From Trypanosoma brucei (taxonomy: Eukaryota), in assembly GCA_000002445.1 (NCBI GenBank), contig CM000208.1, positions 1,248,001-1,312,000 on the forward strand: DNA of 64,000 bases. The letters are read 5' to 3'. Positions within the stretch are counted from its first letter, which is position 1; each line of letters opens with the position of its first letter. This document shows positions 1 to 64,000 of this stretch, piece by piece. The notes beneath the pieces were generated by a model, which did no database searches, was not told the DNA's origin, and saw only the letters and a program-made list of their open reading frames with translations. A program made the position numbers and the translations under genes.

Positions 1-275
1 TTGTGCAGGTTATCGGGGTTTGTGGGTGTTAAACAGTTGGTGTTAGGATGAGGTGAGTTATGGGAACGGGCTTGCTCACTTGGTGTTGGTGGCCATTTGC
101 ACCCCCCTTTTTTAAAGAAAAGGAATGCGGTGGCGGGTCGCCGTTGTTTGTTGTTTTCGTGAATCAATTGATTAAAATTCCTTTTCCCCCTTGTGGTTTC
201 AACAACTAATTTCAGAAGTAGTGTTCCAAAGAGGAAGTTGCGTCACAGTCTTCATTAACGCCAAAACCGAAGAAA

Positions 276-503
276 ATGATCCGCCGTAGTTGTGCCCTGT
301 TAAGCTCGTCATGGAGGGATCATGGCATCAGTTATCTCAAGTATCTGAACGTTTGCACCGAGACACTCCACAGCACCGTAAAGGAGTCACGACGTGCCAA
401 ATATGAGCGTTGGTCAAAACCATGCTATACGGCGCAGCGACCCGATGGAGCTGGTGGACAGGAAACCATCGACAAGGTTCCCATCCACACCAAGGATTAC
501 TGA
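276..503 (+). CDS. Small hypothetical ORF (75 aa). It may be a short real protein or just 3' UTR sequence of a gene that lies off the window.
   Basis: ATG at 276. Pyrimidine stretches at about 100-130 and 180-200 precede it. The composition is not the low-complexity kind seen in spurious intergenic ORFs. No recognisable motif. Confidence 0.2.
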   Translation: MIRRSCALLSSSWRDHGISYLKYLNVCTETLHSTVKESRRAKYERWSKPCYTAQRPDGAGGQETIDKVPIHTKDY

Positions 504-976
504 GAACTCTTTGATCTCAGGAACGTAGCGGAGAACATCTGTTCATCATGTGTAGGGACGAAGGAACTAGCGAACTGAAAATTAAAGCTGTTAGGGGGTG
601 TTGAACAGTGCGGAACCTGGTTGAGCCAAATTACAGGGGAGTAGTCCCCGCAAAGCGGGTCGTGGTTCGGTGCGTTGAGCTGCTGATCGGCGTGCAGAGG
701 TGTTTGTGGCATGTGGACAGTTATGGCGTTTTCGTTTTTGCACGCTTGCAATTTATTTCAACGTCGCCTGTGTTCTATCGTGGTAGATTTCTTTGTTTTT
801 TTTCGAGGGTGATGTGGCGGAAACGTGTATGTGGGGTTTTCTGTCGTCTTTCCCGTCATCTTTTCTATTTTATTCAAATATTTTGAACTGTTTTTTTTTT
901 TAGAAATTAGGCGCGACGTGCTTACCGGACGCTAGTTCGGCTTGCTGAGAGTGCAAGGGTAGGCACATCTAGCCCT

Positions 977-1543
977 ATGCCGTGGTATTTAAGCACTTTC
1001 AGGGTTTCGTTCTGCGCCATTTACTCGTACTTTGCGTACGCCCAGATGCGATGGATCGTAGATGCTGAGGAGCGCTACCGCCGCTCTTTAACGTGGAAAC
1101 CTGCAGTTGGGACAATATATGATCACAAGATAGTTATGAAACGTGGAGGTTCGAGTCATGTGCAGTATCGATTTGATGTCGACGGCAAGGAGTACCTCGG
1201 GGACCGCTTTCGCAGCGGTGGTGTTCACAAAGAGGAGATGGTTTCAAACCCAGCGCTACTCGGTGCCGGTACGCAACTGGTCGTGTACTATAACCCTTCG
1301 GATCCTAGTGAGAGCGCTATCAAACTTCAAACAGACCGTGCTGCAGAGTCTGCATTTTTAGTGGGCATAACTATTTCACTGCTCGTGGCGTATCGGTCGG
1401 TACGTTGTGAGACAATACTGCCCAATATGTTCTACAGCTTCTTGGCTGTGAACAGACGACTTGGAGGCATCACCGGCCTGCGTGAGGCCAGAACCCACTC
1501 CAAGCAAAAAATGAAATATGGAAAAGGAACAGGGGCCATTTGA
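977..1543 (+). CDS. Hypothetical membrane-associated protein (188 aa). A hydrophobic N-terminus and a second hydrophobic segment flank a beta-rich core (RFDVDGKEY...VVYYNPSDPSES) that resembles DUF3592-type folds.
   Basis: ATG start. Amino-acid composition is non-repetitive. Two predicted hydrophobic helices (FRVSFCAIYSYFAYA; FLVGITISLLVAY). It is on the same strand as its neighbours in the polycistron. Confidence 0.45.
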   Translation: MPWYLSTFRVSFCAIYSYFAYAQMRWIVDAEERYRRSLTWKPAVGTIYDHKIVMKRGGSSHVQYRFDVDGKEYLGDRFRSGGVHKEEMVSNPALLGAGTQLVVYYNPSDPSESAIKLQTDRAAESAFLVGITISLLVAYRSVRCETILPNMFYSFLAVNRRLGGITGLREARTHSKQKMKYGKGTGAI

Positions 1544-1925
1544 CAGGAGGTAATTTGATATCAGGTTTCTCAGGGGGGAAACGTCTTTGCAATACAGTTG
1601 TGCCAGGATGCACTTGAGTGGACATAGTTAGCTTGGTTCATACTACCCCGTGGCACCAACTTGCTCATCTGTTTAGGTTCGCTTGTCAAAAAGAAGTGTC
1701 CAAGGGGTTGCTTGTTCTCTCACTTTCCCCCCATCCGTTGATGTTACATGCATGTAGGCTTGTGTCCATTTCCCCCCGTTTGATTCTTTTGTTGCAGCGG
1801 TGACACTAGAGGCGAGACAACAGTAGTGACAAGTGTCAAATACGTGGGTAAAAGTTGGCTAAATCTTCTAGATTGCCTGGCTAGTTTGATTTTCTTTAAG
1901 TGTAGAAGTATTCAGTAAATTTAGA

Positions 1926-1946
1926 CCCTGGCCCTAACCCTAATCC
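1926..1946. repeat. Short interstitial telomere-like hexamer run (CCCTGG CCCTAA CCCTAA TCC).
   Basis: Seen directly. About 3 imperfect CCCTAA units, 57 nt upstream of the RNase H2A ATG. Confidence 0.6.
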
Positions 1947-1954
1947 ACTTCTGC

Positions 1955-2983
1955 GTGTGTGTTTGTGTGAGCGACATTCAGTGGGTACGCAGCAACGGCA
2001 ACATGGCGGAACCTCGGTCTTCCAGTAGTAAGATGCCGAGCGGTGCCAAGAGCAATCGTGCTGGCATCGAGTTCGATGTTTCCGAATTTATGCAGTCAAT
2101 GGAGTGCTCAGAGAATCATTTGGTGATGGGTATTGATGAAGCAGGGAGGGGGCCTGTCGTCGGGCCGATGGTCTATACCGGCGCGATGATTGCCCTGCAT
2201 GAGCACGATAGGTTGGTTGACTACTGCGGCGCGAATGACAGCAAAGTCTTGAATGAGGACCAGAGGAAAAGCGTTGTTAGCAAGCTCCACGAACTCGCCA
2301 CGTTCCGTACATTTACGGTAGTAGTCACGCCAGACGAAATAGCCGCAGCTATGACAGGTGCACACGGTACCAACTTGAACACGCTTAGCCATCAAACAGC
2401 TATTTCCATAATATCCAAGTTGACACTCGAGGGAATGGGGATGCTGACTGCGGCCTATGTTGACACGGTGGGGCCGCCTGAGTCCTATCAGCAGAAACTT
2501 TCGGGTCGCTTCCCGCACCTTCGCGTGACAGTGGCGAAGAAGGCGGAGATAAAGTTCCCCATCGTAGCAGCTGCTTCGGTTGTGGCGAAGGTGGAGCGTG
2601 ACAGTCACATTGAACGTCTCGGCATTGATGTTGGCAGCGGGTATCCCAGTGACCCAAAAGTAATGATGTGGGTGCGCTCACATGTTCACCGCTTTTTTGT
2701 TATGCCGCGCGAATGCAACTTTGTGCGCCTTTCATGGGCCCCCGTCACACAACTTGCTAACGATCCCGAAACCTGCATCCCTATCGTCTTCGAGGAGGAC
2801 ACCACACCCAAAAAAGAGCGGAAGCAATCCAAATGTTCTGGTGATGGTAAGAAACAGAAACTGCTCAGCTTTGTCAAGCCAGCCCCCCGTCGCCATTTTG
2901 TATACACACATCTGTTGAAGCTGAGGACCATTGCGGGCATCCGAGACACCCATCATACAGCTTTGTCGCGGGAAGTCCCTTAG
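1955..2983 (+). CDS. RNASEH2A: Ribonuclease H2 catalytic subunit A (RNase HII family).
   Basis: Hallmark RNase HII motif GIDEAGRGPVVGPMVY, plus DSKVL and the downstream conserved VDTVGPPESYQ / ASVVAK segments. The track start at 1955 is a GTG; the first ATG is at 2003 (MAEPRSS...) and is the likely real start. A polypyrimidine tract with AG lies upstream at about 1726-1797. Confidence 0.85.
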   Translation: MCVCVSDIQWVRSNGNMAEPRSSSSKMPSGAKSNRAGIEFDVSEFMQSMECSENHLVMGIDEAGRGPVVGPMVYTGAMIALHEHDRLVDYCGANDSKVLNEDQRKSVVSKLHELATFRTFTVVVTPDEIAAAMTGAHGTNLNTLSHQTAISIISKLTLEGMGMLTAAYVDTVGPPESYQQKLSGRFPHLRVTVAKKAEIKFPIVAAASVVAKVERDSHIERLGIDVGSGYPSDPKVMMWVRSHVHRFFVMPRECNFVRLSWAPVTQLANDPETCIPIVFEEDTTPKKERKQSKCSGDGKKQKLLSFVKPAPRRHFVYTHLLKLRTIAGIRDTHHTALSREVP

Positions 2984-3655
2984 ACACCCCTGACGCATCC
3001 ATCATTTCTTGGAAAGAAAGTAAAAGAAAACGAGAAGAAAACAACGTGCAGTGTATAAAGTTCTTGAAAACAGCAGCTTCTGCTGTCTTCACAGGACGGA
3101 AACACAACTGTCAAACACCTATGCAGGATGTCCCTCTGGTGTGTTTCATAGAAACAATTTTGCGGCAGGAAATGTTCGATGAGGTGGAGGGACGAATATT
3201 TGTCCTTTTTGGTAATAACAAGAGTTCTACACGCACAGGCATACGTAATACATCGGTGTGAAAAACAATCATTTGTTCAGTTGGACGCTGTTTTGCGTAC
3301 TAACTGGGTTGTTTTATCGTGTTTTTCTCCTATCCCAACATTTTGGTGCGGAGACCGTCTTCACGTTTGATCAGACTCAATCCTTCACGTTTTCTTTTCA
3401 CTGCGTGCATTTATGCATCATTTCAGTCCATACTGTCTCATTAACATGATACTGGCTCACCTAGGAGGACGATCCCTGTGGTACAGTGAAAAGGATTATC
3501 TCCTCTCGCTTTTTAAAATTTTTTAGAACTGTCAAGGAAAGGTATTGAAAAGCCGTTGAAAAGCGTGCTTGACAGCCGAGGGGAGGCAAGAAAGAGCGGA
3601 ACGAAAGAACGAAACTTCAGCTTTGAGCGCGTCGTTACGTTAAGAAGTTAGGGAA

Positions 3656-4888
3656 ATGTTGGGCAACAAAGTCGTGTCTTCGCCACTGGTAGCCGCTCTT
3701 GTGGCGTTAGCTGTACGCTTGCTTGCTCACAATTTTTCCCATCATATTCATCTCCCATATCACTTTGGCATTACAACATCCAAAACTGGTTCGGAGATTT
3801 GGAAGGAGGCCGTATTTTGGAAGCAGCAGTTTGGGGTTGTTCCTGCCTTTCTAACAACAGTGGGGCCATGGTTCATGGAGTATATTCCTCCTGCATCGTC
3901 TGATGCTTATGTAATATTTTTGTGCTTATGTGATGCACTGACGGTTTATATTGTTTCCCGCTGGCCTTCCGCTAAGCCGCAGCTGACTTATGCTTTGTTT
4001 GTCCTGAACCCCATCATGGCTTTGTTGCCCATGTTGGAGTCACTCGCTCCCCTAGAGCACGTACTTCTTGCGGTCATCTTGGAGTGCTGCAGAAAGCGGC
4101 GGATTCACCCCTGGCTTATTTTCGCTGCGCGCCTTCTTGCACCGTTGTTGGGGTTCCATTTCATTGCCATAATTGTTGCATTATGGTATCCCGTCGGAAC
4201 GCCGTGCCCCAAGATTGCACTTGTAGGTGTTGCACTCTGTACTGCTTGTATAGGAGGGTGCGGAATGCTATATCTCCGCTGGTGGGGTGAACATGTGGAG
4301 CGGACGTCCCTTTACTCTCCGCCTGATAATGGCGTGATGTGGTACGTACGGCTTCTCATTATGGCCGCGTTCCACCGCAGTATGGAGGTTGGTCAAATTG
4401 AGCTGCCAGCAGTCTTAACACTCATCTTTTCTACTGGAGTGCCCTGTGAGAAAGAGGCAGCAGCAGAAACCATGAAAGATGGGGGTGCAATCCCCGGTGA
4501 CAGGCGGCTGTTGGTTACACTTCTAGCGATTTGTTTTAGCAAGCTGTTCTGCGAGCATGTGATTCTTGCAGACTACATGATCACTGTGTTTTTCTTGTAT
4601 TCGTTGCTTGAGGTGAAAGGGAGAGGTGGGTTTAAGTCTATGCTTGACCGCGTACGGGGGCTCAACATTTTCCTCCCCATCTGCACGCTTCTGCTCGGTG
4701 TACCATTGCAGTATGCATTCTACACTGGTTGGGTAATGTGGGACATGGCAAACCCCAATTGGGTTTTCTTCCCTCAGGTGGCCTTCGTCACAGGTGGTGG
4801 TCTCTTCCTCCTCGCCTTTGTCAATTCTCTTGTAGATGCCATGAAGGAGGAATGCGTGGCTGGCATTACCAAAGAAAAGCAGGCTTGA
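3656..4888 (+). CDS. Polytopic membrane protein (410 aa, about 9-11 predicted TM helices). It shows weak resemblance to PIG-U / GPI-transamidase-subunit-like proteins (CDALTVYIV and LNPIMALLP segments), possibly the trypanosomatid TTA2-type subunit.
   Basis: Long ATG-initiated ORF with many hydrophobic helices. The motif resemblance to PIG-U/CDC91 (TDALTAIALY, LNPYTIL) was judged by eye only. Confidence 0.6.
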   Translation: MLGNKVVSSPLVAALVALAVRLLAHNFSHHIHLPYHFGITTSKTGSEIWKEAVFWKQQFGVVPAFLTTVGPWFMEYIPPASSDAYVIFLCLCDALTVYIVSRWPSAKPQLTYALFVLNPIMALLPMLESLAPLEHVLLAVILECCRKRRIHPWLIFAARLLAPLLGFHFIAIIVALWYPVGTPCPKIALVGVALCTACIGGCGMLYLRWWGEHVERTSLYSPPDNGVMWYVRLLIMAAFHRSMEVGQIELPAVLTLIFSTGVPCEKEAAAETMKDGGAIPGDRRLLVTLLAICFSKLFCEHVILADYMITVFFLYSLLEVKGRGGFKSMLDRVRGLNIFLPICTLLLGVPLQYAFYTGWVMWDMANPNWVFFPQVAFVTGGGLFLLAFVNSLVDAMKEECVAGITKEKQA

Positions 4889-5544
4889 TGACCTTTCCTC
4901 TCTTTTTTTTTTACTTCAAGTTCCTTGCCACTTTTTCATTTGTTGGTCACCGGACCTCTTCGGTTCGTTTTTAATACCTTTTTGTTTTAACTTTGGAGGC
5001 GAGTGTGGGCGGCTGCCGTGTATATGCGCCCTGTGGCTTCTCTGTGTTTGTCAGTGGTGGTTCTCAGTAAAGAGGAGGTGACCTGTTGAAGTGGAAGCGG
5101 TATTCCTAATAGACTTCAACCGCCATTAACACTGATATTCCCGGTTCGATATGCACTCAGACAATATTCTCACTGCTAAATACGCACAAGATTGTGGGGG
5201 AAAGAAGGTGGACACGTGTGCGTGTGTATGAGTATGGGGGAGTGTCGCCGCATGCCAAGGGGTGGTGCCATGTGTGGCGAAAACGAAAGAAATAAGTGGA
5301 ATAATAATGGTGAGAGGTAATTGAAAAATCGACAACGTGTACAAGCGGACTTCGTACCTGCACTTGCGGAGTGTTGGGAGAGGGAGTGTGTACATCTCTG
5401 CGTGTCACTGCCTCTTTGTTTTTTCATGTGTGTGCTCTCCTTCCCTTCCCGTGATTACGGAATTAAACAAAAAAAACAAACAATGATAGTCAAGCTATTC
5501 AGAACAGGTAAATCGAAAGAACAACTAATCCTTCGTATTGCTAA

Positions 5545-6102
5545 ATGGGTCGCAGGCATGGAGTTATTCGTGGCTTCATATTCGTCCTCTTTCTGCTGCT
5601 ATGTGCCACAGCCGCCGCGAACGTAAGCAGAGAGGAACAAAGTCACGCACGGGAAGGGGGAGGGGCGCAGGCAACTGCTGAGCCTTCCTTTTCCCTCCTT
5701 TCCGTTTGTAAGCAAGAGGCACATAAGCTATGTCCGCGTCAGGAGCATGCGCCTCTCAAGTGCCTTCTTCACCACTTCGCAAGCTCGAGGTCGGGTCCAG
5801 GCATAAACGAAGCAAGAAACCTCGCATCGGCGAATCCTCTCCGGCGCTCGTATCGCAACACCGCATTCTTCAATAGGGAATGCGCCGCTTGGCTGCGGGC
5901 GCGCGAGGAGTGTGTTTCTTTCGTCAGACGCGCCGGATATTGCCGTGATGACGAGACGGCACGCGAATGCCTCCGACGTATCCCCCAGCATGTGCTTCGT
6001 CCCAGCTGCCGTAACAGCGCGTATTACAACAGCGTTTTACTCTATGGAAAGATGAAGCAACAACAACAACAAGAGAGCGTATCACAAGACTCATCCGCCT
6101 AA
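5545..6102 (+). CDS. Hypothetical secreted or Cys-rich protein (185 aa). It has an N-terminal signal-peptide-like hydrophobic stretch, 10 cysteines and a C-terminal poly-Q.
   Basis: ATG start preceded by a pyrimidine tract (5400-5460). The N-terminus MGRRHGVIRGFIFVLFLLLCATAAANVS looks like a signal peptide. The ORF is GC-rich and non-repetitive. No known domain recognised. Confidence 0.35.
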   Translation: MGRRHGVIRGFIFVLFLLLCATAAANVSREEQSHAREGGGAQATAEPSFSLLSVCKQEAHKLCPRQEHAPLKCLLHHFASSRSGPGINEARNLASANPLRRSYRNTAFFNRECAAWLRAREECVSFVRRAGYCRDDETARECLRRIPQHVLRPSCRNSAYYNSVLLYGKMKQQQQQESVSQDSSA

Positions 6103-6309
6103 CACCACATGAGGGAGGAACGCGGTCACGCAGAAGGTTACAATTCTTTTTTTTGTTTTATCATTTTTTTTTCTTTTTTTAAAATCCGTTTTTGTTGTTT
6201 ATGTTAAGTGTACAGTAACGGTCTCCTAACATCGAGTGTGGAGTGCCGTCTTCCCCCTTCTTTGTCTTTTTTTCTTTTATTTTATTGAGCTTTTGGCGTG
6301 TCGGGGGCG

Positions 6310-6336
6310 GTGTGTGTGTGTGTGTGTGTGTGTGTT
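6310..6336. repeat. (TG)n microsatellite.
   Basis: gtgtgtgtgtgtgtgtgtgtgtgt seen directly. Confidence 0.9.
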
Positions 6337-8689
6337 TCCCCGCCCATGAGTGTGTGCAGGTTGGGTAGAAGATAGTGGAAAAGGGAAGGTGCATGTTTAT
6401 GTGCGTAGAGAGAAGGGAATAGAAAGAAAGAAAGAAAAAAGGAAAACGGCAAGAGAGGGAGGGATGAGGTAAATGGAAGTAAGGGGAGGGGGAGGAGGCA
6501 GAGCGTTGCAACCATATTTGCGGCAATTAGAACTTCATTGTATAAAACTGTTTAACGGCAACAACAACAACAACAACAATAGCAGCGAAAGTAAAACAAT
6601 AAAAAAAGAAAAGAAGAAAAAACAACAAAGAAACAAAAGAACAAGAAAACTTTCAACTTTGTTTTTTTTTTCCCCCCCCGTTGCTGTTCTTACTTCCCTT
6701 TCTGCTTTTCTCCATCTTTTTCCGTACTGTCTTCGCATGTGGCAGATGTGTGTGGGTACTGGGTGCTCGGCAACTTAGATGTGGAAAAAAAAAGAGGCTA
6801 AATAATCAATGAAAAGAATATTAAAAAAGAAAAATAATTGGGATTGAGCAAACAAGAAAAAAAAACACACATATACAAAAAATAATAAAGAAGAAAAGGG
6901 GTAAAGGTGAATTTTATATTTTGGTATGCGAACGTTCTTCTAAACATCACATAAGGCAACAGCGAGCAGTTAGGGGAAAAGGTAAGAACAGTAACCTTTT
7001 TTCTATTATTTTTAAAAATTTTCTTTCTTTTTTCGTTTACGCTTTGCTTCCCGTAATTGGTTTTTCTCTAATTTTGTTTTGGAGATTGGTTATGCGTGTT
7101 TGCAGTGGCAGCTGGTCGGGAGATTAATGCGCATGTATGTGTTGCGGGCATGCACTGGAACGTATGTGACTACAGGAGTTTTGCAGCACGTTTAAACTTT
7201 TGTCAGCTGCCCTTTCGTTGAGGCATGTGTTCTTTTTTGTTTTTTTTGTCTTTTTTTTAAATTTCCCTTCCCCCATTTGTGTCGGCAGTTTTAATGATAC
7301 GGTTTGCGGGGAAGGATAGAGATATGGGCGAAATCCTTTAGCTTTACCTCCTTCTTCTCACTTTTTCCCTTTTCCACTTTTCTCCCCTCACTGTTAAACC
7401 AAAATGCGGTATAGGCGCTGACGATTATGAATCTCCTTCCGCAGCCGACATCGTTCTTGATGCAAGAGAGGTATGTAAACATTTTTTAAAATTATTTTGC
7501 GAGAACAAGTGCGGGTTTCTTTCTTTTTTTTTTTTTGATATTTACCCCTGGAGAGTGGGAGGGTAGAGAAGGGAAGAAGAAAGGGATTTCGTGTTAAAGC
7601 AACGTGAGTTGTTTTGTTTTGTTTTTTTTTTACTTTTTCTCGTTATGCACCAATTATCCGTGTTTAGAGGAAATGTGTATTATACTACGGTACTGTTGTA
7701 GAGGTTGAGTAGTAGTGGCTCACCTATTTTCCATTTTTTTTTCTTTCCGTTTTAAAAAAATAAAATTTACATGTTTTATTGGTTGGTGTATTGTACTCCT
7801 TGTTTTTGAGGGAGAGATGTTACATAAGCCCAGTAAGTGGCCAAAGGTGTTTGAAAATGTGATTGTGAGGACCGTTCAATTATAGGCAGCTAGAGGTGTC
7901 ACTTGCCTTTTTTTTTCTTTTAAATTTAAGTGGTGCGCACGATTTTTTTCCTTTCTTGTTCATTTTTATTTTCTTTCTTTTTTGTTTTACTATTATTATT
8001 ATTGTTGTTGTTGCTGAAACCGGTTACCACTTCCGCTGTTGCCACTCCCTCTACCCTTTCGGTGTTTTTTTCATTTTCTGATCCTTCCCTTTATATATTA
8101 ATATAGTCTGTCACTGTTATTGTGTTGTTTTTCCTTTTGGCCTTTTCCGCTTTCACTTCCCGGCCGTTCCTTTTACTACTTTTGCTTCTATCGTATCATT
8201 CTTTTAAAACTATGTTTGTATTTGTGGTGTGTCCACGAATACGAGTAATAGGGCAGAGGACTGATTCCATGTACCTACCACTTTTGAATGCCGCCTTCTC
8301 TTTCTCTTTCTCTCTCTCTCTCTTTCTCTTTGTTTTCCTTTTTTTTTACTTTCATCATTTCGATATATCTTCCGTCGTGTTTGTTTTTTTTCGTTTATCT
8401 CATTCCTTATTTTCCCCATTTACTCACCTTTGTTGCTCCCTTAAATTTTTTTCTTTTCTTTTCGATCCCCGTCGGTACATATTTTCTTTTTCATATATGT
8501 TTTGCTTGACTGTTACGTATTCAGAAAGCATGTTACACGTTTCTTTGCTCCAGCCATCACGCGATGCGGAAGGGGGAAAGTCCATATCTAAGAGCTGCCT
8601 TCTCTTCTCTTCTCTTTTATTTTTTTTTAAATAATATATTTTGACTTTACCACTGCTCCATTTCCTCATTACTGCTATAACTCTGATGA

Positions 8690-9439
<750 letters not shown>

Positions 9440-9839
9440 TGAATTTGAATATGTCTCGTGGCTTTTTTTGTCGCATAAAAATGATCCATGATCTCTTCTT
9501 TCCTTTGTTTCGTTCTTTTTGTTTGTTGTGAGTTTCGGGCGGTCTCCTTCATTAATTAGGGCTAAACGTCTGGTGGTTCCTTTTCTATCTTTTTTTTTTA
9601 AAATTCGCATTTACTCCCGTATACCCTTTCAATCGTTTACTCACACCATGTTTTAACCACTACTTTGCCTCTTTCCTCCTTGTGTAAGTAGTACTAACTT
9701 TGTGTTTGCCGATCCCTAGAGTGATTGCACCTTGAGAACTGGTGGCAGCAGAGTTGTGGATTACAACTGGTCTAGTGAAGTGAAAGTCTACCATATTGAG
9801 TGAGGGAAGCTTTTACTAAAAAAAAAAAAGGCCACGTGA

Positions 9840-10424
<585 letters not shown>

Positions 10425-10888
10425 TGCCCTTGTGTTTCCGCAGTGTGAAGGAACTGTGATGGTTTTCTTCCTCACAGATGTGGAGGTTTCGTGAAGTGAA
10501 TGGATTGGTGGGGAAATCGCTTTCCTCTGCTTTGTTTCGCGCTTCGGCGATCTTCGGTGTGTTTGGAATGCCGGCGTTGTCAACTAAATTAATGGTGTGT
10601 GACTTTGTGGTGCTTCGGTTGGTGAGTTTAATCGCAGGTCTCTGTGTTTCTATTTGCTCGTTTTTTTTTTCTGCCAGTCCAGAGTTTGAACTGTAACGAA
10701 CGTCGTGGGCAGTTGTCGTGACATTTCCCCCTTTTCACCTTTTTCCCCCTTTTCTTTTTTTTTTAAATGATATAATCTCTCTTTCTCTCTTTGTTGTTTC
10801 GACTTCCTTGTTTTCTCCCTCAGACGGGAGTGAGAAAGACCAAGGGTCGAGAGCATAAATACTTTCTTTCAGGATCTTAGGGGGTAAA

Positions 10889-11716
10889 ATGATCCTTAAG
10901 GAAGAGACCGTACTGCGCAAGACGAACGCAGAAAACTTAGCTGCGGTGCGTAACCTCAACTTATGGGGTGAAGGTCTTACGGACGTGTCTATAGTTTCTC
11001 GGTTACCGAGAATAGAGGTACTCGCTCTCGCCGCGAACAAACTCACCACGTTGAGCCCATTCGCTGCCTGCACGCAGCTGGAAGAACTATATCTGAGGCG
11101 GAACAACGTTGCATCGATGTTGGAGATTAAATATCTTCGTCATTTACCCAAGCTACATACACTATGGCTCATGGATAATCCATGCGCTCGGCACCCGCAT
11201 TACCGTCAAATTGTTATACTGTGCTGTCGCCACCTCCGTCACCTAGATGAGACAGAGGTATCAGAAAAAGAGCGTGCGGAGGCCGAAAAGTTACTTCCCG
11301 AGGGCATGCTGCAGGAAATGCTGGAGAGCGAGTCCGCTGAAGCTGCTGTTGGTACGGCTAACAAGGCTCAACTCCAGAACCGGACTCCGGTGAGTGAGCG
11401 GAAACAACCAATGGGAGAGGTGGTTCAGGGAGGCGCAATTCACGAGACTGGTGCTGGGAGGGAAAGAGGGCATCGAGTAACATCGAGTGACACAAGTGGA
11501 CGAGGTCCGAGTAGCGCCCCTGAACGCCGCCAGGGTTCTGCGGACGATGGACTGGCGCAAACTGCAGTGCAGGTCCAGCGGGCCATGTTCAGTTCGATCA
11601 TGGCGCTTGTTCCGGAGCTTGCAGTGCAAACAATTGAGGCCTTACAGAAGGAACTGGCGGAGGAACTGTGCAGGCGGGGGAAACGACTTCCCCCTGTAGT
11701 GCGGGACCGAACATGA
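10889..11716 (+). CDS. Leucine-rich repeat protein. It has SDS22-like LRRs plus an LRRcap, then an acidic/Ser-rich C-terminal tail.
   Basis: Repeats NLNLWGEGLTDVSIVSRLPRIEVLALAANKLTTLSPFAACTQLEELYLRRNNVASMLEIKYLRHLPKLHTLWLMDNP, followed by the cap YRQIVILCCRHLRHLDETEVSEKER. ATG start. Confidence 0.7.
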   Translation: MILKEETVLRKTNAENLAAVRNLNLWGEGLTDVSIVSRLPRIEVLALAANKLTTLSPFAACTQLEELYLRRNNVASMLEIKYLRHLPKLHTLWLMDNPCARHPHYRQIVILCCRHLRHLDETEVSEKERAEAEKLLPEGMLQEMLESESAEAAVGTANKAQLQNRTPVSERKQPMGEVVQGGAIHETGAGRERGHRVTSSDTSGRGPSSAPERRQGSADDGLAQTAVQVQRAMFSSIMALVPELAVQTIEALQKELAEELCRRGKRLPPVVRDRT

Positions 11717-12264
11717 GATACGCTACGCCACATATGGTTTGTTCTCGTAGCGCTCGCCCCCTTCTTGTCTTTGTTGCTGTAAACGTTTGTGACCATGCGG
11801 TGTTTGGGGCGTGCGGTGCAAAGTGGGTTGAGCGTGCACTGGTCAGTGACTACGGATATTCCACATTTGGTCTTTACTGTTCCCAGTGATTGACGTGGAG
11901 GAAAAAGCGTGAGGTCGCTCCTTCCATGTGCTCCCTCTTTTTCTTTGCCCATGTGCATCGAGTTATTTGCCCTCCTGTACTTCTCTCCTTCACGCGCGCA
12001 ACCAAGCGATTACTTTCACAACAACTGAATTGTGTCGTGCTCAGCTTCCATCGTGATGGAAGAGAAGATTGGTGCTTCATACGTATCACATTTATTTTCT
12101 GTTCCAAATTCTTATATGCATATTTTTTGACACCTTGAAGAACCATAGTGCTCCACTGAGCGTAGGAAATATTACATAGAACCAATCCGCTTTAAGTTTT
12201 GTCCAAGGAAGGAGAAACGCGGCAACGATTACGACTCCCTCAACATAGGAGAGGAATTGGACAC

Positions 12265-12316
12265 GTTTTTTCTTTTCATTTTTTTTTTTTTGGTGGGGAC
12301 TTATTTCTAACCTCAG
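12265..12316 (+). promoter_or_regulatory. Polypyrimidine tract plus AG: candidate trans-splice acceptor for the ERK8 gene.
   Basis: ttttttcttttcatttttttttttt followed by cctcag (AG at 12315-12316), about 190 nt upstream of ATG 12504. Confidence 0.5.
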
Positions 12317-12503
12317 AAATAAAATATCAGTTTGTACACGGACGCGGGACACCTCTGAACGTTAGTGCACGTAAAAGACAAATAGGAGGAACTCTGTCGT
12401 TAAGCGGCAACAACAGGAGAGAGAGAGAAAAGAGGTGATTGAAGAGGGCGAAAACAAAAGCAAATAATAAAAGGATACATATATATAAAAAGAGACCGGC
12501 GCC

Positions 12504-13832
12504 ATGTCATCAGAAATAGAGCCACATATCCTCCGGAAATATGAGATACAAGCACAGTTAGGGCAGGGGGCGTATGGCATCGTCTGGCGCGCAATTGACC
12601 GGCGGACGCGGCAGGTTGTAGCGTTAAAGAAGATATACGACGCTTTTCAAAACGCAACTGACGCGCAGCGAACCTTCCGTGAAATAATGTTTCTCCAGGC
12701 TCTTAGTCACCCAAACATAATTAAATTGCTTCATGTGCATCGCGCAACGAATGACAAGGATATTTACCTTGTATTCGAGTACATGGAGACGGATTTGCAC
12801 GTCGTAATTCGTGCCAACATCCTGGAGGATATCCATAAGCAATTCATAATTTATCAGCTTCTGAAGACAATGAAATACCTTCACTCGGCGGAACTGCTGC
12901 ATCGCGACATGAAACCGTCAAACCTGCTTGTAAACAGCGATTGCTCAATGAAAGTGGCAGATTTTGGGCTAGCACGCTCCATTCTATCGCTTGAAAAGGA
13001 GCAAGTGGCGCGTCCCGTACTCACTGATTACATCATGACACGTTGGTATCGGCCACCTGAGGTTCTTCTCGGCTCCACTCGCTACACGAAGGGTGTTGAC
13101 ATGTGGGCCATCGGATGCATTCTCGCCGAGTTACTTCTGGGACGACCCATATTCCCAGGCCGCACCACAATGAAACAGCTAGAACTAATTATCAATGTTC
13201 TAGGTGAACCCACAGCGGAGGAGATTCGGTCGACGAACTCCCAGTTTGCCGAAGCTATGCTGAAGGACACGCGTCGTACGCAAACCACGACGTTCGCGGA
13301 ACTGCTTCCCAAGGCCCCTCCTGATGCCCTGGACCTCGTACAGAAGCTCATGCGCTTTAACCCAAATGAACGACTAACCGCTGAGCAGGCGCTTGAACAC
13401 CCGTATGTGGCGGCTTTCCACAAACCCCAAGATGAGCCATCTGCTCCCGCACCCATAACTATTTCCCTCCCAGACGATACCCGCTTCACCATGCAAGAGT
13501 ATCGTGAGCGGCTATACCAAGAAATTGCTAATGCACGGCGCAAAGTCCGACGAGAGGTATTGGGCTCCGGCGCGCCTACTCGTGGAACGCATTCCTCATT
13601 GGCCACAGGAACGGCTTCTGGAACCTCAGAGGAAAAAAAGGAAAATGCACGTGTGTCGTCGGCGGCCACACGACCGGCGTCATCATCAGCTGCCCGTACC
13701 ACCGCCACCGCGGGCTCATCTTCGGGTGCCGGGTTGCACCGCACGACCGTTGCGTCACGATCAGCGCAGCACCACACGCGACCGGCAGTACACCGACAGC
13801 CCTCTGGAGCCTCTCGTGTGTTGCACAAATGA
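12504..13832 (+). CDS. ERK8: MAP kinase of the MAPK15/ERK7-ERK8 subfamily.
   Basis: Motifs: GQGAYGIVW (Gly loop), VALKKIYDAFQNATDAQRTFREIMFLQ (nearly identical to metazoan ERK8), HRDMKPSNLL, DFGLAR, activation-loop TDY (VLTDYIMTRWYRPPE). The C-terminus is a Ser/Thr/Ala-rich tail. PolyY-AG upstream at 12265-12316. Confidence 0.9.
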   Translation: MSSEIEPHILRKYEIQAQLGQGAYGIVWRAIDRRTRQVVALKKIYDAFQNATDAQRTFREIMFLQALSHPNIIKLLHVHRATNDKDIYLVFEYMETDLHVVIRANILEDIHKQFIIYQLLKTMKYLHSAELLHRDMKPSNLLVNSDCSMKVADFGLARSILSLEKEQVARPVLTDYIMTRWYRPPEVLLGSTRYTKGVDMWAIGCILAELLLGRPIFPGRTTMKQLELIINVLGEPTAEEIRSTNSQFAEAMLKDTRRTQTTTFAELLPKAPPDALDLVQKLMRFNPNERLTAEQALEHPYVAAFHKPQDEPSAPAPITISLPDDTRFTMQEYRERLYQEIANARRKVRREVLGSGAPTRGTHSSLATGTASGTSEEKKENARVSSAATRPASSSAARTTATAGSSSGAGLHRTTVASRSAQHHTRPAVHRQPSGASRVLHK

Positions 13833-14461
13833 AATTAAGTGCGGTCGTTGGGAGGGCGACATGTTAACGCACAGGCGGGTGTTTGGGAGGAAAAAGGGGG
13901 GGAAAAAAAGGAAGAGAGATGGTCGTGTTGTTACGGTTTCTTCTTCCGTATACTCGCTTCTTCCCTTTTGTTTCTGTTTTCCTTTCCTAGTTTTACCAAC
14001 CTGTGAGGGCAGTGGATGTTCGTATGTTCAGACGTGAAGGTTTTCCCCCTTTTCGTCTTCTATTACTGCGTGTCGCAAGTGGTTTTTTTTTTTTTAGGGG
14101 GGGGGTTGAGGGTGTTATTACAGGTGGAATGATAGGGGGAGAGACTAGATAAAAAGGGAATGTTTGGGAGGCTAAAAACAAAAGCAAAAACTGAAAGAGA
14201 TTAAAAATGGGTGGAGAGTGAAATGAAGGGAAGATAAGAAAAATCGAAATGTTATTTTGTTTGGCAAGGCGTTGTGGTGGCGTCATGACGCTGGGAAACA
14301 AAAAAAATTTTGCCAGAGAAATGGCTGTTTCTTTCATGGATTTTGCAGTCTGACTCTGTAGATGTCACTGTCCCGTGCCCCCTATGCTGGCAGCTCCGGG
14401 ACTATTCTTTTCTTTTATGTGTAGCAGTTCGGTTGACTTGCGGAGTCCTTATGTTGACTCT

Positions 14462-14490
14462 CGTTGTTGTTGTTGTTGTTGTTGTTGTTG
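14462..14490. repeat. (GTT)n microsatellite, about 10 units.
   Basis: gttgttgttgttgttgttgttgttgttgttg seen directly. Confidence 0.9.
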
Positions 14491-17387
14491 CTTCCTTCCC
14501 CAACACAGAGCCTCTGCTTCTGTTGGTTGGTTGATGTGGTGCATAATTTTGTTTGCATTTTTTTTTTTCTGTACCTTCCGATCCCTTTCTTTTCTTTCCT
14601 CAAACACTTCCTATTTCTACATGTCTCCTGTGGGGCCACACTCGGGATGCAATTAACAGTTGTGTCCAATGCTCGTGCAATGGTGGTAACTGCAATTAAT
14701 AAATTAACTAATTTGTTTGAGCAAGGAGAAGGACTTTATGTGACTGTTGCCATGCCGTAAGGAATGTGGAAACGAGTATTTGAGGGAGGTTTGAAAGGAA
14801 TGTGTAACCCGTTCGAATGGGAAATGGGACTAACAGGATGATGAGTGTGACATTACGACATTTGTTAATAAAAGGTCGATGATTTTATAAATTTACGACA
14901 GATTAGGAATGGACGAGCATGTGTGTGAAGTGTGACGTGTGAAGTATGGAGGGTGAATGGAAGAGGTGTCGGAGAAGAAAAAAAAAGATGAAATAAAAAT
15001 AAGCAAGGGATGGGGAACAGAAATGCATAGGTGCAACAGAGAGAGCGCGTGAGAGGTGGTTGGCAACGTTTGTGACGTGCATGAATGGGAAATGGGGGGT
15101 GGAGTGGTTCATAACGTAGGTCGAACGGCCCTTTTTTTTTTTTCCTCTCTGGTCTTTAAATATAGAGGAATAATTGAAGCGGATTCCGTCAAATAGAATT
15201 CAGAGGGAGGGAGGGAGGGGGGAAATTCGCATTTGCCCCGCACTGTCCCTTTATATGCATTTCCCTCTTTCGTTGTACCTGTTGGTTGGCGTCTTTTTCT
15301 TACCATTTGTTTTTTTTTTTTAATCTCCCGGTGCGGTTTGTGTTTGTGTGGCGTCATCATTATGTCGTCCTGTGATTTATTTGGGCAGTGTGCTCGTGTT
15401 GGCGTTTGTTTTTTTCTTTTTTTCTTTTTTTCGCTTTCGCACCCGCGTGTGTCGCTGTTACCGCTTCTACACCCGCCTTTCCTTATATTTTTGGCCATGC
15501 ACCACCCCGTCAGCTGCTGGTTGGCTTCATTCTGACAGAGAACTATGAGCACAGAAGAAAAATAAAAAAAGAAGGAAGAGCAAGAAGAAGTGGAAGAAAA
15601 AGAGGAGGAAGGGGAGCGTGGGCTAGCAAATATTGTATGCTTTGAAGGGGGGGGGGGTTTCTTTCTTCTTGTTATTGTTGTTTAGCTTTGCGTTCCTTTT
15701 CATTTTCTTCCGTCTTGTAAATGGTAGTATGCAAACGAATATATACATATATATATATATGTATATGTGTGTGTTTGTGTGTGTGTTTGTGTAATATGAC
15801 GATACCGGGGTTCACCAAGACCAGTTGGCTGTTGGGCCTGGGCCTGCTCTTTGGTGGACGATAATTATATGACGCACACATATTCCCTTCTGTCAGTTTT
15901 GTGCTCGTGTAATCTTTTTTTTTTTTCGTAGCCCAGCTTTTGTTCTATGCTGTACGGGTGTGTATGTGCGAGCACCATATGTAGCGCACACTGTTTGCCT
16001 TCCACTCTCTCTTTGTATATGTGTGTACATGTGTGTGTTACTTTTTTTTTTGTGTGTTTTTTTTGTTTTCTTATGTTGGTGGTTGCTTTTGTCTTTTTTG
16101 GTCGGTTTCCGTCTATTACTATATTATTATTATTATTTCCACCACAGCTTCCATTGGTGCCTCTTGCCATCAATTGCCGCTTGCTTTCACAATTCAAAAC
16201 CCGCTTGAGCTCACGGTTGTTTCGCCGCGTAGTGTGGACTTTAATGATTTACTCTTTTTATCTATGTTTATTTATTTATCTATATATTTATATCTATTTA
16301 TATTTTTATATATATGTCTGTGTGTTCCTCCTTTAGTTACCCGAAGTCTCCGTCGTTCCCTTTCTTTCTTTCTTCCTAAACCCCTTCTTTGTTGTTGCTC
16401 TTACGTTGGGCATGCTGTATTTTGTGTTGCGTCCTTGCGGCGTGTACTGCACATCTGAAAATGGCTTAAATCTCTTCCAGTACACGTCTTCCCTTTTTCT
16501 TTTTTTCTTTTTCCCCCCCATTCCTCTTTACTTCGTGTGCTTATCGTTCTGATTTCTCGTATTCACGTACTTGTAGCAGGCATCAGTGCTATTAGCGCAT
16601 ACACACGCTATTTTAATGTAACAAAATCAAGTAAAATGCAGCTACCCGATAGAGGGATATCATTTTCTCGAAAGCATCAGCAGTGGAACTGCCATCGAGA
16701 GATATGTGAGGTTTTGGGTTACGCGACACGCAGAAGTAACCGGATGGCGATGCAAAAGAAATAACAAAAAAAAAAAGAAAAAAAACATGTTGATCCGGTT
16801 GGAGTAAAGTGTGGGGAGCTTCATAATTCGTTTTTTTTTTACTTTCCTCACCTCTTTCTCTTTCTCTCTCTTTTTCACTGCTCTCATATGGAGCGTGAGC
16901 GGGCGGCGTTTGTATTTACTCCAGTTGTGGCACTGCTCTTCCAATTTCTCCTCTTGAGTGTCAATTTATTACTGTGCTGTGTTCTCATATATTCCAATGA
17001 TGTAGTGTGTGTGTATGTGTGTTCTATGAGGCATGCAACTATTTTTATTATTTTTTTTAAAAATAGCCCGTGTGCCATACTGATACCTCCGTTGGTAATG
17101 AATAAAATGTACACTCGCTTATTCGCCCATTGAATAAATTCTCGATGCCTTTTTTTTTCCATATATATCCCACACCCTCATTTAATACACCGAATCTTGA
17201 AAATTTTATTTTATTTTTATGTGCGTGTGAGAGTAAAGGACGAAAAGAAAACAACGCCAGGAGCAGAGGGAGTAATCATAGCTTTAACGTGGCATTTCAA
17301 CATTTGTGCGGGCAATAGCGTCGTGTGAAACAGGGTGTGTATTAGTGGTGTGTTTGTGAGAGGGGCGGGTACTTTTCTAGTTTAAAA

Positions 17388-18932
17388 ATGTATCGGCCAA
17401 CTAACAGATGCGTGGCGGATGTGGGACAGGGAAACCCACCAAACTTACAGCAAGTTATGTATTCAGGTTCTGTGCCGCAGACGGCGCCCGTGCAAATGCA
17501 ACTTCATCCGCATCCGCAGTCGCAGTCGCATATGGTAATGCGGCCGCAAGCGCATACAATGGCGACAGCAGTGAACTCCAAACCCAAAGTTCACGTCGTC
17601 AGTCGAAGCCCACCTTCGCGAAGTGGCGCCTCTCAAGGCGAGCGTAGCGGTACCGTTCGTTTTGTGTGCCCGCGTACGAACACCATTGTGTGTGCAAGGT
17701 ATAATCGTACCGTGCACACACGCGCAAAGCTCCAGCATGGTGCAGTTATTTGTGAGGATTACATGCACAAGTTGCACTGCCCAGAGGGTGATCAATGCCT
17801 TAAGGTGCACGTTGCAGCGGAACACACATGGAACTATATTCTACCACATATTGGTGCCCCACAAGGGATTTTCCAACATGGTTTCACAGTTCGGTGTTTC
17901 CACCCCAGCATGACGGAGTACTTCAACATCCCCAGTGAACTCGTGTACTACACAAAGGGAAGCATGGAGTACATCTACGATTATAATGAGCATGGTGATA
18001 ACTCCAAGAAAAAATTTGTACTGTGTGAAGAAATGATCAATAACAGAATATGCATGTCCGGTATGGCTTGCGAGGACGTCCATGCTGTCATGGACGACTT
18101 TAGTTCCGTAGGTAGAAACAGCACACACATCGTCGATGAGAAACTGCTTCCGCTCTATCCGCGCCTTCGTCCCGATGTTGTGGTGCGTGTGTTTGAGCAA
18201 AACAGTACTGAAGAGTATAAGGACTACACTGGAGATCAGATTCTTGTGACGGATGGTGCGCGGCAGTATTTGTTGGCTCTTGATGTTGAGGGAGCCATCC
18301 CACGCAAAAAGATGCAACACTGCGCCCACTTCCGCACAAAACATCTTTGCCGCATGGGCAGTGGCTGCAACTTCATTCATGTCCTGCAAGGTCTCGTTGC
18401 GAATGCTGAAATCAGCCCACGGTCCACGTCTCGTAGTGATTCGCCAACTTCTGAACTGAGTATCAGCGTGCGCAACCGTCCAATTGCCTTGCGGCAGTCT
18501 GGCAGTCAGGTTGCAGAGATGTTGGCTGAGAAATATGGATTATCCCGGGATGAAAATAGTCAGGTAGGACGTCATGCATCTCCTTTTGTTAAGCAACCAC
18601 CGAATGAAATGGCGTCTCTCCCTCTCTGTGATGGGGGGCTCTTTCAAAGTAATACCAAATCCCAGGGAAATGCTGTTATTAACAGCAACATTAACGGCAA
18701 TTATAACAAAGAATACTGCCGGAACGACGATTTGTTTCCTTGCGGCGCAGCTGATGCCGGGGACGAGAGGGTAACGCAACGTAATCAACAGGGTGAGCAA
18801 ATACATGACGGTACGCAACCCGTTGCCGTATGCTCCAGATTCCGTCAGATAAGTCCACCACGTCGCAATAATCCATACGCTTCACCTGTTCTCAGCCAAC
18901 AGGCATCGCCACACCCTCGTGAAACCATCTAA
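17388..18932 (+). CDS. CCCH-type zinc-finger RNA-binding protein (ZC3H family) with three C-x8-C-x5-C-x3-H fingers.
   Basis: Fingers at nt 17751-17810 (CEDYMHKLHCPEGDQCLKVH), 18024-18083 (CEEMINNRICMSGMACEDVH) and 18321-18380 (CAHFRTKHLCRMGSGCNFIH). N-terminus is Q/P/H-rich. It is a paralog of the ORF at 56572. By chromosomal position it could be ZC3H30, but this is tentative. Confidence 0.8.
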   Translation: MYRPTNRCVADVGQGNPPNLQQVMYSGSVPQTAPVQMQLHPHPQSQSHMVMRPQAHTMATAVNSKPKVHVVSRSPPSRSGASQGERSGTVRFVCPRTNTIVCARYNRTVHTRAKLQHGAVICEDYMHKLHCPEGDQCLKVHVAAEHTWNYILPHIGAPQGIFQHGFTVRCFHPSMTEYFNIPSELVYYTKGSMEYIYDYNEHGDNSKKKFVLCEEMINNRICMSGMACEDVHAVMDDFSSVGRNSTHIVDEKLLPLYPRLRPDVVVRVFEQNSTEEYKDYTGDQILVTDGARQYLLALDVEGAIPRKKMQHCAHFRTKHLCRMGSGCNFIHVLQGLVANAEISPRSTSRSDSPTSELSISVRNRPIALRQSGSQVAEMLAEKYGLSRDENSQVGRHASPFVKQPPNEMASLPLCDGGLFQSNTKSQGNAVINSNINGNYNKEYCRNDDLFPCGAADAGDERVTQRNQQGEQIHDGTQPVAVCSRFRQISPPRRNNPYASPVLSQQASPHPRETI

Positions 18933-21408
18933 TTTGGAAAACCTGGAGTGTCCCTCTTATTCCACTTCCTTGCGTTTGTGTTTGTTTTGTGGACTTTGTT
19001 GTCTTTTCCGTTTTTGTTTATCTGTCTTTTTTTGTTTTTTTTTTTTACCCATCGTCCCATCATTTCTTTTCGTTTTTTCCCCCTTCCTTTCAGCTCCCTT
19101 TGCCCACGTTCGATTTATTTTCATACCTTTCCCCTTCGTTTTTTGTTTTTTCCTGCTTTTTTTTTAAAAAATATTGTGCCACCTTTTTCCCCCTTTTTTG
19201 TTTGTTTTATTCCGTTGCCGTGAGATGACATTAGTCTTTTACTGTTTTTGTTTTTGTTGTTTCCTCCTTCTTTTTTGCTGATGGCATTACGACTGTGCGC
19301 GGGAGAGAGAAGAGAAAAAAAATGGTAAAGGAGAATGTGACTGATATGTGAGGGGTGTTGAGGTAATTTATTGTTTTTTTTTTAAATAACTATTCTCCTG
19401 TTTCGTCTTATCCCCCACCAAACTCTGCTAAAGTCCTAAAATAGCTGGCGGGTTTGAGATGTGAATAAATTTTGTTTCCTTTTCACCTCCCTTTCTGCAG
19501 CTTTTTTGTCTTTTCAAGTTCCTTTTTTTTTCTTGCTTTCTTTTCCTTTTTTTTCCCCCTTTTCTTGTGCAACTGTGGTGGATGTTTGTTTTATTTGCCT
19601 GTGCGATTTGTGCGCCACTGATTGGGATGGAAAAAAAAAAAAAGGAAAAGAAAGAAAGGCAAGAGGGCGGCGGTGGTGAAAAGGAACGGAATTTGGATGC
19701 GCGTGCTTGTGTGTGTGTGAGAGAGAAAGAAAGAAAGAAAAGAGAAAGGTCATAGTAATGGTGACATCAATAATAATAATAATAATAGTAACAATAAATA
19801 TTATAATCGTAATCATAATCATGGTAATAATGGCAACGACACTAACGGAAGGGGGAAGGGAAAGGGAAAGGGAAAGGGAAAGAGAGAGAGAGAAAAAAAA
19901 AGGCAATACTATACAATTTGGTATGATATTTAATATGTGGTGTTAAGGGAGGGTGTCTTTTTTTTTCTTTTTCTCTAAGTATGTGTGTTGGGAGAGAATA
20001 TCTGAGGCTCCAGTTTTATACATCAATTAGTTTGGAAGTGTGAAATAATCGGGATGGGTAATTTTTCTTTTTTTTCTTTTTTTTTCTTTTATTGCTTGAT
20101 GCAGGAGACGAAATGCGGTGTGTGTGTAGGGGGGGGGGTCATTTTTTTTTCCCCCTTCCGTTTTCTCTTCTCTTCTCTTTTTTTTTAAATCTTGAATGAG
20201 CCGTTGTGCCGCATGTTTTGTGTTTGGTTTCCTCATTTCCATTTGAAGGACTGGGGCCGCTTTTTGTTCATTTTTTTCATTTTTTCATTTTTTCATTTTT
20301 TCATTTTTTCATTTTTTTTATTTTTCTTTTTTTTTTTTTTCATTTTTTCATTTTTTCCTTTTTTTTTTATTTTTCTCATTTTCTGGTCTTCATTTGAGGT
20401 ATGTGCGCCTCCCTTTTTTTTTTGTTTTTTTTTTTTGAACATGAGAGTTAACTGACGGATTGAAGACAAAAGACGCCAAACATTACAAGAGGGGAAGGGA
20501 AATGAATACGAGGGAGAAAGCGAAAAAGATTAAAAAAAAAAAAAGTCATTATCATCAGCAGTTGCGATGGAAAAAAAAAGGAGTGAAAAGGAAAAAAAAA
20601 AGACGAAAGCAAAAGAAGAAACCAAAAAAATAAATAAATAAATAGATAAAATGAGTAAATAAATATAAATATAAATGTGCGCGTGTATGTCAAGGGCAGA
20701 GAAAGGTGAATGCACAAAAGCTGATGTGCGCACCATGTTCTGTGATGGGGACGGAGGCTTAGATTGTATAAGTGCAAATGTATGTATGTTTTTCTTTTTT
20801 TCTCTTTTTTTCTTTTTTTACCTGGCCATGTTTCTTTGTTTTCATTTTTGGGACAATAAGCAAAAAAGTATACATATATTTATATGTGTGAAAGGTACAC
20901 AAGCAAAGAAAGAAAGAAAGAAAAATAAAAAGAAAAAAAAATATATATATATGTACACGTGTGTCTTTGTGTGTGATCCGTTGTCGAGGGGTTGTGGCCG
21001 CCTCTTGGAGCGGTTGCTTTTTTTTTTTTCTCTCTTCTTCTTTGAATTAACAAAATTTTCCGTACTTATATATTTAGAGCCCTCGTCTCGCTCAGTTTAT
21101 ATATGCCCAATTAGTGTGTCCATTGGGGGATATATTTGCTTGTGAGTTACTTAATTATACTTTTGTTTTTTGCAAAAAAAAAAACAACAATAACGGCAAC
21201 AGCTAACAAACGAAAAAGGAGATGAATGAACTGATAGGGGAGGAGCAGAAGGGAGCATCTTTTAGTTCTTTATGCCGTCAAACCCCAAATTTTATTTGTG
21301 TATTTTTTCTTTTTTCCATTTTGTTGTTTCTTTTTCTGAGATTTTTTAAAAATTAAAAATGATCGTGATAGGCGGAGGAAGGGTAAAACATAAATACATT
21401 TACATGCA

Positions 21409-21440
<32 letters not shown>

Positions 21441-24400
21441 TATATGCATATAATTGTATACATATGTGCCCACCTCCCCTTCCCTCCCCTCCCCCCAAAA
21501 TAAAAATAAAAATAAAATAAAATCATCCCTATCACACTTTTTTTTCTTTTTCTTTTTCTCACTTTCCTTTCTTTACGGGCTCCTCTATTCGGCATGCTTT
21601 CCTCTTATTTTCACCAATTAAGGGGAAGATGGAGGGGAGTGGTGGGGCTTGTTTTATTATTATTATTATTTTGGCAATTTGCTTTCATTCAATTTCATTT
21701 TATTTGCAGTTTCTTCTTTTTTCCCCCTTGTGTGTGTGTGTGTGTCTTATCGTTATTATTATCATTATTATTATTATTATAAATATTCCGGTTCTTTTCC
21801 TATTTATTCCGGCGCGTTACATATATATATATGTTTTGTGTCCTTTTACATTGATGTTCATGTTTTTTATTTTCCTTTTCTTTTCTTTTTTGCCACTGTG
21901 ATGATGACCGATGGCGCCAGTAATTATTATTATTATTATTATTTTTACCACTAGCGCTACCACCATAATTATTTTTGATATTATTCTTGATGTGTTTCAC
22001 GAAGGAGGAGAAATAAAACGAAAAATTTGTTTTTTTTTCTTTTAAGAGAGGTAAAAGGTAAGCGAATATAATTATATAATAGGAAGTGTACATCACAAAT
22101 GAAGGTTTAGAGTTGAGGAGTGCGTGTGGTGACGGCAAAAAAGAAAAAAAAGAAATAAATGCAAAATCCAAAATGTCACATAAAGTAAGGTAAAGAGATA
22201 AGGTAAGAAGTGAAATGGAAAAAAAAAAGAAGAAAAGAAACCAATGGACCGTGGGCTACACGCAAAGCGACAGTGGAGTTGCAGTGCAGGGAAACGGAGT
22301 GGGAATGAGAAATGTGTCTACTTTATTTTTATTTTTATTTTTCGTCTTTTCTCAATTTAAAAGACAAAAAAGAAAAGAAATATTTTTATTTTGTTCTTTT
22401 TATTATCTTACCTTACCTCACTTTTTCTTTTTGTTTCCTCTTTATCCTTAATGACAGTTTATCGTATCCTTTACGTTTCCCGCTCCAGAGCCAAATCCTT
22501 AAATCCCTTTTCCTTTATATGTTTATTTATATATTTATTGTTTTTTTTATATGTTTTCTCCCCTTTGCTTCAACACTTAGAAGGTATGATGTGCGAGGAT
22601 GTTGGTGTGGTGTAAAACGAAATCAAAAAAAATATAATAATAATAAATGAAAAAAATGAAGAAAAAATAAAAGATGAAAAACTGGTGGAGTTGTACAATA
22701 GAAATAAATAAAAAAAAATATATATATATATAAGCGGGTTATAGTTGTCTTCATACGTTGTCTTGTATATCCGCTCTTTATACGTTTACTATTTTTATTT
22801 TCATTTTTTTCTTTCGTTTTCAATGAATGAGCACATTTATATATATATATATATATATATAGATATATATTTCTATTTATATACACACAAACAGTCATGC
22901 AGTTATACACTTATGTCTTATATACTCTCTTTCACACACCATAAATTATATACACATGTCACATTTTTTTTCATTTTTTTTTTTGAACTGGAGATCTCTC
23001 TTATTGATTTCATTATATACTTCTCATTTTTTTTCTTTTTAGTGGTGTTATGCTGATGTTTGTGCTTGTGTATTTGTATTATTGTGCCCGTGATTTTCTT
23101 TATTATTAACATTATTAATAGTAATAATATTAATATTATAATATTATTATTATTTGATTTTATTCGGATTTATACTCTCCTCCTTTTTCTTTCTTTTCTC
23201 TTTTGTTATATGAAAAAAAAAATAACAAGAAAAAAGTTGTTTTTCGTCAACTGCTTGAAGCAACCACCACAACAACGGCAAATGTTTTATTGTTGTTGAA
23301 GTCGGAAATATTTTTCCGTAACCCTATCGTATATGATGTTGTAGAGATTTAGGTGCCAACTTTTTTTTTTTAAATTTAATTATTTATTTAATTAATTGTT
23401 TATTCTCCTCCTACTTTCACTTTTCTTTAATTTTGTTGTGATGCAAATTTTGGAAAGTAGATTTCTGTTGGGACAGAAAGAAGAAAAGTGATAGAAAGAC
23501 ACGAGAAAATAAAAATAAAAGAAAATAAAAAGAGACTTCAAAAAGGCAAGAAAAAAAAAGAGAAAAAAAGAAAGAGAAAAAGAAGAAAAGTAGAGAGAAA
23601 CAAGAAACATGAAAGATATGTTGAATGGTACCGTTTGTTTTTTTTTTTTGCCGCGGTGGCATTTCAAATATATCTTTTTTTTTCAATTTTTCAAAACTTT
23701 AATAGAGAGAAGCAAAAAATGAAAGAAAATCAAAAGAAATGAAAGAAAATAAAAGAGAACAAAAACGGAAGGGAATTGGACAAGTTGTTACGAAGTTGCG
23801 CTGAAAAAAAAAACCCATAGGAGAACATTTGCGGGGTGATTCTTTTTGTTTTTTTCTAGAGAGAAAATGTTTTTTTTTCTGGTATGATCGTAATAGTAAT
23901 AATATTGACAATAATAATAATAATTGTTTTTTTTGTTATTGTGTATTTACTTTTGAGTTTATTACTGCTGCAATTAAAAAAAAAAAAACACCACCAACAA
24001 CAACAACAACAACACACACACACAGGAAGGGAGAGGAGGGATGAGAAGAAAAAGGGAGAAAGAAAAGAAAAGAAACCGTTATGAGGTAAGACCTCGGATT
24101 TACCAAGCGTTTTTTTTTCTTGTTTGCTTGCTTGCTTGCTTAATCAATTAATCAAATTTTTATTTTGCTTTGTTTTATTCCACGCGTTTGCTACGATTTT
24201 TTTCTTTTTTTTCTTTTATTGTCATCATTTGTCATGATGATTCTTACTATTAATATTCTGTTGAACCCACATCCTTCCTCTATTCCATTATCTTATATTC
24301 CTCTCTCTTATGTTATGTTATGTTTCTTTTTTTTTTTTACTTTGCTCAACTTTAATTCGCAAACAAAAAAAGAATGAGGGGGGGGGAAAAAAAAAAATAC

Positions 24401-26339
24401 TCCCCTACTGGTCGTTATTTCTCTCATCTCGGTCGCACAACGCTAATGGTTTAGAGGCCGATTTGAATGAATGAATGAGGTGAAATCATTTTGCTTTTTT
24501 TTTCTTTTCGTTTTCGATTTCGATTTTGTTTTTTTTATTCATTTAAATTTATATACCCACGTGCGTTTACGCACGATTATACTGACGAGGATTTGTTGTC
24601 GTGTTATATAACCCTTCTTTTTTTTTTCGTGTGTGTGTTACCTCTAGTATTATTATTATTATTCCTGTCATTCCCATTATTATTATTATTGTTGTTATTA
24701 TTATTATTATTTCAAAATTCATGGGATGTGAGACAGTCGGTAGCACTAAATTTCAATATTTGCTTACTTTTATTTTATGTTTATGTTTAACTTTTTGTTT
24801 TTTTAAAAATTTGATAGGGATGTGGTTAAGTTGGTGGTGTGGGGCATCGATTAAATGAAATATGTTGTTGCTTTGTAGATGCTCTGCTCCTTCTACCTTT
24901 CACCTTCCCTTTTCTTTTCTTTTTTCTTTTTTCTTTTTACTATTATTATTATTATTTGGTTGGTTTCACTGTGCGTGTTATTACTTTAAGGTTTTTTTTT
25001 CCTTTTGTCACTGTAATTAAATTCTTGTTAAACAGTTGGGCTACTTAATATTCTTTTCTTTTTTTTTTCTCTCCAACCAAAAAAAGAAAAAAAAACGTTA
25101 TAAATGGCTACAGAAATGGAAGAAGAGGTGTTAGTTGTGCTTTTGTTTTGTAATGTAAGCAACTCCCCCTCCCCCACCTTTCAAAAAAGAAAAAAAAGAA
25201 AAGAAAAAAATATATACAAAAGGGACCGCGTGTTTGTGTTTTTGTGTCTCTTTTTTTTTCTTTTTTTTCTTTTTTGAAAGGTGGGGGAGGGGGAAGGGGG
25301 CGGGGCGGGGAAGGGAAGGGAAATTGAAAATTAAGATGAGGCAAAAGAAGACACTTTTTTTTTTAAAAAATTTCTCGTGTTTAACTTTATAGTTTCTGTT
25401 TGTCATTTGCATGCAGTTGCACATTAATAAATGTATAAATACACACCAATATGCATACGAATGTGAATATCATCTTCATTTCTCTTTTTTCCTTTTCTTT
25501 TCTCTATCTATCTTTTGTTTTTTTTATTTCAAAAAAAAAAAAAAACTACCTTCATTAGTTTGCGTAGAGGACGTGTGTGGCTTACTACCGTCTTCATCGC
25601 CGTACAGGTCAGGCGCACAACGGAAAGAAATTTGAGGTTCGTTACTTTTTTGCTCTTTTTTTTTTTAAAAAAAAAAAGATATTGGTTATATTTGGATAGG
25701 GCGAATATCACAAACTATTTTCGTTTTTGGTTTGCTTTGCTTGAGAAGAACGCACACATTTATTTATATAAATACATATAAATAAATAAAAAAAGGAACG
25801 AAAGAAAGAGTGAAGGAGTAGTGGGAAGGACAGGAGTAAGAAGACGATATATATATATACACGCACACAAAAAACAAAAGCAAAAGCAAAAGAAAAAAAA
25901 GAAAGAAAAAAAAGAAAGAAAGAAACAAGGAAGGGAAATTAGACACTCTCTTCCCCCCAAGGGGTACCCGCTTCATAGATATTATAAAGGAGCGAGAAAC
26001 CAAAGGTTGGAAGTGAAAGAAAGAGGAGGAGGAGTAAAAGGGGAGGGGGAAAAAAAAGAAAGAAAGCGAAGAATACAATCAAACAAACAAAACAAGGCTG
26101 GGAGAAAGTGAAAAATAGCCCGTAATCGTACGACTTACAATATTTGTTCCAGAGGCTCGCACATCTCCACTCCTCGTCCGCTTTGTTGAGTGACAAGGGA
26201 AGGTTAACAAAAACATACCGCTTCAAAAGGAGGGGAGGGAAGGGAAAAGAAAAGGCGACAATATTTAATTTTCCTTCAGAAGGGAGGACACCGTGTCCGG
26301 TAGCGCAGGCCTCTTTTTTTTTTTTTCTCCAAATTTTGT
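18933..26339. other. ORF-free low-complexity tract of about 7.4 kb. It is presumably long UTR or intergenic sequence of the polycistron and is packed with microsatellites.
   Basis: No non-repetitive ORF on either strand. Alternating poly-pyrimidine and poly-purine blocks. Embedded repeats include (TTTTTCA)n at 20266-20360, (GGAAAG)n at 19857-19885, (TA)n at 21409-21440 and 22838-22870, and (TATTAT)n. Confidence 0.7.
26311..26335 (+). promoter_or_regulatory. Poly-T tract upstream of the 1098-aa gene: candidate splice-acceptor polypyrimidine signal.
   Basis: ctctttttttttttttctcc directly upstream of the first ATG at 26355. Confidence 0.4.
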
Positions 26340-29300
26340 TTGTACGAAGTGACGATGCCTACGGCCGATTCAACCTCTTCTGTTTTCCTGAAGACCCCAG
26401 CGGGAAGGAAATACATTCTTGAGCCGCCCATTACTATTGGACAGTTGCTTGACGTAGCGGCAAACCAGCTTCTTCTTGAAGTCAGCAATGCAAAATTCTT
26501 TTTAAATGGCTCTCTACTGTACGCTGCAGGAAAAGATGATACGGGCGCAAATGCAAATGTACTTCAAGAGGAGATCATCATTCCTGGTGGGAGATCCATT
26601 ATTGTTGTGGCAAAACCACTCCAATGTGTGGCAAAGTGGGCCGCTGCAGAGGCAATGCGTAAAAAGGTTGACATAAAAAATAGCAGAGAACCACCTGACC
26701 AATCATCCCCGAAACGGTCGTGTGCTTCACCCCTTTCACCTTCTGAAAATGCTTCCCCACAAAGTGGCGGTGCAGACGAGCTCGCCAACGGTCCAAGTTT
26801 ATATGAATTTATGAAGCAGTTTATATTTCTTCAGGGACGCCGCGGGCTCCGACAAATGCTTTACATTGCCAGAAATCAGTACGGTGACTTCCCACGAAGC
26901 CTCCAAGATCACCAAACTATGGTGTCGATTGTAGAATATGTAGATCGAGATCCAACGCGACTGAGGGATGTTCTTCGTACCATCCTTGAGGAGGAGCCGG
27001 ATCTTTTTAGGTGGATTGAGGCAAATTCTGAGGTGTTTCTCGCGATAATTAACGGCCCTGTGCACCGACAGGAAGCGGCTTCTCCCGTATGGCTCATACG
27101 CAACATGACGGAGGCGTACCACAGACAAAATTCGAAGTGTGGTTTACCCCGTCGATTTGGCCAGCCAGAGAACCCCCAGCCGTTTCATGGCAGTGAGAGT
27201 CCTCAACAGAATGGTGAGGTCCCTGCATTGCGTTTGGTTGCTGCAACGCGGCCCCGCAACTTAGAGACGACCCACAACGCGGCGGCAAAATCGTCTTGCC
27301 AATCAGATATCCTCGTGGACGCTAAATATCGGAACGCTGCGGCGGAAAACACACTTGGTGCAGATGAGGAGGGTCGGCAACTCGTTGACGAAAGCATTGA
27401 GGCGGTTCAAACAACTTGCAATGCCTGGGAAGTTGCAAAGGATCGCTGGATGGTACCTGCTGAAGGTAACACAAATGTACAAGTAGTAAACCACCTGATG
27501 TGCTCTCGTCTTCGAGAGGCACAGGAGTCTCTACTGCAGAGCATGGAAGGTTACATGGTGTCACAACCGCCGTTATCTATGCTACAGAAAGTCTGTGAGC
27601 TTGGACAACAGTTGTGGCAGGACGGTGAACAATGGCTCATCAAACAAAACGATGTATTGGGTGCCTTTCAACACGCGTTGGCCTGTTTACTGTTTGAAAC
27701 AGGGAGGGATTTGCTTACAGACTTTATTGACGCGAATAGCAAAAGTCCCCGTGGTTCACTGCGAAAGAAGATTCCAGCACGGGAAGGTGTTGAATACCAC
27801 CCCTTGCTGGATCCGTCTGTTAGCTGGATCACACCCAATGGACCGGAGTCTCTTGCCAACAAGTTACGGGACTATACTGTGCGTGAGGAGGTAACCGTTG
27901 TGGTTTACACTAAGCTGTCGCCGAACCATGCCAACGCCTACGTTATCCACACGGGGCGGGTTTATGTTGAACCGCTGATAGTCGACGATACGGCAAGGTA
28001 CGAGCTGGAGGATTTGGAAGTGTTATATTCTCTCATCTCATCAAGGGAATTTTTATTGCAGGACCCAGGAATGCGGAAGGTAACAGAAAGCAACTGGAAC
28101 GACCTTATGGTCAAGTTGTACAAAAGATTCATAAGCCCTATTGGGATGCTTCTTCCGCAACCTGCCCATGATGTTAGTTCTCCCTTGTGTGAGGTGAAGC
28201 AGGTTTGCTTTATTCACACGTGGTCCTCCAGGCACATTCCGATCCCATTTCACGCGTTACTCAACCCAGTGGACTCAAAACCATGTGTCTTACGGTGGGC
28301 ACCATTCGTTGCAGAGCGGCCTTGGCACCTTTTGGTAAGCGAGGGGATACCATGGTCCACTCCAGTTCCGCAGTCTCCCGTGATAACACGGCTTACCGCC
28401 CCTATTGCCTTTAGGCGGGAACCTCGGGAACCGGACAGTTGCTTAGTTTCGAAAACAAATATGGTAACGTACGTGAATGTTAACGGTACGCATTGCTCAT
28501 CATTTGGGGAAAAGGAGTTGAATCAACCCTTGGGGGTGCTAAACAATGGACCAGTAGCGGATGAAGGGGGCATGTGGCAGGATGTACCATGGAAAACGTG
28601 GCTGACTGACGCGTTAGGGGACGTTCGCGCCGGTATTCCGACTCATGCTTCTATGTTTGGCCGTGATGAGCGTCACTTTAAAAATACCGCACTTCTCATT
28701 CATGAGGTGACGCGCGGCTCCGGAGATGACGCCAATTGTGAAGCCAACGGAGCGGATGGATCGGCGGAGGTAATCCGCGCAAAAACTCACTCAGTGATGA
28801 TGGACAGACGAGTGCCGTATAATCAGGGTTCTGATCTGTTTGTTTCTCACGTCTGTGGTCGTGAGAGTGGTGTGGGCATTCACCGCTGTGCACTTTTGCC
28901 CGCCTTTAAAGTAAGTGAATATGAGCCGATAGAGGTGTACAATGCATTCTTCAGGCTTCTTGTTGAGACTGAAAACGCAACCACTGCACAGGCGTATCGC
29001 ATGGCGTTGTTAGAATCATGGAGCTCTAATTTCAAGGAGGAGCCCTGGCGCTACACATCAGTAATGCTTTTTAACTACGGAGGTCCCATGAAAACGCTCG
29101 AGCACCTCTGTGGGGAGGGATCCGAGCCGCTCTCTGTAGTCAGTGAGGAGACAATAATAAATAATGTATCGGAACAAGCTGAGGTGCCTAGAACTCATAC
29201 AGTTGGGAAGAGAACGAAGCGACTTTCTGCTCACCGTGACACAACGAATGGACGCTATGTGGAGGGCCGCGCCATCGACGTTATTTACGATGTCGTATTG

Positions 29301-29636
29301 CATGGCCTTTCCACCAGTCGTCCGGAGGGAATGGTTGCTATCCTAGATTGTATGATTGGTTGCATTGAGAAAAACCGTATAAGCCTCGAAAAATCTATAA
29401 AGAGACGACAGAAAAAACAGGACAAGGCATCGAAACAACTCAGTCTCTATTTGTGCTCCCGTTCATCACCAACTGGGGGCCACTCCGCCCGTGGCTCGCC
29501 TGGAACTGCGTCCGCCAGAGGAAAGGCTCATGCATCAAGAGGGAATTGCAACAAAGCTAATGATGAGATCCAAGAGGGAGTTATCTCACCACCTTCGGGA
29601 CGAGGAGGGAAACGATCTCCATTCAAGCGGCGCTGA
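26340..29636 (+). CDS. Large hypothetical protein (about 1093 aa from ATG 26355). It has an N-terminal ubiquitin-like fold and a Rad23-type XPC-binding / STI1-like helical segment. The remaining ~800 residues have no recognised domain.
   Basis: Track start is TTG; first ATG is at 26355. UBL-like segment VFLKTPAGRKYILEPPITIGQLLD...GGRSIIVVAK. Rad23 XPC-binding-like segment FLQGRRGLRQMLYIARNQ...EEEPDLFRWIEANSEVFLAIINGP. PolyT-AG immediately upstream (26311-26335). Confidence 0.75.
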   Translation: MYEVTMPTADSTSSVFLKTPAGRKYILEPPITIGQLLDVAANQLLLEVSNAKFFLNGSLLYAAGKDDTGANANVLQEEIIIPGGRSIIVVAKPLQCVAKWAAAEAMRKKVDIKNSREPPDQSSPKRSCASPLSPSENASPQSGGADELANGPSLYEFMKQFIFLQGRRGLRQMLYIARNQYGDFPRSLQDHQTMVSIVEYVDRDPTRLRDVLRTILEEEPDLFRWIEANSEVFLAIINGPVHRQEAASPVWLIRNMTEAYHRQNSKCGLPRRFGQPENPQPFHGSESPQQNGEVPALRLVAATRPRNLETTHNAAAKSSCQSDILVDAKYRNAAAENTLGADEEGRQLVDESIEAVQTTCNAWEVAKDRWMVPAEGNTNVQVVNHLMCSRLREAQESLLQSMEGYMVSQPPLSMLQKVCELGQQLWQDGEQWLIKQNDVLGAFQHALACLLFETGRDLLTDFIDANSKSPRGSLRKKIPAREGVEYHPLLDPSVSWITPNGPESLANKLRDYTVREEVTVVVYTKLSPNHANAYVIHTGRVYVEPLIVDDTARYELEDLEVLYSLISSREFLLQDPGMRKVTESNWNDLMVKLYKRFISPIGMLLPQPAHDVSSPLCEVKQVCFIHTWSSRHIPIPFHALLNPVDSKPCVLRWAPFVAERPWHLLVSEGIPWSTPVPQSPVITRLTAPIAFRREPREPDSCLVSKTNMVTYVNVNGTHCSSFGEKELNQPLGVLNNGPVADEGGMWQDVPWKTWLTDALGDVRAGIPTHASMFGRDERHFKNTALLIHEVTRGSGDDANCEANGADGSAEVIRAKTHSVMMDRRVPYNQGSDLFVSHVCGRESGVGIHRCALLPAFKVSEYEPIEVYNAFFRLLVETENATTAQAYRMALLESWSSNFKEEPWRYTSVMLFNYGGPMKTLEHLCGEGSEPLSVVSEETIINNVSEQAEVPRTHTVGKRTKRLSAHRDTTNGRYVEGRAIDVIYDVVLHGLSTSRPEGMVAILDCMIGCIEKNRISLEKSIKRRQKKQDKASKQLSLYLCSRSSPTGGHSARGSPGTASARGKAHASRGNCNKANDEIQEGVISPPSGRGGKRSPFKRR

Positions 29637-30511
29637 AAACAACAACAACAACTGCAACAGCAACAAATTTTCAACCGGTTTCTCTGTACGACGCAAAAGA
29701 AAACAAAAAAATATTCCAACGGATATACCGCGCACCCGCGCTTGAATGGGGAATATATTATTCACCTCTTCAGCCAAATTCACCCCCGTTTTGTATATGG
29801 TTGTGTTGTAACGTCGTTGCTTTGTTTTTTTCCTTTGTAGATCCACTTAGCGGGTCTATCCGATACGCAGCACGTTTTTCGTTTTCCCTTCTTTTACTAT
29901 TATATCACCGAGTTCATATATATATATATACATGTATATTCTTTTGTTTTCCGGGACCCCCTGTCATTAGGCCCATTCTGCCCTTGCATTTGTATTTTTC
30001 AAACCGTTCACTCTCATGTTCGGTGAGGGAATATTTCAATGGTGGGTACCGAAAGAGCCAAAAGAAAAAAAAAGAGGAAGAGGGGGACGATCCTCCCCTT
30101 CCCTGCCGCAGGCGGGGTATTCTTCTCAATTGTGATATATCTTCACTTTTGCTCTTTGATCTGCCATTCTTTTGCGTGTACACATTTACGCGTCTCACTA
30201 TCCCGTTGTATAGTTAAGCAAGCGGAAAGGGATAGTGAATTACGCAGGGGCTTTTGTGTTGTGTATTCTTTTCTTGGCCCCTCCTCATCCAGTAGTGAAG
30301 GTTTTTGTTTGTTTGTTTTTAATGTTCTCCACGGTATGTGGATCCCCGTAGCGGATGTTGCGACTTGTTTTCCTTCTACTTCCTCCCTTATTCTTCCCCT
30401 TCCCCCACGCCCCTGTGTTTCCTTATAAATATATGTACATTGTTCTCATAAAGTTATTTTTTGTCCTCTAAAATAAGGGTGTACTATTTTTAATTAGAAC
30501 TGTTATCGAAT

Positions 30512-33454
30512 TTGCCCCTCCCTTATTGGAGAATGAGTGTAAGGCACCTGTTTGGAGCCTTGCAATGGGTTACGACAGGGTCAGTTGCTGGACGCCCTCG
30601 GGATATAGAGGAGCGCGTTGAGCTGAACGGCCTCTCAGTTGGACCAAAGGACTGTGGGCGTGTTGTGGGTGTCGTCAATCCGCATCAAATAACAGAGGAA
30701 CCGTGCGATAGTTTAGAGGGTCGAAGTGAGGGCGAACACGACCACCAAATATTGATGGACAGCACGCGTGAAAACTGCGTAAATGGGAATGATAACGTGC
30801 CGGTGCATTGTGGAGAGAAGCAATCAACGTATAAGCGTGGTGGGGGTTTCAACAATGAACAAGTGTTGCTTCAGTGGAAGCTGCGCCAGTTCGATCAGCT
30901 GAGCGCTAAAATCGAGGCAAACATGGCCCGGTATCGTCAATCAGGTGACCGACGGCGCTTGAACGAGATGGAAAAAGAACTCCAGGTTATACGAATTCTT
31001 AGGGGTAGTGCGGTGCGCTGCCTAAAAGATGTAGATAATGCAAACAGCCAAACAAGCGAAAGTGGCGCGCAAAGTCCGGGAGGCGTGTCGCCGTCACCAG
31101 TGCTAAGTGCTAGTCCCTCCGAAAGTGCTTCCCATCCAGCTGATAGTGTCTCCGATAATTGTGTATTTGACACGCGTGCGCCAGTTGAGAATGGGCTGTT
31201 CCAAACTCCATTGGCGGCTCCGTCAGGCTTGCCAAGTGGCGCGACTGCCACGGACGCTGTTTTAAATGAGGCAACACCAGTTCCCTCAACGGGCGTTTCC
31301 GCTCCACCAGTGCCCCTGGCGCCACAATCCCGAGAATCGTGTAAGGCCGACTCCGACGATGCCGTTCATGCACAAGATGCGCTGCAGCAACCAAAGTCGT
31401 ATGATACCCGGTGCCCTCGTCGCCCCGAGCACCCGGCCGCAACCGCTGTGAATAATTCCATTAGGAAGCAAGGGATCCATCCCGCGGGGTCACATTCTGC
31501 AACTCCTGTAAACCGTTTTAGCAGTGCAGGTGGTAATTCCGAGGGTTGCGGGCCCACAACGAGGGAGGGGTCACCAACAGTTCAGTCTTTCATGCATCCG
31601 CGCGGAAGTGTGGGTCAGGCACCGACAGCAGCAGCAGTGCAAAATAAAAAGCCTAAAGAATGGCATGGAGATTATTTTGAGCCGTGTGACATAGGCGGGG
31701 GTGAGTCTACTTTACGTGATAAAGCGAGACGCGCTTCAGCAATAGCCACACCGACTAGTGAAGTTATTGATTCAGCAGCGTACCGCGGCTCCAGTGGAAC
31801 ACAATCTTCAGTTTCAGCGGTTGTTCACGAAATGTTTAATCGGTTAAAAAACCGTGGTTCACACTTACATGGGAAAGTTGCACCACCAGCAGCTCCTATA
31901 GTTCCTCGAAGCGAGGCAGCAGCAGAGGTGTCGGACGGCTTGTCCTCTGCAGCCCAAGCTGTATCGGTTCTTCGAAAACGTGGCAATGACCTTGTGAAGA
32001 AGGGACAATACAAGGAGGCCATACAAGTATACACAGACGCTATTAGATGCGACCCGGAAAACAATGTTCTCCTATGCAATCGAGCTGTTGCCTACTTACT
32101 CAACAACCAGTACAGGCTCTCTCTGATGGATTGTGAGAATGTGCTTTACAACTCACCAACCAATCTTAAGGCTCACTGGCGCGCCGCGAAAGCACTTCTG
32201 TATATGTATAGGACGAAAGAGGCACGGTATCACTACCGAAAGGCCAGTGAGCTTTCTACCAACGCGGCTGATGAGCGGCTAATAGCCGATGAACTGGAAC
32301 TTCTTCATTCGGTGGAGATGTACCACAGCTGCAGTAAGGAAAAACACTGGTCAAAGTGTTTGTGGCACGCTAAACAACTTCTTCAAACTTTTAGCCACAT
32401 CAGCCCAATAAATATTCCGTGGCATTGCCTGAAACTTGAGGCCCTTTTGCATTTAGACTGCTGGAAAGCATTGGAGGGTGTCAAGCAACTGAAGAAGAGC
32501 CATCCGACGTGCGCCGAGCTGTTCTTTCTCCATGCGAAGAGCCTGTTTTACTGCGCACACAATCAGCGCAGTGTGGCGGAGGCTCTAGAGCTGGTTCGGC
32601 ACGCAGTTGAGCTGAAAAAGGCTGACGGAGAAGTAGAGGATAGCCGTTATATCGCCTTAGAGCGCAACCTCACGTTATTTGAGAGATGTCGTGATCGCGG
32701 TAATGCGGCATATAAGAGCGGAAACTGGTCAGAAGCATACGATGCGTATACTTCCTGCATTTCGATAGATCCACAGAATACTTCACTTGTTGCAATGGCA
32801 TATTGCAACCGCGCAGCAACATGTATGCAGTGTGGCCGCTGGGCTGAGGCGCTGGAGGATGTCAATAACTCTATTAGCATCAACGGCACGGCACCTAAGG
32901 CATATACCCGGAGGGCTCACATAAACATCCATTTATTTAGCGAAAAAGGTGGAACAGATATACGCCTTCTTAAACAAGCTGTTAGCGACCTCCGCACGGT
33001 AGTAAAACTTGAGCCAAGCAAAGCAAACAAGCAGCATCTGGATGAGGTCGTTAGAATGACACAAGAAAAAGAAAAACAGATACAGCGCGCACACAATGAT
33101 AATTGCAACCGCTATGGGTCTGGCAGCGAGCGCCATGACTGGCGTGGTAAAGGACATCAAAAACATTCTAGCTCTCCTGGTGCCCAGCATAAAGCTGAGG
33201 GCCAAGACAATCGACGACCATCGGTTGCGACCGCATCACACTCTAGAGCTCAACTTGTGCGGTTGTTGGGGTTGGAGACCACCGCCAATTTGGATGAACA
33301 GGCACTTGTGAGGGCATATCACAAGGCTGCACTTCAGTGGCATCCTGACAGGTGGGTTGGGGCACCCAAACATGAACAACAGGTAGCGGAGCAAAAGTTT
33401 AAGGAAATCAATGTTGCGTATCAAGCGTTGAAGCAGGTGATCGGCAATCGTTGA
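30512..33454 (+). CDS. TPR-repeat co-chaperone with a C-terminal DnaJ (J) domain (DNAJC7/TPR2-like architecture). A roughly 480-aa low-complexity extension precedes the TPRs.
   Basis: TPR motifs (e.g. AIQVYTDAIRCDPENNVLLCNRAVAYL; GNAAYKSGNWSEAYDAYTSCISIDPQN...AYCNRAATCMQCGRWAEALEDV). J domain at about nt 33230-33430 with an HPD motif (YHKAALQWHPDRW...KFKEINVAYQAL). Track start is TTG; first ATG is at 30533. Confidence 0.85.
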   Translation: MPLPYWRMSVRHLFGALQWVTTGSVAGRPRDIEERVELNGLSVGPKDCGRVVGVVNPHQITEEPCDSLEGRSEGEHDHQILMDSTRENCVNGNDNVPVHCGEKQSTYKRGGGFNNEQVLLQWKLRQFDQLSAKIEANMARYRQSGDRRRLNEMEKELQVIRILRGSAVRCLKDVDNANSQTSESGAQSPGGVSPSPVLSASPSESASHPADSVSDNCVFDTRAPVENGLFQTPLAAPSGLPSGATATDAVLNEATPVPSTGVSAPPVPLAPQSRESCKADSDDAVHAQDALQQPKSYDTRCPRRPEHPAATAVNNSIRKQGIHPAGSHSATPVNRFSSAGGNSEGCGPTTREGSPTVQSFMHPRGSVGQAPTAAAVQNKKPKEWHGDYFEPCDIGGGESTLRDKARRASAIATPTSEVIDSAAYRGSSGTQSSVSAVVHEMFNRLKNRGSHLHGKVAPPAAPIVPRSEAAAEVSDGLSSAAQAVSVLRKRGNDLVKKGQYKEAIQVYTDAIRCDPENNVLLCNRAVAYLLNNQYRLSLMDCENVLYNSPTNLKAHWRAAKALLYMYRTKEARYHYRKASELSTNAADERLIADELELLHSVEMYHSCSKEKHWSKCLWHAKQLLQTFSHISPINIPWHCLKLEALLHLDCWKALEGVKQLKKSHPTCAELFFLHAKSLFYCAHNQRSVAEALELVRHAVELKKADGEVEDSRYIALERNLTLFERCRDRGNAAYKSGNWSEAYDAYTSCISIDPQNTSLVAMAYCNRAATCMQCGRWAEALEDVNNSISINGTAPKAYTRRAHINIHLFSEKGGTDIRLLKQAVSDLRTVVKLEPSKANKQHLDEVVRMTQEKEKQIQRAHNDNCNRYGSGSERHDWRGKGHQKHSSSPGAQHKAEGQDNRRPSVATASHSRAQLVRLLGLETTANLDEQALVRAYHKAALQWHPDRWVGAPKHEQQVAEQKFKEINVAYQALKQVIGNR

Positions 33455-34289
33455 CTATTAACAACAATATACATTATATATATATCTATATATACATATA
33501 TGTGTGTTTTCTCTTCGCTCCCTCCCTCTTGCCGCAGTTACAATGTCTAGATCTACAAACTCATGGCGCATGAGTTTCTTTCTTTTTCGCAAGGCAATTA
33601 ACATGTACAGGTGGTTTAGTGTTGCGTACACCTTGCCTTGACCCTTTTCTGTTCCTTGCCTTTTACCCACGTGTGAAAACCCCGGCTTCTCTGAGACCAT
33701 ACGCTGTTTGATCTCACTTTTTTGTTTTGTTTAATTTTGTTGGCGTGCGTATATATGTAACGTGTGTGTGTGTGGTGATGTATTAATATATACCCTTGTG
33801 CATCTACTGACGTATTTGAGTAAAACGAATCCCTATAGAGCGTACTAAAGGAAAGGGGATGAGGAAAAAGAAGAGGGGAAGGAGGGGGAGGGGAGGAATT
33901 TAGGGGAAGGTAATTACGGACGTTATGAAGGCACATCGGCCTTGTGTTAATAGAAGGACGGCGGTCATTCATTATTTGTGCACTATGGGACGTTAATGCA
34001 CGGGCTAGCAACTCATTGCCCCTGGCGCCTTGTGTGCTCATGTTCGTTTCTTCTTTCCTTTTCCTTTTCCATTTTGTTTTGTTTTTGTTTTTAGTTCCGT
34101 ACATATTCCTTTTTTTTTTCTCCCGTGTTCACGATACGACATCAATTGCGAGGTGGATGAGGAAAAGAAACACGTATTAGTAGAGCTTTAATCACAAGTG
34201 AAAGATGATAAACAAGAAGTGAGAGGAGGAAAAGGGGTAAACCCCCAAATTTACGTTAATATCTAAGTCATGTCTACGTTTAGCTGAAT

Positions 34290-34316
34290 ATGTGTGTGTG
34301 TGTGTGTGTGTGTGTT
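34290..34316. repeat. (TG)n microsatellite.
   Basis: tgtgtgtgtgtgtgtgtgtgtgtgtg seen directly. Confidence 0.9.
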
Positions 34317-35189
34317 TATGTGGTAGGGGCCCCGGGGATACGTGGGATCGTGATAGAGGTTCGAATGCTATTCGTGGAAAGACTTCTTTATTTTTCTTTT
34401 TTCCCCCTCCCTTTTACGTTCTCTTTGAATTGTTTTATTTTGTTGTGCGTTGCACCGGTTGCCGGCACATTATAATTATTACTTCTACCATTTTGCGTTG
34501 TAGAAATGTGGTCTCGGTTTAAAACGAACGAGCGAGAGGGTGATTTGATGCAATTTGCCCCCTTTTTTATTCCCTCATTTCTCTGCCGTTCAAGGTATTA
34601 CCGTGTGAGGGTGGAGGGACACATCCTTATTTTCTTTTGCGTTCTTCGCTTCCTATTTTCAGAGTGGCGATTTGACAGAATTATTATTTTTGTCATTGCG
34701 CTGTGCTTGGCACGGCTATAGCTACCGTCCCCGATGCTTTGTTGTGTTTACACGATATATGTTTTATCTCCTTTGTTATCTGTTTGTCGCCCAACATATA
34801 TGCAAATAATTATATCTTTATATATCTGCATGCATTTCCCCCTTCTCTTATGCTGCTTCAAAGTGCGTGGTAGTCGTCGGTAAGTTGATAAGCGTATTTG
34901 GGGTTGCAAAGCGGCTAAAGGAAAAGCACCAAAGGTGGCGAAGTTTTGAGGAAAGGTAACTGAATTAGAGAAACTTGGAAAACATCTATAGGTGTGTAAA
35001 AATCCGAAAAAAAAATAGGTGAGGAAGGTTAAATCGAGGAAGCGGAAAGGAACGGGTGGTAGGATCATATACTGTGTGGAAAAGGCGGTTTGGTAGCGTT
35101 ACAGTGTTAATCCATACGGTTCCTCGACAGCATTTTGCACTGCGCCTCCCACTTAATTTTCAAGGTGTCAGCCGTGTAAAGCTCGCAAC

Positions 35190-36137
35190 ATGGGCTCAAT
35201 GGTAATCGGAGGTGACCGCAAGTCAATCTCCTCGGTCGAACCCCTCACGGCCCTTCAATCGAGTAACGCAACACCCAACAAGGTCAATCAGAGGCCAACT
35301 CCCTCACAGAGGGAACAAAAGCAGGAGACGTCAAAGTCACCGCTTGTTATGCGGGCAAATGCAGCTGCTGATGTGCATCAGTGGCCAGATTTTTCGGGAT
35401 TCCGTGAGAGGAACGACATCTTCAACACCAGTAGTTTACCGCGCTCCCCCAATCAGAAGCAAATGGACACTCATGCAGAGAATAACAGTAAAGCAGAACT
35501 TACCTCACCGGCAAGTGAAGGTAGTGGACGTGTGATGGAACGAAGCATGACAGCGGCGGTATCCGCTCGAACATTTAGTGACGACAGAGTGTTAGATGAT
35601 GAATCTGATATTGACATCGTCATTCACATGCCAACACATTACCAGCCGGGCCCACCGGCACAGATCCAGGAGAAGGAGGTCGTGTCATCATCATCCCCTA
35701 GTTGCAACACAGGTGTCGCACTGTCCACCAACGAGGTGCCCTGTAGGGACATTATTAATTCAGCGGAAAACGAGAAAGTTTCCTTTACTGGGGCATGTCA
35801 GCAAAAAGAGATTGCCCATCTAAACGAATTTGTTGCAGTGGTAAAGGAGGCTGTAGTGAAAGCTGTGGTTGAAATTCCCGCATCGCCAAAGCCTCAACGT
35901 CGACCTCGGTTGACCCGGGCACTTCTCAACAGGACCAGGGAAGTTACCTTTAAGCCGTACACCATCGAGGAGTGGCTGGGGGGCGTACAACTACTTGGGG
36001 ACCAACCGGCTGCGGTTAAAATTTGTTCAGTGGAGAATGTTATACTCACGGCCACGATAGCGACAATGAAGGTGGAGGATCAGTTCACCGGAAGCAACGG
36101 ATGCACCGATGCTAGATTGGAGGAGTCCACTAACTGA
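35190..36137 (+). CDS. Hypothetical protein (315 aa). The N-terminal half is Ser/Thr/Pro-rich and disordered; the C-terminal half is structured.
   Basis: ATG start, non-repetitive composition, same strand as neighbours. No motif recognised. Confidence 0.5.
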   Translation: MGSMVIGGDRKSISSVEPLTALQSSNATPNKVNQRPTPSQREQKQETSKSPLVMRANAAADVHQWPDFSGFRERNDIFNTSSLPRSPNQKQMDTHAENNSKAELTSPASEGSGRVMERSMTAAVSARTFSDDRVLDDESDIDIVIHMPTHYQPGPPAQIQEKEVVSSSSPSCNTGVALSTNEVPCRDIINSAENEKVSFTGACQQKEIAHLNEFVAVVKEAVVKAVVEIPASPKPQRRPRLTRALLNRTREVTFKPYTIEEWLGGVQLLGDQPAAVKICSVENVILTATIATMKVEDQFTGSNGCTDARLEESTN

Positions 36138-36225
36138 ATAAATGATACTCTGCTGCTGGAACTTACCAAATGGGATTTCTATTGATACAATCTTAGTTTA
36201 AGGCAGCCCTTTGAATCAAATATTT

Positions 36226-36563
36226 CTGCAGCTTGAAGTTCCCGTGTATTTTCTGAGGGCGAGACATTTATAACGTAAAAGTGGTATTATTTTCAGATAC
36301 ATCGCCTCTTTCCCTCTATCTCTCTTTCTCTGGCGGACGTTTATTTTTGTTTTATACACACCTCCAGTGGTAATTTTTTTTTCTTGTATTCTCTGCGTGC
36401 TGAAGTTCCACTTTGTTCCGTTCCATGTTATAGAGTAGTGTGAACTCAAATGTGTGAGGGAAATAAGAGCTGTCTGATTATCTTCTGTGTGTGTTTGTGT
36501 TTGTTCGGGAAGTTCACGTGCAGAAGTTTATGCGTTACATTATTTTGATACCACTGTATTATT
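36226..36563. repeat. Copy 1 of a dispersed ~340 bp repeat element, located 89 nt after the stop codon of the 35190 gene.
   Basis: About 97% identical to 45729-46085. It begins ctgcagcttgaagttcccgtg. Near its end is cgggaagttcacgtgcagaag, which is an imperfect reverse complement of the start. Confidence 0.8.
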
Positions 36564-38920
36564 GAAATACCTCACAGCACACAACTGTTTCCTCCATTGA
36601 TGTCTTGTTTCCGCAAGCATATTGATGTATGATACACATTTTCCATCTATTGTTCCTTTCCGTGGTCTTGTAGACAGATCAGCAATATCGTTTTTCAATT
36701 CTTTAACGTTCGGACAGCTAACGTTATTGTTATTGTCATTATTACTATTTTCGTTGATATATATTACGTGGGTTAAATTGTTGTAACCCAGGAGTACTCG
36801 TTCTGTGGATTTTGAGTTATTTTTTCCCCCTTTAACCCACTAGGTTTTCTTATTTTCTTCTCGTTTCTCAGATCGCGTCCATGGGTAAGAAAATGTGGCA
36901 AGGGCGGAAAAGGGAAGGGAGAGGGATGCGTAAAAGAAACGGAGAATTTAAACTGAATGTAATGATGGGGGAATCAGTTCTGTAGAAATAAACAAGTGAT
37001 TCATCACTTTTTTTTTCAATTTGTCAGTGCTTGTTTGTCTTTTTTCTTTCCCTACTTTAGTTTTTTTTCTTTTTATTATTATTTTTTGATAGCCCTATAT
37101 CCCACCCTTTCCTTCCAGACCCCCTTTTCCCAGTTGTGGATGTGTTATATATTTTTTTTCCTTTTCTTTTCCATCTTTGTTGGTACGTACTCGTGCACAT
37201 CGTCACATGCTGCGAATGGTCTCTAAAAGCAGAATTTAGAGGGAATTGGTGACGGATTGTGGAGAGACATGTGAGGCGTGTGCATTTTTTTTTATGTCCA
37301 TAACCACGCGCGTGTGTGTTTCATATATCTATTTATGTGTTTAAGTACCAGGGGGGGGAAAGAAGGGCGGGAGAATAAATAAATAAATGAAAAACAGATG
37401 AAAAGAGTGTCAAAGTTGATGAGAGAAATGACAAAAGAGACTCGAATGTGATTTGTTACTTTATCTATTTATTTGCTGTTTATTATTATTTTTTAACTTG
37501 TGTGTGCGTTTGCATCACTAAAACGTGAGCACAAGGGGATGAGTTGTCAGTGGCAGAGCCGTGAAGGAAAGGGGCACTATTTGACGTATATATATATATA
37601 TATATATTCAATCTTACGTTTTATGATAACAATATAAAGTTATTATTACCAATGCTACCATTGTTTTTTCTCCATGTGCCGTCTTAAACCCTTGTGAAAC
37701 GTCTTACAGCTCATGAAAGGGTGGCGGAAGGGAAACGAGAATAAATAACTTTTTCCTCTAACCGTAGTATTTGGTTTGCGCCCCACTACAGCCCCCCTCT
37801 TATACTTTTTCTTACCTTTTTAAAATTTTGTTTCAGCAACGTGGTAGCGCAGGGCACGAAGTGTTGCGTTGTGAACGGTCGCTCATTGTGCTACCAAAAC
37901 GATGGACAGAAGCGTATGAACACAGACGGACAAAAAATAATATATGTATGCATTTGTGTGTTTGTTTATGCCTTGTAGTCTATAAATGTAAAAGCAGTTA
38001 TGCACCTGATTCTGTTCGAAGTTGCTCTATAGGATCAGTGTGAGATGGAGTACTCGTGAGCAATACGGACACTAGTAATAATAATCATAATCACGATAAT
38101 TATGGTCGCAATTTTTATAAATTCTTCTCACTTGTATATATAAATATGTAATTGTTTACTCGCATGTGCAGGAGGACATACTCCTCAGGTATGGAGAGTG
38201 GTGAAAGACTCTGCCGTGGGGCGGGGGCTGCCAAATATTTGCGTGTGTGTATGGGCAGGTGTGCTTTGAGAAAAGGAAATGATGGATTACGGGAAACAGG
38301 TTGAATGATTCAATACCCCAATAACACTTACCGATGCTATTCAAACCTCTTCATCCAAAAGGGAGTGCATATATGATTTCCAACTTATTTTTTTCTCATT
38401 TTTATTCCTATTACCATTACTATGATTATTATTTCAAATCACTATGGGCACTTTCTTTCGGCTCAGTGTCAATTTGCATTTTATTTTTGTTTCTCAGTTT
38501 GTTAAGCAATGCAATACACTCGTTCCTGCGTCGTAGTGATAGTTTACTGCAGTATTCCCTCGTAGCTAAAAGATATGCACCTCCAACTTCATTGAGGGGA
38601 GCGCATGAGGCTAATTTATGTCTGCTCGTGGGAAGTACCCAGCGTAATAGCCCTCTCCATTGTTTGCTGCTCAGCCGTGACTGATGATTTTTTTCTTTCT
38701 CTTACTCTTACTTTTCTTCTTTGTGTTGGTTTCTTGCCATTATAGGTTACAGCCGCTATTTTTTTTTTTTTTTTTGATAAGGCCCTGCAAAGGGGATCGT
38801 AAGCGGAAGGGGTATACGGTGCGATTTGTTTGAGCGGGCCGTTCCTCTGCTTTATATTTCCTTCAGTTACCGTTCTTTTAGTGGAGGGGGGCACCTTAGC
38901 ACGAAGGGGAAATATAGGGG

Positions 38921-40216
38921 ATGCAACACATTAACCATAGATTCAGTTACTTCATAGATAACTACATTCTACTACTTGCAGAGCGGTTTGGTATTCCACT
39001 CAGCACTGAGGCCCCTTCAGAACGCAGCGGCGGTGACGACGTTGACGATATCGATGGGAGCGGTCTCGCGAAATGGGAGCAAGTTGCCGAATGTGTGCGG
39101 GAGGCGTTGAGTCGCCCGAAGACGGCAGAAGAGCGCCAAGCGCTTCTTCACGTCGACGTGAGTATGCTTGATGCAAAGGTTTGCCGCGGGAGGTTGCAAT
39201 ATCTCATATGGCAAGCTGAAAGGTCGGTGGAGGGTGGGGTTGGGGAGAGGATAAAAGGAAAGGAATCACCATCCTTTTCGGTATTTAATATCACACGTGA
39301 CTCACTACGGGACAAAATTCAGGGCATATATGCCTCGGTTCGGGATCATTTACCGAGCACAATCGCCCCTCGACGCAACCACAACGGGAATTCCACCGGG
39401 CCCGCCGTTCAAAGTGGTTCACAGGGAGATAAGGACGTTATGGATTACGATAGTGACGGTGACGGAAGCGAAGGCAGTCTTCATGTCGTTGATGTCGTTT
39501 TGCCAACGGAGGCGGAGGCTCGGCGTAACCGAGTGGTGGCGGAAGCTCGTGATGATCTTCTGTCGAAGATACAAAAAATGCAACTGGATTTCTTTGAGAA
39601 GCATAGACGATGGGTGGACGTTCCCTTCGATTTCGACACTGTTCCTAACGATGGTAGTGGGCCTGAGGAAACATCCCCTCAATCGGACAGCACTGGACTT
39701 TCGAAATCCGCCGCGCGAGAGGCACTGGAAAATGGAACTCCAACTCGGTTACCACCCAGTAGTGAGATGCCAGAGCCCACAATGCGCAACGAACTTGCAG
39801 GGGAATCTGATGGCCCTAAACTTGATCCGATAATGAGTCTTTTCAACGCCCTGCGGGAGGACCGTCGCGTCGGGCGCCCACCACGCCCTTCTCAAATGAG
39901 GGAAGAGGATTACGAAAAGCAATACGTGCATGCCTCAACAATGCCCTCCGCCCCCGCTGGGTTTCCTAATGCATTGGATGGACAAACTATCCGCCGTTTC
40001 AATGGGAGGCCGAGCACTGAGTCCGTGCGAACGCCGGAACCCGAAAAGCCGGCGAATGAGCCTCTGCCCATCAAGAACACCATCAGTAATGGCGGCGCCG
40101 TGACACATGAGGGGCGCGCACCACAGCTACGGGCAAATAGGTGGAATGTTGTGGAGTACGACGGTGAGGATAGCTCTGAAAGTGAGAGTAGCACCGATGT
40201 AGAATGCGTGACGTAG
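38921..40216 (+). CDS. Hypothetical acidic protein (431 aa). The ordered N-terminal helical region is followed by D/E/S-rich disordered segments.
   Basis: ATG start. PolyY tract 38690-38780 upstream. Acidic clusters (DYDSDGDGSEGS, EYDGEDSSESESS). No motif recognised. Confidence 0.5.
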   Translation: MQHINHRFSYFIDNYILLLAERFGIPLSTEAPSERSGGDDVDDIDGSGLAKWEQVAECVREALSRPKTAEERQALLHVDVSMLDAKVCRGRLQYLIWQAERSVEGGVGERIKGKESPSFSVFNITRDSLRDKIQGIYASVRDHLPSTIAPRRNHNGNSTGPAVQSGSQGDKDVMDYDSDGDGSEGSLHVVDVVLPTEAEARRNRVVAEARDDLLSKIQKMQLDFFEKHRRWVDVPFDFDTVPNDGSGPEETSPQSDSTGLSKSAAREALENGTPTRLPPSSEMPEPTMRNELAGESDGPKLDPIMSLFNALREDRRVGRPPRPSQMREEDYEKQYVHASTMPSAPAGFPNALDGQTIRRFNGRPSTESVRTPEPEKPANEPLPIKNTISNGGAVTHEGRAPQLRANRWNVVEYDGEDSSESESSTDVECVT

Positions 40217-42068
40217 GTGAAGGGAAGGTTGTAGGCCTCTTCCCCTAATAGGTCATTACTTTCCGCTCTTATGACTCACCAGGTAACCACTTTTCTTTTT
40301 CTAGGGATGAGGGTCAGTTCACTTCCTCCCTGACTTACTGCGTCTTGCGTGTTAATATACCTGAGCCGTTCGGGATGTCGTCCGTTGGCGCTTTTCCGCC
40401 ACGAGGGCCTCATGCATTCACACACGAACTACGCAGAGATATAGATGGTAGGTGAGTGAGGTAAGGCGGGTCATGCGGCGTGTGGGTTACGAGGCGCATG
40501 GGGAGGGGGGAAGAAAAAAGGAATGCGTATGAAATAAGAGTGGAGTGATGTAGTTAATAAAGTTGTGGAGGCAGGGAGGGTACATCAGCACCCGAACAAT
40601 AGATCTTTCGTGCATGCATGTGGGGGAGTTCCTTCGTATACATCTGCGCTGTCATTATTACTGAGAGGGATGCTTGTTTCATCAAGTGAATTTGAAGTGG
40701 GCCGGCGAATGGACAAACCAGTGGGTTTGTGTGACGGTTAGTGACTTAAACTTAAAACAATTTCACGGTGTGTGCGCACCCTGAGGCTAACATGCGCCGC
40801 GTTGTTCTTCAACAGTTGCACCACTCAGTGTTCCGAAAAGAACGTTTCAGAATCACCCCTATTTTTAATCCATTTCTTTTTCTCAACTTGTGCGAAAAGG
40901 GTATTATTTTTGTCTCATTTACTTTTCCCTAGTGTCCTGTATCGGTGGAGGGGGACTGCTCCTCCAGAACACGTAAAAAATGGGGACTTAGGAATCACGA
41001 AGGATTAGCTCTTGATGGTTAGAGCTACACACTGTAGTATAATATGCTATCGGCCCCTAATAACTATAAGTTATAAATGTGGAGCGCAAGTTCTCGTAAA
41101 GCAGTTCGTCTTAAAAATGCTAGTGGTTGAGTGTGTGTTTGTGTGTTTGTGGGGATAGTCGGATCCACACCAAAGAGAGAAAGTTGTGAAGAGAGGCAGC
41201 AGCATCACTTGTTGGATGGTTATCCCTGTCACCAAACATATCCAACATTCCTCAGAGGCCGAGGTGCGGTGTGCTCACGATTATTGTGGTCTGCAAGCTG
41301 TTTATGTGCGTGAAAGCCCCCACTTTTTTTTTTGTGCTGCCGTAAGCGGTTTGGCCACTTTGGTCGATGTGACACGTGTATGTGTGTGTGCGTGGTGAGC
41401 ACCTCGTTATGGGAAACATCGATGACTTGTATCTGCGTGTGCTGCTGCTTGGGGGTTGTTGGGACACTTTTTTTTCGGAGGTGGCAGCCACAGTGGTGCC
41501 ACGGAGTTGCATTATTCAACTGGCAGCAGTAGCGGGGACGTCGGAGCCGTGTCCCTACACCTTTTCGTTGACCCTTTGCAACCGTTGGTGAAGGCGATGA
41601 GATCCGTAAAGCCCTCTGTTTAGGGGTTTCTTGTTTTTATATGCATTGCGCGTACGATAGTTTTAGTTTTACGACCATTCTCTGACCCGCAGATGCGTAA
41701 ATGGGGCCAGCATACTGAGAGAACACCGAAGGGTCACTGTTTTAACGCGGTGTGACTTTCCCTCAAGCTTCCTTATTCTGCATTGTGTTATCCTCGTCAA
41801 TAATTCGGAAACGCTCTCAATTATTTTGCTTTTTGCTTTGTTGGCACCGCCGTCGCCACCTGTTGGGGACGCACCGGTGACTACTTTTCATTCGTGCAGG
41901 GGAGGGGACTGGAAGGCGTAGGGACATCGTGGCAGTTGCTTAACTGTAGTTCAGAAGGGTCGCACTCAGGAAGGCGCCAGAAGTGTGAAAGGTGTTGGAA
42001 CTGCGGGACCGTTTACGAGAGGTAGAGATCCCTGAGGTGTTCCTTTTCCCACATTTCAGTTAGGAGAT

Positions 42069-43571
42069 ATGAACCCGTCCTATTTGAATCAGATATTGAG
42101 TTACCCCCAACGCGAATCGCTAATTTCGGAGTGCCCCGCGCTTGCACTCCTCTGCTATCAGGAATTAGTGGCTGCCTTCCGCAAAGGGAAACGCATTGCT
42201 GATCCGCTGTCTTTGAGGGATGATGTCACAGTCCTACTTTCCATTGGATCGTTGCATGAACTGACGGACCGGATTTTCTCAGCTGCACCGCATGAATCCG
42301 CTTTGCCTCCTCTCTGGTGTACGCTTCGGAAGGCTCTTGAGTGTGCCTGGGACCCCAGAGGTGATGGTGAGCGACAATGTGAACTAACGATGGTGGGTGG
42401 GAAACTCCGATTTTACAAGAAAAAATGTGATAGGATGCCGCTTGCACAGTCATCAATGCGGAACGCACTTAATATGAGTAGAACACGCATTCGAGAAGTT
42501 ATTGCCTGTGCCCTATCGGGTTCACTGGAGCCCCTTGGAGGGAGACGTAACGAGCCTATCGCTGCATTACTTCAGTTTTCCCGCCTGATCCCACCACCGT
42601 CGGAAGAGCGGGTCGTCACCTCTGAAGGATTGGCATTTTGCATGCAGCCCCTTCAACAACAGTGGTGGACATTAGTATCTGTTGTGTTAGATCGCGCACT
42701 GGCCATAATGTCGGGTAAAGGAGTCTCACGCGCCACTCTTTGGCAGCTTCTAGCTGTTCTGTTTGCACTTAACACAAGTGATTATGTTTACTTGTTTCCT
42801 TCAAAGGATGATGACCTTGAGGCCTTTCAACTGCTGGCGCGCCTCTCGGAGGTCGGGTTGGTTTACCCCCTTATTTGTAACGGAGAGAAATGCTTTGTGC
42901 TTTCTCCCCACTTCCACCACGCCATATGTTGGAGTTCTACACCATCGCTTTGCACAGCGGCATTGCTGGACGACACGAGGGGTCCATCGTCTCGTCTACG
43001 GCGGGAGGATGAAGATACTATCATCACTGAAACAAATTTTCGACTATACGCATACACGAAAAATCCTGACATGCTGCGCATTCTTGATCAATTTGCGGTA
43101 AAGGAAGTGGATGTGGTGGGAATGGTTGTATGCTACAGGGTGACACGAGCATCATTTGCAAGTGCACTAGCGAAAGGCATAGGCGCAAACCATATATTGC
43201 AATTTCTTACGGTGAAGGCACATCCTTCTATGATCAAGCAGAGCAATAGTGAGGCTGGTGACCCGTCGTGCCCGGTTCTCCCCGCTGCTTCTGTGGGATT
43301 CGGTAATACATCTGAATATCGTCAGGGAAATATTATACCACAATCCTTTTGTGATCAACTGTTCACGTGGGAGAGGGAATGCCGAAGACTAATTTTTCGT
43401 CACGATGTGGTGCTGTTGAAAAATATCGGGAAAGAGCAGATGGAAATAATCTTAAACTGTCTTTCAAATAGTGGGGAACAGCACGCCGTGGTGCATCGCG
43501 AGAGCGGTACTTTGGCCATTGAACAGGAGGTTTACACGCGTGTACTGTCCAATTTCATTACTCCGGATTAA
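42069..43571 (+). CDS. Possible TFIIH subunit p52 (Tfb2/GTF2H4-like); otherwise a hypothetical protein.
   Basis: 500 aa. The N-terminus YLNQILSYPQRESLISECPALALLCYQEL resembles the Tfb2 N-terminus ([27 protein letters not shown]). Size matches p52. The functional call is tentative. Confidence 0.45.
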   Translation: MNPSYLNQILSYPQRESLISECPALALLCYQELVAAFRKGKRIADPLSLRDDVTVLLSIGSLHELTDRIFSAAPHESALPPLWCTLRKALECAWDPRGDGERQCELTMVGGKLRFYKKKCDRMPLAQSSMRNALNMSRTRIREVIACALSGSLEPLGGRRNEPIAALLQFSRLIPPPSEERVVTSEGLAFCMQPLQQQWWTLVSVVLDRALAIMSGKGVSRATLWQLLAVLFALNTSDYVYLFPSKDDDLEAFQLLARLSEVGLVYPLICNGEKCFVLSPHFHHAICWSSTPSLCTAALLDDTRGPSSRLRREDEDTIITETNFRLYAYTKNPDMLRILDQFAVKEVDVVGMVVCYRVTRASFASALAKGIGANHILQFLTVKAHPSMIKQSNSEAGDPSCPVLPAASVGFGNTSEYRQGNIIPQSFCDQLFTWERECRRLIFRHDVVLLKNIGKEQMEIILNCLSNSGEQHAVVHRESGTLAIEQEVYTRVLSNFITPD

Positions 43572-44056
43572 TGACATCAGAGGTAACGACATGAGTGCTG
43601 CTCTTGGAGTTCGTTTCTACCTGTTTATTCTTGGTGTGTGAGTGAGCGCACGCGCATTGGTTCCCTTACTACAGTGGTCGGGTCGCGGTTGGGGGCGTGG
43701 TGGCCGCTTGGGTGCCGATTCCGTTTCCTTTTTTCCCCCCTCCTCCGCGGTGCCAGTAACGCGAGGGATCGGCTTGGTCTCCATCTGCGGTGTGTATTAT
43801 TCGGTAAAAAAAAAAATAATAATTCGACCTTAGCCTTTTTCCAGTGGAAGGGGTAAAGAAGATGTGTCTGTCATGTGTGTTTGCTCGTTTTTGAACGCTG
43901 TTGCTTATGCTTGAATTGATGTATACCTCATTTCCCCCCGTATTGTAATTGTTCATTATTAACAACAACAATAAGGCTCAGTGAAGGTGTAACGGCTGGT
44001 TCTGGGCTGGCCTGCGGCGTCGATCCCTTCCATTTGACCATTTTAGCGACTCGGCG

Positions 44057-45400
44057 ATGCGTAGGGGACCACAATGGTTTATCCAGAGCCGGTCACGTGA
44101 ACGGTTTCACCAGTTATGGCCATGGGCACTTGGGGGCGTATGTGCCACTTTGTACTTCTTCAATCGCGAGCCTTTTGAAGAAATGGCTGGTACTGTGGTA
44201 ACTAAGATACGGAAACCCCTACTCAAGACGATGGAATGGATTGAACTGCACGATGTGGACCCGGAGACGATGGCGCTGGAACTTCCTCCTGACGTGCTTT
44301 TTGGCCCCTTGGAGTTCTCAAAGCAGATGCGATTCCTAATGGCTGCGCTACGGGCTGATAATGAACTTGCCGATGGGTATCTTGCTCGTGTGCTGGTGGA
44401 TCATATGGATCTTTCTCTCGATCCACCATTGCTCACGGAAAAGGAAATTCTCGAGACAGGTGGGAGGCAGTTGCTTGACTTTGCCATTGAGGATTTTTTG
44501 GGTGCAGGTTCTAGGAAGACTCGGAAGCATATATTCTTTAGGCCAGACCAATTTCTTCGTCTTATAAACTTTTTAGCCGTTTATCCGTCATTGACAAACT
44601 ACTTTGTGAAGGAACGCAACGGTGTGGACATGATTTTTCGCGCGCTACGGCACAGCAGCGACGAATTCGCACGTGTTCTGGCGCTTCGCAGCCTATGTCT
44701 ATTCTGCTTTACGCAGCGCGAAGACGGCGACGTGGAGCGGCGAATAATGCAGGCGAATGGTGTTGAGCAAATTGTGAAAGCTTATAAGCAAAGTACGGGT
44801 GACCCAACCGACACAAGGTACATCACCTTACTCGTCTCTTCCCTGTTGCGCCACTATCCTCTAGAGGGCGGAAAAGAATTTGTTGAGGCTGATGGCATTC
44901 AGGCAGCTGTTGACAACTTGAATATTGCTCGGTACAAGGGCATACCTCAACATGTGCGAGTTCTTCATGATGCGAAACGACTCCCACCAGCGGCCATTGG
45001 CGGGAGGTCCATCAATTCGCGCATTGAGGATGCTGACTTTATTCCTATAGCGATGGGTCTTCTTGATGCCTTTCCTGAATTCTACGAAGCTTCTAGTGAG
45101 ATATTACTACTACTACGAAGTATTGTACCGTCGTGTGCGAGTCCGTTTAACCTTTTGGAGTATCGTGCTATGCCTATTTTATCAAAATATTATGTGCGAT
45201 GGCAGAATGACACCGTTTTTCACACGGATGGTACGCTCCAGTTGTTGGTGGAACTGTTTAAACTAATGTTAGAGGACCCGACGTGCCAGCGCTGTTTTGA
45301 CCCGAGTGTGGCGTCATATGAGTTGCAGGAGTGTCTGCGGACCGCACGCGCGGCAATTGAAGCGGAATCATCCAAACCTGTGGTGCAACCCACACTTTAG
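44057..45400 (+). CDS. Hypothetical protein (447 aa), mostly alpha-helical and possibly an ARM/HEAT-like solenoid.
   Basis: ATG at 44057. An alternative in-frame ATG at 44183 (MAGTVV...) exists. Several candidate polyY-AG sites lie at 43690-43980. No motif recognised. Confidence 0.6.
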   Translation: MRRGPQWFIQSRSRERFHQLWPWALGGVCATLYFFNREPFEEMAGTVVTKIRKPLLKTMEWIELHDVDPETMALELPPDVLFGPLEFSKQMRFLMAALRADNELADGYLARVLVDHMDLSLDPPLLTEKEILETGGRQLLDFAIEDFLGAGSRKTRKHIFFRPDQFLRLINFLAVYPSLTNYFVKERNGVDMIFRALRHSSDEFARVLALRSLCLFCFTQREDGDVERRIMQANGVEQIVKAYKQSTGDPTDTRYITLLVSSLLRHYPLEGGKEFVEADGIQAAVDNLNIARYKGIPQHVRVLHDAKRLPPAAIGGRSINSRIEDADFIPIAMGLLDAFPEFYEASSEILLLLRSIVPSCASPFNLLEYRAMPILSKYYVRWQNDTVFHTDGTLQLLVELFKLMLEDPTCQRCFDPSVASYELQECLRTARAAIEAESSKPVVQPTL

Positions 45401-45728
45401 TTTGTGCAGAAATTGATTTGTGTTTTGCGTCTTTTTCCGTTTGGATAAGGGAATATGAAAAGTGGAAGAGGGCGCAACGGACGGTGAAATTGTTAGTCAC
45501 CGTGTTAATGTGAGGTGACCATCCTCCCTTTCCTTTTATTTTTTGTATTTTTTTTTTTCGTCATCATCTCTTTTGAGCAACCTGACACGACAGATGTGTG
45601 TGTGTGGGAACACGAACAGGAGCGAAACAAAAGGAATAATAGAGGAATAAAAATATGATGAATTGCATTTATTCCATGATAGTCAACAACAGACAAGATA
45701 ATTCTTAAACGTCTTGATTTCGATATTC

Positions 45729-46085
45729 CTGCATCTTGAAGTTCCCGTGTATTTTCTGAGGGCGAGACATTTATAACGTAAAAGTGGTATTATTTTCAGA
45801 TACATCGCCTCTTTCCCTCTATCTCTCTCTTTCTCTGGCGGACGTTTATTTTTGTTTTATACACACCTCCAGTGGTAATTTGTTTTTCTTGTATTCTCTG
45901 CGTGCTGAAGTTCCACTTTGTTCCGTTCCATGTTATAGAGTAGTGTGAACTCAAATGTGTGAGGGAAATAAGAGCTGTCTGATTATCTTCTGTGTGTGTT
46001 TGTGTGTTTGTGTGTTTGTGTTTGTTCGGGAAGTTCACGTGCAGAAGTGTATGCGTTACATTATTTTGATACCACTGTATTATTT
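45729..46085. repeat. Copy 2 of the dispersed ~340 bp repeat element, located about 330 nt after the stop codon of the 44057 gene.
   Basis: Near-identical to 36226-36563. Differences: an expansion of the (TGTGTTTG) motif, one extra CT unit and two point changes. Confidence 0.8.
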
Positions 46086-46291
46086 AGGTATTACCACCTT
46101 ATGTGTTTTATTGGTTTATCTTTTTTTTTTCATATTTAGTGGCGAAAGGGGGGTTTGCTTCGTGAGTTTGTGCTCTTGTGTTGAGAAAGGGATCAAACAA
46201 TCACCGAATTGGTCGAAGCTAAGTGACCTGAATCGTTTCTAAGTAAGAGAATATTTTTTAATTAACCGATAGATATTCAAAGGAATCGATT

Positions 46292-47104
46292 ATGAGCAGT
46301 TCTGAACACGATAGTCGTGTTGCGTACTGTAAGGAGCATAATGTGCATCATCTCTTTGAGCTCATGGCTTCCAGGTTGCTAGTTGAGCGCCCCGAGAACC
46401 CTTTTGAATACCTTCGGGAGTTGCTGGTCACGGTGGAGAACTCCAAGAAGCAAACAGCACATGATCCCACAATGCTTCCGTCGTCGCCATTGGGGGCGAA
46501 GGACAAGCTGACGAAGATCACAATAGGCACATTTGGTATTGAGAATGCCGGCAAAACAACGATCATTTCTGCTTTGGGAGGAAATATTGAGAAGAATCCT
46601 ATGCCTACCGTCGGATTCACTCCTACAAGATTCCAGACGGATAGGTGCGATCTTTGCATCTTCGACCTTGGCGGAGGCGCCAACTTTCGAGGAATTTGGG
46701 TTCACTATTTCCACGACTGTCATGGTTTCATGTTCGTCATCGACTCTGCAGCGGATGATGCGGTTGTGGAGGAATCCCTCAATGCACTTCGCACTGTAGC
46801 GCAGCACAAGCATGTGCGTGGCAAGCCGGTGCTGGTGCTGGCTAACAAAAAGGACTTAAAGAGTAGCAGAGGCGTTGAGATTGTTTCTGAAGGCCTCTTG
46901 GAGGAACTCTTTGGGGATGTTTCTCTCTACCATCTAGTGCCTTCATGTGGCATTGAGGAGGATCCTGAACTGGAGAAGGGCGTTGATTGGCTATTGACGA
47001 AGATACAGAAGGAATATACTCACATTGATAAGTTGGTGGAAAGTCAGACGCTGGAGGTAAAAATGGAGGCGGAACAAAAGAGGAAGAAGTTGCTTGAAGA
47101 ATAG
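46292..47104 (+). CDS. ARF-like small GTPase (ARL) with an N-terminal RIIa/DPY-30-like dimerisation-docking helix and a C-terminal coiled-coil tail.
   Basis: G1 GIENAGKTT; switch I PTVGFT; G3 FDLGGGANFRGIW (non-canonical, against the DVGGQ consensus); G4 NKKD; G5 SCG. The N-terminal VAYCKEHNVHHLFELMASRLLVERPENPFEYLRELL matches the RIIa/DPY-30 pattern. Confidence 0.85.
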   Translation: MSSSEHDSRVAYCKEHNVHHLFELMASRLLVERPENPFEYLRELLVTVENSKKQTAHDPTMLPSSPLGAKDKLTKITIGTFGIENAGKTTIISALGGNIEKNPMPTVGFTPTRFQTDRCDLCIFDLGGGANFRGIWVHYFHDCHGFMFVIDSAADDAVVEESLNALRTVAQHKHVRGKPVLVLANKKDLKSSRGVEIVSEGLLEELFGDVSLYHLVPSCGIEEDPELEKGVDWLLTKIQKEYTHIDKLVESQTLEVKMEAEQKRKKLLEE

Positions 47105-48356
47105 AGAAACAGCTGATGTGTTTTACATTGCCCGTAAGGGAGAAGGCGGGCACTGTTAATCATAGAGGACACATGCATGGGGAAGTTGCTGCTCGTGTGA
47201 GTAACATATTGACAGTGACATTAGAAGCGAGTGCGGGCATTTATTGTTCTTCGGTGCTAAACTCTAGTGAGTACGTTTCGGTGAGTTGTGAACTGATGTG
47301 GGCGTTCCCTTGTGTTGTGATACTGCATTTCTCCGCCTTTCGACTTGTTTGTATGAAAACTACATTTGTAGTTGCCACTATCACACTATTGTGCGTCGAC
47401 GTGCCAACACTTTTTCTTTGTCATCTGTTTTGCTTTTTTTTTTCGTTTCTCTTCAAACATCCTTTTCGGTGTTCGTGCACCGCTCATCCGATCGGTGGGG
47501 GTCTCGTTTTGTGCGATCTAATTTTCGATTAGCGGAGGTAGTGTTTCCTTTCCTTCCCCATAGGTGGATGGTTATCATTCCATTTCATCTTCTCTATTTT
47601 TAGTATTTTGATTATCCCTTAATGCCACTGCATGTGTTAATTCACTGTTTGCTGCCCACCGTTCTGCCACTTTTTTTTCCTTTCTCCTTCTTTTACTTTT
47701 TTAAACATTGTCTGTACTTACCCTTTGTCTCTCGGTAGGTGTAAAGAAGGGGTACTCTACACCAACTTTTTGTTAGCCTCCTTCTTAGTTTAAACTAGGG
47801 GTTCAGAATCCTTATTTTCCCCCTTCCCTCCCCCCCAAAAAAGGGAAAACAAAGCAAATCAAAGGAAGGGAGAAGGGGTTACGGAGTTAGATATATAGAT
47901 AGGGGGGAAAGTGAAGGTGTGTCCTCCTGCCGAGAAGTAAAGCAAAAAAGACAGGAAAGGTAGAATAGAAGTGGGAAAGGAAAGGAGGGCGCATCCCCGC
48001 CACTTAGCATTACACATTGTTCTATTTCACCCTTTTTTATTTCGAAATTTTTGTTGGTGTCGTTGTTATTGTTATTGTTATAATTTTTTTTTGTATTCTC
48101 TTTGTGTTATTGTGGCCCGCGTGCTTGTGTGGTGGGAGAGTGACATACGTACATTCAAGTTTTTGGTCGGCTCATTTCTTAGTTGGAGCGAGAGGACGTA
48201 CTTGCGCGCACGCACACACAAACAAACAAAAGGGTTGACAGACACAAAGCAACTCCATACATTGGTGTGGTGGAGGTTCGGGAGTATTTTATATAGCACT
48301 CCCCTACACTGTTATTTGCCTTTTCCTCCTTTTATCTCGCGTGTGGCTGAAATACG

Positions 48357-51300
48357 ATGACTTTAATTCCTCAAAACCCCTACCGAATGAGTTTCAGCAG
48401 ATGTAATAATGAGCGAAAAGCTTCAATTCCCTTGCAACCGACCAACACGAATGGGGGGATCAGTGCTGATAACACTGGTGTAGATCTTAAAGCTCATCGT
48501 GTGACTCCATTCACCACCACATTTGGACGGAGACACACCCTATATGGGGAGACAGAGATACGCGAGGCAAAGGAAACTTTAGCAAAGTTATTTGTGCCAG
48601 TGGCAAAGTTGGGAATGTACCGGCTGCGAAGAAGTAGACTGCACAAAAAGAATTCAGAGCTTCGGAGCTACACTATCGACTCCATTGTTCAGGCATACCG
48701 GAGTTCCAACTCAATAATCTCCACTTGGCCTATGGACGTGCTAACCTTGCTTGCTGAGGGAGCACAGTATCACTACTTAGAAGATGGCGAGGTGATTGTA
48801 TATGCGAGGGAATGGTACTTGTCGACTGGAATTATTGTTGTTCTCTTCGGTGAGGTGCAGGAGACGCTACCAAAATCTGAGAAAAACTTCACACCGAATA
48901 AGACGTCTGGTAACATACGGCACCCTGAGCGTTCCGTTTTATGCGAACAAACCGTTCTCTGTAGGGATTTTGCACCTTCGCGTCTAAAGGCGCACGGTTA
49001 TGCCGATGTAGCAGTAATACCCGCTCGCTGGGTTTGGGATGCCATCAATTACACCTCAATGGAGCCATTTGCTGAGGGGATGCTAGACTCTTTGAGAATG
49101 ACTGTTGCACCATTATGTGAAAGCGTTTTGGAACGAACGTACTTTCCCACCGCGTTGACGCTTCGTCGCAGTTGGCTTTGGTCTTTCTTCAGTGCAGGGG
49201 AGCGAATTCGTCTCGCACGCCTCATGGAGGTGAAGGTGTTTTGCGCTGGCGACACCCTGTTTGGTGAAGGGGACCGTAATCCGTACGTGTACATCATTCG
49301 CCGCGGTGCCGTTCGGGTTGTGGTGTGCAAGGAGCCCATTTTGGACTTTGGCCCCGGCGCAGCCTTCGGCGAGGTGAGTGTCATTTTTGATGAACCACGC
49401 TGCTGCCATGCGATTGCCACGTGTTTATGTGAAGTTTACTGTTTGCACCGTCGTCACATTATGAAGCGACTCAGGAAGAAGGCGCACGTGTGTGATAGCG
49501 TGATTGGAACAGCCCTGAGAAGGCGTGAGCAGTGGTTGGAGGACGCCAAGACAAGGCACGTGATGAGCCTTACTGTTTTGTTAGGAGGCGTCCCCTGTCT
49601 CAGTCAGGCGACAGAAAAGGTCCGAGCGGCCATAGCGGAGAAGGCCAAAACAGTGGTGCTGCCCCCGCGACAAGTGTTATTCAAAAAGGGAACCTTGTGC
49701 GATCATCTTTTCATTGTGGGGCGGGGAACCCTCTTAATGGAAGGTGCTGAAGATACTGTAGCGACTCGTACGTCAACGGGGTTTGTGGGTGAGTTGTTTC
49801 TCCATCCGCATTTGTGGCCCACAGACGTTACCTCCCTCACATCTGTTGATGGCTGGATGTTCCACGTTGATGTAGTGAAGGATGCGCTTGATAGCATAAA
49901 CGCAAGGGAACAGGCAGTTGACATATGCCGTCAGGGGATTGAACTTTATCGCGCTCAGTACGGGCCGGAAAGTGTTATGGAGCCAACCCCTGCACCCCGA
50001 AAGTTGGGTCCCGCGCGTAAAGGCACAACTGCCTTTTCTTCGGGGGCGAAGCAGTCAAATTCACTCCGTCAGAAGGGGCAACCCAGAAGTCCGTCACTTC
50101 CCAGCACGCCAAGGCTTGTAGCGGTAGCGAAGACTACTCCTGTGAAGGAGGAGCCACTGGAGAAGTTTGATTGGAACGCGTATGCAATCGAGGATAAGGT
50201 AGCGCTGCCCTCAGCGGACACGGATGAAAGTGATAAGCGCAGTGAACGGCAGCAGACCGAGCATGTCATTGAGGCTGAACTCGGTGGGCAGGCGGGGAGT
50301 TTGTTGTCCGCTGGTGTAGGGCTAGGAATTAGTGCTATTGACTGCGACTTTTCTGATGAGGTGGATGAGATGCGGCAAATGTTACTTGAGCAGGCCCTTC
50401 TAATACCTTCAAACAGACTACTGTTCTTCCTCAGGCAAATAAATCGCAGCAAGGTTACATTGGTGGTGGACGACGGTGCCGTTGTGACGGGAGAGTGTTC
50501 GTTAGAGACAACCGTGGGTGACGATCTGACGTTCCCCCAGTACGTCTTACCGCCCTCTGTTGTGTACACTTTAGACAATGTGAACACTTATAATGTGGAT
50601 GGCGCGCCATTTAACGGGGAGGACGTGCTAAACGACACCAACCGACAGTTAGCAGACGGAGTCGGTACGACTGCGCACCGACGAGCACGCACTCCCGAAG
50701 TTGCTCTTGTGACACCAGATTTTATGTCAACGTTTCGCTCCACCGATGAAATGGCAAATACAACCTTAAAGGGGCAACAGTTTGGCGGCCTTTCATTGTT
50801 CCTGCGGTCCGGTCGTCCATGTTCGGGGCTCAGTGGTAAGCACCATCTACAGCATTCATCGTCCCTTTATGGGACGCTGCGGCGTAGGAGTCTTAGCGGG
50901 GTGAGCAGAAATTATACTCCTTATCCCCAAACTCCTTTTACGCCTGATGTACACGGTTCGACACAGTACAGTTTCTCTAACATATACACAAGACTCAATA
51001 GCGTGGATTACACACAACAAGCGAAAATCACAGCTTCTGCACTCCAGTCTGCTCTTGATCGTTTTGTGAAACTGGACGACCAAAATTACTTTCAACAAGT
51101 GGTGCGTGTCTGCTTACCAACAGAGGCAGAGCAGCAGTTGATTACGGAAGAGGTTGGTAGTGGTGGTAAGAGTAGCTGTGACTTGATACTACTGCTGATG
51201 CACGTTAGGAAGTGTGAGGGCCTCCAGCTAAGTGACGATATGCAGTACCCTATTGTGAAGGTTTATACCAAGACGCGCGTCCTCATCAGAACGCCAATTA

Positions 51301-53465
51301 TGGAGGATCGTGTGGAACCGGACTGGCCGATTGAGGTGGCCTCTTTTATAACATTTATTCGCCGTGATGCTGACGTCAGCTTTTGCATCTGTGATGCGGG
51401 CCAGGAAGATAAGGTTGAATATACTGCCAACCTGGCCGCAGCTGACTTAGGAGAGAATAGGGGTGTTGGCCTTCGGAAGTTGGTCATGCATCGTGGGGCT
51501 ACGGAATCTAATGATGAAATCAATGAGACCAAAGCCACTATTGAGGTGTGCATGATGGCCGTTACTACTTCCAAGCACCACGCACTGCAGAAGCATCTTG
51601 ATGAGGAGGAGGACGCTTGCAAATCATCTGATGACTTTAGTGCAATCTACCTGCAGGTACTGGGGGTGAAAGGCTTAAAGCATCGTATAGAGGCTGCCGT
51701 CCATATTAGTGTGGAGATGGATGGGAAGACAAAAGAGGTTCTGCGCACCCATAAGATCGCACCCAAAACACGCTCTCCCGCGTGGCCGGGGCAAACCAGT
51801 TTTTGTGTTGCTCAGGGGGACGGTGTAATCAGTTTTGATCTTTTCCATCGCGACACGTTTGTGGCGTCGTACGATACTTCCGTCGACACTCTCGCATTTG
51901 GCGGTACCGGTGTGCAGTGTTTACCTCTCCTTCGCGCTCAGGGGACCGGCGGGGACCCCTATGGCGACTTGTATGTTTCCATTCTTGGAACCAAAACACC
52001 ATGTGGGGAGGAGGACGTCGTGGAGCGACCGTCGAAGTTGCTTGTCGTGCATGTGGAGGCGCTTTCTCTACGCCAAAATCTGGATTTAGAGTTTGTACCT
52101 GATCCATTTGTCATTATCCGGGGCCCCAAAGGGGAGGTAATTATGCGCACCGCAATGAACTTTGGTACGTATGAGGCGAAATGGTCGGAGGAACGTGCTT
52201 CTTGCTTCATCCTTTGCCCCTCGCTCCCCGGTTGCGTCGTAACGTATCACTTGGAGGTGTATGACAACAATGAGTCGAGCAAGATTGGTGAAGCAACAAT
52301 GACGGTTACCGTGAACGGCACAAAACGCAATCGTATGATGCTTGACATTGGGGGAAAGGGACTACTCACAGTGGTGGCTCATTCGTTTCCAATACAAGAT
52401 GTTATCAGCCACAGCCAACCGCCTGGATCAGGTCTTACCAATCACCTCACCGACACCTCCAGCTCTAGTATAGAAGAAGGTTACTTCTTGCAGGTTCATA
52501 TTTGTAGTTGTGAGAGCCTTCAGGGGACTGGGTTTGATGATTTCCAGATTGACCCTGTCGTAACTGCACGGGTTGGACGGAAGCGTATTGTAGTTGCACC
52601 ACTCGTGTCGGGCTGTACGGCACCCCAGTGGAAGTATCCGAAAGCCACTTTTGTCCTTCCGTTTGTCCCTGACGTTCTCAGCCATATCGTTTTGGAGGTT
52701 TGGGACACCAACATCGAGCTATGCGATGTTCTCGGCGTCGCCCGCCTTCCAATGGAAGAGATATGCCGAACTGGAACACACAAATACACTCTGCAGCCAC
52801 ATAAGGATCAAGAGTATGGTCGGCGCAGGGATTTAGGTACCATTGTGGTAAACACTCGGTTCGGTCGCGTAAATGGAGCTGTCGTTTCTAAGGAGTCGCC
52901 CTTGTTCTTTTCAGCGGGCTCTTCAGGCTCAGGTATCTTTCGGTCCCGTTTATTTCCTTCTACGAATAGGGGGCCAAACCTCCCCATCACTCGAGTCCGT
53001 TTGCACATATCCAGCTGCTGCTCTGCCGTATCCGCATGGCCTTTCGACTTTATAAAGGTGACATTAACATGCCTTCATCATGTTTTGCTTGAGGTGCGTA
53101 AATCCTGCAAAGATGAATTCTTCGTCGCATGGTCCGTTGATGATGCGCAAACTATCGTGGACCTTAGGGCCATATACGGACGATCCCTGCGACTCGCTGT
53201 TTCTGGTGGAAAGGAAGAGACTGGACGATTAACAACCCACATTGGCGCCGCGCATTTGCCCTTTTCAACGCTGGCATCAGCGTCCCCGGAGGTTGTCTCT
53301 GTGCGGAGTTTACCACTAGTAGACCAGGCAACTGAGGAACGGAGTAGCGGGAGTAGAAGTGGTCGGCGATGTGTAACTCCGAGTGTTTCAGCGCAGGAAC
53401 CTAGTATAACCGTGTCCCTTCTTGCGCTTGATTCTGACCACTCTGTGAGCTTGGGAAGTGAGTAG
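48357..53465 (+). CDS. Giant (1702 aa) protein with cyclic-nucleotide-binding domains and multiple C2-like domains.
   Basis: Two clear cNMP-binding domains with an FGE signature at about nt 49170-49470 (...GPGAAFGEVSVIF...) and a GEL signature at about 49560-49860 (...STGFVGELFL...). A degenerate N-terminal one is at about 48510-48870 (VLFGEV). There are three or more C2-like beta-sandwich segments (about 51640-51960, 52020-52230, 52480-52800). Confidence 0.85.
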   Translation: MTLIPQNPYRMSFSRCNNERKASIPLQPTNTNGGISADNTGVDLKAHRVTPFTTTFGRRHTLYGETEIREAKETLAKLFVPVAKLGMYRLRRSRLHKKNSELRSYTIDSIVQAYRSSNSIISTWPMDVLTLLAEGAQYHYLEDGEVIVYAREWYLSTGIIVVLFGEVQETLPKSEKNFTPNKTSGNIRHPERSVLCEQTVLCRDFAPSRLKAHGYADVAVIPARWVWDAINYTSMEPFAEGMLDSLRMTVAPLCESVLERTYFPTALTLRRSWLWSFFSAGERIRLARLMEVKVFCAGDTLFGEGDRNPYVYIIRRGAVRVVVCKEPILDFGPGAAFGEVSVIFDEPRCCHAIATCLCEVYCLHRRHIMKRLRKKAHVCDSVIGTALRRREQWLEDAKTRHVMSLTVLLGGVPCLSQATEKVRAAIAEKAKTVVLPPRQVLFKKGTLCDHLFIVGRGTLLMEGAEDTVATRTSTGFVGELFLHPHLWPTDVTSLTSVDGWMFHVDVVKDALDSINAREQAVDICRQGIELYRAQYGPESVMEPTPAPRKLGPARKGTTAFSSGAKQSNSLRQKGQPRSPSLPSTPRLVAVAKTTPVKEEPLEKFDWNAYAIEDKVALPSADTDESDKRSERQQTEHVIEAELGGQAGSLLSAGVGLGISAIDCDFSDEVDEMRQMLLEQALLIPSNRLLFFLRQINRSKVTLVVDDGAVVTGECSLETTVGDDLTFPQYVLPPSVVYTLDNVNTYNVDGAPFNGEDVLNDTNRQLADGVGTTAHRRARTPEVALVTPDFMSTFRSTDEMANTTLKGQQFGGLSLFLRSGRPCSGLSGKHHLQHSSSLYGTLRRRSLSGVSRNYTPYPQTPFTPDVHGSTQYSFSNIYTRLNSVDYTQQAKITASALQSALDRFVKLDDQNYFQQVVRVCLPTEAEQQLITEEVGSGGKSSCDLILLLMHVRKCEGLQLSDDMQYPIVKVYTKTRVLIRTPIMEDRVEPDWPIEVASFITFIRRDADVSFCICDAGQEDKVEYTANLAAADLGENRGVGLRKLVMHRGATESNDEINETKATIEVCMMAVTTSKHHALQKHLDEEEDACKSSDDFSAIYLQVLGVKGLKHRIEAAVHISVEMDGKTKEVLRTHKIAPKTRSPAWPGQTSFCVAQGDGVISFDLFHRDTFVASYDTSVDTLAFGGTGVQCLPLLRAQGTGGDPYGDLYVSILGTKTPCGEEDVVERPSKLLVVHVEALSLRQNLDLEFVPDPFVIIRGPKGEVIMRTAMNFGTYEAKWSEERASCFILCPSLPGCVVTYHLEVYDNNESSKIGEATMTVTVNGTKRNRMMLDIGGKGLLTVVAHSFPIQDVISHSQPPGSGLTNHLTDTSSSSIEEGYFLQVHICSCESLQGTGFDDFQIDPVVTARVGRKRIVVAPLVSGCTAPQWKYPKATFVLPFVPDVLSHIVLEVWDTNIELCDVLGVARLPMEEICRTGTHKYTLQPHKDQEYGRRRDLGTIVVNTRFGRVNGAVVSKESPLFFSAGSSGSGIFRSRLFPSTNRGPNLPITRVRLHISSCCSAVSAWPFDFIKVTLTCLHHVLLEVRKSCKDEFFVAWSVDDAQTIVDLRAIYGRSLRLAVSGGKEETGRLTTHIGAAHLPFSTLASASPEVVSVRSLPLVDQATEERSSGSRSGRRCVTPSVSAQEPSITVSLLALDSDHSVSLGSE

Positions 53466-53631
53466 CGTATGCATGACATCTCTTAAGTCACTAAAGTGTT
53501 CCCCTCTCGTTCCACACTGTTTCCCCAACCCATTTGATTAACTCCTTTTGGTTGCTTGGTGAGTACGTATGTGTGGTTTTTGCGTATCATTTTATTTTAC
53601 ACACTACTCCTTCCATTCCCTCCTCGGCTAC

Positions 53632-53635
<4 letters not shown>

Positions 53636-53664
<29 letters not shown>
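53636..53664. repeat. (TA)n microsatellite.
   Basis: atatatatatatatatatatatatatatat seen directly, just downstream of the giant cNMP/C2 gene. Confidence 0.9.
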
Positions 53665-53668
<4 letters not shown>

Positions 53669-56571
53669 CCTTCTGCACGCTAACATCCGCAGAACTGCTT
53701 ACTGCAGAATTTGGGCAGGTGTCACCACAGAATGTAACTACAGAGGTACGGGCGAGTGAGGGCCCTGGAGAGGAATGGTGATGCGCCCCACAAACTGCGC
53801 TATGTTTATTGTTACCATTATTATTTTCATTACCCCCACTACAGTTATCACTATTAATTCCCCTCCCGTTTTTTCCCTTCCTGCTCGTTGTCACCGCCTC
53901 CCCCAAACTCTCTGTTCGCACCTCACCTTTTTCTTTCCTTTCGTCTCTGCGTTTATCCGTCTACATTTTTGTTTCTTGATTCGCCTTTGACGTTGACTCT
54001 GAATTTTTTTGTATTTGGTTGCTTCTTTCCGAGTGTTTGATCGAAAATATCTTGCACATATAAATAAATAAATATTTATGTTTATTTGTTCGTTTGCCCA
54101 TGCGTGTGCTGAGGTGTGGTCGCTTCCCCTCCTTTTATTATTACCATTATCATTATGTTGTCATTGGTATTACTACTCTCCTGTTGGTGTCACTACGTTT
54201 TTTCTCAGTTTTTGCATTTTGAGAAAAATAGCGTTTTGATTCGTTGGAGCGGGGTGGTGGCGCGAACAAACAAACAAAAAAGAAACACAGAAAAAAGTAA
54301 GCACCAGCATTAACTCAGAATGAGAGAGTAATACACCTGCAGAATGCACGCACAAAACACAGGAAATGATACAAATCCAGTGAAATGAATGCGCAAAAAG
54401 ACTGAGAGAATCGAATATGTCTGAGCAGATAGTGAATATGCCACGTGCTCACGGAATTACATAGTCAAACGCACGCATTACTGAAAAGAAGAAAACCGCC
54501 CTACACTTTTCTTTTGTTCCCCACCCCCGCATTTATTTAACCGCACTCAAGCAATCATAAGTGGACATAAAGGTAAAAGAGTTGAGTATATGTATAAATA
54601 AATTCGTATATTTATAATTATGTAGGATAACTTATGTAAAAATGCAGACGGAGCTAACTAAGAGAGCGGGAGAAGAGAAGGAGAATGAACGGGGTGGCAC
54701 CTGAACGTTTTTTTTTTTCGTACATCGGCATATATATATATATATATATTTATTTATAAATATATACAAAACCGTTTCTGACGAAAGAGAAGAAAGCGAA
54801 GGAGGAAGGAAAAAAAGAGGGAAAGGAATTTATATACTTGTATATGTTTACTCGCGTGCACTTGCTGACTATGAGTAGATGGTTTAACCGCGTAGAAGGC
54901 TTCACCACACTTTTTAGGTCTTCTTCGTTTTCCCTCCCTTCCGTTCCTGTCGCTATATGTGTTCGCAATTCCCTTCATATTTTAATTATCTTCATCCTCA
55001 TTGTTGCCGTTGCCATTGTTGTGTCTTACTTCATTACATATATATATATATATGTACATGCACACTAACACACGTATTTGTTTTCTCTCTCTCTCCCTCT
55101 TCCTCTTAGTTTCTTTTTTCCTCTTCCCTATCCTTTGCTTAGCCGCTGCTTCTCTTATTGTTGCAACTGGCTGTAGAGTAGATGAGAGGAGTTAGGATCA
55201 TATCGACACCTGTGTGTCCGCATACGTGTGAACGAAATGTCTTTCTTAATACCAAACATACCTAAGACACGGAATATAATAGCATCACTTTTTTTTTTTT
55301 TAAAAAGGAAATAGTGTCAGTAGTGTCAACCATATTTGTGTGGCTTTACAACTACGCCTTCCCATGCGGGATGAGCTGCAAGAGAAGATTGTAAATAACG
55401 ATAATTAGAAGGAACGTACCAAAGATGATAAAGACAAAAAAACTTTTTTTTTCCCGTCTCTTCCTTTGAATGTGGGTTACCACCAGCCCTCAGAGGAGAT
55501 GAGGGATGTAGCGACTAAATGACCGAAAAAAAAGATGCACAGACATAAAAGTATGAAGGGGTATAACCAGTCAAACTTTGAGGGGAAAGGGGATAATTGC
55601 GGTCAAGGCGCCACTCTCGCGATAAATAATTAAATATAAATATCTGGTTTGATACACCTCTCGCTTCCTTCAAAAAGACATTTTTTTTTGCTTTTTGTTT
55701 TTTGTCAGCGTTTTGACTATTGTCATTGATTCTCTTATCGATAATTTGGCCTCATTTATATATCTCCGCTTTTTCACTTGCTTGAAAATTTTTTGTTTGA
55801 TTGTTTTTAGGTGAAGGGAAGTCAGAGTTTCTCTGGAAGCCGCAGCAGCAAAGAGGTATTGCCACCTATTTGTGGATTACTAAGAGTGCGCGCTTGCGTG
55901 GTGAACAGGGGGAACTGTCTTTTTTTCCCTTTTTCCTCCTTTGAGGGAAGAAAATAAAAAAAAAAGAAAAAGTAAAGACAAAAATAACCGGAAGACACAC
56001 CCGCCCACGCACACACACACACACAAAAAAAAACGAGGAAAGCAAAGAAAAGAGAAGAGTAAAGGGGGAAAAATAGCATCAAAAACAAAAGGACCAAGTG
56101 AAGGAAGGAACGTTGAACGATTTGCTTTGAGGTGAAGTGAGTGGCATTTTCTGCACATTCATATCACTAACTGACTCACTCATACATCTAAAACGAAGGA
56201 AAGAAAGAAAGGGAGGGAGTTTCAGGAAATTGTGTCGTGGTGAAAAGACGGAGAGGAATATATATATATATATATATATATATAAGGGTGTGGGAGCAGT
56301 TGCCGCTACTTGTGCTGTTCTCTAGTGTTTAATCGCATAGTAACGGCGCGGGAAACTTGCCCACCCCCTCTGCTGTCTCAGGTGGTTCAACTGTATTGAC
56401 TGAAGCTGGTGCTAATTCAGACCCCGGAGAAGCGAGCAGGTCGAGGGGAAGTGGAATATATTTAAGTATATTTATACCACAGGAAGATACGGGCAGAGGA
56501 AACGGCAGGGGTAAAAATTGTGGCAAAAAAACAGAGGAAAATAAAGGAATAAGAAGGGGAAGGAAAACATC

Positions 56572-58539
56572 ATGTCTGGCACTAATCACCTCCGTCAGGT
56601 GGTTCCCGCAGCCGTTTACAACCCAATACCTCCTGCACCACCGTTCATGGTGTTTTGCGACCCGTACGCGAAGGTCGCCAACGCTACTGCAAAGTACAGG
56701 AATCAACCGCCAGTCGCACCGAACGCTGCCGCTGTTTTTCAGCAGCAACTCTACAGTTTACCTTTTCATGGTGTTGCTGGGGTTCCCGCCCCTATGCGTG
56801 AAGAAGAGGACGCTGATGGGTCTTTTGAGGTTCACGACAGCTGCCTCAAGGCACCTATTACTGTAGGGCGTCGAGTTGTAATCCCCACTACCGGAAGCCG
56901 TGGCCTTTTCAACTGTGCGCAGCTTCCAAGTAATGGAAACAGTGGTGGTAACTGCAATAACAACTCCAATAGTAACGGGAATGGTGGGAAAAGTTTCGCG
57001 CGAATTTGTGACGCCCATCCCGAGGGAAGGTGTATTTCAGGTGAACAGTGCCCTGACATTCATGTGCAGGCCGAGTACCTAACTGCTCAGCGACAGGAGA
57101 TGATATTCTGGCTTGAAAGTAAGGAACGTGAGTTCCAGAACACACTGCGTGCGGATCCGACCAAGATGTTCCGTGTGTTCTGTGCGGACCTTAAAGAGGC
57201 CGTGGAAGTCCCGATTAGCGCGTTGCAATTCACTAAAGGTCTATACGTGGATCCGTCGGTTCGGGCTCGCCGGGCGCGTGCGGGTCATCAGAACCAGTTC
57301 GCGATGTTAGCCTCGCAGTTACCAACTGCCTGCGGATTGTTTCTTAGCAACCCTTCGCAGTGCAGGTGGGCCCGTTGGTGTAACCAAATTCATGTCGACT
57401 TCACGTGGATGCAGACGAAGAAGAAAGAGTTTGAGTCGTGGTTCAACGAACTGGAGGGACGCTTCAATGCACTTCCCGATGACTACGAGTTTCATGTGCA
57501 CGACCCACAGCTTAAAATGGGTTTAAGAATTCCGAAAGCAAGCATTGCTGTCTTTTCTCGTGGTCTCTTTCAGGGATCGCCGAAGAAGGCGCCGAGTGTC
57601 TGCATGCTCTTTCAACGGGACCGGTGCACAGCAAATGTGTGCTGCAATCAAATTCATGTGATACCGCGGTACTTAGCTTTGCATCGACTTTTGATACAAA
57701 AAGGGGACAGCATTACTGAAGAGGAGCGCGGGAACATTATGAATCAAATGAAGGAGATACTGGAGTCGCAGAAGCGGAGCATGCAGGTTGCGGACGATGG
57801 TGACGCCAACTTTCTCGCAAGGGAGCTAAATCCTCAGGCCGTACCGTACGTCCCACCGCAGCCAACAAGTGTGTGGCGCACGGGGGGCTCTGCGGGTAGC
57901 AGCAGTCCACCACGGACAGCAGCGGCTCCCATTCCTGTTCCCGAGCCCCTTCCAACATTCCGCCAACCACCGCAGTGGAACGAACACTCACCTTCAGCTG
58001 CTGTGGATGGCTCTCCGTACGCTTCCCCTCACCGACGCGTTGAAAGGTGTGGTAGCAGCGGCACGCGGGACTTGCACACCTGTTCCAATCCACTGGAAGA
58101 TTTGATTGAGTTCGTGGATGGGGACAAGTCGCGTACGTCTCTTCTCGCAAGTCAGAGTACAACGAGTCAGGCTAGTCGCAGTTGCAAGCACACCAATAAC
58201 CCTTATGCGTTTGGTGCGAGCTATAAATGTACCGCATCACCCACTTTTGGATGGGTCCAACCTGTTTACAGTGCAGCAAATAGCGGCTCGACACATCCAG
58301 CGAACCGCTCGTGGGGAAGTGGCAGCGTTACAGGCGGGTGTCAACCCATTCGAGTGCGTGTAGGAGGTGGTGGAATTATGGAACATGAACCGTTGGAGCC
58401 CTTTTCTTTGGATCAACACGATATGGGTGCCAGTCCCTTTGAATGTCGCTCACCAGCGCACCGGACGTTGGGATCAAGAACTATAGAAGACCGCCTCAGT
58501 TCTTCGCCAACGTGGAGTGCCACGCAGAAACAGAGATGA
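56572..58539 (+). CDS. CCCH-type zinc-finger RNA-binding protein with three fingers; a paralog of the gene at 17388.
   Basis: Fingers at nt 57007-57063 (CDAHPEGRCISGEQCPDIH), 57331-57393 (CGLFLSNPSQCRWARWCNQIH) and 57601-57657 (CMLFQRDRCTANVCCNQIH). The inter-finger linker FRVFCADLKEAVEVPISALQFTKGLYVDP is similar to the linker FTVRCFHPSMTEYFNIPSELVYYTKGSMEY of the 17388 protein. The C-terminus is Ser/Pro-rich. Confidence 0.8.
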   Translation: MSGTNHLRQVVPAAVYNPIPPAPPFMVFCDPYAKVANATAKYRNQPPVAPNAAAVFQQQLYSLPFHGVAGVPAPMREEEDADGSFEVHDSCLKAPITVGRRVVIPTTGSRGLFNCAQLPSNGNSGGNCNNNSNSNGNGGKSFARICDAHPEGRCISGEQCPDIHVQAEYLTAQRQEMIFWLESKEREFQNTLRADPTKMFRVFCADLKEAVEVPISALQFTKGLYVDPSVRARRARAGHQNQFAMLASQLPTACGLFLSNPSQCRWARWCNQIHVDFTWMQTKKKEFESWFNELEGRFNALPDDYEFHVHDPQLKMGLRIPKASIAVFSRGLFQGSPKKAPSVCMLFQRDRCTANVCCNQIHVIPRYLALHRLLIQKGDSITEEERGNIMNQMKEILESQKRSMQVADDGDANFLARELNPQAVPYVPPQPTSVWRTGGSAGSSSPPRTAAAPIPVPEPLPTFRQPPQWNEHSPSAAVDGSPYASPHRRVERCGSSGTRDLHTCSNPLEDLIEFVDGDKSRTSLLASQSTTSQASRSCKHTNNPYAFGASYKCTASPTFGWVQPVYSAANSGSTHPANRSWGSGSVTGGCQPIRVRVGGGGIMEHEPLEPFSLDQHDMGASPFECRSPAHRTLGSRTIEDRLSSSPTWSATQKQR

Positions 58540-61500
58540 TTGTGCCTCGTTACCATGGTGATTTGCTCAGGTGTTTTCTACTTGTACCTCCTTTGAGCTT
58601 TTCCCTGATCCCGCCTTTAAAAATTTTTTTTTCTAAAAATCTTTTCGTTCGTGCATTTTTATCCATTCTTGGTGTTTTTTCTTTTTAAATATCCGTTTCT
58701 ATTTTGCATCAGGTGCTTCAATTTTGCTTTATTTTTGCTGTTTGCAACTGCAGGAGTGCTGTAAGGGAGGGGGAAAGAAAAAGAAAAGTAGCATAATATC
58801 TTACTTTAGGAATATAACAGATGGAGGAGAGTTGTTTTTTTTTTCCCCCTCCTCCTCCTGCCTTTTCCCGTTTTTTGTCTTTTTTTTGTCTATTTTTAAC
58901 GAACCAAGTCAGGAAGGAAAACAAAGATAAAGTGATAAATGATTATACTATATTCCTATTTATATATATGTGTGCATATATATATAAATAAGCAAAATTT
59001 CGGGCGATTGTAAGCAAAATATATGAAATTTAATACTTGTAGCTAAACCATTACACAAATAATATAATTTCAAACGACTAAACTGCGAGTAATAATGAAC
59101 CAGACTAATTAAAAGGATATATATTTATTTATATTTATTTATATTGATTTCGTGGGGGAGAAGGGGGCGGGAGGGGGAAAATATAGATAAATATTTAATA
59201 AATTTTTTTTGTTTTAGAGAAGGAAACAATTTCTTTCAACGAAAAGAGGGAGGGGCAAAGGTGGGGTGAAAAAATAAAATTAGTTCATAGGTACAAGCAA
59301 CTAAATAAATTGCAGACCCGAGGTAAAGACAAATAATTTATAGAATACCACAACAACGACCAAATCGTGGTAAAGGTCTAAAGACGGTGAATAAAGGAGA
59401 AAAAGAAAAAGAAAAAGAAAATTGAGAGGGAAAAAAAACAGATGGTGAGGGGAGACAAATAAAACTTTCCTGCCGAGCTAGCTGAAAGGAAGGAAAGGAA
59501 ATGGATAAATTAATAAATAAATAAACGAAAACAATGACAAGAATGAGGGAGACAAAAATAGCGAAAAAAATAATAATAATACAAACTTAATAAGTAAGTA
59601 ACGGCAGAAACACCGCGGAAAAAAAAAAAGAGGAAAAAGGGTCGTTTCAAGGCGTTAAAGGGAAATAAAAGGGGGAAAAAAAACAAAGGAACCCACAAAA
59701 AAAAACAAATATAAGGTAAATGTTCAGATTTGTGTTTATTATGAATAAGTATGCGTTCGTGTGTGTCTGCAATGTAACAACACCAAAGGAAAAAAAAAGT
59801 GCGGGGGAGGTGGAGGAGAGGCGACAAAGAAAGAAAGCAAAAGCGAAAGAAAAAAAGAAAAAAAAGGGGAAAAGAAAGAAAGGGAGAAAGTGAAAACGAA
59901 AAAAAAAGGGAAAAGAAGTACGTGTTTTTCTGCTCGGAGATGATGATATGAAAATGATATGATATAATTTTATATGAAATCTTGACGAGTGGTGTAACTT
60001 AAATGGAAAGGGAAAATGGAAAAGAGAAAAAAAGAGGTCCATTGCATATGTGATGTGTGGCAGGGATGAAGGAAGTTAACTTTTGTTTCCCTTTTCCCAT
60101 CTTTTTTTTTTTACGTTATATCATTTCATATATTCTTAACTTTATGATTTTTGTTAATATTATCATTATCATTACTATCATCATTACCGTGGTTATTAGT
60201 TGATAATTCTCTCTTTCTCTTTCTCTTCTTGCTGCCCTCCTGCTTTTTTTTTCCTCTTTGTTTTTTATTCTTGTTTTGGATTGTTTTCCCCAATGTGTAC
60301 GGGACAGTTTCCTCCAAGTTTGAAAGGAAATGAAATAAATCATAATGATAAAAACAGAAGTAACGAGCGAGAAGAAAAAGGATGATGAAATGAAAAATGA
60401 AAATCACTGATTTGTGCATAAATAATTGATTATACTTTAAGAAAAAAAAAGTATTTGTACAGGCACCAATATATAACACTTATGTTTATAATACATATAT
60501 TTATATGAGACGTGCAGGCTCCTTGATATATGTGTGTGTGTTGACCCACACGTGTGCTAGCATGTTTTTTTTTGGTATTAGTTTCGCATTCGTTTTTTTT
60601 TCTTTCTCTTATAGGCTCCCTTCTGTTTTCGTTTTTGTTTTATTTCGAAACAATTTCTCCCCCCTCATTCCTTCCCATTTTCTAATCCTCTTTGTCAAGC
60701 TTACAACTCATCCTTCCACCTTGTGTGATTATTGTTATAAAAATTATTATTGTTACCGCGTTTACTATCCTTATTATTGATATTGTATTAATACATACCG
60801 TGTTTCCTTCTTTTTTTCTTTTTTTTCTTTTAATTCCGGTGCATGAAGGCCTGCAAACTTTTTTTTGTGGTGATTGTGATGTGACCATCCCTTTGTGCGT
60901 GTGTGTTTTCTTTCATTTGTTTGCAAGGCAGTATTATTATTATTATTATTATTATTTCTCTCTTTTCCTTCAGCTTCTTGTTTGCTGGCTTGGGAATCTC
61001 GCGTAGTTTCTGCTATTTATCATTTTATTTGCTTTGCTGTAGTTTCTTTCTTTCTTTTTTTATCTTTTTTTATCTTTCTTTTTTTTTTTTTAAAAAAGAA
61101 CCTTTTGTTTATTTTGTTGTTGTATTCCGTGGAGGGGGAAGGAGGAACAGAATTGAGTGGTGGAGGAAAAGAAAATGGAAAGAAGAAGGAAAAAAAAAAC
61201 AAAGTGGCGTACGTTCGTATCTGTGCGTTTGTATGTTCGGCCGTTTTCTTTTTCTTTTGTTTTTTTTTGCTCTTTTTTTGTCTTCTTTTTAAAAATTTTT
61301 TTTTGTTTTACCTTTGCATTCTCTGTATTGCTGTTTTGTTTTCCTTTTTCGTTTTTGCTGTTGTCCATTACTCTTTGGTTCCGGTGTTGTGAGCACTGAG
61401 GCGCATGCGGAGATCAAGAAAATATCATGTATACATATATATTAATATATACGTATATTTGAATGTACAGCTATACACACAGGTATGCGTATGTATAATA

Positions 61501-64000
61501 CAAACCTGTTTCGGGAAACATATCAGACAAGAAGGTTACATGTATGAATATAAATATAATATATAATATATAAAAATAAATAAATAAATATATACATTGA
61601 AAGTTTGTACATTTTGCATGCATAAATATGAATCTGCATATGTGAATGAATGCGTGTCTATGTGCGTTTGTGTGTGCACGATTATGTACAAAAATGTATA
61701 GGAAAAATAAAGGGAATGTAAGTGTGTATTGGCATTGCATCATGCCGTCATCATCTTCTCTCATTCCTTATTTCTCTTTTATTTGTGATTTGTGATTTTG
61801 ATTCATTTCTTCTTTGTTTTTTTTTTATTGGTTTGGTTTGCTATCAGTTGTCCGGTTTCGCTTCGTTTACACGCCACCTGAGAACTTCCCCATCTCTCCC
61901 TCCACGACACAAGATAAAAAAAAATAATTATTTGTATGTATGTGTTTCTTTTCTTTTCTTTTCTTTTTCCCCCTCCTTCTTGTTTTATGCGTCGTTCTGC
62001 TTGTCAGGAGTTAGTTTTTTATTTTTATTTTTGTTTTTGTTTTTGTATGACTGTGCTTGTGCTTGTGCTTATGTGTGAAGGAAAATAAAAAAAAGAAGGA
62101 TGAAAATACAAAGAGATGGAGACGGTGATTTGTATGCTTGGAAAGGTATGAAGGGAACAAAAGAGGGAATGTTGAACACACAAAACAAACATAAACACAA
62201 AGGAAAAAAAACGAAATTCTTCAATATTTGTTGTTTATTTAATTGCTTTTTTGTATGTATGTTTGTATGTTTGTTTGTGTGTGTCTTTACCTTTATTATT
62301 ATCTATTTTTTTTTTTTGGTTTTCTCTTTCTCTTCTGTCAACTTTCCTCTCCTGTTGTTTACCGTATTTGTTTGCTTCGGTATTTGTGAGTGCTTGTATA
62401 TGTTTGTGTAGAGGTGATGATGATGATGGTGATGAAAGCAGTTTGGTGTCATTATTGCGTTATAACAATAATAATAATAACAATAATAAGAGCTACAAGT
62501 AAGAAGGAATAGAAGAGAAAGAGAGAAAATGAAATGCTTGTGCTTGTGCTTGTGGTTGTGTTTTTTTTTGCTTTTTGTTTTTTGTTTTTAAATATTATCT
62601 CACGTACACATGAACACTTTACACTTAACTCTGCAAGCAATGGGTGAGATGATGCAAAAGGAAGAAAAAGGATACTAAATTAAGTAAATAAATGCAAATG
62701 AAGGGGAGGGGAGGGGAGGAGGAGGAGTGGGAGGGGAAGGAAAAGGAGAAAAAAAAAAAGAATAATATATACTTGACAACAGTAGCAGCAGCAACATTAG
62801 TTTAGTTAGCGATTCTTTTAACCGTGCTGCGCCCGCACGTTGGTGGCACTCCTTCATTTTTTTTTTTCGCCTTCGGGTCTCTTTCACGCACTGATGTTGC
62901 CACATTTGGTCCGTGTGTCTTTTTGTTTTTTTTTCTTTTTACTTTCAAAGGCGTTTTATCATCGGCTATGACAAAAGTCGGTGTGTTATTTCCTACGACT
63001 GTTTGTGTGACTCCGAACTGTTACTTTCTTCCCATTTCTGATTCCCCTCGCCTTTTACAGTGAGACTTTTTGAAAAAAAATAAACAAAAAACAACAATAT
63101 GTATAATATATTACATGAAAAGTTGATAAAATAAATAAATAAATATATTCATATAACACTTCTCCATATTTTCAAATATTTCCCCTTCCTCTTTTTCTTT
63201 TTATCGTTTCGCGTTTGCTGTATATCTCTTAAGTTTTGAAGAGAATTGGAAGAATGATGATTTTTTTTTTTTAAATATATATATATTTAACGTTGTTGTT
63301 GTTGTTTACATTTTTTTTTCTTTTTTGAAGGGGAGGGGGAAGGGCGTTGCTGCTGCTGCTGCTGTTATTGTCACTTTTGTTGTTATTGTTATTGCCGTCA
63401 CCGGCTCCCTCTTATGACTTGTGGTAATTGAAGGGAAGCTTAACATAAACAACGAAAAAAAAAAGTGAAGCAAAAAACGAAAAAAAAAAGAAAATAAAAC
63501 AAGAAAAAAGAGGGAGAAAAAATGTTTGTTGCGGGTTCTCACCACATTTTTCATTTTATTTTGTTTTTTTTTTAAAAAGAAAAAAATCACTTGATTTCAC
63601 GATACTTCCAGTTTGTTTACTTTTTTTTCTTTTTTTCTCTGTTATTTGATTCCATCACCCCAGAAGGTCCAGGGAATGGGGCAGGGGAAGGGAGGAGAGG
63701 GGTAAGAGTTCTTCTTGAAGGAGGAAACTATGAGAATTTAATTTATTACATTTGTGCGGTTCCTGTTTTTTCTTTTTTTTTCTTTTTTTTTCTTTTCAGG
63801 GAAGGGAGGGGAGGGGAGGGGAAGGAGAATGTTACCGCCACCCAGATATGAAGTAAGGATGCGAGGAAGAGGGAAACATGGCGATGGTGATGATGATGAT
63901 GATTTTTTTTTTTTTAAATCGTGACTTTTATGATAATAATGATAATGGTGGCAGCGTTGGTGCCGTTATGACGAAACGTGACTCGAGCGATATGAAAATA

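What the first reader, a model, noticed from the sequence alone, without database searches (positions are those of the whole stretch)
17388..58539. Two paralogous triple-CCCH zinc-finger proteins 39 kb apart in one transcription unit
ORFs 17388-18932 and 56572-58539 each carry three CCCH fingers (the first uses C-x8-C spacing, the second C-x7-C or C-x9-C). The sequence linking finger 1 to finger 2 is clearly related between them (F.V.C....F.IP...L..TKG). Both have Q/P-rich N-termini. This points to an ancient duplication of an RNA-binding regulator. Both copies sit inside unusually long non-coding flanks.
Basis: seen in the sequence. Interest (0 to 1): 0.55.

Follow-up and report, generated by a model that had tools for sequence, protein, structure and literature searches.

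The report
Trypanosome ZC3H31 and ZC3H32 genes
The two ORFs are the already named Trypanosoma brucei mRNA-binding proteins ZC3H31 and ZC3H32, and they are real but very old relatives that share a repeated "hairpin module plus CCCH finger" unit and an MKT1-docking NNPY motif.

Summary
ORF 17388-18932 (514 aa) has three C-x8-C-x5-C-x3-H fingers. ORF 56572-58539 (655 aa) has C-x7, C-x9 and C-x7 fingers. Both match annotated Trypanosoma brucei-group proteins at 100% identity: ZC3H31 (Tb927.10.5150) and ZC3H32 (Tb927.10.5250), the latter studied by Klein et al. 2017.

Pairwise BLASTP is weak (E=0.008). Profile comparison supports homology beyond the finger:
- The cores align at 97.6-98.2% probability (E 3e-12 to 3e-14).
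- With the fingers removed, the pre-finger modules still match (E about 1e-5, 6-9 SD above column-shuffled controls).
- Intermediate kinetoplastid proteins bridge the two families.

AlphaFold2 models (pLDDT 86-87) give all six units the same element order. No solved structure or Pfam model covers the module.

Both proteins also carry a C-terminal NNPY motif, and both are published MKT1 two-hybrid partners.

Finger spacing is conserved across orthologs. Both families are found across Kinetoplastea, and there is no nucleotide similarity between the genes, so the split is ancient. Whether the ancestor already had three units is unresolved.

The long flanks are real and also present in T. melophagium. 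They fit the known long 3'-UTRs of trypanosome RNA-binding-protein mRNAs.

The genes are known. The shared extended-CCCH unit is a modest new point.

The parts
17388..18932 (+). ZC3H31 (Tb927.10.5150) coding sequence, 514 aa
   Evidence: Translation. 100% identity and coverage to the annotated T. b. gambiense protein P0001. Gene identifier and name from PMC3985637.
17643..17810 (+). ZC3H31 unit 1a: degenerate hairpin module (aa 86-121) plus finger 1 (aa 122-141, C-x8-C-x5-C-x3-H)
17865..18083 (+). ZC3H31 unit 1b: hairpin module (aa 160-212, ...FTVRCF..YFNIPSELVYYTKGS...) plus finger 2 (aa 213-232)
18150..18380 (+). ZC3H31 unit 1c: hairpin module (aa 255-311) plus finger 3 (aa 312-331)
18867..18878 (+). 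NNPY (aa 494-497, context RRNNPYA), a putative MKT1-docking motif
   Evidence: ZC3H31 is listed as an MKT1 two-hybrid hit with motif NNPY in PMC3985637.
56572..58539 (+). ZC3H32 (Tb927.10.5250) coding sequence, 655 aa
   Evidence: Translation. 100% identity to P0014. Length, finger spacings and NNPY position match Klein et al. 2017, PMC5435347.
56809..57063 (+). ZC3H32 unit 2a: hairpin module (aa 80-145, FEVHD..APITV..VIPTTGS, with an N/G-rich disordered insert) plus finger 1 (aa 146-164, C-x7-C-x5-C-x3-H)
57148..57393 (+). ZC3H32 unit 2b: hairpin module (aa 193-253, MFRVFCADLKEAVEVPISALQFTKGL) plus finger 2 (aa 254-274, C-x9-C-x5-C-x3-H)
57463..57657 (+). ZC3H32 unit 2c: hairpin module (aa 298-343, EFHVHDPQLKMGLRIPKASIAVFSRGL) plus finger 3 (aa 344-362, C-x7-C-x5-C-x3-H with a CC doublet)
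58195..58206 (+). NNPY (aa 542-545, context KHTNNPYA), a putative MKT1-docking motif
   Evidence: PMC5435347 and PMC3985637.
13833..17387 (+). 3.56 kb gap upstream of ZC3H31. By inference it holds the upstream kinase gene's 3'-UTR, the intergenic region and the ZC3H31 5'-UTR.
18933..26339 (+). 7.4 kb AT-rich gap downstream of ZC3H31 (GC 0.32), presumed to be a long 3'-UTR. It contains a 156-aa ORF with no family match (20675-21145) and a (TTTTTTCA)n array (20262-20382).
53466..56571 (+). 3.1 kb gap upstream of ZC3H32
58540..64000 (+). Gap of at least 5.46 kb downstream of ZC3H32 (GC 0.33), presumed to be a long 3'-UTR. It runs to the end of the window.

Best explanation
The window is a Trypanosoma brucei chromosome 10 segment with all gene-like ORFs on one strand. 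The two ORFs are the known cytoplasmic mRNA-binding proteins ZC3H31 and ZC3H32.

They are distant homologues. Each has a core built from three copies of an extended unit. By AlphaFold2, the unit runs: beta-hairpin, short 3-10 turn, strand, helix starting at a conserved T-x-G-S/A, a two-residue strand, the CCCH knuckle, and a final strand (x-H-V). A disordered tail follows, carrying an (R/T)-N-N-P-Y motif.

Inferred mechanism:
- The three extended CCCH units bind single-stranded mRNA.
- The tails recruit effectors. NNPY docks MKT1, and through it the MKT1-PBP1-LSM12-PABP activating complex.
- ZC3H32 also has N- and C-terminal repressing regions that dominate in bloodstream forms.

The two genes come from one ancestral gene with at least two such units. 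It was probably duplicated locally, before the radiation of Kinetoplastea. Since then the copies have diverged to about 20% identity, with different finger spacings and opposite published net effects in reporter tethering assays (ZC3H31 fragments activate, ZC3H32 represses).

The long non-coding flanks are the long UTRs typical of trypanosome regulator mRNAs.

Shown here: gene identity, fingers, conservation of spacing, profile-level homology including the module, the common secondary-structure order, enrichment of the motif, and conserved linkage and flanks in T. melophagium.
From the literature: RNA cross-linking, tethering effects and the MKT1 two-hybrid interactions.
Inferred: RNA binding by the module-plus-finger unit, the local duplication, and the UTR assignment.
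For: Identity:
- 100% matches to annotated T. brucei-group proteins.
- Length of 655 aa, x7/x9/x7 fingers and NNPY near aa 541, as described for Tb927.10.5250.
- Tb927.10.5150 is ZC3H31 with motif NNPY.

Homology:
- hhalign of the family alignments gives 89.7% probability, E=1.8e-6.
- With deep profiles, the three-unit collinear alignment gives 97.6%, E=3.4e-12 over 232 columns. The two-unit alignment gives 98.2%, E=3.4e-14.
- Column-shuffled and reversed controls score 14 +/- 3, against 86-92 for the real alignments.
- With fingers removed, E is 1.2e-5 to 6.9e-5, 6-9 SD above shuffles.
- The intermediates P0161, P0143, P0102 and P0087 score 35-41 bits on the ZC3H32 profile. Their alignments span module plus finger.

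Structure:
- AF2 cores have pLDDT 85.7 and 87.2, pTM 0.71 and 0.77. All six units show the same element order.

MKT1 motif:
- [HN][ND]PY occurs in 68 of 157 ZC3H31-like representatives, against 1.8 expected (maximum 7).
- It occurs in 20 of 36 ZC3H32 family members, against 0.34 expected.

Antiquity:
- ZC3H32 orthologs reach Bodo saltans.
- ZC3H31-like proteins occur in the Prokinetoplastina Apiculatamorpha and Papus.
- There is no nucleotide similarity between the genes or between their flanks.

Linkage and flanks:
- In T. melophagium both genes lie on one contig and strand, 36.4 kb apart, with the same neighbours. The gaps flanking them are 1.6-5.5 kb.

Literature:
- ZC3H32 cross-links to poly(A) RNA, represses when tethered, is essential in bloodstream forms, and shows only weak MKT1 association in vivo (PMC5435347).
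- ZC3H31 fragments activate in the tethering screen (PMC4055773).
- TcZC3H31 knockout blocks metacyclogenesis (PMC7045066).
- RNA-binding-protein mRNAs have 3'-UTRs of several kb, against a median of about 400 nt (PMC6597758).
Against: - Pairwise BLASTP is marginal (E=0.008).
- Sequence-to-profile scores between the two families are only 4-30 bits.
- ZC3H32 is not among the 150 representatives listed in the ZC3H31-profile search, all of which have E <= 5.7e-15.
- The unit-to-unit matrix is not cleanly diagonal. The best cross pair is 1b~2a, and 2a~2c are closer to each other than to any ZC3H31 unit. A simple duplication of a three-unit gene is therefore not demonstrated.
- The models could not be superimposed. 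Only the order of secondary-structure elements was compared.
- Klein et al. found no sequence-specific RNA targets for ZC3H32, and less than 1% of it is associated with MKT1.
- UTR boundaries were not mapped here.
Confidence: 0.85

Rival explanations
1. The domains are homologous, but the triple architecture arose independently. The common ancestor had one or two extended CCCH units. ZC3H31 added unit 1a at its N-terminus. ZC3H32 gained a third unit by internal duplication or insertion (2a/2c duplication, with 2b divergent). On this view the two genes are not copies of a three-finger gene.
For: - Most of the 407 relatives match only profile positions about 130-315, that is units b and c. Only 34 of 157 cover unit 1a.
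- 2a~2c is the strongest pair of all (E=3.9e-13). 1b~1c is E=1.4e-11.
- The best cross pair is off-diagonal, 1b~2a at E=2.1e-12.
- The two-unit alignment that skips 2b scores better than the three-unit collinear one (3.4e-14 against 3.4e-12).
- The module of 1a shows no similarity to any ZC3H32 module.
Against: - A collinear three-unit alignment over 232 columns is also highly significant.
- Module-only matches 1b~2b and 1c~2c lie on the diagonal.
- Many representatives are fragments from short contigs, so the count of two-unit proteins is inflated.
Confidence: 0.4
2. The two proteins are unrelated CCCH proteins. The resemblance is the generic finger plus chance or convergent features of the linkers, and the proximity on the chromosome is coincidence.
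For: - BLASTP gives only E=0.008.
- Pfam sees nothing but sub-threshold finger matches.
- Individual module-only comparisons are modest (63-81% probability).
Against: - Finger-free module scores are 6-9 SD above column-shuffled controls in three separate unit pairs.
- Bridging sequences align over module plus finger.
- All six units have the same predicted element order.
- Both proteins share the N-for-H variant of the MKT1 motif at a similar position.
Confidence: 0.08
3. This is a recent segmental duplication or a case of gene conversion within T. brucei.
For: The two genes lie on the same strand of the same chromosome, 39 kb apart.
Against: - There is no nucleotide similarity between the coding sequences or the flanks.
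- Amino-acid identity is about 20%.
- Each gene has its own orthologs across Kinetoplastea.
- The nine gene-like ORFs between them include unrelated housekeeping-type genes, and T. melophagium has the same neighbouring genes.
Confidence: 0.01

Closest known systems
T. brucei ZC3H32 (Tb927.10.5250), Klein, Terrao & Clayton 2017 (PMC5435347)
   Same: ORF2 is this protein: 655 aa, fingers x7/x9/x7, and KHTNNPY near aa 541. It is a cytosolic mRNA-binding repressor that is essential in bloodstream forms and has orthologs out to Bodo.
   Different: Nothing differs in the gene. The paper describes the fingers as separated by predicted alpha-helices. It does not mention the repeated hairpin module or any relationship to ZC3H31 ('ZC3H31' and 'paralog' each occur 0 times in its text).
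ZC3H31 (Tb927.10.5150; T. cruzi TcZC3H31; Leishmania LINF_360013000)
   Same: ORF1 is the T. brucei member. It is an MKT1 two-hybrid partner with NNPY (PMC3985637). Its fragments activate when tethered (PMC4055773). The T. cruzi orthologue is needed for metacyclogenesis (PMC7045066).
   Different: The T. brucei protein has not been characterised individually in the papers I could search.
ZC3H11 and other HNPY-bearing MKT1-recruiting RNA-binding proteins of trypanosomes
   Same: A CCCH RNA-binding part plus a short H(E/D/N/Q)PY-type motif that docks MKT1-PBP1-LSM12-PABP.
   Different: ZC3H11 has a single finger and no hairpin module. ZC3H31 and ZC3H32 have N in place of H in the motif. ZC3H32 represses overall, and very little of it is bound to MKT1.
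TTP/TIS11 tandem CCCH zinc-finger proteins
   Same: C-x8-C-x5-C-x3-H fingers (in ZC3H31) that bind single-stranded mRNA and control its decay or translation.
   Different: TIS11 fingers are 18 residues apart and have a (R/K)YKTEL lead-in (my own knowledge). Here the fingers are 70-90 residues apart, and each is preceded by a structured hairpin-helix module.
Torus domain of Cwc2/RBM22 (Pfam PF16131)
   Same: A CCCH finger embedded in a larger fold. This is the most frequent Pfam match in the superfamily (22 of 27 members at E<=0.01).

Membership tests
CCCH (C3H1) zinc-finger proteins | C-x7-9-C-x4-6-C-x3-H ligand pattern | tested here: met
   Three per protein. The ligand residues are invariant or nearly so in orthologs.
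CCCH (C3H1) zinc-finger proteins | Pfam zf-CCCH (PF00642) match above the gathering score | tested here: not met
   ORF1 scores 11.6 bits against a cut-off of 20.5. ORF2 has no hit. Relatives in the superfamily do match (17 of 27 at E<=0.01). The fingers are divergent ('non-canonical' in PMC5435347).
CCCH (C3H1) zinc-finger proteins | Zinc coordination and RNA binding | not testable with these tools
   Literature only: ZC3H32 cross-links to poly(A)+ RNA in vivo (PMC5435347).
ZC3H32 orthologue group | Sequence identity to Tb927.10.5250, with x7/x9/x7 fingers and a conserved core at about aa 199-373 | tested here: met
   100% identity to P0014. 36 family members reaching Bodo saltans. Features match PMC5435347.
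ZC3H31 orthologue group | Sequence identity to Tb927.10.5150, with three x8 fingers and C-terminal RRN(N/D)PY | tested here: met
   100% identity to P0001. Orthologs in 8 or more Trypanosoma species have the same spacing and motif. I assigned the gene identifier from three facts: ZC3H31 has motif NNPY in PMC3985637, its number is adjacent to ZC3H32, and it lies ten gene-ID steps upstream. This was not checked against TriTrypDB.
MKT1-interacting proteins with the (Y/W/T)(R/T/Q)H(N/D)PY motif | Presence of the motif | tested here: inconclusive
   Both proteins have x-R/T-N-N-P-Y, with N in place of the consensus H. The review gives H(E/D/N/Q)PY as necessary and sufficient (PMC6597758). Singh et al. 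nevertheless list NNPY as the motif for both proteins.
MKT1-interacting proteins with the (Y/W/T)(R/T/Q)H(N/D)PY motif | Physical interaction with MKT1 | not testable with these tools
   Literature: both are two-hybrid positive (PMC3985637). For ZC3H32, less than 1% is co-precipitated in vivo (PMC5435347).
Torus domain (PF16131) | Match above Pfam's gathering score (29 bits) | tested here: not met
   12.7 and 16.6 bits. The one match with a reported stretch (ZC3H32, aa 330-366) covers only the finger region.
TTP/TIS11 tandem zinc-finger family | Two fingers 18 residues apart, each with a YKTEL-type lead-in | tested here: not met
   The first cysteines are 91 and 99 aa apart in ORF1, and 108 and 90 aa apart in ORF2. 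There is no YKTEL lead-in. The family definition is from my own knowledge.
Proposed ZC3H31/32-type extended CCCH unit (not a curated family) | A hairpin-strand-helix module with a conserved h-V-h...P...V/L..T.G(S/A) pattern immediately before the finger | tested here: met
   Present before 5 of the 6 fingers at sequence level, and before all 6 in the predicted secondary structure.

The most novel reading that the evidence does not exclude
The hairpin-strand-helix module fused to each CCCH finger may define an undescribed, kinetoplastid-wide extended CCCH RNA-binding domain. A profile of the ZC3H31 family found 407 cluster representatives at E<=1e-3. Those representatives that carry a source name are all Kinetoplastea. 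No Pfam model and no solved structure covers the module. The domain is habitually coupled to an MKT1-docking H/N-N/D-P-Y motif. ZC3H31 and ZC3H32 would be its two divergent representatives in T. brucei, and the module would help determine RNA specificity.
Probability: 0.45. Interest if true: 0.45.

Novelty: already known. Interest (0 to 1): 0.25.

Why it matters
Both genes are annotated and named, and ZC3H32 has its own functional paper. As a gene finding this is ordinary.

The small added value is the evidence that the two proteins share an extended, repeated CCCH unit and an NNPY tail. This could help in three ways:
- It may help explain why ZC3H32 showed no simple sequence-specific RNA target.
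- It gives a defined domain boundary for structural work on trypanosome CCCH regulators.
- It suggests testing ZC3H31 and ZC3H32 for overlapping or competing RNA targets, given their opposite effects in reporter tethering assays.

Tried and rejected
- Pairwise BLASTP of the two proteins was too weak to decide.
- Pfam on both proteins gave only sub-threshold Torus and zf-CCCH matches.
- Foldseek against AFDB was not available, so the test of whether one family's model retrieves the other could not be run.
- A PDB sequence search with the ZC3H32 profile found only the RBM22 finger, at E=0.015.
- The third word-indexed homolog search, with a diverse two-unit alignment, returned only 11 proteins and no further T. 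brucei member. That search is limited by its word filter.
- RBP10-type UA(U)6 motifs are not enriched in the flanks: 0.14-0.28 per kb, against up to 3.4 per kb elsewhere in the window.
- There is no shared nucleotide element between the two sets of flanks.
- Rfam found no RNA families in the window.
- Recent duplication was rejected.


Full report
**1. What is there**

Both ORFs translate as described. ORF 17388-18932 gives 514 aa and ORF 56572-58539 gives 655 aa, both on the + strand.

A pattern search finds three fingers in each protein:
- ORF1: three C-x8-C-x5-C-x3-H fingers, at aa 122, 213 and 312.
- ORF2: C-x7-C-x5-C-x3-H at aa 146, C-x9-C-x5-C-x3-H at aa 254, and C-x7-C-x5-C-x3-H at aa 344.

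Each protein also has an NNPY motif in its C-terminal tail, at aa 494 and aa 542.

**2. Identity**

ORF1 is 100% identical over its full length to an annotated Trypanosoma brucei gambiense protein. It has orthologs in T. grayi, T. melophagium, T. cruzi, T. vivax, T. conorhini, T. rangeli and Angomonas.

ORF2 is 100% identical to a protein annotated as 'zinc finger protein family member' in T. equiperdum. It has orthologs throughout the trypanosomatids and in Bodo saltans.

Klein et al. 2017 (PMC5435347) describe ZC3H32 (Tb927.10.5250) as a 655-residue protein with C-x7, C-x9 and C-x7 fingers and KHTNNPY near residue 541. That is ORF2.

Singh et al. 2014 (PMC3985637, Table 4) list both Tb927.10.5150 (ZC3H31, motif NNPY) and Tb927.10.5250 (ZC3H32, motif NNPY) as MKT1 two-hybrid partners. 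ORF1 lies ten gene-ID steps upstream of ORF2, so I assign it to ZC3H31. The assignment rests on that position and on the motif. It was not checked against TriTrypDB.

The nine gene-like ORFs between them are unrelated to each other where they can be identified. They include an XPC-binding-domain protein, a TPR-DnaJ protein, a TFIIH Tfb2 subunit, an Arf-like GTPase and a cNMP-binding/C2 protein, plus four with no Pfam match. A protein kinase gene lies immediately upstream of ZC3H31. All are on the + strand. This is consistent with one polycistronic unit but does not prove it.

**3. Are the two proteins related beyond the finger?**

Pairwise BLASTP gives only E=0.008 over finger 1 plus the following linker.

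Comparing the two family alignments with hhalign gives 89.7% probability, E=1.8e-6. The register is shifted: ZC3H31 linker 1 plus finger 2 aligns with the ZC3H32 segment before finger 1 plus finger 1. That pointed to a repeated unit made of a module followed by a finger.

I cut both families into six units and compared them.
- Repetition within each protein:
  - 1b~1c gives E=1.4e-11, and 6.5e-7 for the module alone.
  - 2a~2c gives E=3.9e-13, and 6.3e-6 for the module alone.
- The cross-family match 1b~2a gives E=1.9e-9.

A profile search of 1.84 billion representatives with the ZC3H31 family found 407 proteins at E<=1e-3 and 195 at E<=1e-10. Most match only units b and c. The representatives that carry a source name are all Kinetoplastea: Lotmaria, Strigomonas, and the prokinetoplastids Apiculatamorpha and Papus. 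ZC3H32 orthologs are not among the 150 listed. They score only 4-30 bits on the ZC3H31 profile.

Several intermediates score 35-41 bits on the ZC3H32 profile: P0161, P0143 from Apiculatamorpha, P0102 and P0087. Their alignments run through the hairpin module and the finger of ZC3H32 unit 1.

Using these sequences to deepen the ZC3H31-side profile gives:

| Comparison | Result |
|---|---|
| Unit 1b~2a | E=2.1e-12 |
| Unit 1c~2c | E=1.9e-8 |
| Module only, 1b~2a (finger columns removed) | E=1.2e-5 |
| Module only, 1c~2c | E=6.9e-5 |
| Whole core, three-unit collinear | 97.6%, E=3.4e-12, 232 columns |
| Whole core, 1b-1c on 2a and 2c | 98.2%, E=3.4e-14 |

Controls:
- Column-shuffled templates score 8 +/- 2 (maximum 15) for the modules, against 20.7-25.8 for the real comparisons.
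- For the whole cores they score 14 +/- 3, against 86-92 for the real ones.
- Reversed templates score 7.6-15.1.

The similarity outside the generic CCCH motif is therefore real, although it is visible only with profiles.

**4. Structure**

AlphaFold2 models of the two cores are confident:
- ZC3H32 aa 80-375: pLDDT 85.7, pTM 0.71.
- ZC3H31 aa 80-340: pLDDT 87.2, pTM 0.77.

In both models every finger is preceded by the same elements: a beta-hairpin, a 3-10 turn, a short strand, and a helix that begins at the conserved G-S/A. A two-residue strand then abuts the first cysteine, and a strand lies at the final x-H-V. ZC3H32 also has long helices after fingers 1 and 2.

**5. Conservation**

Finger spacing is fixed within each family:
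- The ZC3H31 family is x8/x8/x8.
- The ZC3H32 family is x7/x9/x7 in 33 of 35 orthologs. T. conorhini and T. rangeli have lost the finger-1 cysteines, and Angomonas finger 1 reads x7-x4-x3.

The tail motif is RRN(N/D)PY in all Trypanosoma ZC3H31. In ZC3H32 it is (K/R)HTNNPY in most Trypanosoma and K(R/Q)NNPY in Bodo saltans and in several unnamed metagenomic or assembled relatives.

Across the wider superfamily, [HN][ND]PY occurs in 68 of 157 representatives. Residue shuffles give 1.8 on average, with a maximum of 7. In the ZC3H32 family it occurs in 20 of 36, against 0.34 expected. The coupling of this RNA-binding core to an MKT1-type docking motif is therefore widespread and old.

**6. Age and origin**

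- The two genes and their flanks share no nucleotide similarity.
- In T. melophagium the two orthologs sit on the same contig and strand, 36.4 kb apart, with the same neighbouring genes.
- Both families extend beyond the trypanosomatids.

The split therefore predates the radiation of Kinetoplastea.

Whether the ancestor already had three units is open. The collinear three-unit alignment and the diagonal module matches favour a three-unit ancestor. The stronger off-diagonal 1b~2a and within-protein 2a~2c matches, and the prevalence of two-unit relatives, favour independent gain of the third unit. I give the independent-gain route 0.4.

**7. Flanks**

The four gaps next to the two genes are 3555 and 7407 nt for ZC3H31, and 3106 and at least 5461 nt for ZC3H32. 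They are the longest gaps in the window. The others are 411-2783 nt.

The T. melophagium orthologs are flanked by gaps of 3.1 and 5.5 kb (ZC3H31) and 1.6 and 3.5 kb (ZC3H32). Neighbouring gaps there are 0.3-1.2 kb.

Clayton 2019 (PMC6597758) states that many mRNAs for RNA-binding proteins have 3'-UTRs of several kb, against a median of about 400 nt. This is the ordinary explanation. UTR ends were not mapped here.

**8. Function (from the literature)**

ZC3H32 (PMC5435347):
- It is about 20-fold more abundant in bloodstream forms and is essential there.
- It cross-links to poly(A) RNA.
- It represses translation and destabilises a tethered reporter, through its N- and C-terminal parts and not the finger core.
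- It showed no sequence-specific RNA targets, and under 1% of it is associated with MKT1.

ZC3H31:
- Fragments activated in the genome-wide tethering screen (PMC4055773).
- T. cruzi ZC3H31 is needed for differentiation to metacyclic forms (PMC7045066).
- The Leishmania orthologue co-purifies with DRBD2 (PMC8575317).

**9. Verdict**

However, these are known, named genes. The added points are the shared extended CCCH unit, the shared NNPY tail, and the size of the kinetoplastid superfamily around ZC3H31. They are modest and need structural superposition and a proteome-wide census to firm up.

Noticed in passing
window 57601-57657 (ZC3H32 aa 344-362): Finger 3 contains an invariant CC doublet (CTANVCCNQIH; C357 and C358 are both invariant in 23 orthologs). 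The ligand spacing can therefore be read as x7-x5-x3 or x7-x4-x4. Klein et al. give x7-x4-x4 in the text and x7-x5-x3 in the figure legends.
   Followed up: partly
P0022 (T. conorhini) and P0023 (T. rangeli), ZC3H32 orthologs, alignment A2 columns about 270-295: Both lack the cysteines of finger 1, while fingers 2 and 3 are intact. This suggests that finger 1 is dispensable in that lineage.
   Followed up: partly
P0012 (Angomonas deanei ZC3H31-like), alignment A1 columns about 405-430: Finger 2 is replaced by a sequence without cysteines, and a long insert follows. It could be an assembly or annotation artefact or a real loss.
   Followed up: no
window 20262-20382: A tandem array of about 13-14 copies of TTTTTTCA lies in the AT-rich region downstream of ZC3H31.
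   Followed up: no
window 20000-26000: This is the most AT-rich stretch of the window (GC 0.27-0.32). It contains a 156-aa ORF (20675-21145) with no Pfam match. By the step-of-ten gene numbering, this ORF may be the ninth annotated gene between Tb927.10.5150 and Tb927.10.5250.
   Followed up: partly
P0050-P0193 (relatives of ZC3H31): H/N-N/D-P-Y motifs, typically (W/Y/R)-R-H-N-P-Y, occur in 68 of 157 representatives, at either the N- or the C-terminus. This is about 37 times the shuffle expectation. Three distinct clusters (P0143, P0187, P0190) come from the single species Apiculatamorpha spiralis, so the family is expanded in some free-living kinetoplastids.
   Followed up: partly
model m56c2d2655dde (ZC3H31 aa 80-340): The non-significant Foldseek hits against the PDB (E 0.5-4.4) are dominated by ubiquitin-like beta-grasp proteins, including tandem ones (ISG15, FAT10, SUMO, linear di-ubiquitin). 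This may hint at a beta-grasp-like packing of the module.
   Followed up: no
window 56011-56025 and 56261-56284: (CA)n and (AT)n microsatellites lie in the gap upstream of ZC3H32.
   Followed up: no
PMC5435347, section 'Conservation of ZC3H32': The paper's text places KHTNNPY at 'residues 138-145'. In the sequence the motif is at aa 539-545, and the paper's own figure legends say 541-545.
   Followed up: yes

What the first reader, a model, noticed from the sequence alone, without database searches (positions are those of the whole stretch)
26355..29636. UBL plus Rad23-type XPC-binding-like module at the N-terminus of a 1093-aa orphan protein
Residues about 10-90 resemble a ubiquitin fold. Residues about 150-240 resemble the Rad23 XPC-binding / STI1 helical domain (FL..R..LRQML...NP....L.....P.L...IE.N.E.FL.IINGP). 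The remaining ~800 aa have no recognisable domain. This could be a lineage-specific proteasome shuttle or adaptor.
Basis: inference. Interest (0 to 1): 0.5.

Follow-up and report, generated by a model that had tools for sequence, protein, structure and literature searches.

The report
Trypanosome ubiquitin-like adaptor with dead protease

Summary
The ORF 26355-29636 (+) is 100% identical to T. brucei TREU927 XP_822762.1 / UniProt Q38B86, listed as a conserved hypothetical or 'XPC-binding domain-containing' protein. I found no paper on it.

- Residues 9-88 are a ubiquitin-like beta-grasp. The family profile hits almost only ubiquitin and UBLs in the PDB. The AlphaFold model (pLDDT 75-87) has its top 50 Foldseek hits in ubiquitin/UBL structures. 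There is no C-terminal Gly-Gly.
- Residues 182-235 match Pfam XPC-binding (E 8.6e-12, 45 bits against a cut-off of 26.4). All 11 aligned orthologs match it too.

- The protein is not an orphan. Orthologs exist across kinetoplastids (T. vivax, T. grayi, T. conorhini, Phytomonas and unnamed assemblies).

The CHAT catalytic His is missing in all 14 sequences examined, and the Cys is kept in only three. A short C-terminal helical hairpin weakly resembles RIIa/Dpy-30 dimerisation modules. No UBA domain is present, so this is not a canonical Rad23-type shuttle. The most likely role is a UBL-tethered scaffold or adaptor; that function is inferred, not shown.

The parts
26355..29636 (+). Complete intronless CDS, 1093 aa plus stop; T. 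brucei TREU927 chr10 protein XP_822762.1 / Q38B86
   Evidence: ORF list. 1093/1093 identity to P0004 = XP_822762.1.
26311..26349 (+). Polypyrimidine tract (26311-26330) followed by an AG (26348-26349) just upstream of the ATG; a plausible trans-splice acceptor region
   Evidence: Read directly from the sequence. Its role as a splice signal is inferred from general trypanosome gene structure and was not tested.
26379..26618 (+). Ubiquitin-like (beta-grasp) domain, residues 9-88. It ends ...IIVVAKP with no Gly-Gly. Ubiquitin L8/I44/V70 correspond to P15/F49/V84.
   Evidence: Profile against PDB; hhalign and MAFFT alignment with ubiquitin; AF2 pLDDT 75-87 with bb-a-bb-(a)-b topology; Foldseek top 50 all ubiquitin/UBL.
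26817..27062 (+). Helical module, residues 155-236. It comprises a family-specific helix with invariant G164-L165, then the Rad23-type XPC-binding/STI1-like core (Pfam match 182-235 = nt 26898-27059).
   Evidence: Pfam PF09280 E 8.6e-12; 11/11 orthologs; hHR23B 2.4e-8; local match to TIGR00601 rad23 positions 249-311; AF2 helices 161-232, pLDDT 66-89.
27387..27749 (+). Bundle of four long helices, residues 345-465, preceding the CHAT domain, in the position where TPR or helical domains sit in TPR-CHAT proteins and separase
27840..29090 (+). Degenerate CHAT (caspase/separase-like) domain, residues ~496-912, with the catalytic dyad not conserved
28341..28679 (+). Trypanosoma-specific insertion inside the CHAT domain (residues ~663-775), absent from the shorter distant orthologs and modelled with low confidence
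   Evidence: Alignments A1 and A4; AF2 pLDDT below 50 across 663-858.
28854..28856 (+). Codon of Cys834, which aligns with the catalytic Cys of CHAT ('VLSAC'). The partner His-Gly is missing; V785 or R787 sits there, depending on register.
   Evidence: hhalign and merged MAFFT alignments with Nostoc and Tolypothrix CHAT proteins.
29247..29390 (+). Conserved C-terminal helical hairpin, residues 965-1012 (RY.E...ID.iYd.mL..L...RP.Ge.AvLD.lI), a candidate RIIa/Dpy-30-like dimerisation/docking module
   Evidence: Invariant Y968, P990 and A995. AF2 helices 964-1006, pLDDT 71-88. Weak hits only: PKA RI-alpha D/D domain E 0.74 and 9eie E 0.04. No Pfam RIIa or Dpy-30 hit.
29442..29633 (+). Disordered, basic, Ser/Gly/Arg-rich tail, residues 1030-1093, ending GGKRSPFKRR
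   Evidence: AF2 pLDDT below 50; composition. Basic C-terminal ends are seen in several orthologs.

Best explanation
The gene encodes a kinetoplastid-restricted, non-enzymatic scaffold with five modules in this order:
1. A built-in, non-conjugatable ubiquitin-like domain.
2. A Rad23-type XPC-binding (STI1-like) helical bundle.
3. A four-helix bundle.
4. A CHAT/separase-like caspase-fold domain that has lost its His-Cys catalytic dyad.
5. A short conserved helical hairpin that may dimerise the protein.
Long disordered linkers separate the modules.

Most likely mechanism (inferred, not shown): the UBL docks the protein on a UBL receptor, such as the proteasomal Rpn1/Rpn10/Rpn13 sites used by Rad23, Dsk2 and Ddi1. 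The XPC-binding bundle grips a helical or hydrophobic segment of a partner, as Rad23 does with XPC/Rad4 and PNGase. The dead CHAT module, with its helical bundle, acts as a peptide- or protein-binding platform in place of the UBA domains of classical shuttles.

What is shown: the domain identities, their order, their conservation, and the loss of catalytic residues. What is inferred: every binding partner and the link to the proteasome.
For: - Identity and conservation.
- UBL.
- XPC-binding domain above Pfam's cut-off, and present in all orthologs.
- Pseudoenzyme: the CHAT 'THG' His-Gly is absent in 14/14 sequences. The 'SAC' Cys is present in only 3/14. The residues conserved at >= 9/11 across 480-960 are hydrophobic or structural, plus D827 and R882, with no His, Cys or Ser.
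- No ubiquitin-binding or other catalytic Pfam domain in any ortholog.
- Background: UBL-plus-STI1 shuttles (PMC13083955), the CHAT/separase dyad (PMC9729208), and a separate canonical RAD23 and XPC in T. brucei (PMC4138998).
Against: - There is no experimental or interaction evidence of any kind. I found no publication on the gene.
- The UBL's ubiquitin L8 position is Pro in T. brucei, so the canonical receptor-binding patch is only partly kept.
- The second half of the CHAT domain is poorly modelled (pLDDT below 50 for 663-858), so the active-site geometry rests on sequence alignment alone.
- The register around the missing His is uncertain: hhalign and MAFFT differ.
- The T. brucei sequence on its own does not match CHAT significantly (P 0.16).
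- The dimerisation hairpin is only a lead.
Confidence: 0.55

Rival explanations
1. It is an active CHAT cysteine protease carried by a UBL, analogous to Ddi1 (UBL plus a retropepsin protease), and cleaves substrates at or near the proteasome.
For: T. brucei has Cys834 exactly at the position of the CHAT catalytic Cys. So do two distant orthologs, P0016 and Phytomonas P0019. The overall CHAT fold is retained.
Against: The catalytic His-Gly is absent in all 14 sequences. The Cys is Val in T. grayi, T. vivax, T. conorhini, P0006 and P0009, and Phe, Leu or Ala in six others. No His, Cys or Ser is conserved anywhere in the domain. A function conserved across the family therefore cannot depend on this dyad.
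Confidence: 0.07
2. It is a second, dedicated partner of trypanosome XPC, or of another Rad4/PNGase-type transglutaminase-fold protein. On this view it acts in DNA-damage recognition or in the unexplained essential non-repair role of TbXPC, not in general proteasome delivery.
For: The only domain with a specific known ligand is the Rad23-type XPC-binding domain. T. brucei XPC is essential for reasons unrelated to UV repair (PMC4138998). The basic C-terminal tail could serve as a nuclear targeting signal (inference).
Against: T. brucei already has a clearly conserved RAD23 (PMC4138998). STI1-type bundles bind many different helical or hydrophobic clients (PMC13083955). There is no localisation or interaction data. 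This reading is compatible with the best explanation and is not exclusive of it.
Confidence: 0.15
3. It is a structural protein anchored through its C-terminal RIIa/Dpy-30-like hairpin to an AKAP-like helix, for example in the flagellum, where most trypanosome proteins with such docking domains reside. On this view the UBL serves as a generic interaction domain.
For: The C-terminal hairpin is among the best-conserved parts of the family. It shows a pattern match to docking/dimerisation domains: hhalign P 3.9e-5, score 25.5 against shuffled 8.2 +/- 1.6. PKA RI-alpha D/D domain scores E 0.74.
Against: No Pfam RIIa or Dpy-30 hit in any of 11 members. The PDB hits are not significant. The alignment needs a 3-residue gap in the second helix.
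Confidence: 0.1
4. The UBL and XPC-binding resemblances are chance or compositional, and the protein has no real relationship to the ubiquitin system.
For: Single-sequence evidence is weak. T. brucei alone against PDB Rad23 gives E about 0.5. Single-sequence AF2 gave pLDDT 39.
Against: The Pfam score is well above the curated cut-off and is reproduced in all orthologs. Family profiles reach 2.4e-8 for Rad23B and hit almost exclusively ubiquitin-fold proteins. A confident beta-grasp model returns only UBL structural neighbours. Shuffled controls score far lower.
Confidence: 0.03

Closest known systems
Rad23 / hHR23A/B (UBL-UBA1-XPC-binding-UBA2 proteasome shuttle and XPC partner)
   Same: An N-terminal integral UBL is followed, after a disordered linker, by a helical domain that matches the Rad23 XPC-binding model above Pfam's cut-off. 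That domain aligns to hHR23B residues 7-64 of the isolated domain.
   Different: There are no UBA domains. The full-length Rad23 model scores 23.7 bits against a cut-off of 207.3. The protein is three times longer and carries a CHAT domain. T. brucei has a separate true RAD23 (PMC4138998).
Ddi1 (UBL - helical domain - retropepsin protease - UBA)
   Same: The concept of a UBL-tethered protease-fold module with a helical domain between the two.
   Different: The protease fold is different (caspase/CHAT versus aspartic retropepsin), and here the catalytic residues are lost. There is no sequence relationship.
Ubiquilin / Dsk2 (UBL - STI1 domains - UBA)
   Same: A UBL plus an STI1-class helical bundle separated by disordered linkers. 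In ubiquilins, STI1 bundles bind hydrophobic or helical client segments (PMC13083955, PMC11257586).
   Different: Pfam assigns the bundle here to the Rad23 XPC-binding family, not to STI1. There is no UBA.
Bacterial TPR-CHAT proteases (cyanobacterial CHAT proteins; Csx29 of type III-E CRISPR 'Craspase') and eukaryotic separase
   Different: The His-Cys dyad that defines these proteases (PMC9729208) is not conserved. There are large lineage-specific insertions. The fusion to a UBL and an XPC-binding domain was not seen in any of the compared proteins.
PKA regulatory subunit / Dpy-30 dimerisation-docking (RIIa) domains
   Same: A helix-turn-helix of about 45 residues with the pattern Y....I/L......L....RP......L.
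   Different: The similarity is below significance in the curated libraries. This is a lead only.

Membership tests
Ubiquitin-like (UBL) beta-grasp domain, integral type | beta-beta-alpha-beta-beta-(alpha)-beta beta-grasp fold | tested here: met
   AF2 with ortholog alignment: E10-13, E19-22, H28-37, E47-50, E53-57, H67-70, E81-85, pLDDT 75-87. Foldseek top 50 PDB hits are all ubiquitin or UBL, target-normalised TM-score around 0.6-0.68 for single-domain targets.
Ubiquitin-like (UBL) beta-grasp domain, integral type | Sequence-profile similarity to the ubiquitin family | tested here: met
   34 of 35 PDB hits of the N-terminal profile are ubiquitin or UBLs; the best single-domain E-values are 7.6e-4 and 2.3e-3. 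hhalign score 27.0 against shuffled 2.9 +/- 2.2. Support is modest but consistent.
Ubiquitin-like (UBL) beta-grasp domain, integral type | Hydrophobic L8/I44/V70 receptor-binding patch | tested here: inconclusive
   The aligned residues are P15, F49 and V84 in T. brucei. Orthologs have A/V/T/G/I at the L8 position and hydrophobic residues at the other two. Binding was not tested.
Conjugatable ubiquitin-like modifier | C-terminal Gly-Gly exposed for conjugation | tested here: not met
   The domain ends IIVVAKP and continues into the rest of the protein. It is therefore a built-in UBL, not a modifier.
Rad23 XPC-binding domain (Pfam PF09280) | Match to the family model above the curated cut-off | tested here: met
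   45 bits against 26.4, E 8.6e-12, residues 182-235 covering model positions 3-56 of 57. All 11 orthologs match at E <= 0.1. Of the ten scored individually, six are above the cut-off.
Rad23 XPC-binding domain (Pfam PF09280) | Compact all-helical bundle | tested here: met
   AF2 helices 179-185, 187-196, 200-213, 215-223 and 225-232, pLDDT 77-89.
Rad23 XPC-binding domain (Pfam PF09280) | Binds XPC/Rad4 or PNGase | not testable with these tools
   Needs interaction assays or complex prediction with TbXPC.
Rad23 protein family (TIGR00601 equivalog; UBL-UBA-XPCB-UBA) | Full-length match and two UBA domains | tested here: not met
   23.7 bits against a cut-off of 207.3, local to the XPC-binding segment only. 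No UBA hit at E <= 1 in the ten sequences scanned at that threshold, or at E <= 0.1 in all 11.
CHAT domain (Pfam PF12770; caspase-hemoglobinase fold) | Sequence homology to CHAT domains | tested here: met
   Not detectable from the T. brucei sequence alone (P 0.16). Ortholog P0017 scores 36.9 bits against a cut-off of 24, and one other ortholog also matches CHAT at E <= 0.1. All 15 listed tblastn rows with annotation are CHAT or TPR-repeat proteins. Family profile against cyanobacterial CHAT: Prob 99%, E 8e-17, 303 columns; score 97.9 against shuffled 13.5 +/- 1.9.
CHAT domain (Pfam PF12770; caspase-hemoglobinase fold) | Structural similarity to CHAT/separase | tested here: met
CHAT domain (Pfam PF12770; caspase-hemoglobinase fold) | Conserved His-Cys catalytic dyad | tested here: not met
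   The 'THG' His-Gly is absent in 14/14 sequences. The 'SAC' Cys is present in 3/14 (T. brucei C834, P0016, Phytomonas). No conserved His, Cys or Ser in residues 480-960. The protein is homologous to CHAT but should be filed as a pseudoprotease.
RIIa / Dpy-30 dimerisation-docking domain | Match to the family models, or to solved D/D domains | tested here: inconclusive
   No Pfam hit in 11 members. PKA RI-alpha D/D domain E 0.74.

The most novel reading that the evidence does not exclude
Kinetoplastids have built their own substrate receptor for the ubiquitin-proteasome system. On this reading a catalytically dead caspase/separase-like CHAT domain works as a 'substrate trap' that recognises specific clients, or holds XPC- or separase-type partners. 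The fused UBL and Rad23-type bundle then deliver or tether those clients to the proteasome. This would be a pseudoprotease taking the place of UBA domains in a shuttle factor, an arrangement I did not see in any of the proteins or papers consulted here.
Probability: 0.2. Interest if true: 0.65.

Novelty: new variant of a known kind. Interest (0 to 1): 0.45.

Why it matters
About half of trypanosome proteins have no assigned function. This one is conserved across the named kinetoplastid orthologs and has no detectable relative outside them.

Recognising the layout UBL + Rad23-type bundle + dead CHAT domain turns a 'conserved hypothetical' into a testable candidate adaptor of the degradation or XPC pathways.

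T. brucei XPC is essential for an unknown, non-repair reason (PMC4138998). A second XPC-binding-domain protein is an obvious candidate partner.

It is also an example of a eukaryotic CHAT domain that has become a pseudoenzyme. That is relevant to how caspase/separase-like folds are reused.

The practical lesson is that the CHAT domain is invisible from the T. brucei sequence alone and appears only through the family profile.

Tried and rejected
- **Word-index homolog searches.** Three searches (full protein, full alignment, CHAT-region alignment) returned only the T. brucei-group cluster and a T. conorhini fragment. The orthologs came from the exhaustive HMMER search instead.
- **Single-sequence AF2 of residues 1-290.** Uninformative, pLDDT 39.
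- **PDB sequence searches for the CHAT region.** Nothing found with P0017 alone or with the A4 profile. Structure comparison and cyanobacterial plasmid proteins were needed.
- **ETV6/TEL-SAM hits of the C-terminal profile.** Rejected as artefacts of triple-repeat fusion constructs; single-copy E-values are 17-36.
- **RIIa/Dpy-30 idea.** Not supported by Pfam or by single-sequence PDB search. Kept only as a lead.
- **Foldseek against AFDB.** Not available on the machine.
- **Literature.** Searches by accession, by product name and by guessed gene IDs (Tb927.10.5160-5190) found nothing. The exact TriTrypDB gene ID was not established. The published CHAT protein Tb927.9.15290 is a different gene, on chromosome 9.
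- **NCBIfam.** Added only a local Rad23 match.
- **Rfam.** No RNA family in the window.
- **Gene neighbourhood.** I considered and rejected any functional meaning of the neighbouring TFIIH p52 and TPR-DnaJ genes. All long ORFs lie on one strand, as in a trypanosome polycistron, where adjacency is not evidence of shared function (established knowledge).
Full report
**What the sequence is.**
The window has the layout of a trypanosome polycistron. Fifteen of the 16 ORFs of at least 200 aa lie on the + strand; the exception lies inside the kinase ORF on the opposite strand. GC-richer coding blocks are separated by AT-rich, low-complexity spacers. The ORF starting at ATG 26355 and ending at 29636 encodes 1093 aa. 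It is 100% identical to T. brucei brucei TREU927 XP_822762.1 / EAN77934.1 / UniProt Q38B86. NCBI calls it 'hypothetical protein, conserved'. UniProt, and the T. equiperdum record, call it 'XPC-binding domain-containing protein'. A polypyrimidine tract (26311-26330) and an AG (26348-26349) lie just upstream of the ATG. I found no paper that mentions the protein by accession or by product name. My guesses at its TriTrypDB number also found nothing.

XPC-binding domain:
- Pfam PF09280 matches residues 182-235 with E 8.6e-12, 45 bits against a curated cut-off of 26.4.
- On its own the T. brucei sequence barely sees human RAD23B in the PDB (E about 0.5).
- A profile of 11 orthologs reaches 2.4e-8, and every ortholog matches PF09280.
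- NCBIfam's Rad23 model matches only locally, at model positions 249-311, with 23.7 bits against 207.3.
- The Rad23-like core therefore starts at about residue 180.

UBL:
- A profile of seven N-termini (A2) returns 35 PDB sequences at E <= 10. All but one are ubiquitin or UBLs. The best single-domain E-values are 7.6e-4 and 2.3e-3.
- hhalign against ubiquitin scores 27.0; column-shuffled controls give 2.9 +/- 2.2.
- Single-sequence AF2 failed. With the ortholog alignment, residues 10-90 fold at pLDDT 75-87 into the ubiquitin strand-helix order.
- The 50 best Foldseek PDB hits are all ubiquitin or UBLs, including BAG6 and ubiquilin-3.
- Ubiquitin L8/I44/V70 align with P15/F49/V84. The domain ends IIVVAKP without Gly-Gly, so it is a built-in UBL, not a modifier.

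**The protein is not an orphan.**
The word-index homolog search found only the T. brucei group. The exhaustive HMMER search found 16 cluster representatives:
- Full-length proteins from T. grayi, T. vivax and Phytomonas, plus a T. conorhini fragment.
- Several unnamed assemblies and one metagenomic scaffold with same-strand gene arrays.

Identity to T. brucei is 37-38% within Trypanosoma and 17-21% for the distant members. Nothing outside kinetoplastid-like sequences was detected.

**The 'featureless' 800 residues.**
The alignment shows three further conserved blocks. AF2 models them as follows:
- Four long helices, 345-465, pLDDT 84-93.
- An alpha/beta region, 481-660, pLDDT 72-93.
- A poorly modelled stretch, 663-858, which includes a Trypanosoma-specific insertion.
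- Helices 858-906.
- A helical hairpin, 964-1006, pLDDT 71-88.

Evidence that 496-912 is a CHAT domain:
- Pfam CHAT (PF12770) is not detected in T. brucei. It is detected in two distant orthologs; P0017 scores E 3.5e-9, 36.9 bits against a cut-off of 24.
- tblastn of the P0017 region against plasmids matched 26 records. All 15 listed rows that carry annotation are cyanobacterial CHAT or TPR-repeat proteins. The best E-values are 9e-5, and 5e-4 for a match covering 74% of the query.
- I extracted three of those proteins. Their profile, compared with the kinetoplastid profile, gives hhalign Prob 99%, E 8.2e-17 over 303 columns.
- The local hhalign score is 97.9; column-shuffled controls give 13.5 +/- 1.9.
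- The T. brucei sequence alone is not significant (P 0.16). This explains why the domain had gone unnoticed.
- Separase and TPR-CHAT are known structural relatives that share a His-Cys dyad (PMC9729208).

**The CHAT domain is catalytically degenerate.**
In the merged alignment the cyanobacterial motifs 'IIHLATHG' and 'VLSACDTG' are obvious. Across 14 kinetoplastid sequences:

| Catalytic position | Kinetoplastid sequences |
|---|---|
| His-Gly of 'THG' | Absent in all 14 |
| Cys of 'SAC' | Cys in 3: T. brucei C834, P0016, Phytomonas |
| Cys of 'SAC' | Val in 5: T. grayi, T. vivax, T. conorhini, P0006, P0009 |
| Cys of 'SAC' | Phe, Leu or Ala in the other 6 |

Residues conserved in at least 9 of 11 sequences between 480 and 960 are hydrophobic or structural, plus D827 and R882. 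None is His, Cys or Ser. The typical non-catalytic CHAT motifs are kept: the LLP...PF.AL strand-loop, the helix ...A.A.R.A.L and the terminal PW...F...G. The domain is therefore homologous to CHAT but should be regarded as a pseudoprotease. One caveat: the register around the missing His differs between hhalign and MAFFT, though neither supplies a His.

**The C-terminal hairpin.**
Residues 965-1012 (RY.E...ID.iYd.mL..L...RP.Ge.AvLD.lI) contain three of the 15 invariant positions of the whole family. By eye they resemble RIIa/Dpy-30 dimerisation-docking domains. The tests give only weak support:
- PKA RI-alpha D/D domain E 0.74, and a solved 'trypanosomatid-specific protein of unknown function' (9eie) E 0.04.
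- No Pfam hit in any member.
- Nothing with the single sequence.

I keep this as a lead only. The stronger-looking ETV6 hits are artefacts of triple-repeat fusion constructs.

**How it most likely works.**
Shown:
- The domain order UBL - linker - XPC-binding bundle - linker - helical bundle - dead CHAT - hairpin - basic tail.
- Conservation of that order across kinetoplastids.
- No UBA, UIM or catalytic domain.

Inferred, from established knowledge of Rad23, Dsk2/ubiquilin and Ddi1 (PMC13083955, PMC11257586):
- The UBL tethers the protein to a UBL receptor, most plausibly on the proteasome.
- The Rad23-type bundle holds a helical or hydrophobic segment of a partner.
- The CHAT pseudoprotease with its helical bundle provides the client-recognition surface that UBA domains provide in classical shuttles.

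T. brucei has its own RAD23 and an XPC that is essential for non-repair reasons (PMC4138998). An XPC-related role is therefore a serious, compatible alternative. An active-protease reading is unlikely, because the dyad is not conserved. None of these functions could be tested here.

**Comparison and novelty.**
The protein is not a Rad23 family member: the full-length model and the UBA requirement both fail. It is not an active CHAT protease or separase: the dyad test fails. It does contain true homologs of the UBL, XPC-binding and CHAT domains.

I did not see the combination UBL + XPC-binding + CHAT in any compared protein or paper. The databases annotate only the XPC-binding domain. I therefore rate it a new variant of a known kind, namely UBL-domain adaptors. 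Interest is moderate: it gives a clear, testable hypothesis for a conserved parasite protein, but domain shuffling of this sort is not in itself very surprising, and there is no functional evidence.

Noticed in passing
window 30512-33454 (+): The next gene downstream encodes a protein of about 980 aa with several TPR repeats (about 480-790) and a C-terminal DnaJ/J-domain (918-974), i.e. a TPR-J co-chaperone. Adjacency in a trypanosome polycistron is not evidence of shared function.
   Followed up: partly
window 42069-43571 (+): A TFIIH subunit Tfb2/p52 homolog (Pfam Tfb2, E 4.3e-29) lies 12 kb downstream of the XPC-binding-domain gene. This is probably a coincidental neighbourhood of two genes with links to nucleotide excision repair.
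   Followed up: no
window 12504-13832 (+): A 442-aa protein kinase (Pfam Pkinase, E 6.6e-68). From its position it may be TbERK8 (Tb927.10.5140; PMC5053586). The identity was not verified.
   Followed up: no
window 48357-53465 (+): A 1702-aa protein with two cyclic-nucleotide-binding domains and a C2 domain, an unusual combination. It was not examined further.
   Followed up: no
window 18933-26354: A 7.4-kb stretch without any credible ORF. GC is 27-32%, and it is full of poly-T, poly-A, AT and purine-rich low-complexity repeats. No Rfam family was found in the whole window. It is probably long UTRs or intergenic spacer.
   Followed up: partly
PDB 9eie chain A residues 31-74 (not in the window): A solved 'trypanosomatid-specific protein of unknown function' carries a motif (AAYVEKHNLQCLFSEMAEQLSEKDP...) that resembles the conserved C-terminal hairpin of this family (E 0.04 and 0.069). 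It could be a shared small helical module.
   Followed up: partly
L001 1-589 and 722-3367 (Nostoc sp. HK-01 plasmid2): The cyanobacterial TPR-CHAT gene used as a reference sits directly downstream of a gene annotated as 'peptidase C14 caspase catalytic subunit p20'. Loci L002 and L003 each carry two CHAT genes in tandem.
   Followed up: no
tool behaviour: The word-index homolog search failed to return orthologs that are cluster representatives in the same collection, even when they were part of the query alignment. Low-complexity words may have saturated the candidate list; this explanation is a guess.
   Followed up: no

What the first reader, a model, noticed from the sequence alone, without database searches (positions are those of the whole stretch)
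36226..36563. Dispersed ~340 bp near-identical repeat in two 3' intergenic regions (copy 1)
A 338-bp element downstream of the 35190 gene recurs at 45729-46085, downstream of the 44057 gene. Identity is about 97%, with only microsatellite-length differences. The flanking sequences are unrelated, so it is a discrete element. Its start (ctgcagcttgaagttcccgtg) and a segment near its end (cgggaagttcacgtgcagaag) are imperfect inverted repeats, and an internal gctgaagttcc motif recurs. It could be a small non-autonomous mobile element (MITE- or SIDER-like), a duplicated 3' UTR regulatory module, or an ncRNA locus.
Basis: seen in the sequence. Interest (0 to 1): 0.6.

Follow-up and report, generated by a model that had tools for sequence, protein, structure and literature searches.

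The report
Two-copy intergenic direct repeat, T. brucei
A 350-bp stretch of non-coding DNA occurs twice, 9.5 kb apart, on Trypanosoma brucei chromosome 10, and it looks like an ordinary low-copy intergenic repeat kept alike by gene conversion, not a jumping element or an RNA gene.

Summary
Window 36220-36563 (344 bp) and 45723-46084 (362 bp) are direct repeats. They differ by 5 substitutions and two microsatellite indels, and their flanks are unrelated.

The window is T. b. brucei TREU927 chromosome 10. The copies bracket a 9.2-kb block of three ancestral genes: Tb927.10.5200, TFIIH-p52 (Tb927.10.5210) and Tb927.10.5220. Copy 2 sits in the published 630-nt 3' UTR of Tb927.10.5220. Copy 1 starts 83 nt after the stop codon of a T. 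brucei-specific 315-aa gene.

I found no third copy in the window or in outgroup loci. There is no poly(A) tail, no target-site duplication, no strictly terminal inverted repeat, no Pr77 signature, no Rfam match and no unusual RNA folding.

Comparison with T. b. gambiense shows four sites where both copies agree within a genome but differ between genomes. That pattern means gene conversion. Between strains the repeat diverges about three times faster than other non-coding DNA, so there is no sign of constraint.

The pair meets every criterion of the low-copy intergenic repeats already catalogued in trypanosomatids (773 in T. brucei, PMC4028189). Short-read assemblies break or mis-join at it.

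A genome-wide copy count could not be run. Interest is low.

The parts
36220..36563 (+). Repeat copy 1 (344 bp). It starts 83 nt after the stop codon of the 315-aa gene. TREU927 chr10 coordinates are about 1,285,115-1,285,458.
   Evidence: coordinate offset from Tb927.10.5200 = Tb927_10_v5:1287816-1289111
45723..46084 (+). Repeat copy 2 (362 bp). It begins at nt 323 of the 630-nt 3' UTR of Tb927.10.5220 and runs about 54 nt past the inferred poly(A) site.
   Evidence: UTR arithmetic
36223..36244 (+). Left arm of the imperfect inverted repeat (TTCTGCAGCTTGAAGTTCCCG), at the very left end of the unit. The equivalent in copy 2 is 45726-45747.
   Evidence: 18/21 with 1 gap; I3
36506..36525 (+). 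Right arm of the inverted repeat (CGGGAAGTTCACGTGCAGAA), ending 38 nt inside the right boundary. The equivalent in copy 2 is 46027-46046. It also reads as a direct repeat of GAAGTTC[C/A]CGTG.
36303..36331 (+). Polypyrimidine (CT-rich) tract inside the repeat, carrying the 2-nt indel. The equivalent in copy 2 is about 45806-45836.
36486..36505 (+). (TGTGTGTT)n / (TGTTTG)n microsatellite inside the repeat. It is 16 nt longer in copy 2 (about 45989-46026).
35190..36137 (+). 315-aa gene upstream of copy 1. It is 100% identical to TREU927 XP_822764.1 / Tb10.70.1930 and is annotated 'T. brucei spp.-specific protein' in T. b. gambiense. No homologue was detected outside Trypanozoon.
36564..45722 (+). 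9.16-kb block between the two copies. It holds Tb927.10.5200 (38921-40216), TFIIH p52 Tb927.10.5210 (42069-43571) and Tb927.10.5220 (44057-45400). Gene order relative to Arl13 is ancestral.
46292..47104 (+). TbArl13 (Tb927.10.5230), downstream of copy 2. The published 152-nt 5' UTR puts its splice acceptor AG at 46138-46139, 54 nt beyond the repeat.
   Evidence: sequence

Best explanation
The two copies are a passive low-copy intergenic repeat, a two-member 'repeat alignment group' in the sense of Ubeda et al. 2014. About 350 bp of non-coding DNA was duplicated once within a single polycistronic unit of T. brucei chromosome 10, before the brucei and gambiense lineages split. The two copies now lie in direct orientation in the 3' regions of Tb10.70.1930 (presumably Tb927.10.5190) and Tb927.10.5220.

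The copies stay nearly identical because they still exchange sequence by intrachromosomal gene conversion, not because selection holds the sequence. As 344-362 bp of about 98% identity, 9.5 kb apart and in direct orientation, they are also a substrate for homologous recombination. Such recombination would delete or circularise the three-gene block between them.

Shown:
- the duplication and its sharp ends;
- presence at the same two sites in T. b. gambiense;
- the concerted-evolution site pattern;
- the location of copy 2 in an annotated 3' UTR.

Inferred:
- the single duplication event (probably templated repair or ectopic copying);
- that copy 1 is transcribed as 3' UTR;
- that recombination between the copies occurs in vivo.
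For: 1. There are exactly two copies in 64 kb, with unrelated flanks.
2. The adjacent genes are unrelated and there are no pseudogene relics.
3. Both copies are present with identical boundaries in T. b. gambiense DAL972 (L010).
4. In the four-way alignment, 4 sites (columns 109, 203, 255, 257) are shared by both paralogues within a genome but differ between genomes. Only 1 site is paralogue-specific, and 11 are singletons, most of them near the edges. This is the signature of gene conversion.
5. Orthologous divergence of the repeat is 3.1-3.3%, against 0.97% for other non-coding DNA and 0.58% for coding DNA. So there is no purifying selection on the sequence.
6. Tfb2, the 447-aa gene and Arl13 lie in the same order in T. 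vivax, T. cruzi and Leishmania. The bracketed block is therefore ancestral, not an insertion.
7. The pair meets all criteria used to catalogue such repeats: intergenic, same chromosome, 0.2-2.5 kb, at least 85% identity. Two-member groups and spacings of 1-100 kb are typical of that catalogue. It lists 773 such repeats in T. brucei, with PCR-confirmed rearrangements at selected ones (PMC4028189).
8. A recombinant-type single hybrid copy, with the left flank of copy 1 and the right flank of copy 2, exists in a T. b. equiperdum assembly (L001).
Against: - The genome-wide copy number is unknown. No tool here holds the T. brucei genome, and the attempt to use an ORF inside the repeat as a search handle failed.
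- The near-terminal inverted repeat is better than chance when tested as first 40 nt against last 80 nt (0/2000 shuffles). That window was chosen after seeing the data.
- The L001 'deletion' may be an assembly mis-join and not biology. If L001 is the IVM-t1 assembly (my recollection; not shown by any tool), it rests mainly on 300-bp MiSeq reads plus about 2.4x PacBio coverage, and the repeat is longer than a read.
- Lack of constraint between two strains does not exclude a function based on composition or position.
Confidence: 0.6

Rival explanations
1. It is a duplicated cis-acting 3' UTR module, a stability, translation or 3'-end-formation cassette, that selection keeps alike and that gives the 315-aa gene and Tb927.10.5220 a shared post-transcriptional behaviour.
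For: - Copy 2 begins at nt 323 of the 630-nt 3' UTR of Tb927.10.5220, and the inferred poly(A) site (about 46030) lies inside it.
- Copy 1 begins 83 nt after a stop codon.
- Tb927.10.5220 mRNA is procyclic-enriched (BS/PC ratio 0.119).
- The 315-aa gene is T. brucei-specific, so it could have acquired its 3' end by copying.
- The unit contains a polypyrimidine tract and a long-range stem in both minimum-energy folds.
Against: - The repeat diverges about three times faster between strains than other non-coding DNA.
- Folding is not better than shuffles (z = -1.45 to -1.7).
- The GAAGTTCMC motif occurs nowhere else in the 64 kb.
- The UA(U)6 motifs that could explain procyclic enrichment lie in the unique part of the UTR at 45537-45558, outside the repeat (read).
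- No expression data for the 315-aa gene could be retrieved.
Confidence: 0.15
2. It is a non-autonomous mobile element, MITE-like with sub-terminal inverted repeats or an unrecognised short retroposon, of which the window happens to hold two recent copies.
For: - The unit is discrete, with sharp ends and high identity.
- The left arm of an 18/21 inverted repeat sits at the very left end.
- Copy 2 is flanked by ATTTCGATATT / ATTTAGGTATT, a 9/11 match.
Against: - The TSD-like match at copy 2 arises in 9% of random non-coding position pairs under the same search, and copy 1 has only 5-mers.
- The right arm of the inverted repeat is 38 nt internal, and the terminal 25 nt against 25 nt score below the shuffle mean.
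- There is no poly(A). The longest A run is 4.
- There is no similarity to Pr77.
- There is no third copy, even a diverged one, in the window or related loci.
- Both copies are fixed at the same sites in two subspecies.
- From my own knowledge, trypanosomatid genomes are described as carrying retroelements only. Known short T. brucei elements are about 570 bp with a 5' signature, a poly(dA) tail and 12-bp TSDs.
Confidence: 0.1
3. It is a duplicated gene for a small non-coding RNA, for example a snoRNA-like or regulatory RNA.
For: It is non-coding, transcribed as part of a polycistron and duplicated. Several CUGA boxes are visible in the sequence.
Against: - No Rfam family matches at gathering score in the whole window, or at E <= 1 in 36100-36700.
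- There are no tRNA-like genes.
- Folding is not significant on either strand.
- It carries microsatellite indels and diverges fast between strains.
Confidence: 0.03
4. One of the copies is an assembly artefact in the window's genome.
For: Short-read assemblies do fail here. T. equiperdum OVI contigs end at both copies, and L001 has a single hybrid copy.
Against: The independently assembled T. b. gambiense DAL972 chromosome has both copies at the same places, with copy-specific variants. The two copies in the window also differ from each other at 5 sites and 2 indels.
Confidence: 0.01

Closest known systems
Low-copy intergenic repeated sequences ('repeat alignment groups') of trypanosomatids (Ubeda et al. 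2014, PLoS Biol, PMC4028189)
   Same: It is non-coding, on one chromosome, 0.2-2.5 kb long and at least 85% identical. It forms a two-member group in direct orientation, 9.5 kb apart, bracketing a few genes. The paper reports 773 such direct or inverted repeats in T. brucei and PCR-confirmed rearrangements at selected ones.
   Different: I could not check whether this particular pair is in their T. brucei list. In Leishmania about two thirds of these repeats derive from SIDERs and drive selectable extrachromosomal amplification. This unit shows no SIDER features, and that paper says no amplification has been described in T. brucei.
TbSIDER1/TSIDER1 and TbSIDER2 (short degenerate ingi-clade retroposons; Bringaud et al. 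2011, PMC3820030)
   Same: It is a short, non-coding, low-copy element in the T. brucei genome located between genes.
   Different: SIDERs are about 570 bp. They carry the 76-79-bp Pr77 signature at the 5' end, a poly(dA) tail and vestigial 12-bp TSDs, and are 10-30% diverged from their consensus. This unit is 344-362 bp, lacks all three hallmarks, and its copies are about 98% identical.
MITEs (miniature inverted-repeat transposable elements)
   Same: The size is similar, it is AT-rich and non-coding, and an imperfect inverted repeat lies near both ends.
   Different: The inverted repeat is not terminal on the right, there is no TSD beyond chance, and only two copies were seen. As far as I know (own knowledge), no DNA transposon has been described in T. 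brucei that could mobilise it.
Low-copy repeats mediating non-allelic homologous recombination and interlocus gene conversion (general eukaryotic phenomenon)
   Same: Direct repeats of a few hundred bp with high identity, a concerted-evolution site pattern, and an apparent deletion product with one hybrid copy.
   Different: The deletion product is seen only in one draft assembly and may be an in-silico mis-join. In vivo recombination was not shown here.

Membership tests
Low-copy intergenic repeat (RAG sensu Ubeda et al. 2014) | Non-coding sequence repeated on the same chromosome, 200-2500 bp long, at least 85% identical | tested here: met
   344 and 362 bp, 93.9% identity with gaps or 98.5% without, both between ORFs on one contig. 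Criteria.
Low-copy intergenic repeat (RAG sensu Ubeda et al. 2014) | Low copy number, typically confined to one chromosome | tested here: inconclusive
   Two copies in 64 kb and none in the related loci. The whole genome could not be searched.
Low-copy intergenic repeat (RAG sensu Ubeda et al. 2014) | Recombination between the copies (rearrangement or gene conversion) | tested here: met
   The gene-conversion site pattern is 4 genome-specific sites against 1 paralogue-specific site. The hybrid single copy in L001 is consistent but may be an assembly error.
ingi-clade SIDER/RIME retroposon | 76-79-bp Pr77 signature at the 5' end | tested here: not met
   Local alignment to L1Tc Pr77 scores 16 (+) and 12 (-), against shuffle means of about 14. 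Caveat: the Pr77 sequence was recalled from memory, and only its first 15 nt are verified (primer in PMC4748587).
ingi-clade SIDER/RIME retroposon | Poly(dA) stretch at the 3' end | tested here: not met
   The unit ends ...CCACTGTATTATT. The longest A run in either copy is 4, and the reverse strand ends ...GCAGAAATAT.
ingi-clade SIDER/RIME retroposon | 12-bp target-site duplication | tested here: not met
   The best match for copy 1 is 5 nt. For copy 2 it is 11 nt with 2 mismatches, which occurs in 9% of random non-coding pairs.
MITE | Terminal inverted repeats | tested here: not met
   The left arm is terminal, but the right arm ends 38 nt inside the unit. The first 25 nt against the last 25 nt score 6, against a shuffle mean of 8.3.
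MITE | Many dispersed copies and a related autonomous DNA transposon | not testable with these tools
   No T. brucei genome collection is available. The ORF-handle searches found nothing.
Functional 3' UTR cis-element | Lies within a mapped 3' UTR | tested here: met
   For copy 2: mRNA 2055 nt minus 5' UTR 81 nt minus CDS 1344 nt gives a 3' UTR of 630 nt, placing the poly(A) site at about 46030. The Arl13 5' UTR of 152 nt maps exactly to an AG at 46138-9, which validates the coordinates. For copy 1 this is only inferred.
Functional 3' UTR cis-element | Sequence or structure conserved above the neutral background | tested here: not met
   Divergence between the window and T. b. gambiense is 3.1-3.3%, against 0.97% for other non-coding DNA. 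Folding z is -1.45 to -1.7.
Structured ncRNA gene | Match to a curated RNA family, or significant structure | tested here: not met
   Rfam gathering search of the whole window gave 0 hits. The E <= 1 search of 36100-36700 gave 0 hits. There are no tRNAs.

The most novel reading that the evidence does not exclude
The unit is a member of a so far unrecognised MITE-like, DNA-type non-autonomous element family in T. brucei. It would be bounded by the sub-terminal inverted repeat TTCTGCAG...CTGCAGAA, in a genome generally described as having no DNA transposons. The two copies seen here would be recent insertions into 3' regions.
Probability: 0.05. Interest if true: 0.65.

Novelty: new member of a known kind. 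Interest (0 to 1): 0.15.

Why it matters
The practical points are these:

1. The pair is a ready-made substrate for deleting or circularising a block that contains the TFIIH p52 gene. It is also a clean small example of interlocus gene conversion in T. brucei.
2. It is longer than a short read, and it demonstrably breaks or mis-joins draft assemblies. The OVI contigs end at both copies, and one T. b. equiperdum assembly appears to have lost three genes. Apparent 'gene losses' here in pangenome comparisons should be distrusted.
3. About 300 nt of the Tb927.10.5220 3' UTR, and probably that of the neighbouring T. brucei-specific gene, are not unique. This matters for read mapping, UTR reporter libraries and RNAi or primer design.

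None of this changes how trypanosome biology is understood.

Tried and rejected
- Genome-wide copy count through ORFs inside the repeat. The exact look-up of the 77-aa minus-strand ORF and a homologue search with the 80-aa ORF found nothing. No gene caller had called these ORFs, so the trick gives no information.
- Exact look-ups of the window's 447-aa, 315-aa, 431-aa and Tfb2 proteins, and of the TREU927 protein P0063, failed. TREU927 contigs are not in the index.
- Larger degenerate segmental duplication: rejected. The flanks are unrelated. The 315-aa and 447-aa proteins and the downstream genes are unrelated, and no pseudogene traces were found by permissive tblastn.
- The block between the copies as an insertion, with the L001 arrangement as ancestral: rejected by synteny in T. 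vivax, T. cruzi and Leishmania.
- Homology in outgroup intergenic regions: none by nhmmer.
- Internal sub-repeats. Several 14-19-nt matches appear, but first half against second half is no better than shuffles (242/1000).
- UTR data for the 315-aa gene (Tb927.10.5190 / Tb10.70.1930). I looked in six papers' supplements and found only an unlabelled count and value for the gene in one table, with no UTR length.
- A search for the accession GCA_003543875 in the literature returned nothing.

Full report
**The observation**

The two stretches were read directly and aligned. Window 36220-36563 (344 bp) and 45723-46084 (362 bp) are direct copies on the + strand. The pair was recovered independently by the repeat finder (families D10, D15, D16), by blastn with 7-nt words and by nhmmer (E = 7e-124 and 2e-132).

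The copies differ by 5 substitutions in 344 aligned positions and by two indel events. One is a 2-nt indel in a CT-rich run. The other is a 16-nt indel in a (TGTGTGTT)n microsatellite.

Sequence on either side is unrelated. Local alignment of 60, 120 or 300 nt of left or right flank is no better than dinucleotide shuffles (p = 0.31-0.93). Homology begins about 6 nt further left than stated.

No third copy, even a diverged one, exists in the 64-kb window.

**Where this is**

The 270-aa Arf-family gene at 46292-47104 is identical to genes in T. b. gambiense DAL972 chromosome 10 and in two T. equiperdum assemblies. The 315-aa protein encoded at 35190-36137 is 100% identical to T. b. brucei TREU927 XP_822764.1 / Tb10.70.1930.

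Gene identities come from published tables:
- The Arf-like gene is TbArl13, Tb927.10.5230 (PMC6140319).
- The Tfb2-domain gene (42069-43571) is TFIIH p52, Tb927.10.5210.
- The 447-aa gene (44057-45400, 1344 nt) is Tb927.10.5220, a 'possible component of cytochrome oxidase complex' (PMC4845500 supplements).
- The 431-aa gene (38921-40216) is Tb927.10.5200, at Tb927_10_v5:1287816-1289111 (PMC3973304 supplement).

That last coordinate fixes the window as TREU927 chr10, about 1,248,896-1,312,895. All large ORFs are on the + strand, so both copies lie inside one polycistronic unit and are transcribed in the same sense.

**Position relative to mRNAs**

The published 'filtered mRNA length' of Tb927.10.5220 is 2055 nt and its 5' UTR is 81 nt. 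With a 1344-nt CDS, the 3' UTR is 630 nt. The poly(A) site then falls at about 46030 in the window. Copy 2 therefore begins at nt 323 of this UTR and contains the poly(A) site. Its last 54 nt or so lie in the spacer before the Arl13 splice site.

The same tables give Arl13 a 152-nt 5' UTR. That lands exactly on the AG at 46138-46139, which follows a T-rich tract. This match validates the coordinate transfer.

Copy 1 begins 83 nt after the stop codon of the 315-aa gene. It is therefore very probably in that gene's 3' UTR, but I could not retrieve UTR data for that gene.

**Not part of a larger duplication, and the bracketed block is ancestral**

The proteins encoded next to the two copies are unrelated to each other. 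Permissive tblastn finds no gene relics in the spacers.

In T. vivax (L006), T. cruzi (L007/L008) and L. donovani (L009), Tfb2, the orthologue of the 447-aa gene, Arl13 and the 1700-aa cNMP-binding gene lie in the same order as in the window. The orthologue of the 431-aa gene lies a little further upstream in T. vivax and T. cruzi but was not detected in the L. donovani locus. So the two copies bracket three ancestral neighbours of Arl13, and the 9.2-kb block is not an insertion.

The 315-aa gene has no detectable homologue outside the T. brucei group. It is annotated 'T. brucei spp.-specific protein' in DAL972.

**Tests for a mobile element**

The literature defines the short T. brucei retroposons (TbSIDER1, TbSIDER2, RIME) by four features (PMC3820030):
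- a 76-79-bp 5' signature (Pr77);
- a 3' poly(dA) stretch;
- 12-bp target-site duplications;
- for TbSIDER1, a consensus of about 570 bp with a median 16% divergence.

The unit has none of these. The longest A run is 4 nt, and neither strand ends in A or T runs. Alignment to Pr77 is at background level. That Pr77 sequence was recalled from memory, and only its first 15 nt were verified from a primer in PMC4748587.

The best flanking direct repeat is 5 nt for copy 1 and 11 nt with two mismatches for copy 2. The copy 2 match turns up in 9% of random non-coding position pairs under the same search.

Its left arm is at the very left end, but its right arm ends 38 nt inside the right boundary. The strictly terminal 25 nt do not pair (score 6, against a shuffle mean of 8.3). 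As 'any inverted repeat within 344 nt' it is unremarkable (76/500 shuffles). Only the post-hoc test of the first 40 nt against the last 80 nt is significant (0/2000).

The same two sites are equally a direct repeat, GAAGTTC[C/A]CGTG, because CACGTG and GAAnTTC are near-palindromes. The motif GAAGTTCMC occurs nowhere else in the window.

**Tests for an RNA gene or structured element**

No Rfam family matches at gathering score in the whole window, or at E <= 1 in 36100-36700. There are no tRNAs.

Minimum free energies give z = -1.71 (copy 1, +), -1.45 (copy 2, +) and -1.55 (copy 1, -). None stands out. The inverted repeat closes a long-range stem in both + strand folds.

**Comparison between strains**

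T. b. gambiense DAL972 (L010) has both copies at the same two places with the same boundaries. The four-way alignment shows three kinds of variable site:
- 4 sites (columns 109, 203, 255, 257) where both copies of one genome share a base and both copies of the other genome share a different base;
- 1 site that is copy-specific and shared by orthologues (column 101);
- 11 singletons, most of them near the two ends.

If the copies had evolved independently since a duplication that predates the split, the first pattern would need parallel identical mutations. Four such sites, clustered in the centre, mean that sequence has been exchanged between the copies since the lineages separated. That is gene conversion.

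Orthologous divergence of the repeat is 3.3% (copy 1, over the 246 aligned positions that locus L002 covers) and 3.1% (copy 2). Other non-coding DNA in the same 20 kb diverges by 0.97% and coding DNA by 0.58%. The repeat is therefore not under detectable purifying selection. Pooling of mutations from two copies, or recombination-associated mutation, would explain the excess.

**Behaviour in assemblies**

Locus L001 comes from assembly GCA_003543875.1 and is named T. brucei equiperdum in NCBI. There, the 315-aa gene is followed 652 nt later by Arl13. A single hybrid copy carries the left flank of copy 1 and the right flank of copy 2, and the 9.5 kb in between is absent. The junction is inside a contig; the only N run in L001 is at 19356-19455.

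This is exactly the product expected from recombination between the copies. However, I believe this is the IVM-t1 assembly, and that identification is not verified by a tool. The IVM-t1 assembly was built from 300-bp MiSeq reads with ABySS plus about 64 Mb of PacBio reads, then merged and ordered on TREU927 (PMC6395869). A 344-362-bp repeat exceeds the read length, so a wrong path through the repeat is at least as likely as a real, necessarily heterozygous, deletion. That a deletion would have to be heterozygous assumes TFIIH p52 is essential. I cannot tell the two apart.

In the T. equiperdum OVI assembly, one contig ends 38 nt into copy 1 (L011) and another starts inside copy 2 (L003). This is typical assembly failure at a repeat.

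**What it is**

Ubeda et al. 2014 (PMC4028189) screened trypanosomatid chromosomes for non-coding sequences of 0.2-2.5 kb repeated on the same chromosome at 85% identity or more. Most families were low-copy; 242 of 507 groups in L. major have just two members. Spacings were 1-100 kb. They reported 773 such direct or inverted repeats in T. brucei, with PCR and sequencing evidence for rearrangement at selected ones.

The present pair meets every one of those criteria. I could not check whether it is in their list.

My best explanation (confidence 0.6) is therefore a passive low-copy intergenic repeat. It was created by one duplication of about 350 bp within the polycistron before the brucei and gambiense lineages split. 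It is carried in two 3' regions and homogenised by ongoing gene conversion. It could mediate deletion or circularisation of the block holding Tb927.10.5200, 5210 and 5220.

The duplication mechanism is inferred, not shown. Templated repair or ectopic copying is the likeliest route, possibly linked to the birth of the T. brucei-specific gene upstream of copy 1.

**Rivals**

- A selected 3' UTR module (0.15). This is compatible with the location of copy 2 in a UTR and with the procyclic-enriched expression of Tb927.10.5220. It is not supported by conservation or structure. UA(U)6 motifs lie in the unique part of that UTR (45537-45558). From my own knowledge these are the RBP10 recognition motif, and they could account for the regulation.
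- A mobile element (0.1). It fails the structural tests above, but it cannot be fully excluded without a genome-wide count.
- An ncRNA gene (0.03) and an assembly artefact in the reference (0.01). Both are very unlikely.

**Limits**

None of the searchable collections contains the T. brucei genome. My attempt to use ORFs inside the repeat as handles failed. The copy number outside this window is therefore unknown, and it is the single most informative missing fact.

**Verdict**

It is an ordinary member of an already catalogued class of low-copy intergenic repeats. It gives a tidy demonstration of gene conversion and a practical warning for assemblies. Interest is about 0.15.

Noticed in passing
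L001 9431-9792 (GCA_003543875.1, T. b. equiperdum); corresponds to window 36220...46084: This assembly has a single hybrid repeat copy and lacks the 9.5-kb block holding Tb927.10.5200, TFIIH p52 and Tb927.10.5220. It is either a heterozygous deletion by recombination between the repeats or a mis-join in a mostly short-read assembly.
   Followed up: partly
L011 end (11031-11068) and L003 start (3-122), T. equiperdum OVI contigs: Contigs of the OVI assembly terminate at both copies of the repeat, 38 nt into copy 1 and inside the microsatellite of copy 2. This shows the repeat defeats short-read assembly.
   Followed up: yes
L001 19356-20813: A 100-N gap is followed by 1.36 kb that repeats window 48053-49413, which the locus had already covered. 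This looks like a scaffolding overlap artefact in that assembly.
   Followed up: no
window 40217-42068: T. cruzi has a cation-efflux gene and a 381-aa gene between the orthologue of Tb927.10.5200 and Tfb2, and T. vivax also has the cation-efflux gene there. T. brucei has only a 1.85-kb ORF-free spacer here. The spacer corresponds to the unusually long (1169-nt) 5' UTR of TFIIH p52 and shows the highest divergence from the T. b. gambiense sequence of any spacer measured (1.95%).
   Followed up: partly
window 35190-36137: The 315-aa gene upstream of copy 1 has no detectable homologue outside the T. brucei group. It is annotated 'T. brucei spp.-specific protein' in one genome and 'kinesin associated protein' in others. 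No Pfam domain was found.
   Followed up: partly
window 45537-45558: Two UA(U)n motifs, UA(U)6 and UA(U)11, lie in the unique proximal part of the Tb927.10.5220 3' UTR. From memory, these match the RBP10 recognition motif, which would fit the procyclic-enriched expression of this mRNA (BS/PC ratio 0.119).
   Followed up: no
window 25164-25207 / 25251-25294; also 63293-63351 and 63766-63811: There is a near-perfect 44-nt inverted repeat (98% complementary, 43-nt loop) of the form poly(T/C)...GAAAGGTGGGGGAGGGGGA. Similar T-rich/G-rich motifs recur near 63.3 and 63.8 kb.
   Followed up: no
window 18933-26339 and 60000-64000: These are long, very AT-rich stretches (GC 27-34% over 20-26 kb and 60-64 kb) that are ORF-poor and full of microsatellites and low-complexity repeats, inside an otherwise gene-dense + strand polycistron.
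   Followed up: no

What the first reader, a model, noticed from the sequence alone, without database searches (positions are those of the whole stretch)
46292..47104. ARF-like GTPase fused to an RIIa/DPY-30-like docking helix, with an atypical G3 box
The ARL core (GKT, PTVGFT, NKKD) is preceded by a 35-aa amphipathic segment matching the RIIa/DPY-30 dimerisation-docking pattern. It is followed by a coiled-coil tail. The G3 box is DLGGG rather than DVGGQ. The loss of the catalytic Gln implies low intrinsic and GAP-stimulated hydrolysis. This combination of an RIIa-type dimeriser on an ARL is unusual and suggests a flagellar or AKAP-like anchoring role.
Basis: partly seen in the sequence, partly recalled or inferred. 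Interest (0 to 1): 0.5.

Follow-up and report, generated by a model that had tools for sequence, protein, structure and literature searches.

The report
Trypanosome ARL13 with axoneme-docking domain

Summary
Window 46292..47104 (+) is a 270-aa ORF with GKT, PTVGFT, DLGGG and NKKD motifs, an N-terminal helical module and a C-terminal helix. The protein is 100% identical to T. brucei Q38B80 on chromosome 10, with the same neighbours. It matches the published TbArl13 (Tb927.10.5230; Zhang et al. 2018, J Cell Sci) in species, chromosome, length and domain layout.

That paper showed that the N-terminal D/D domain (aa 1-62) self-associates, and is necessary and sufficient for axoneme docking. It also showed that the G domain plus coiled coil is a GEF for TbArl3A and TbArl3C.

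My independent tests agree:
- The best solved relative is Chlamydomonas ARL13B, with an identical FDLGGG.
- The missing catalytic Gln is an ARL13 family trait: the position is G, A or S in 30 of 30 sequences. It is not an oddity of this protein.
- The N-terminal module is conserved in every kinetoplastid ortholog.
- Its profile hits the PKA RIα D/D domain (E 1e-4), and its model superposes on that domain at 0.5 Å.
- Pfam's RIIa and Dpy-30 models stay below threshold.

The one small addition is that the fusion also occurs in diplonemids and euglenids, so it is probably ancestral to Euglenozoa. Verdict: already known, low interest.

The parts
46292..47104 (+). Complete CDS of TbArl13 (270 aa plus stop)
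   Evidence: ORF list. 100% identical to Q38B80_TRYB2 / EAN77940.1 / CBH15551.1 / SCU65441.1. Same neighbours on T. brucei chromosome-scale records.
46298..46447 (+). N-terminal dimerisation/docking (D/D) domain, aa ~3-52, three helices (RIα-type, RIIa clan)
   Evidence: AF2 helices 3-15, 18-32 and 37-52. Ortholog profile hits PKA RIα D/D 2ezw at E 9.7e-5. Foldseek top hits are 5hvz_B and 3im4_B, both RIα D/D, at rmsd 0.5-0.8 Å. Conserved in all 28 kinetoplastid rows. Published as D/D aa 1-62.
46448..46507 (+). Flexible linker, aa ~53-72; includes the conserved DPT motif at aa 58-60
   Evidence: pLDDT below 50 at residues 54-59 and 68-70. Length is highly variable among orthologs, but D58, P59 and T60 are nearly invariant.
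46508..47011 (+). Arf-family G domain, aa ~73-240
   Evidence: Pfam Arf PF00025 at aa 75-237, E 3.5e-28. Best PDB sequence hit is CrArl13B (4m9q, 5di3_B) at E ~3e-33. Same entries are the best Foldseek hits.
46535..46558 (+). G1 / P-loop GIENAGKT, aa 82-89
   Evidence: Direct reading. G82, A86, G87 and K88 are invariant.
46664..46678 (+). G3 / switch II DLGGG, aa 125-129; Gly replaces the catalytic Gln
   Evidence: Direct reading. The position is G, A or S and never Q in 30 of 30 sequences. Identical FDLGGG in CrArl13B.
46844..46855 (+). G4 NKKD, aa 185-188
   Evidence: Direct reading. N185, K186 and D188 are invariant.
47015..47098 (+). C-terminal helix / coiled-coil motif, aa 242-269
   Evidence: AF2 helix 242-269. 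Aligns to the helix after the G domain of CrArl13B. That G domain plus C-terminal helix mediates the GEF activity of CrArl13B.

Best explanation
The ORF is TbArl13 (Tb927.10.5230), the single ARL13B ortholog of Trypanosoma brucei. It has three working parts.

1. **N-terminal D/D domain.** An RIα-type dimerisation/docking domain (aa ~3-52) lets the protein self-associate. It also retains the protein on a limited number of axonemal docking sites, enriched at the proximal flagellum. This is the published 'diffusion-retention' model. The domain replaces the palmitoyl membrane anchor of animal ARL13B.
2. **G domain.** The Arf-type G domain has Gly in place of the switch-II catalytic Gln. It is therefore expected to hydrolyse GTP very slowly and to sit mostly in the GTP form.
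3. **C-terminal helix.** Together with the G domain, this helix acts as the guanine-nucleotide exchange factor for TbArl3A and TbArl3C.

Concentrating the GEF in the flagellum generates Arl3-GTP locally. Arl3-GTP then releases lipidated cargo from UNC119 and unloads ODA16 from IFT trains.

**Basis of each step**
- Shown by published experiments: docking and self-association through the D/D domain, GEF activity, essentiality, and the ODA16 link.
- Shown here by computation: identity, ARL13 orthology, the D/D fold and its conservation, and Gln loss across the family.
- Inferred: slow hydrolysis in the trypanosome protein specifically, the X-type four-helix-bundle dimer, and an AKAP-like amphipathic-helix partner.
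For: **Identity**
- 100% match to T. brucei Q38B80.
- Located on chromosome-scale T. brucei records with the same flanking genes: Tfb2 (500 aa), a 447-aa ORF, and a 1702-aa cNMP/C2 protein.
- The length (270 aa) and domain boundaries match the paper's constructs: D/D at 1-62 and catalytic domain at 61-270.

**ARL13 orthology**
- CrArl13B is the top sequence hit: 118 bits, against 85 bits for the next true ARL, ARL6. An engineered miniGq chain scores 99.6 bits in between.
- CrArl13B is also the top fold hit.
- The paper reports reciprocal BLAST and a phylogeny.
- G3 lacks Gln in 30 of 30 sequences.
- The C-terminal helix is predicted and aligns to CrArl13B.

**D/D domain**
- The profile hits RIα D/D at E 9.7e-5. 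Weaker hits go to EFCAB10, found in an axoneme-associated entry, and to the radial-spoke protein FAP385.
- The modelled module has pLDDT 85.
- It superposes on RIα D/D at 0.5 Å over 40 columns, and nearly all other neighbours are D/D domains.
- It is conserved in all kinetoplastid orthologs examined.

**Published function**
- D/D-dependent axoneme docking, self-association and competition by free D/D.
- GEF activity on TbArl3A and TbArl3C.
- The diffusion-retention model, and rescue by a membrane-targeted catalytic domain.
- ODA16 accumulates on IFT after TbARL13 RNAi.
- Proximal localisation in Leishmania depends on the outer-dynein docking complex.
- ARL13B has very low intrinsic hydrolysis and no catalytic Gln.
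Against: - Pfam's curated RIIa and Dpy-30 models do not reach their gathering thresholds on this sequence.
- Foldseek E-values for the 61-aa module are weak, 0.18 at best, because the domain is so small.
- GTP hydrolysis has not been measured for the trypanosome protein in the papers I read.
- The axonemal docking partner is not identified.
- Dimerisation is not obligatory for function, because a Tb24-targeted catalytic domain rescues.
- The link from the gene ID Tb927.10.5230 to this sequence is inferred. It rests on species, chromosome, length, domain layout and the paper's statement that there is a sole Arl13b homolog. I found no printed sequence in the paper to compare.
Confidence: 0.95

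Rival explanations
1. The N-terminal segment is only a generic amphipathic helical extension, comparable to the membrane-binding N-terminal helix of Arf/Arl proteins. On this view it is not a true D/D domain, and its resemblance to RIIa/DPY-30 is due to chance.
For: Pfam RIIa and Dpy-30 are below threshold on the T. brucei sequence. Foldseek E-values for the isolated module are at or above 0.18.
Against: - The ortholog profile hits RIα D/D at E 9.7e-5 across 43 residues, including the conserved RPE/RPD turn.
- The fold-neighbour list is almost entirely D/D domains, and the best superposes at rmsd 0.5 Å.
- In a scan of 1.84 billion proteins, many of the other significant hits whose sequences I read have recognisable D/D-type architectures: EFCAB10-like, adenylate-kinase and PKA-R-like.
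- There is no myristoylation Gly2 (the sequence starts MSS) and no Cys in the first dozen residues. The nearest Cys, C13, lies inside the first helix.
- Experiments show self-association and detergent-resistant axoneme binding, not membrane binding.
Confidence: 0.03
2. The module is a DPY-30-type rather than a PKA-R-type D/D. It would then dock to a specific radial-spoke or central-pair scaffold such as RSP3, as DPY-30-domain spoke proteins do.
For: - The only Pfam hit for the T. brucei segment is a sub-threshold Dpy-30 hit.
- DPY-30, radial-spoke and central-pair D/D chains appear among the fold neighbours.
- FAP385 from radial spoke 1 appears in both the sequence-profile and the fold lists.
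Against: - RIα and RIβ D/D rank first by both profile and fold. They share the extra N-terminal helix.
- DPY-30 matches are worse: rmsd 2.3 Å, probability 0.25.
- Published localisation in Leishmania depends on the outer-dynein docking complex rather than on spokes.
- The partner is unidentified, so spoke docking is not excluded.
Confidence: 0.1
3. The ORF is a chance open frame or a misannotated fragment, not a functional gene.
For: None beyond the general caveat that an ORF list is purely mechanical.
Against: - Full-length orthologs at 40-71% identity across Kinetoplastea, with invariant G-motifs.
- A confident fold prediction, pLDDT 85.
- Published antibody, tagging, RNAi and biochemical data on the protein.
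Confidence: 0

Closest known systems
TbArl13 (Tb927.10.5230), Zhang et al. 2018, J Cell Sci 131:jcs219071 (PMC6140319)
   Same: It appears to be the same protein. Species, chromosome 10, length (270 aa) and layout all agree: N-terminal D/D at 1-62, a G domain without the switch-II Gln, and a coiled-coil tail. There is no palmitoylation site and no long C-terminal tail.
   Different: No difference detected. The window DNA is 98.8-99.8% identical to four public T. brucei-group records over 43292-50104, so the strain may differ. The protein is identical.
Chlamydomonas reinhardtii ARL13B (PDB 4m9q, 5di3) and animal ARL13B
   Same: - Arf-type G domain with an identical FDLGGG switch II.
- A long helix after the G domain.
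- GEF activity for Arl3.
- Ciliary function.
   Different: - These proteins have no D/D domain.
- Animal ARL13B is anchored to the ciliary membrane by N-terminal palmitoylation. It also carries a long Pro-rich C-terminal tail.
- TbArl13 is held on the axoneme instead.
PKA regulatory subunit RIα dimerisation/docking domain (PDB 2ezw, 3im4, 5hvz)
   Same: - The same helical D/D fold, including the N-terminal helix typical of RI.
- 13 of 43 residues are identical, including the Y-x-x-K/E-H-N and RPE-x-P turn motifs.
- The model superposes at rmsd 0.5-0.8 Å.
   Different: - It is attached to a small GTPase, not to cAMP-binding domains.
- RIα has Cys at Q-L-C-T-A-R-P where TbArl13 has R-L-L-V-E-R-P. 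From memory, the RIα Cys residues form inter-chain disulfides.
- The binding partner is unknown, and it docks to the axoneme rather than to a canonical AKAP.
Axonemal RIIa/DPY-30-domain proteins (FAP385 in radial spoke 1, EFCAB10, SPA17, DPY-30)
   Same: They have the same fold class, and the spoke and axoneme members use it to attach to axonemal scaffolds.
   Different: They are weaker matches than RIα. None of them carries a GTPase domain.

Membership tests
ARL13 / ARL13B subfamily of Arf-like GTPases | Arf-family G domain with intact G1 (GxxxxGKT) and G4 (NKxD) motifs | tested here: met
   Pfam PF00025 at E 3.5e-28, 98.7 bits against a cutoff of 22.3. GIENAGKT at 82-89 and NKKD at 185-188.
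ARL13 / ARL13B subfamily of Arf-like GTPases | Closer to ARL13B than to any other Arf/Arl | tested here: met
   CrArl13B scores 118 bits, against 85 bits for ARL6, the next true ARL. An engineered miniGq chain scores 99.6 bits in between. Foldseek ranks 1-4 are CrArl13B. I did not repeat the phylogeny, but it is reported in PMC6140319.
ARL13 / ARL13B subfamily of Arf-like GTPases | Switch-II catalytic Gln absent (DxGG followed by G, A or S) | tested here: met
   DLGGG at 125-129. None of the 30 aligned sequences has Gln at this position. The same motif is present in CrArl13B.
ARL13 / ARL13B subfamily of Arf-like GTPases | Helix or coiled coil immediately after the G domain, required for GEF activity | tested here: met
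   Predicted helix 242-269 at pLDDT 87-96. It aligns to the CrArl13B helix. The GEF requirement was shown for CrArl13B.
ARL13 / ARL13B subfamily of Arf-like GTPases | GEF activity towards Arl3 | not testable with these tools
   Reported experimentally: His-TbArl13 accelerates mant-GDP release from TbArl3A and TbArl3C (PMC6140319).
ARL13 / ARL13B subfamily of Arf-like GTPases | N-terminal palmitoylation Cys motif and long Pro-rich C-terminal tail (features of animal ARL13B, not universal) | tested here: not met
   The protein starts MSSSEHDS and ends at aa 270, directly after the helix. The paper notes the same, and says CrArl13b also lacks the palmitoylation site. These are lineage-specific targeting elements, so failing them does not exclude orthology.
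RIIa-clan dimerisation/docking (D/D) domain (PKA-R RIIa / DPY-30) | Match to Pfam RIIa (PF02197) or Dpy-30 (PF05186) at the gathering threshold | tested here: not met
   T. brucei segment: Dpy-30 at 13.4 bits against a cutoff of 22, and RIIa not reported. Among 20 orthologs, 5 hit RIIa (best E 0.0039) and 7 hit Dpy-30 (best E 0.033). Those E-values point to scores below the cutoffs; per-member bit scores were not reported. The paper cites CDD cl02594, SSF47391 and IPR003117 predictions.
RIIa-clan dimerisation/docking (D/D) domain (PKA-R RIIa / DPY-30) | Profile-level sequence similarity to a solved D/D domain | tested here: met
   The profile of 20 orthologs hits RIα D/D 2ezw at E 9.7e-5 over profile positions 8-50. 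Full-length RIα chains score E ~1e-3.
RIIa-clan dimerisation/docking (D/D) domain (PKA-R RIIa / DPY-30) | Helix-turn-helix protomer fold superposable on D/D domains | tested here: met
   AF2 model at pLDDT 85. 5hvz_B gives rmsd 0.5 Å, TM(target) 0.83 and probability 0.99. RIβ, FAP385, SPA17 and DPY-30 follow. E-values are weak because the domain is short. This is a predicted structure, not a solved one.
RIIa-clan dimerisation/docking (D/D) domain (PKA-R RIIa / DPY-30) | Homodimerisation into an X-type four-helix bundle | not testable with these tools
   No multimer prediction was available. Co-IP shows D/D-dependent self-association (PMC6140319).
RIIa-clan dimerisation/docking (D/D) domain (PKA-R RIIa / DPY-30) | Docking to an amphipathic helix of an anchoring (AKAP-like) protein | not tested
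   The partner is unidentified. Free D/D competes TbArl13 off a limited number of axonemal sites. Localisation in Leishmania depends on the ODA docking complex.

The most novel reading that the evidence does not exclude
The D/D-ARL13 fusion is not a kinetoplastid invention, as published. It is probably ancestral to all Euglenozoa.

The same N-terminal D/D module, a Gln-less G3 box and the C-terminal helix are present in ARL13 orthologs from:
- diplonemids (Diplonema papillatum, Namystynia karyoxenos);
- euglenids (Euglena mutabilis and Petalomonas cantuscygni, from a different euglenid class);
- a prokinetoplastid (Apiculatamorpha spiralis).

In the prokinetoplastid transcript, and in a similar metagenomic ORF of unknown origin, the unit is concatenated into tandem [G-CC-D/D]n 'poly-ARL13' ORFs.

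On this reading, axoneme-docked rather than membrane-anchored ARL13 is a phylum-wide trait. The unknown docking partner should then be conserved across Euglenozoa.
Probability: 0.8. Interest if true: 0.2.

Novelty: already known. Interest (0 to 1): 0.1.

Why it matters
For this window it matters little, because the gene and its unusual architecture have been characterised experimentally. More generally, TbArl13 shows that the conserved ARL13-to-ARL3 ciliary cascade can be localised by docking to the axoneme through a PKA-type D/D domain instead of by lipid anchoring. The authors proposed the D/D docking interface as a parasite-specific drug target. The small extension found here is that the fusion is also present in diplonemids and euglenids. 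This narrows the search for the still-unknown axonemal docking partner to proteins conserved across Euglenozoa.

Tried and rejected
It gave no hit on the full protein at E ≤ 1. It gave only sub-threshold hits on the isolated segment and its orthologs. It would have wrongly looked like a refutation, so I replaced it with a profile-versus-PDB search and a fold search.
- **Search of the 2018 paper's supplement** for the printed sequence or accession, to tie Tb927.10.5230 to this ORF directly. Nothing was found in the one supplementary file held as text. The identification therefore rests on species, chromosome, length, domain boundaries and the statement of a sole homolog.
- **Whole-protein fold search.** It returned only Arf/Arl G domains and said nothing about the N-terminus. 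The module had to be modelled separately.
- **Rejected: the Gly in G3 as a T. brucei peculiarity.** It is family-wide.
- **Rejected: the N-terminus as an Arf-like membrane helix.** The profile, the fold and the published fractionation all contradict this.
- **Not pursued:**
  - a wider homolog search to test whether non-euglenozoan Discoba (Heterolobosea, jakobids) carry the fusion;
  - the correspondence between where the TbArl13 tail ends and the CrArl13B truncations that abolish GEF activity, because I could not verify the residue-numbering offset of the PDB chains.

Full report
**1. What is in the sequence**

Window 46292..47104 on the + strand is an ATG-initiated ORF of 270 codons. It lies in a stretch where all but one of the ORFs of 200 aa or more are on the + strand. 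The intergenic DNA is GT-rich and has a long pyrimidine tract just upstream. From general knowledge, this layout is typical of a trypanosomatid polycistronic unit.

Pfam places an Arf-family domain at aa 75-237 (E 3.5e-28).

**2. Identity**

The translated protein is an exact match to one database sequence. That sequence is held under EAN77940.1 / UniProt Q38B80 (T. brucei brucei TREU927), CBH15551.1 (T. b. gambiense DAL972), SCU65441.1 (T. equiperdum) and RHW68587.1.

It is encoded on megabase-scale T. brucei-group records, including FN554973.1. The flanking genes there are the same as in the window: a 500-aa Tfb2 homolog, a 447-aa ORF, and a 1702-aa protein with cNMP-binding and C2 domains. 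Window DNA from 43292 to 50104 is 98.8-99.8% identical to those records.

**3. It is already described**

Zhang et al. 2018 (J Cell Sci 131:jcs219071, PMC6140319) characterise TbArl13 (Tb927.10.5230), which they call the sole Arl13b homolog of T. brucei. Their description includes:
- a coiled-coil motif directly after it;
- no palmitoylation site and no long C-terminal tail;
- as 'the most unusual feature', an N-terminal extension predicted to be a PKA-type dimerisation/docking (D/D) domain.

Their constructs are D/D = aa 1-62 and catalytic domain = aa 61-270. This fits the 270-aa ORF here exactly.

I could not find the sequence printed in the held supplement. The identification therefore rests on species, chromosome 10, length, architecture and uniqueness. 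I consider it secure.

**4. Independent test of ARL13 orthology**

- The best solved-structure relatives by sequence are Chlamydomonas ARL13B (4m9q, 5di3_B) at E about 3e-33 and 118 bits. The next true ARL, ARL6, scores 85 bits. An engineered miniGq chain sits between them at 99.6 bits.
- The alignment runs through the tail helix and shows an identical FDLGGG.
- An AlphaFold2 model built on 30 orthologs has mean pLDDT 85.4. CrArl13B chains are its four best Foldseek matches in the PDB.
- In an alignment of 28 kinetoplastid orthologs plus two metazoan ARL13B, the residue after DxGG is A (15), G (12) or S (3). It is never Q.

So the 'atypical G3 box' is real, but it is the signature of the ARL13 family. 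Gotthardt et al. 2015 (eLife, PMC4868535) state that ARL13B has very low intrinsic GTP hydrolysis and no catalytic glutamine. They also state that GEF activity resides in the G domain plus a C-terminal helix.

**5. Independent test of the D/D claim**

- There is no hit on the whole protein at E ≤ 1.
- On the isolated segment, Dpy-30 scores 13.4 bits against a cutoff of 22.
- Among 20 orthologs, RIIa (5 of 20) and Dpy-30 (7 of 20) give only weak hits, with best E-values of 0.0039 and 0.033.

Stronger tests support the claim:
- The N-terminal ~60 residues are highly conserved in every kinetoplastid ortholog examined, with 68% mean column identity. Y, HH, FEL, A, RP, E and DP positions are invariant. 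They are absent from the metazoan rows.
- A profile of the segment hits the PKA RIα D/D domain (2ezw) at E 9.7e-5 over 43 residues. Full-length RIα scores about 1e-3. Weaker hits include EFCAB10 and the radial-spoke protein FAP385.
- T. brucei and RIα share 13 of 43 residues over that stretch.
- Modelled alone (pLDDT 85.1, helices 2-14, 17-31 and 36-54), the module's best PDB neighbours are RIα D/D domains. 5hvz_B gives rmsd 0.5 Å over 40 columns, TM(target) 0.83 and 32% identity.
- The next neighbours are RIβ, FAP385, SPA17 D/D and DPY-30. Foldseek E-values are weak (≥ 0.18), as expected for a ~45-residue fold, but the neighbour list is almost purely D/D domains.

The module is therefore a three-helix RI-type D/D domain rather than a single 35-aa amphipathic helix. 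A low-confidence linker of variable length (aa ~53-72) joins it to the G domain. That linker contains a conserved DPT motif.

**6. Mechanism**

*Shown experimentally in the literature:*
- The D/D domain alone is sufficient for detergent-resistant flagellar and axonemal association. The catalytic domain without it is soluble.
- Endogenous TbArl13 co-precipitates with constructs that contain the D/D domain.
- Excess free D/D displaces TbArl13 from the axoneme and is dominant-negative. This supports a diffusion-retention model with limited docking sites.
- TbArl13 binds TbArl3A and TbArl3C and accelerates their nucleotide exchange.
[quoted passage not shown] Flagellar enrichment, not axoneme binding or dimerisation as such, is therefore what matters.
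- Downstream, TbARL13 RNAi makes ODA16 accumulate with IFT88 in the flagellum. Active ARL3A and ARL3C displace ODA16 from IFT (PMC11373600).
- In Leishmania, ARL13B deletion shortens flagella. Its proximal localisation depends on the outer-dynein docking complex (PMC11971395).

*Inferred:*
- The trypanosome protein itself hydrolyses GTP very slowly.
- The D/D domain forms an X-type four-helix bundle.
- It binds an amphipathic helix of an as yet unidentified axonemal anchor.

**7. A small extension found on the way**

I searched the N-terminal profile against 1.84 billion representative proteins. It gave only 55 hits at E ≤ 1e-3.

Of the 13 hits I examined most closely, 11 carry an Arf domain or a recognisable G domain:
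- Eight of the ten scanned with Pfam have an Arf domain.
- P0118, P0127 and P0141 show G-domain motifs by direct reading and alignment.

Those that can be named are all Euglenozoa, but not only kinetoplastids:
- Diplonema papillatum KAJ9465363.1, annotated ARL13B;
- Namystynia karyoxenos (Diplonemea);
- Euglena mutabilis and Petalomonas cantuscygni (Euglenida);
- Apiculatamorpha spiralis (Prokinetoplastina).

The diplonemid and euglenid proteins read DLGGG at G3, and the prokinetoplastid reads DLGGR. All have a C-terminal helix region. The Euglena and Petalomonas proteins score 1e-40 to 1e-43 against CrArl13B, against about 1e-29 to 1e-30 for the next ARL.

The 2018 paper states that the D/D domain is conserved within kinetoplastids and absent in other eukaryotes. 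The fusion therefore probably dates to the euglenozoan ancestor. I found no paper in the held library that discusses this, though that does not prove it is unpublished.

Two sequences are single ORFs containing tandem [G domain - coiled coil - D/D] units that are 63.5% identical to each other. They are the Apiculatamorpha transcript P0102 and P0104 from a 1.58-kb metagenomic contig. This suggests 'poly-ARL13' proteins, although a transcript or assembly artefact is not excluded.

Many of the remaining hits whose sequences I read have other D/D-type architectures: EFCAB10-like, adenylate-kinase, PKA-R-like and rhodanese-like. Some are unrelated repeat proteins.

**8. Verdict**

The thing itself is a published, experimentally characterised protein. 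Novelty: already known. Interest: low (0.1).

The only corrections are:
- the Gln-less G3 box is an ARL13 hallmark;
- the docking module is an RI-type three-helix D/D domain;
- Pfam alone would not have verified it.

Noticed in passing
Related proteins P0127, P0109, P0113, P0141 and P0102 (not in the window): The D/D-ARL13 fusion occurs in diplonemids (Diplonema papillatum, Namystynia karyoxenos), euglenids (Euglena mutabilis, Petalomonas cantuscygni) and a prokinetoplastid (Apiculatamorpha spiralis). The 2018 paper describes it as kinetoplastid-specific. It is likely ancestral to Euglenozoa.
   Followed up: partly
Related proteins P0102 (365 aa, Apiculatamorpha transcript) and P0104 (512 aa, 1580-bp JGI contig): These are single ORFs made of tandem [ARL13 G domain - coiled coil - D/D] units, 63.5% identical between units. 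They look like a possible 'poly-ARL13' protein. An assembly or read-through artefact is not excluded.
   Followed up: partly
window 48357..53465 (+): The gene immediately downstream is a 1702-aa ORF with two cyclic-nucleotide-binding stretches (PF00027, E 5e-21) and a C2 domain (PF00168, E 1e-14). It is also conserved next to ARL13 in T. b. gambiense and T. equiperdum records. Its function was not examined.
   Followed up: no
window 44057..45400 (+), 38921..40216 (+), 35190..36137 (+), 56572..58539 (+): Four substantial ORFs (447, 431, 315 and 655 aa) have no Pfam match at E ≤ 1e-3. They may be lineage-specific trypanosomatid proteins.
   Followed up: no
window 42069..43571, 30512..33454, 26340..29636 (+): Other neighbours are a TFIIH Tfb2 homolog (500 aa), a 980-aa TPR-repeat protein with a C-terminal DnaJ domain, and a 1098-aa protein with an XPC-binding domain.
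   Followed up: no
window ~20001..26000 and ~60001..64000: These are markedly AT-rich stretches (GC 0.27-0.34, against about 0.45-0.51 over most of the window). They contain no ORF of 200 aa or more. Their nature (long intergenic, repeat or other) was not examined.
   Followed up: no
window 45955..46140: There are GT-rich simple repeats (tgtgtgtgtttgtgtgtttgtgtg...) and a long pyrimidine tract (ttatcttttttttttcatattt) 150-330 nt upstream of the ARL13 start codon. From general knowledge, this is consistent with a trypanosomatid intergenic region carrying a trans-splicing polypyrimidine signal. It was read directly from the sequence and not tested.
   Followed up: no
window 47087..47101 (C-terminal end of the ORF): T. 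brucei has the shortest C-terminal tail among the aligned orthologs. It ends ...KKLLEE, whereas most other trypanosomes have a few more residues. In CrArl13B, truncating the post-G-domain helix progressively reduces and then abolishes GEF activity. I could not map the residue numbering reliably, so whether the T. brucei tail is near the functional minimum remains open.
   Followed up: no
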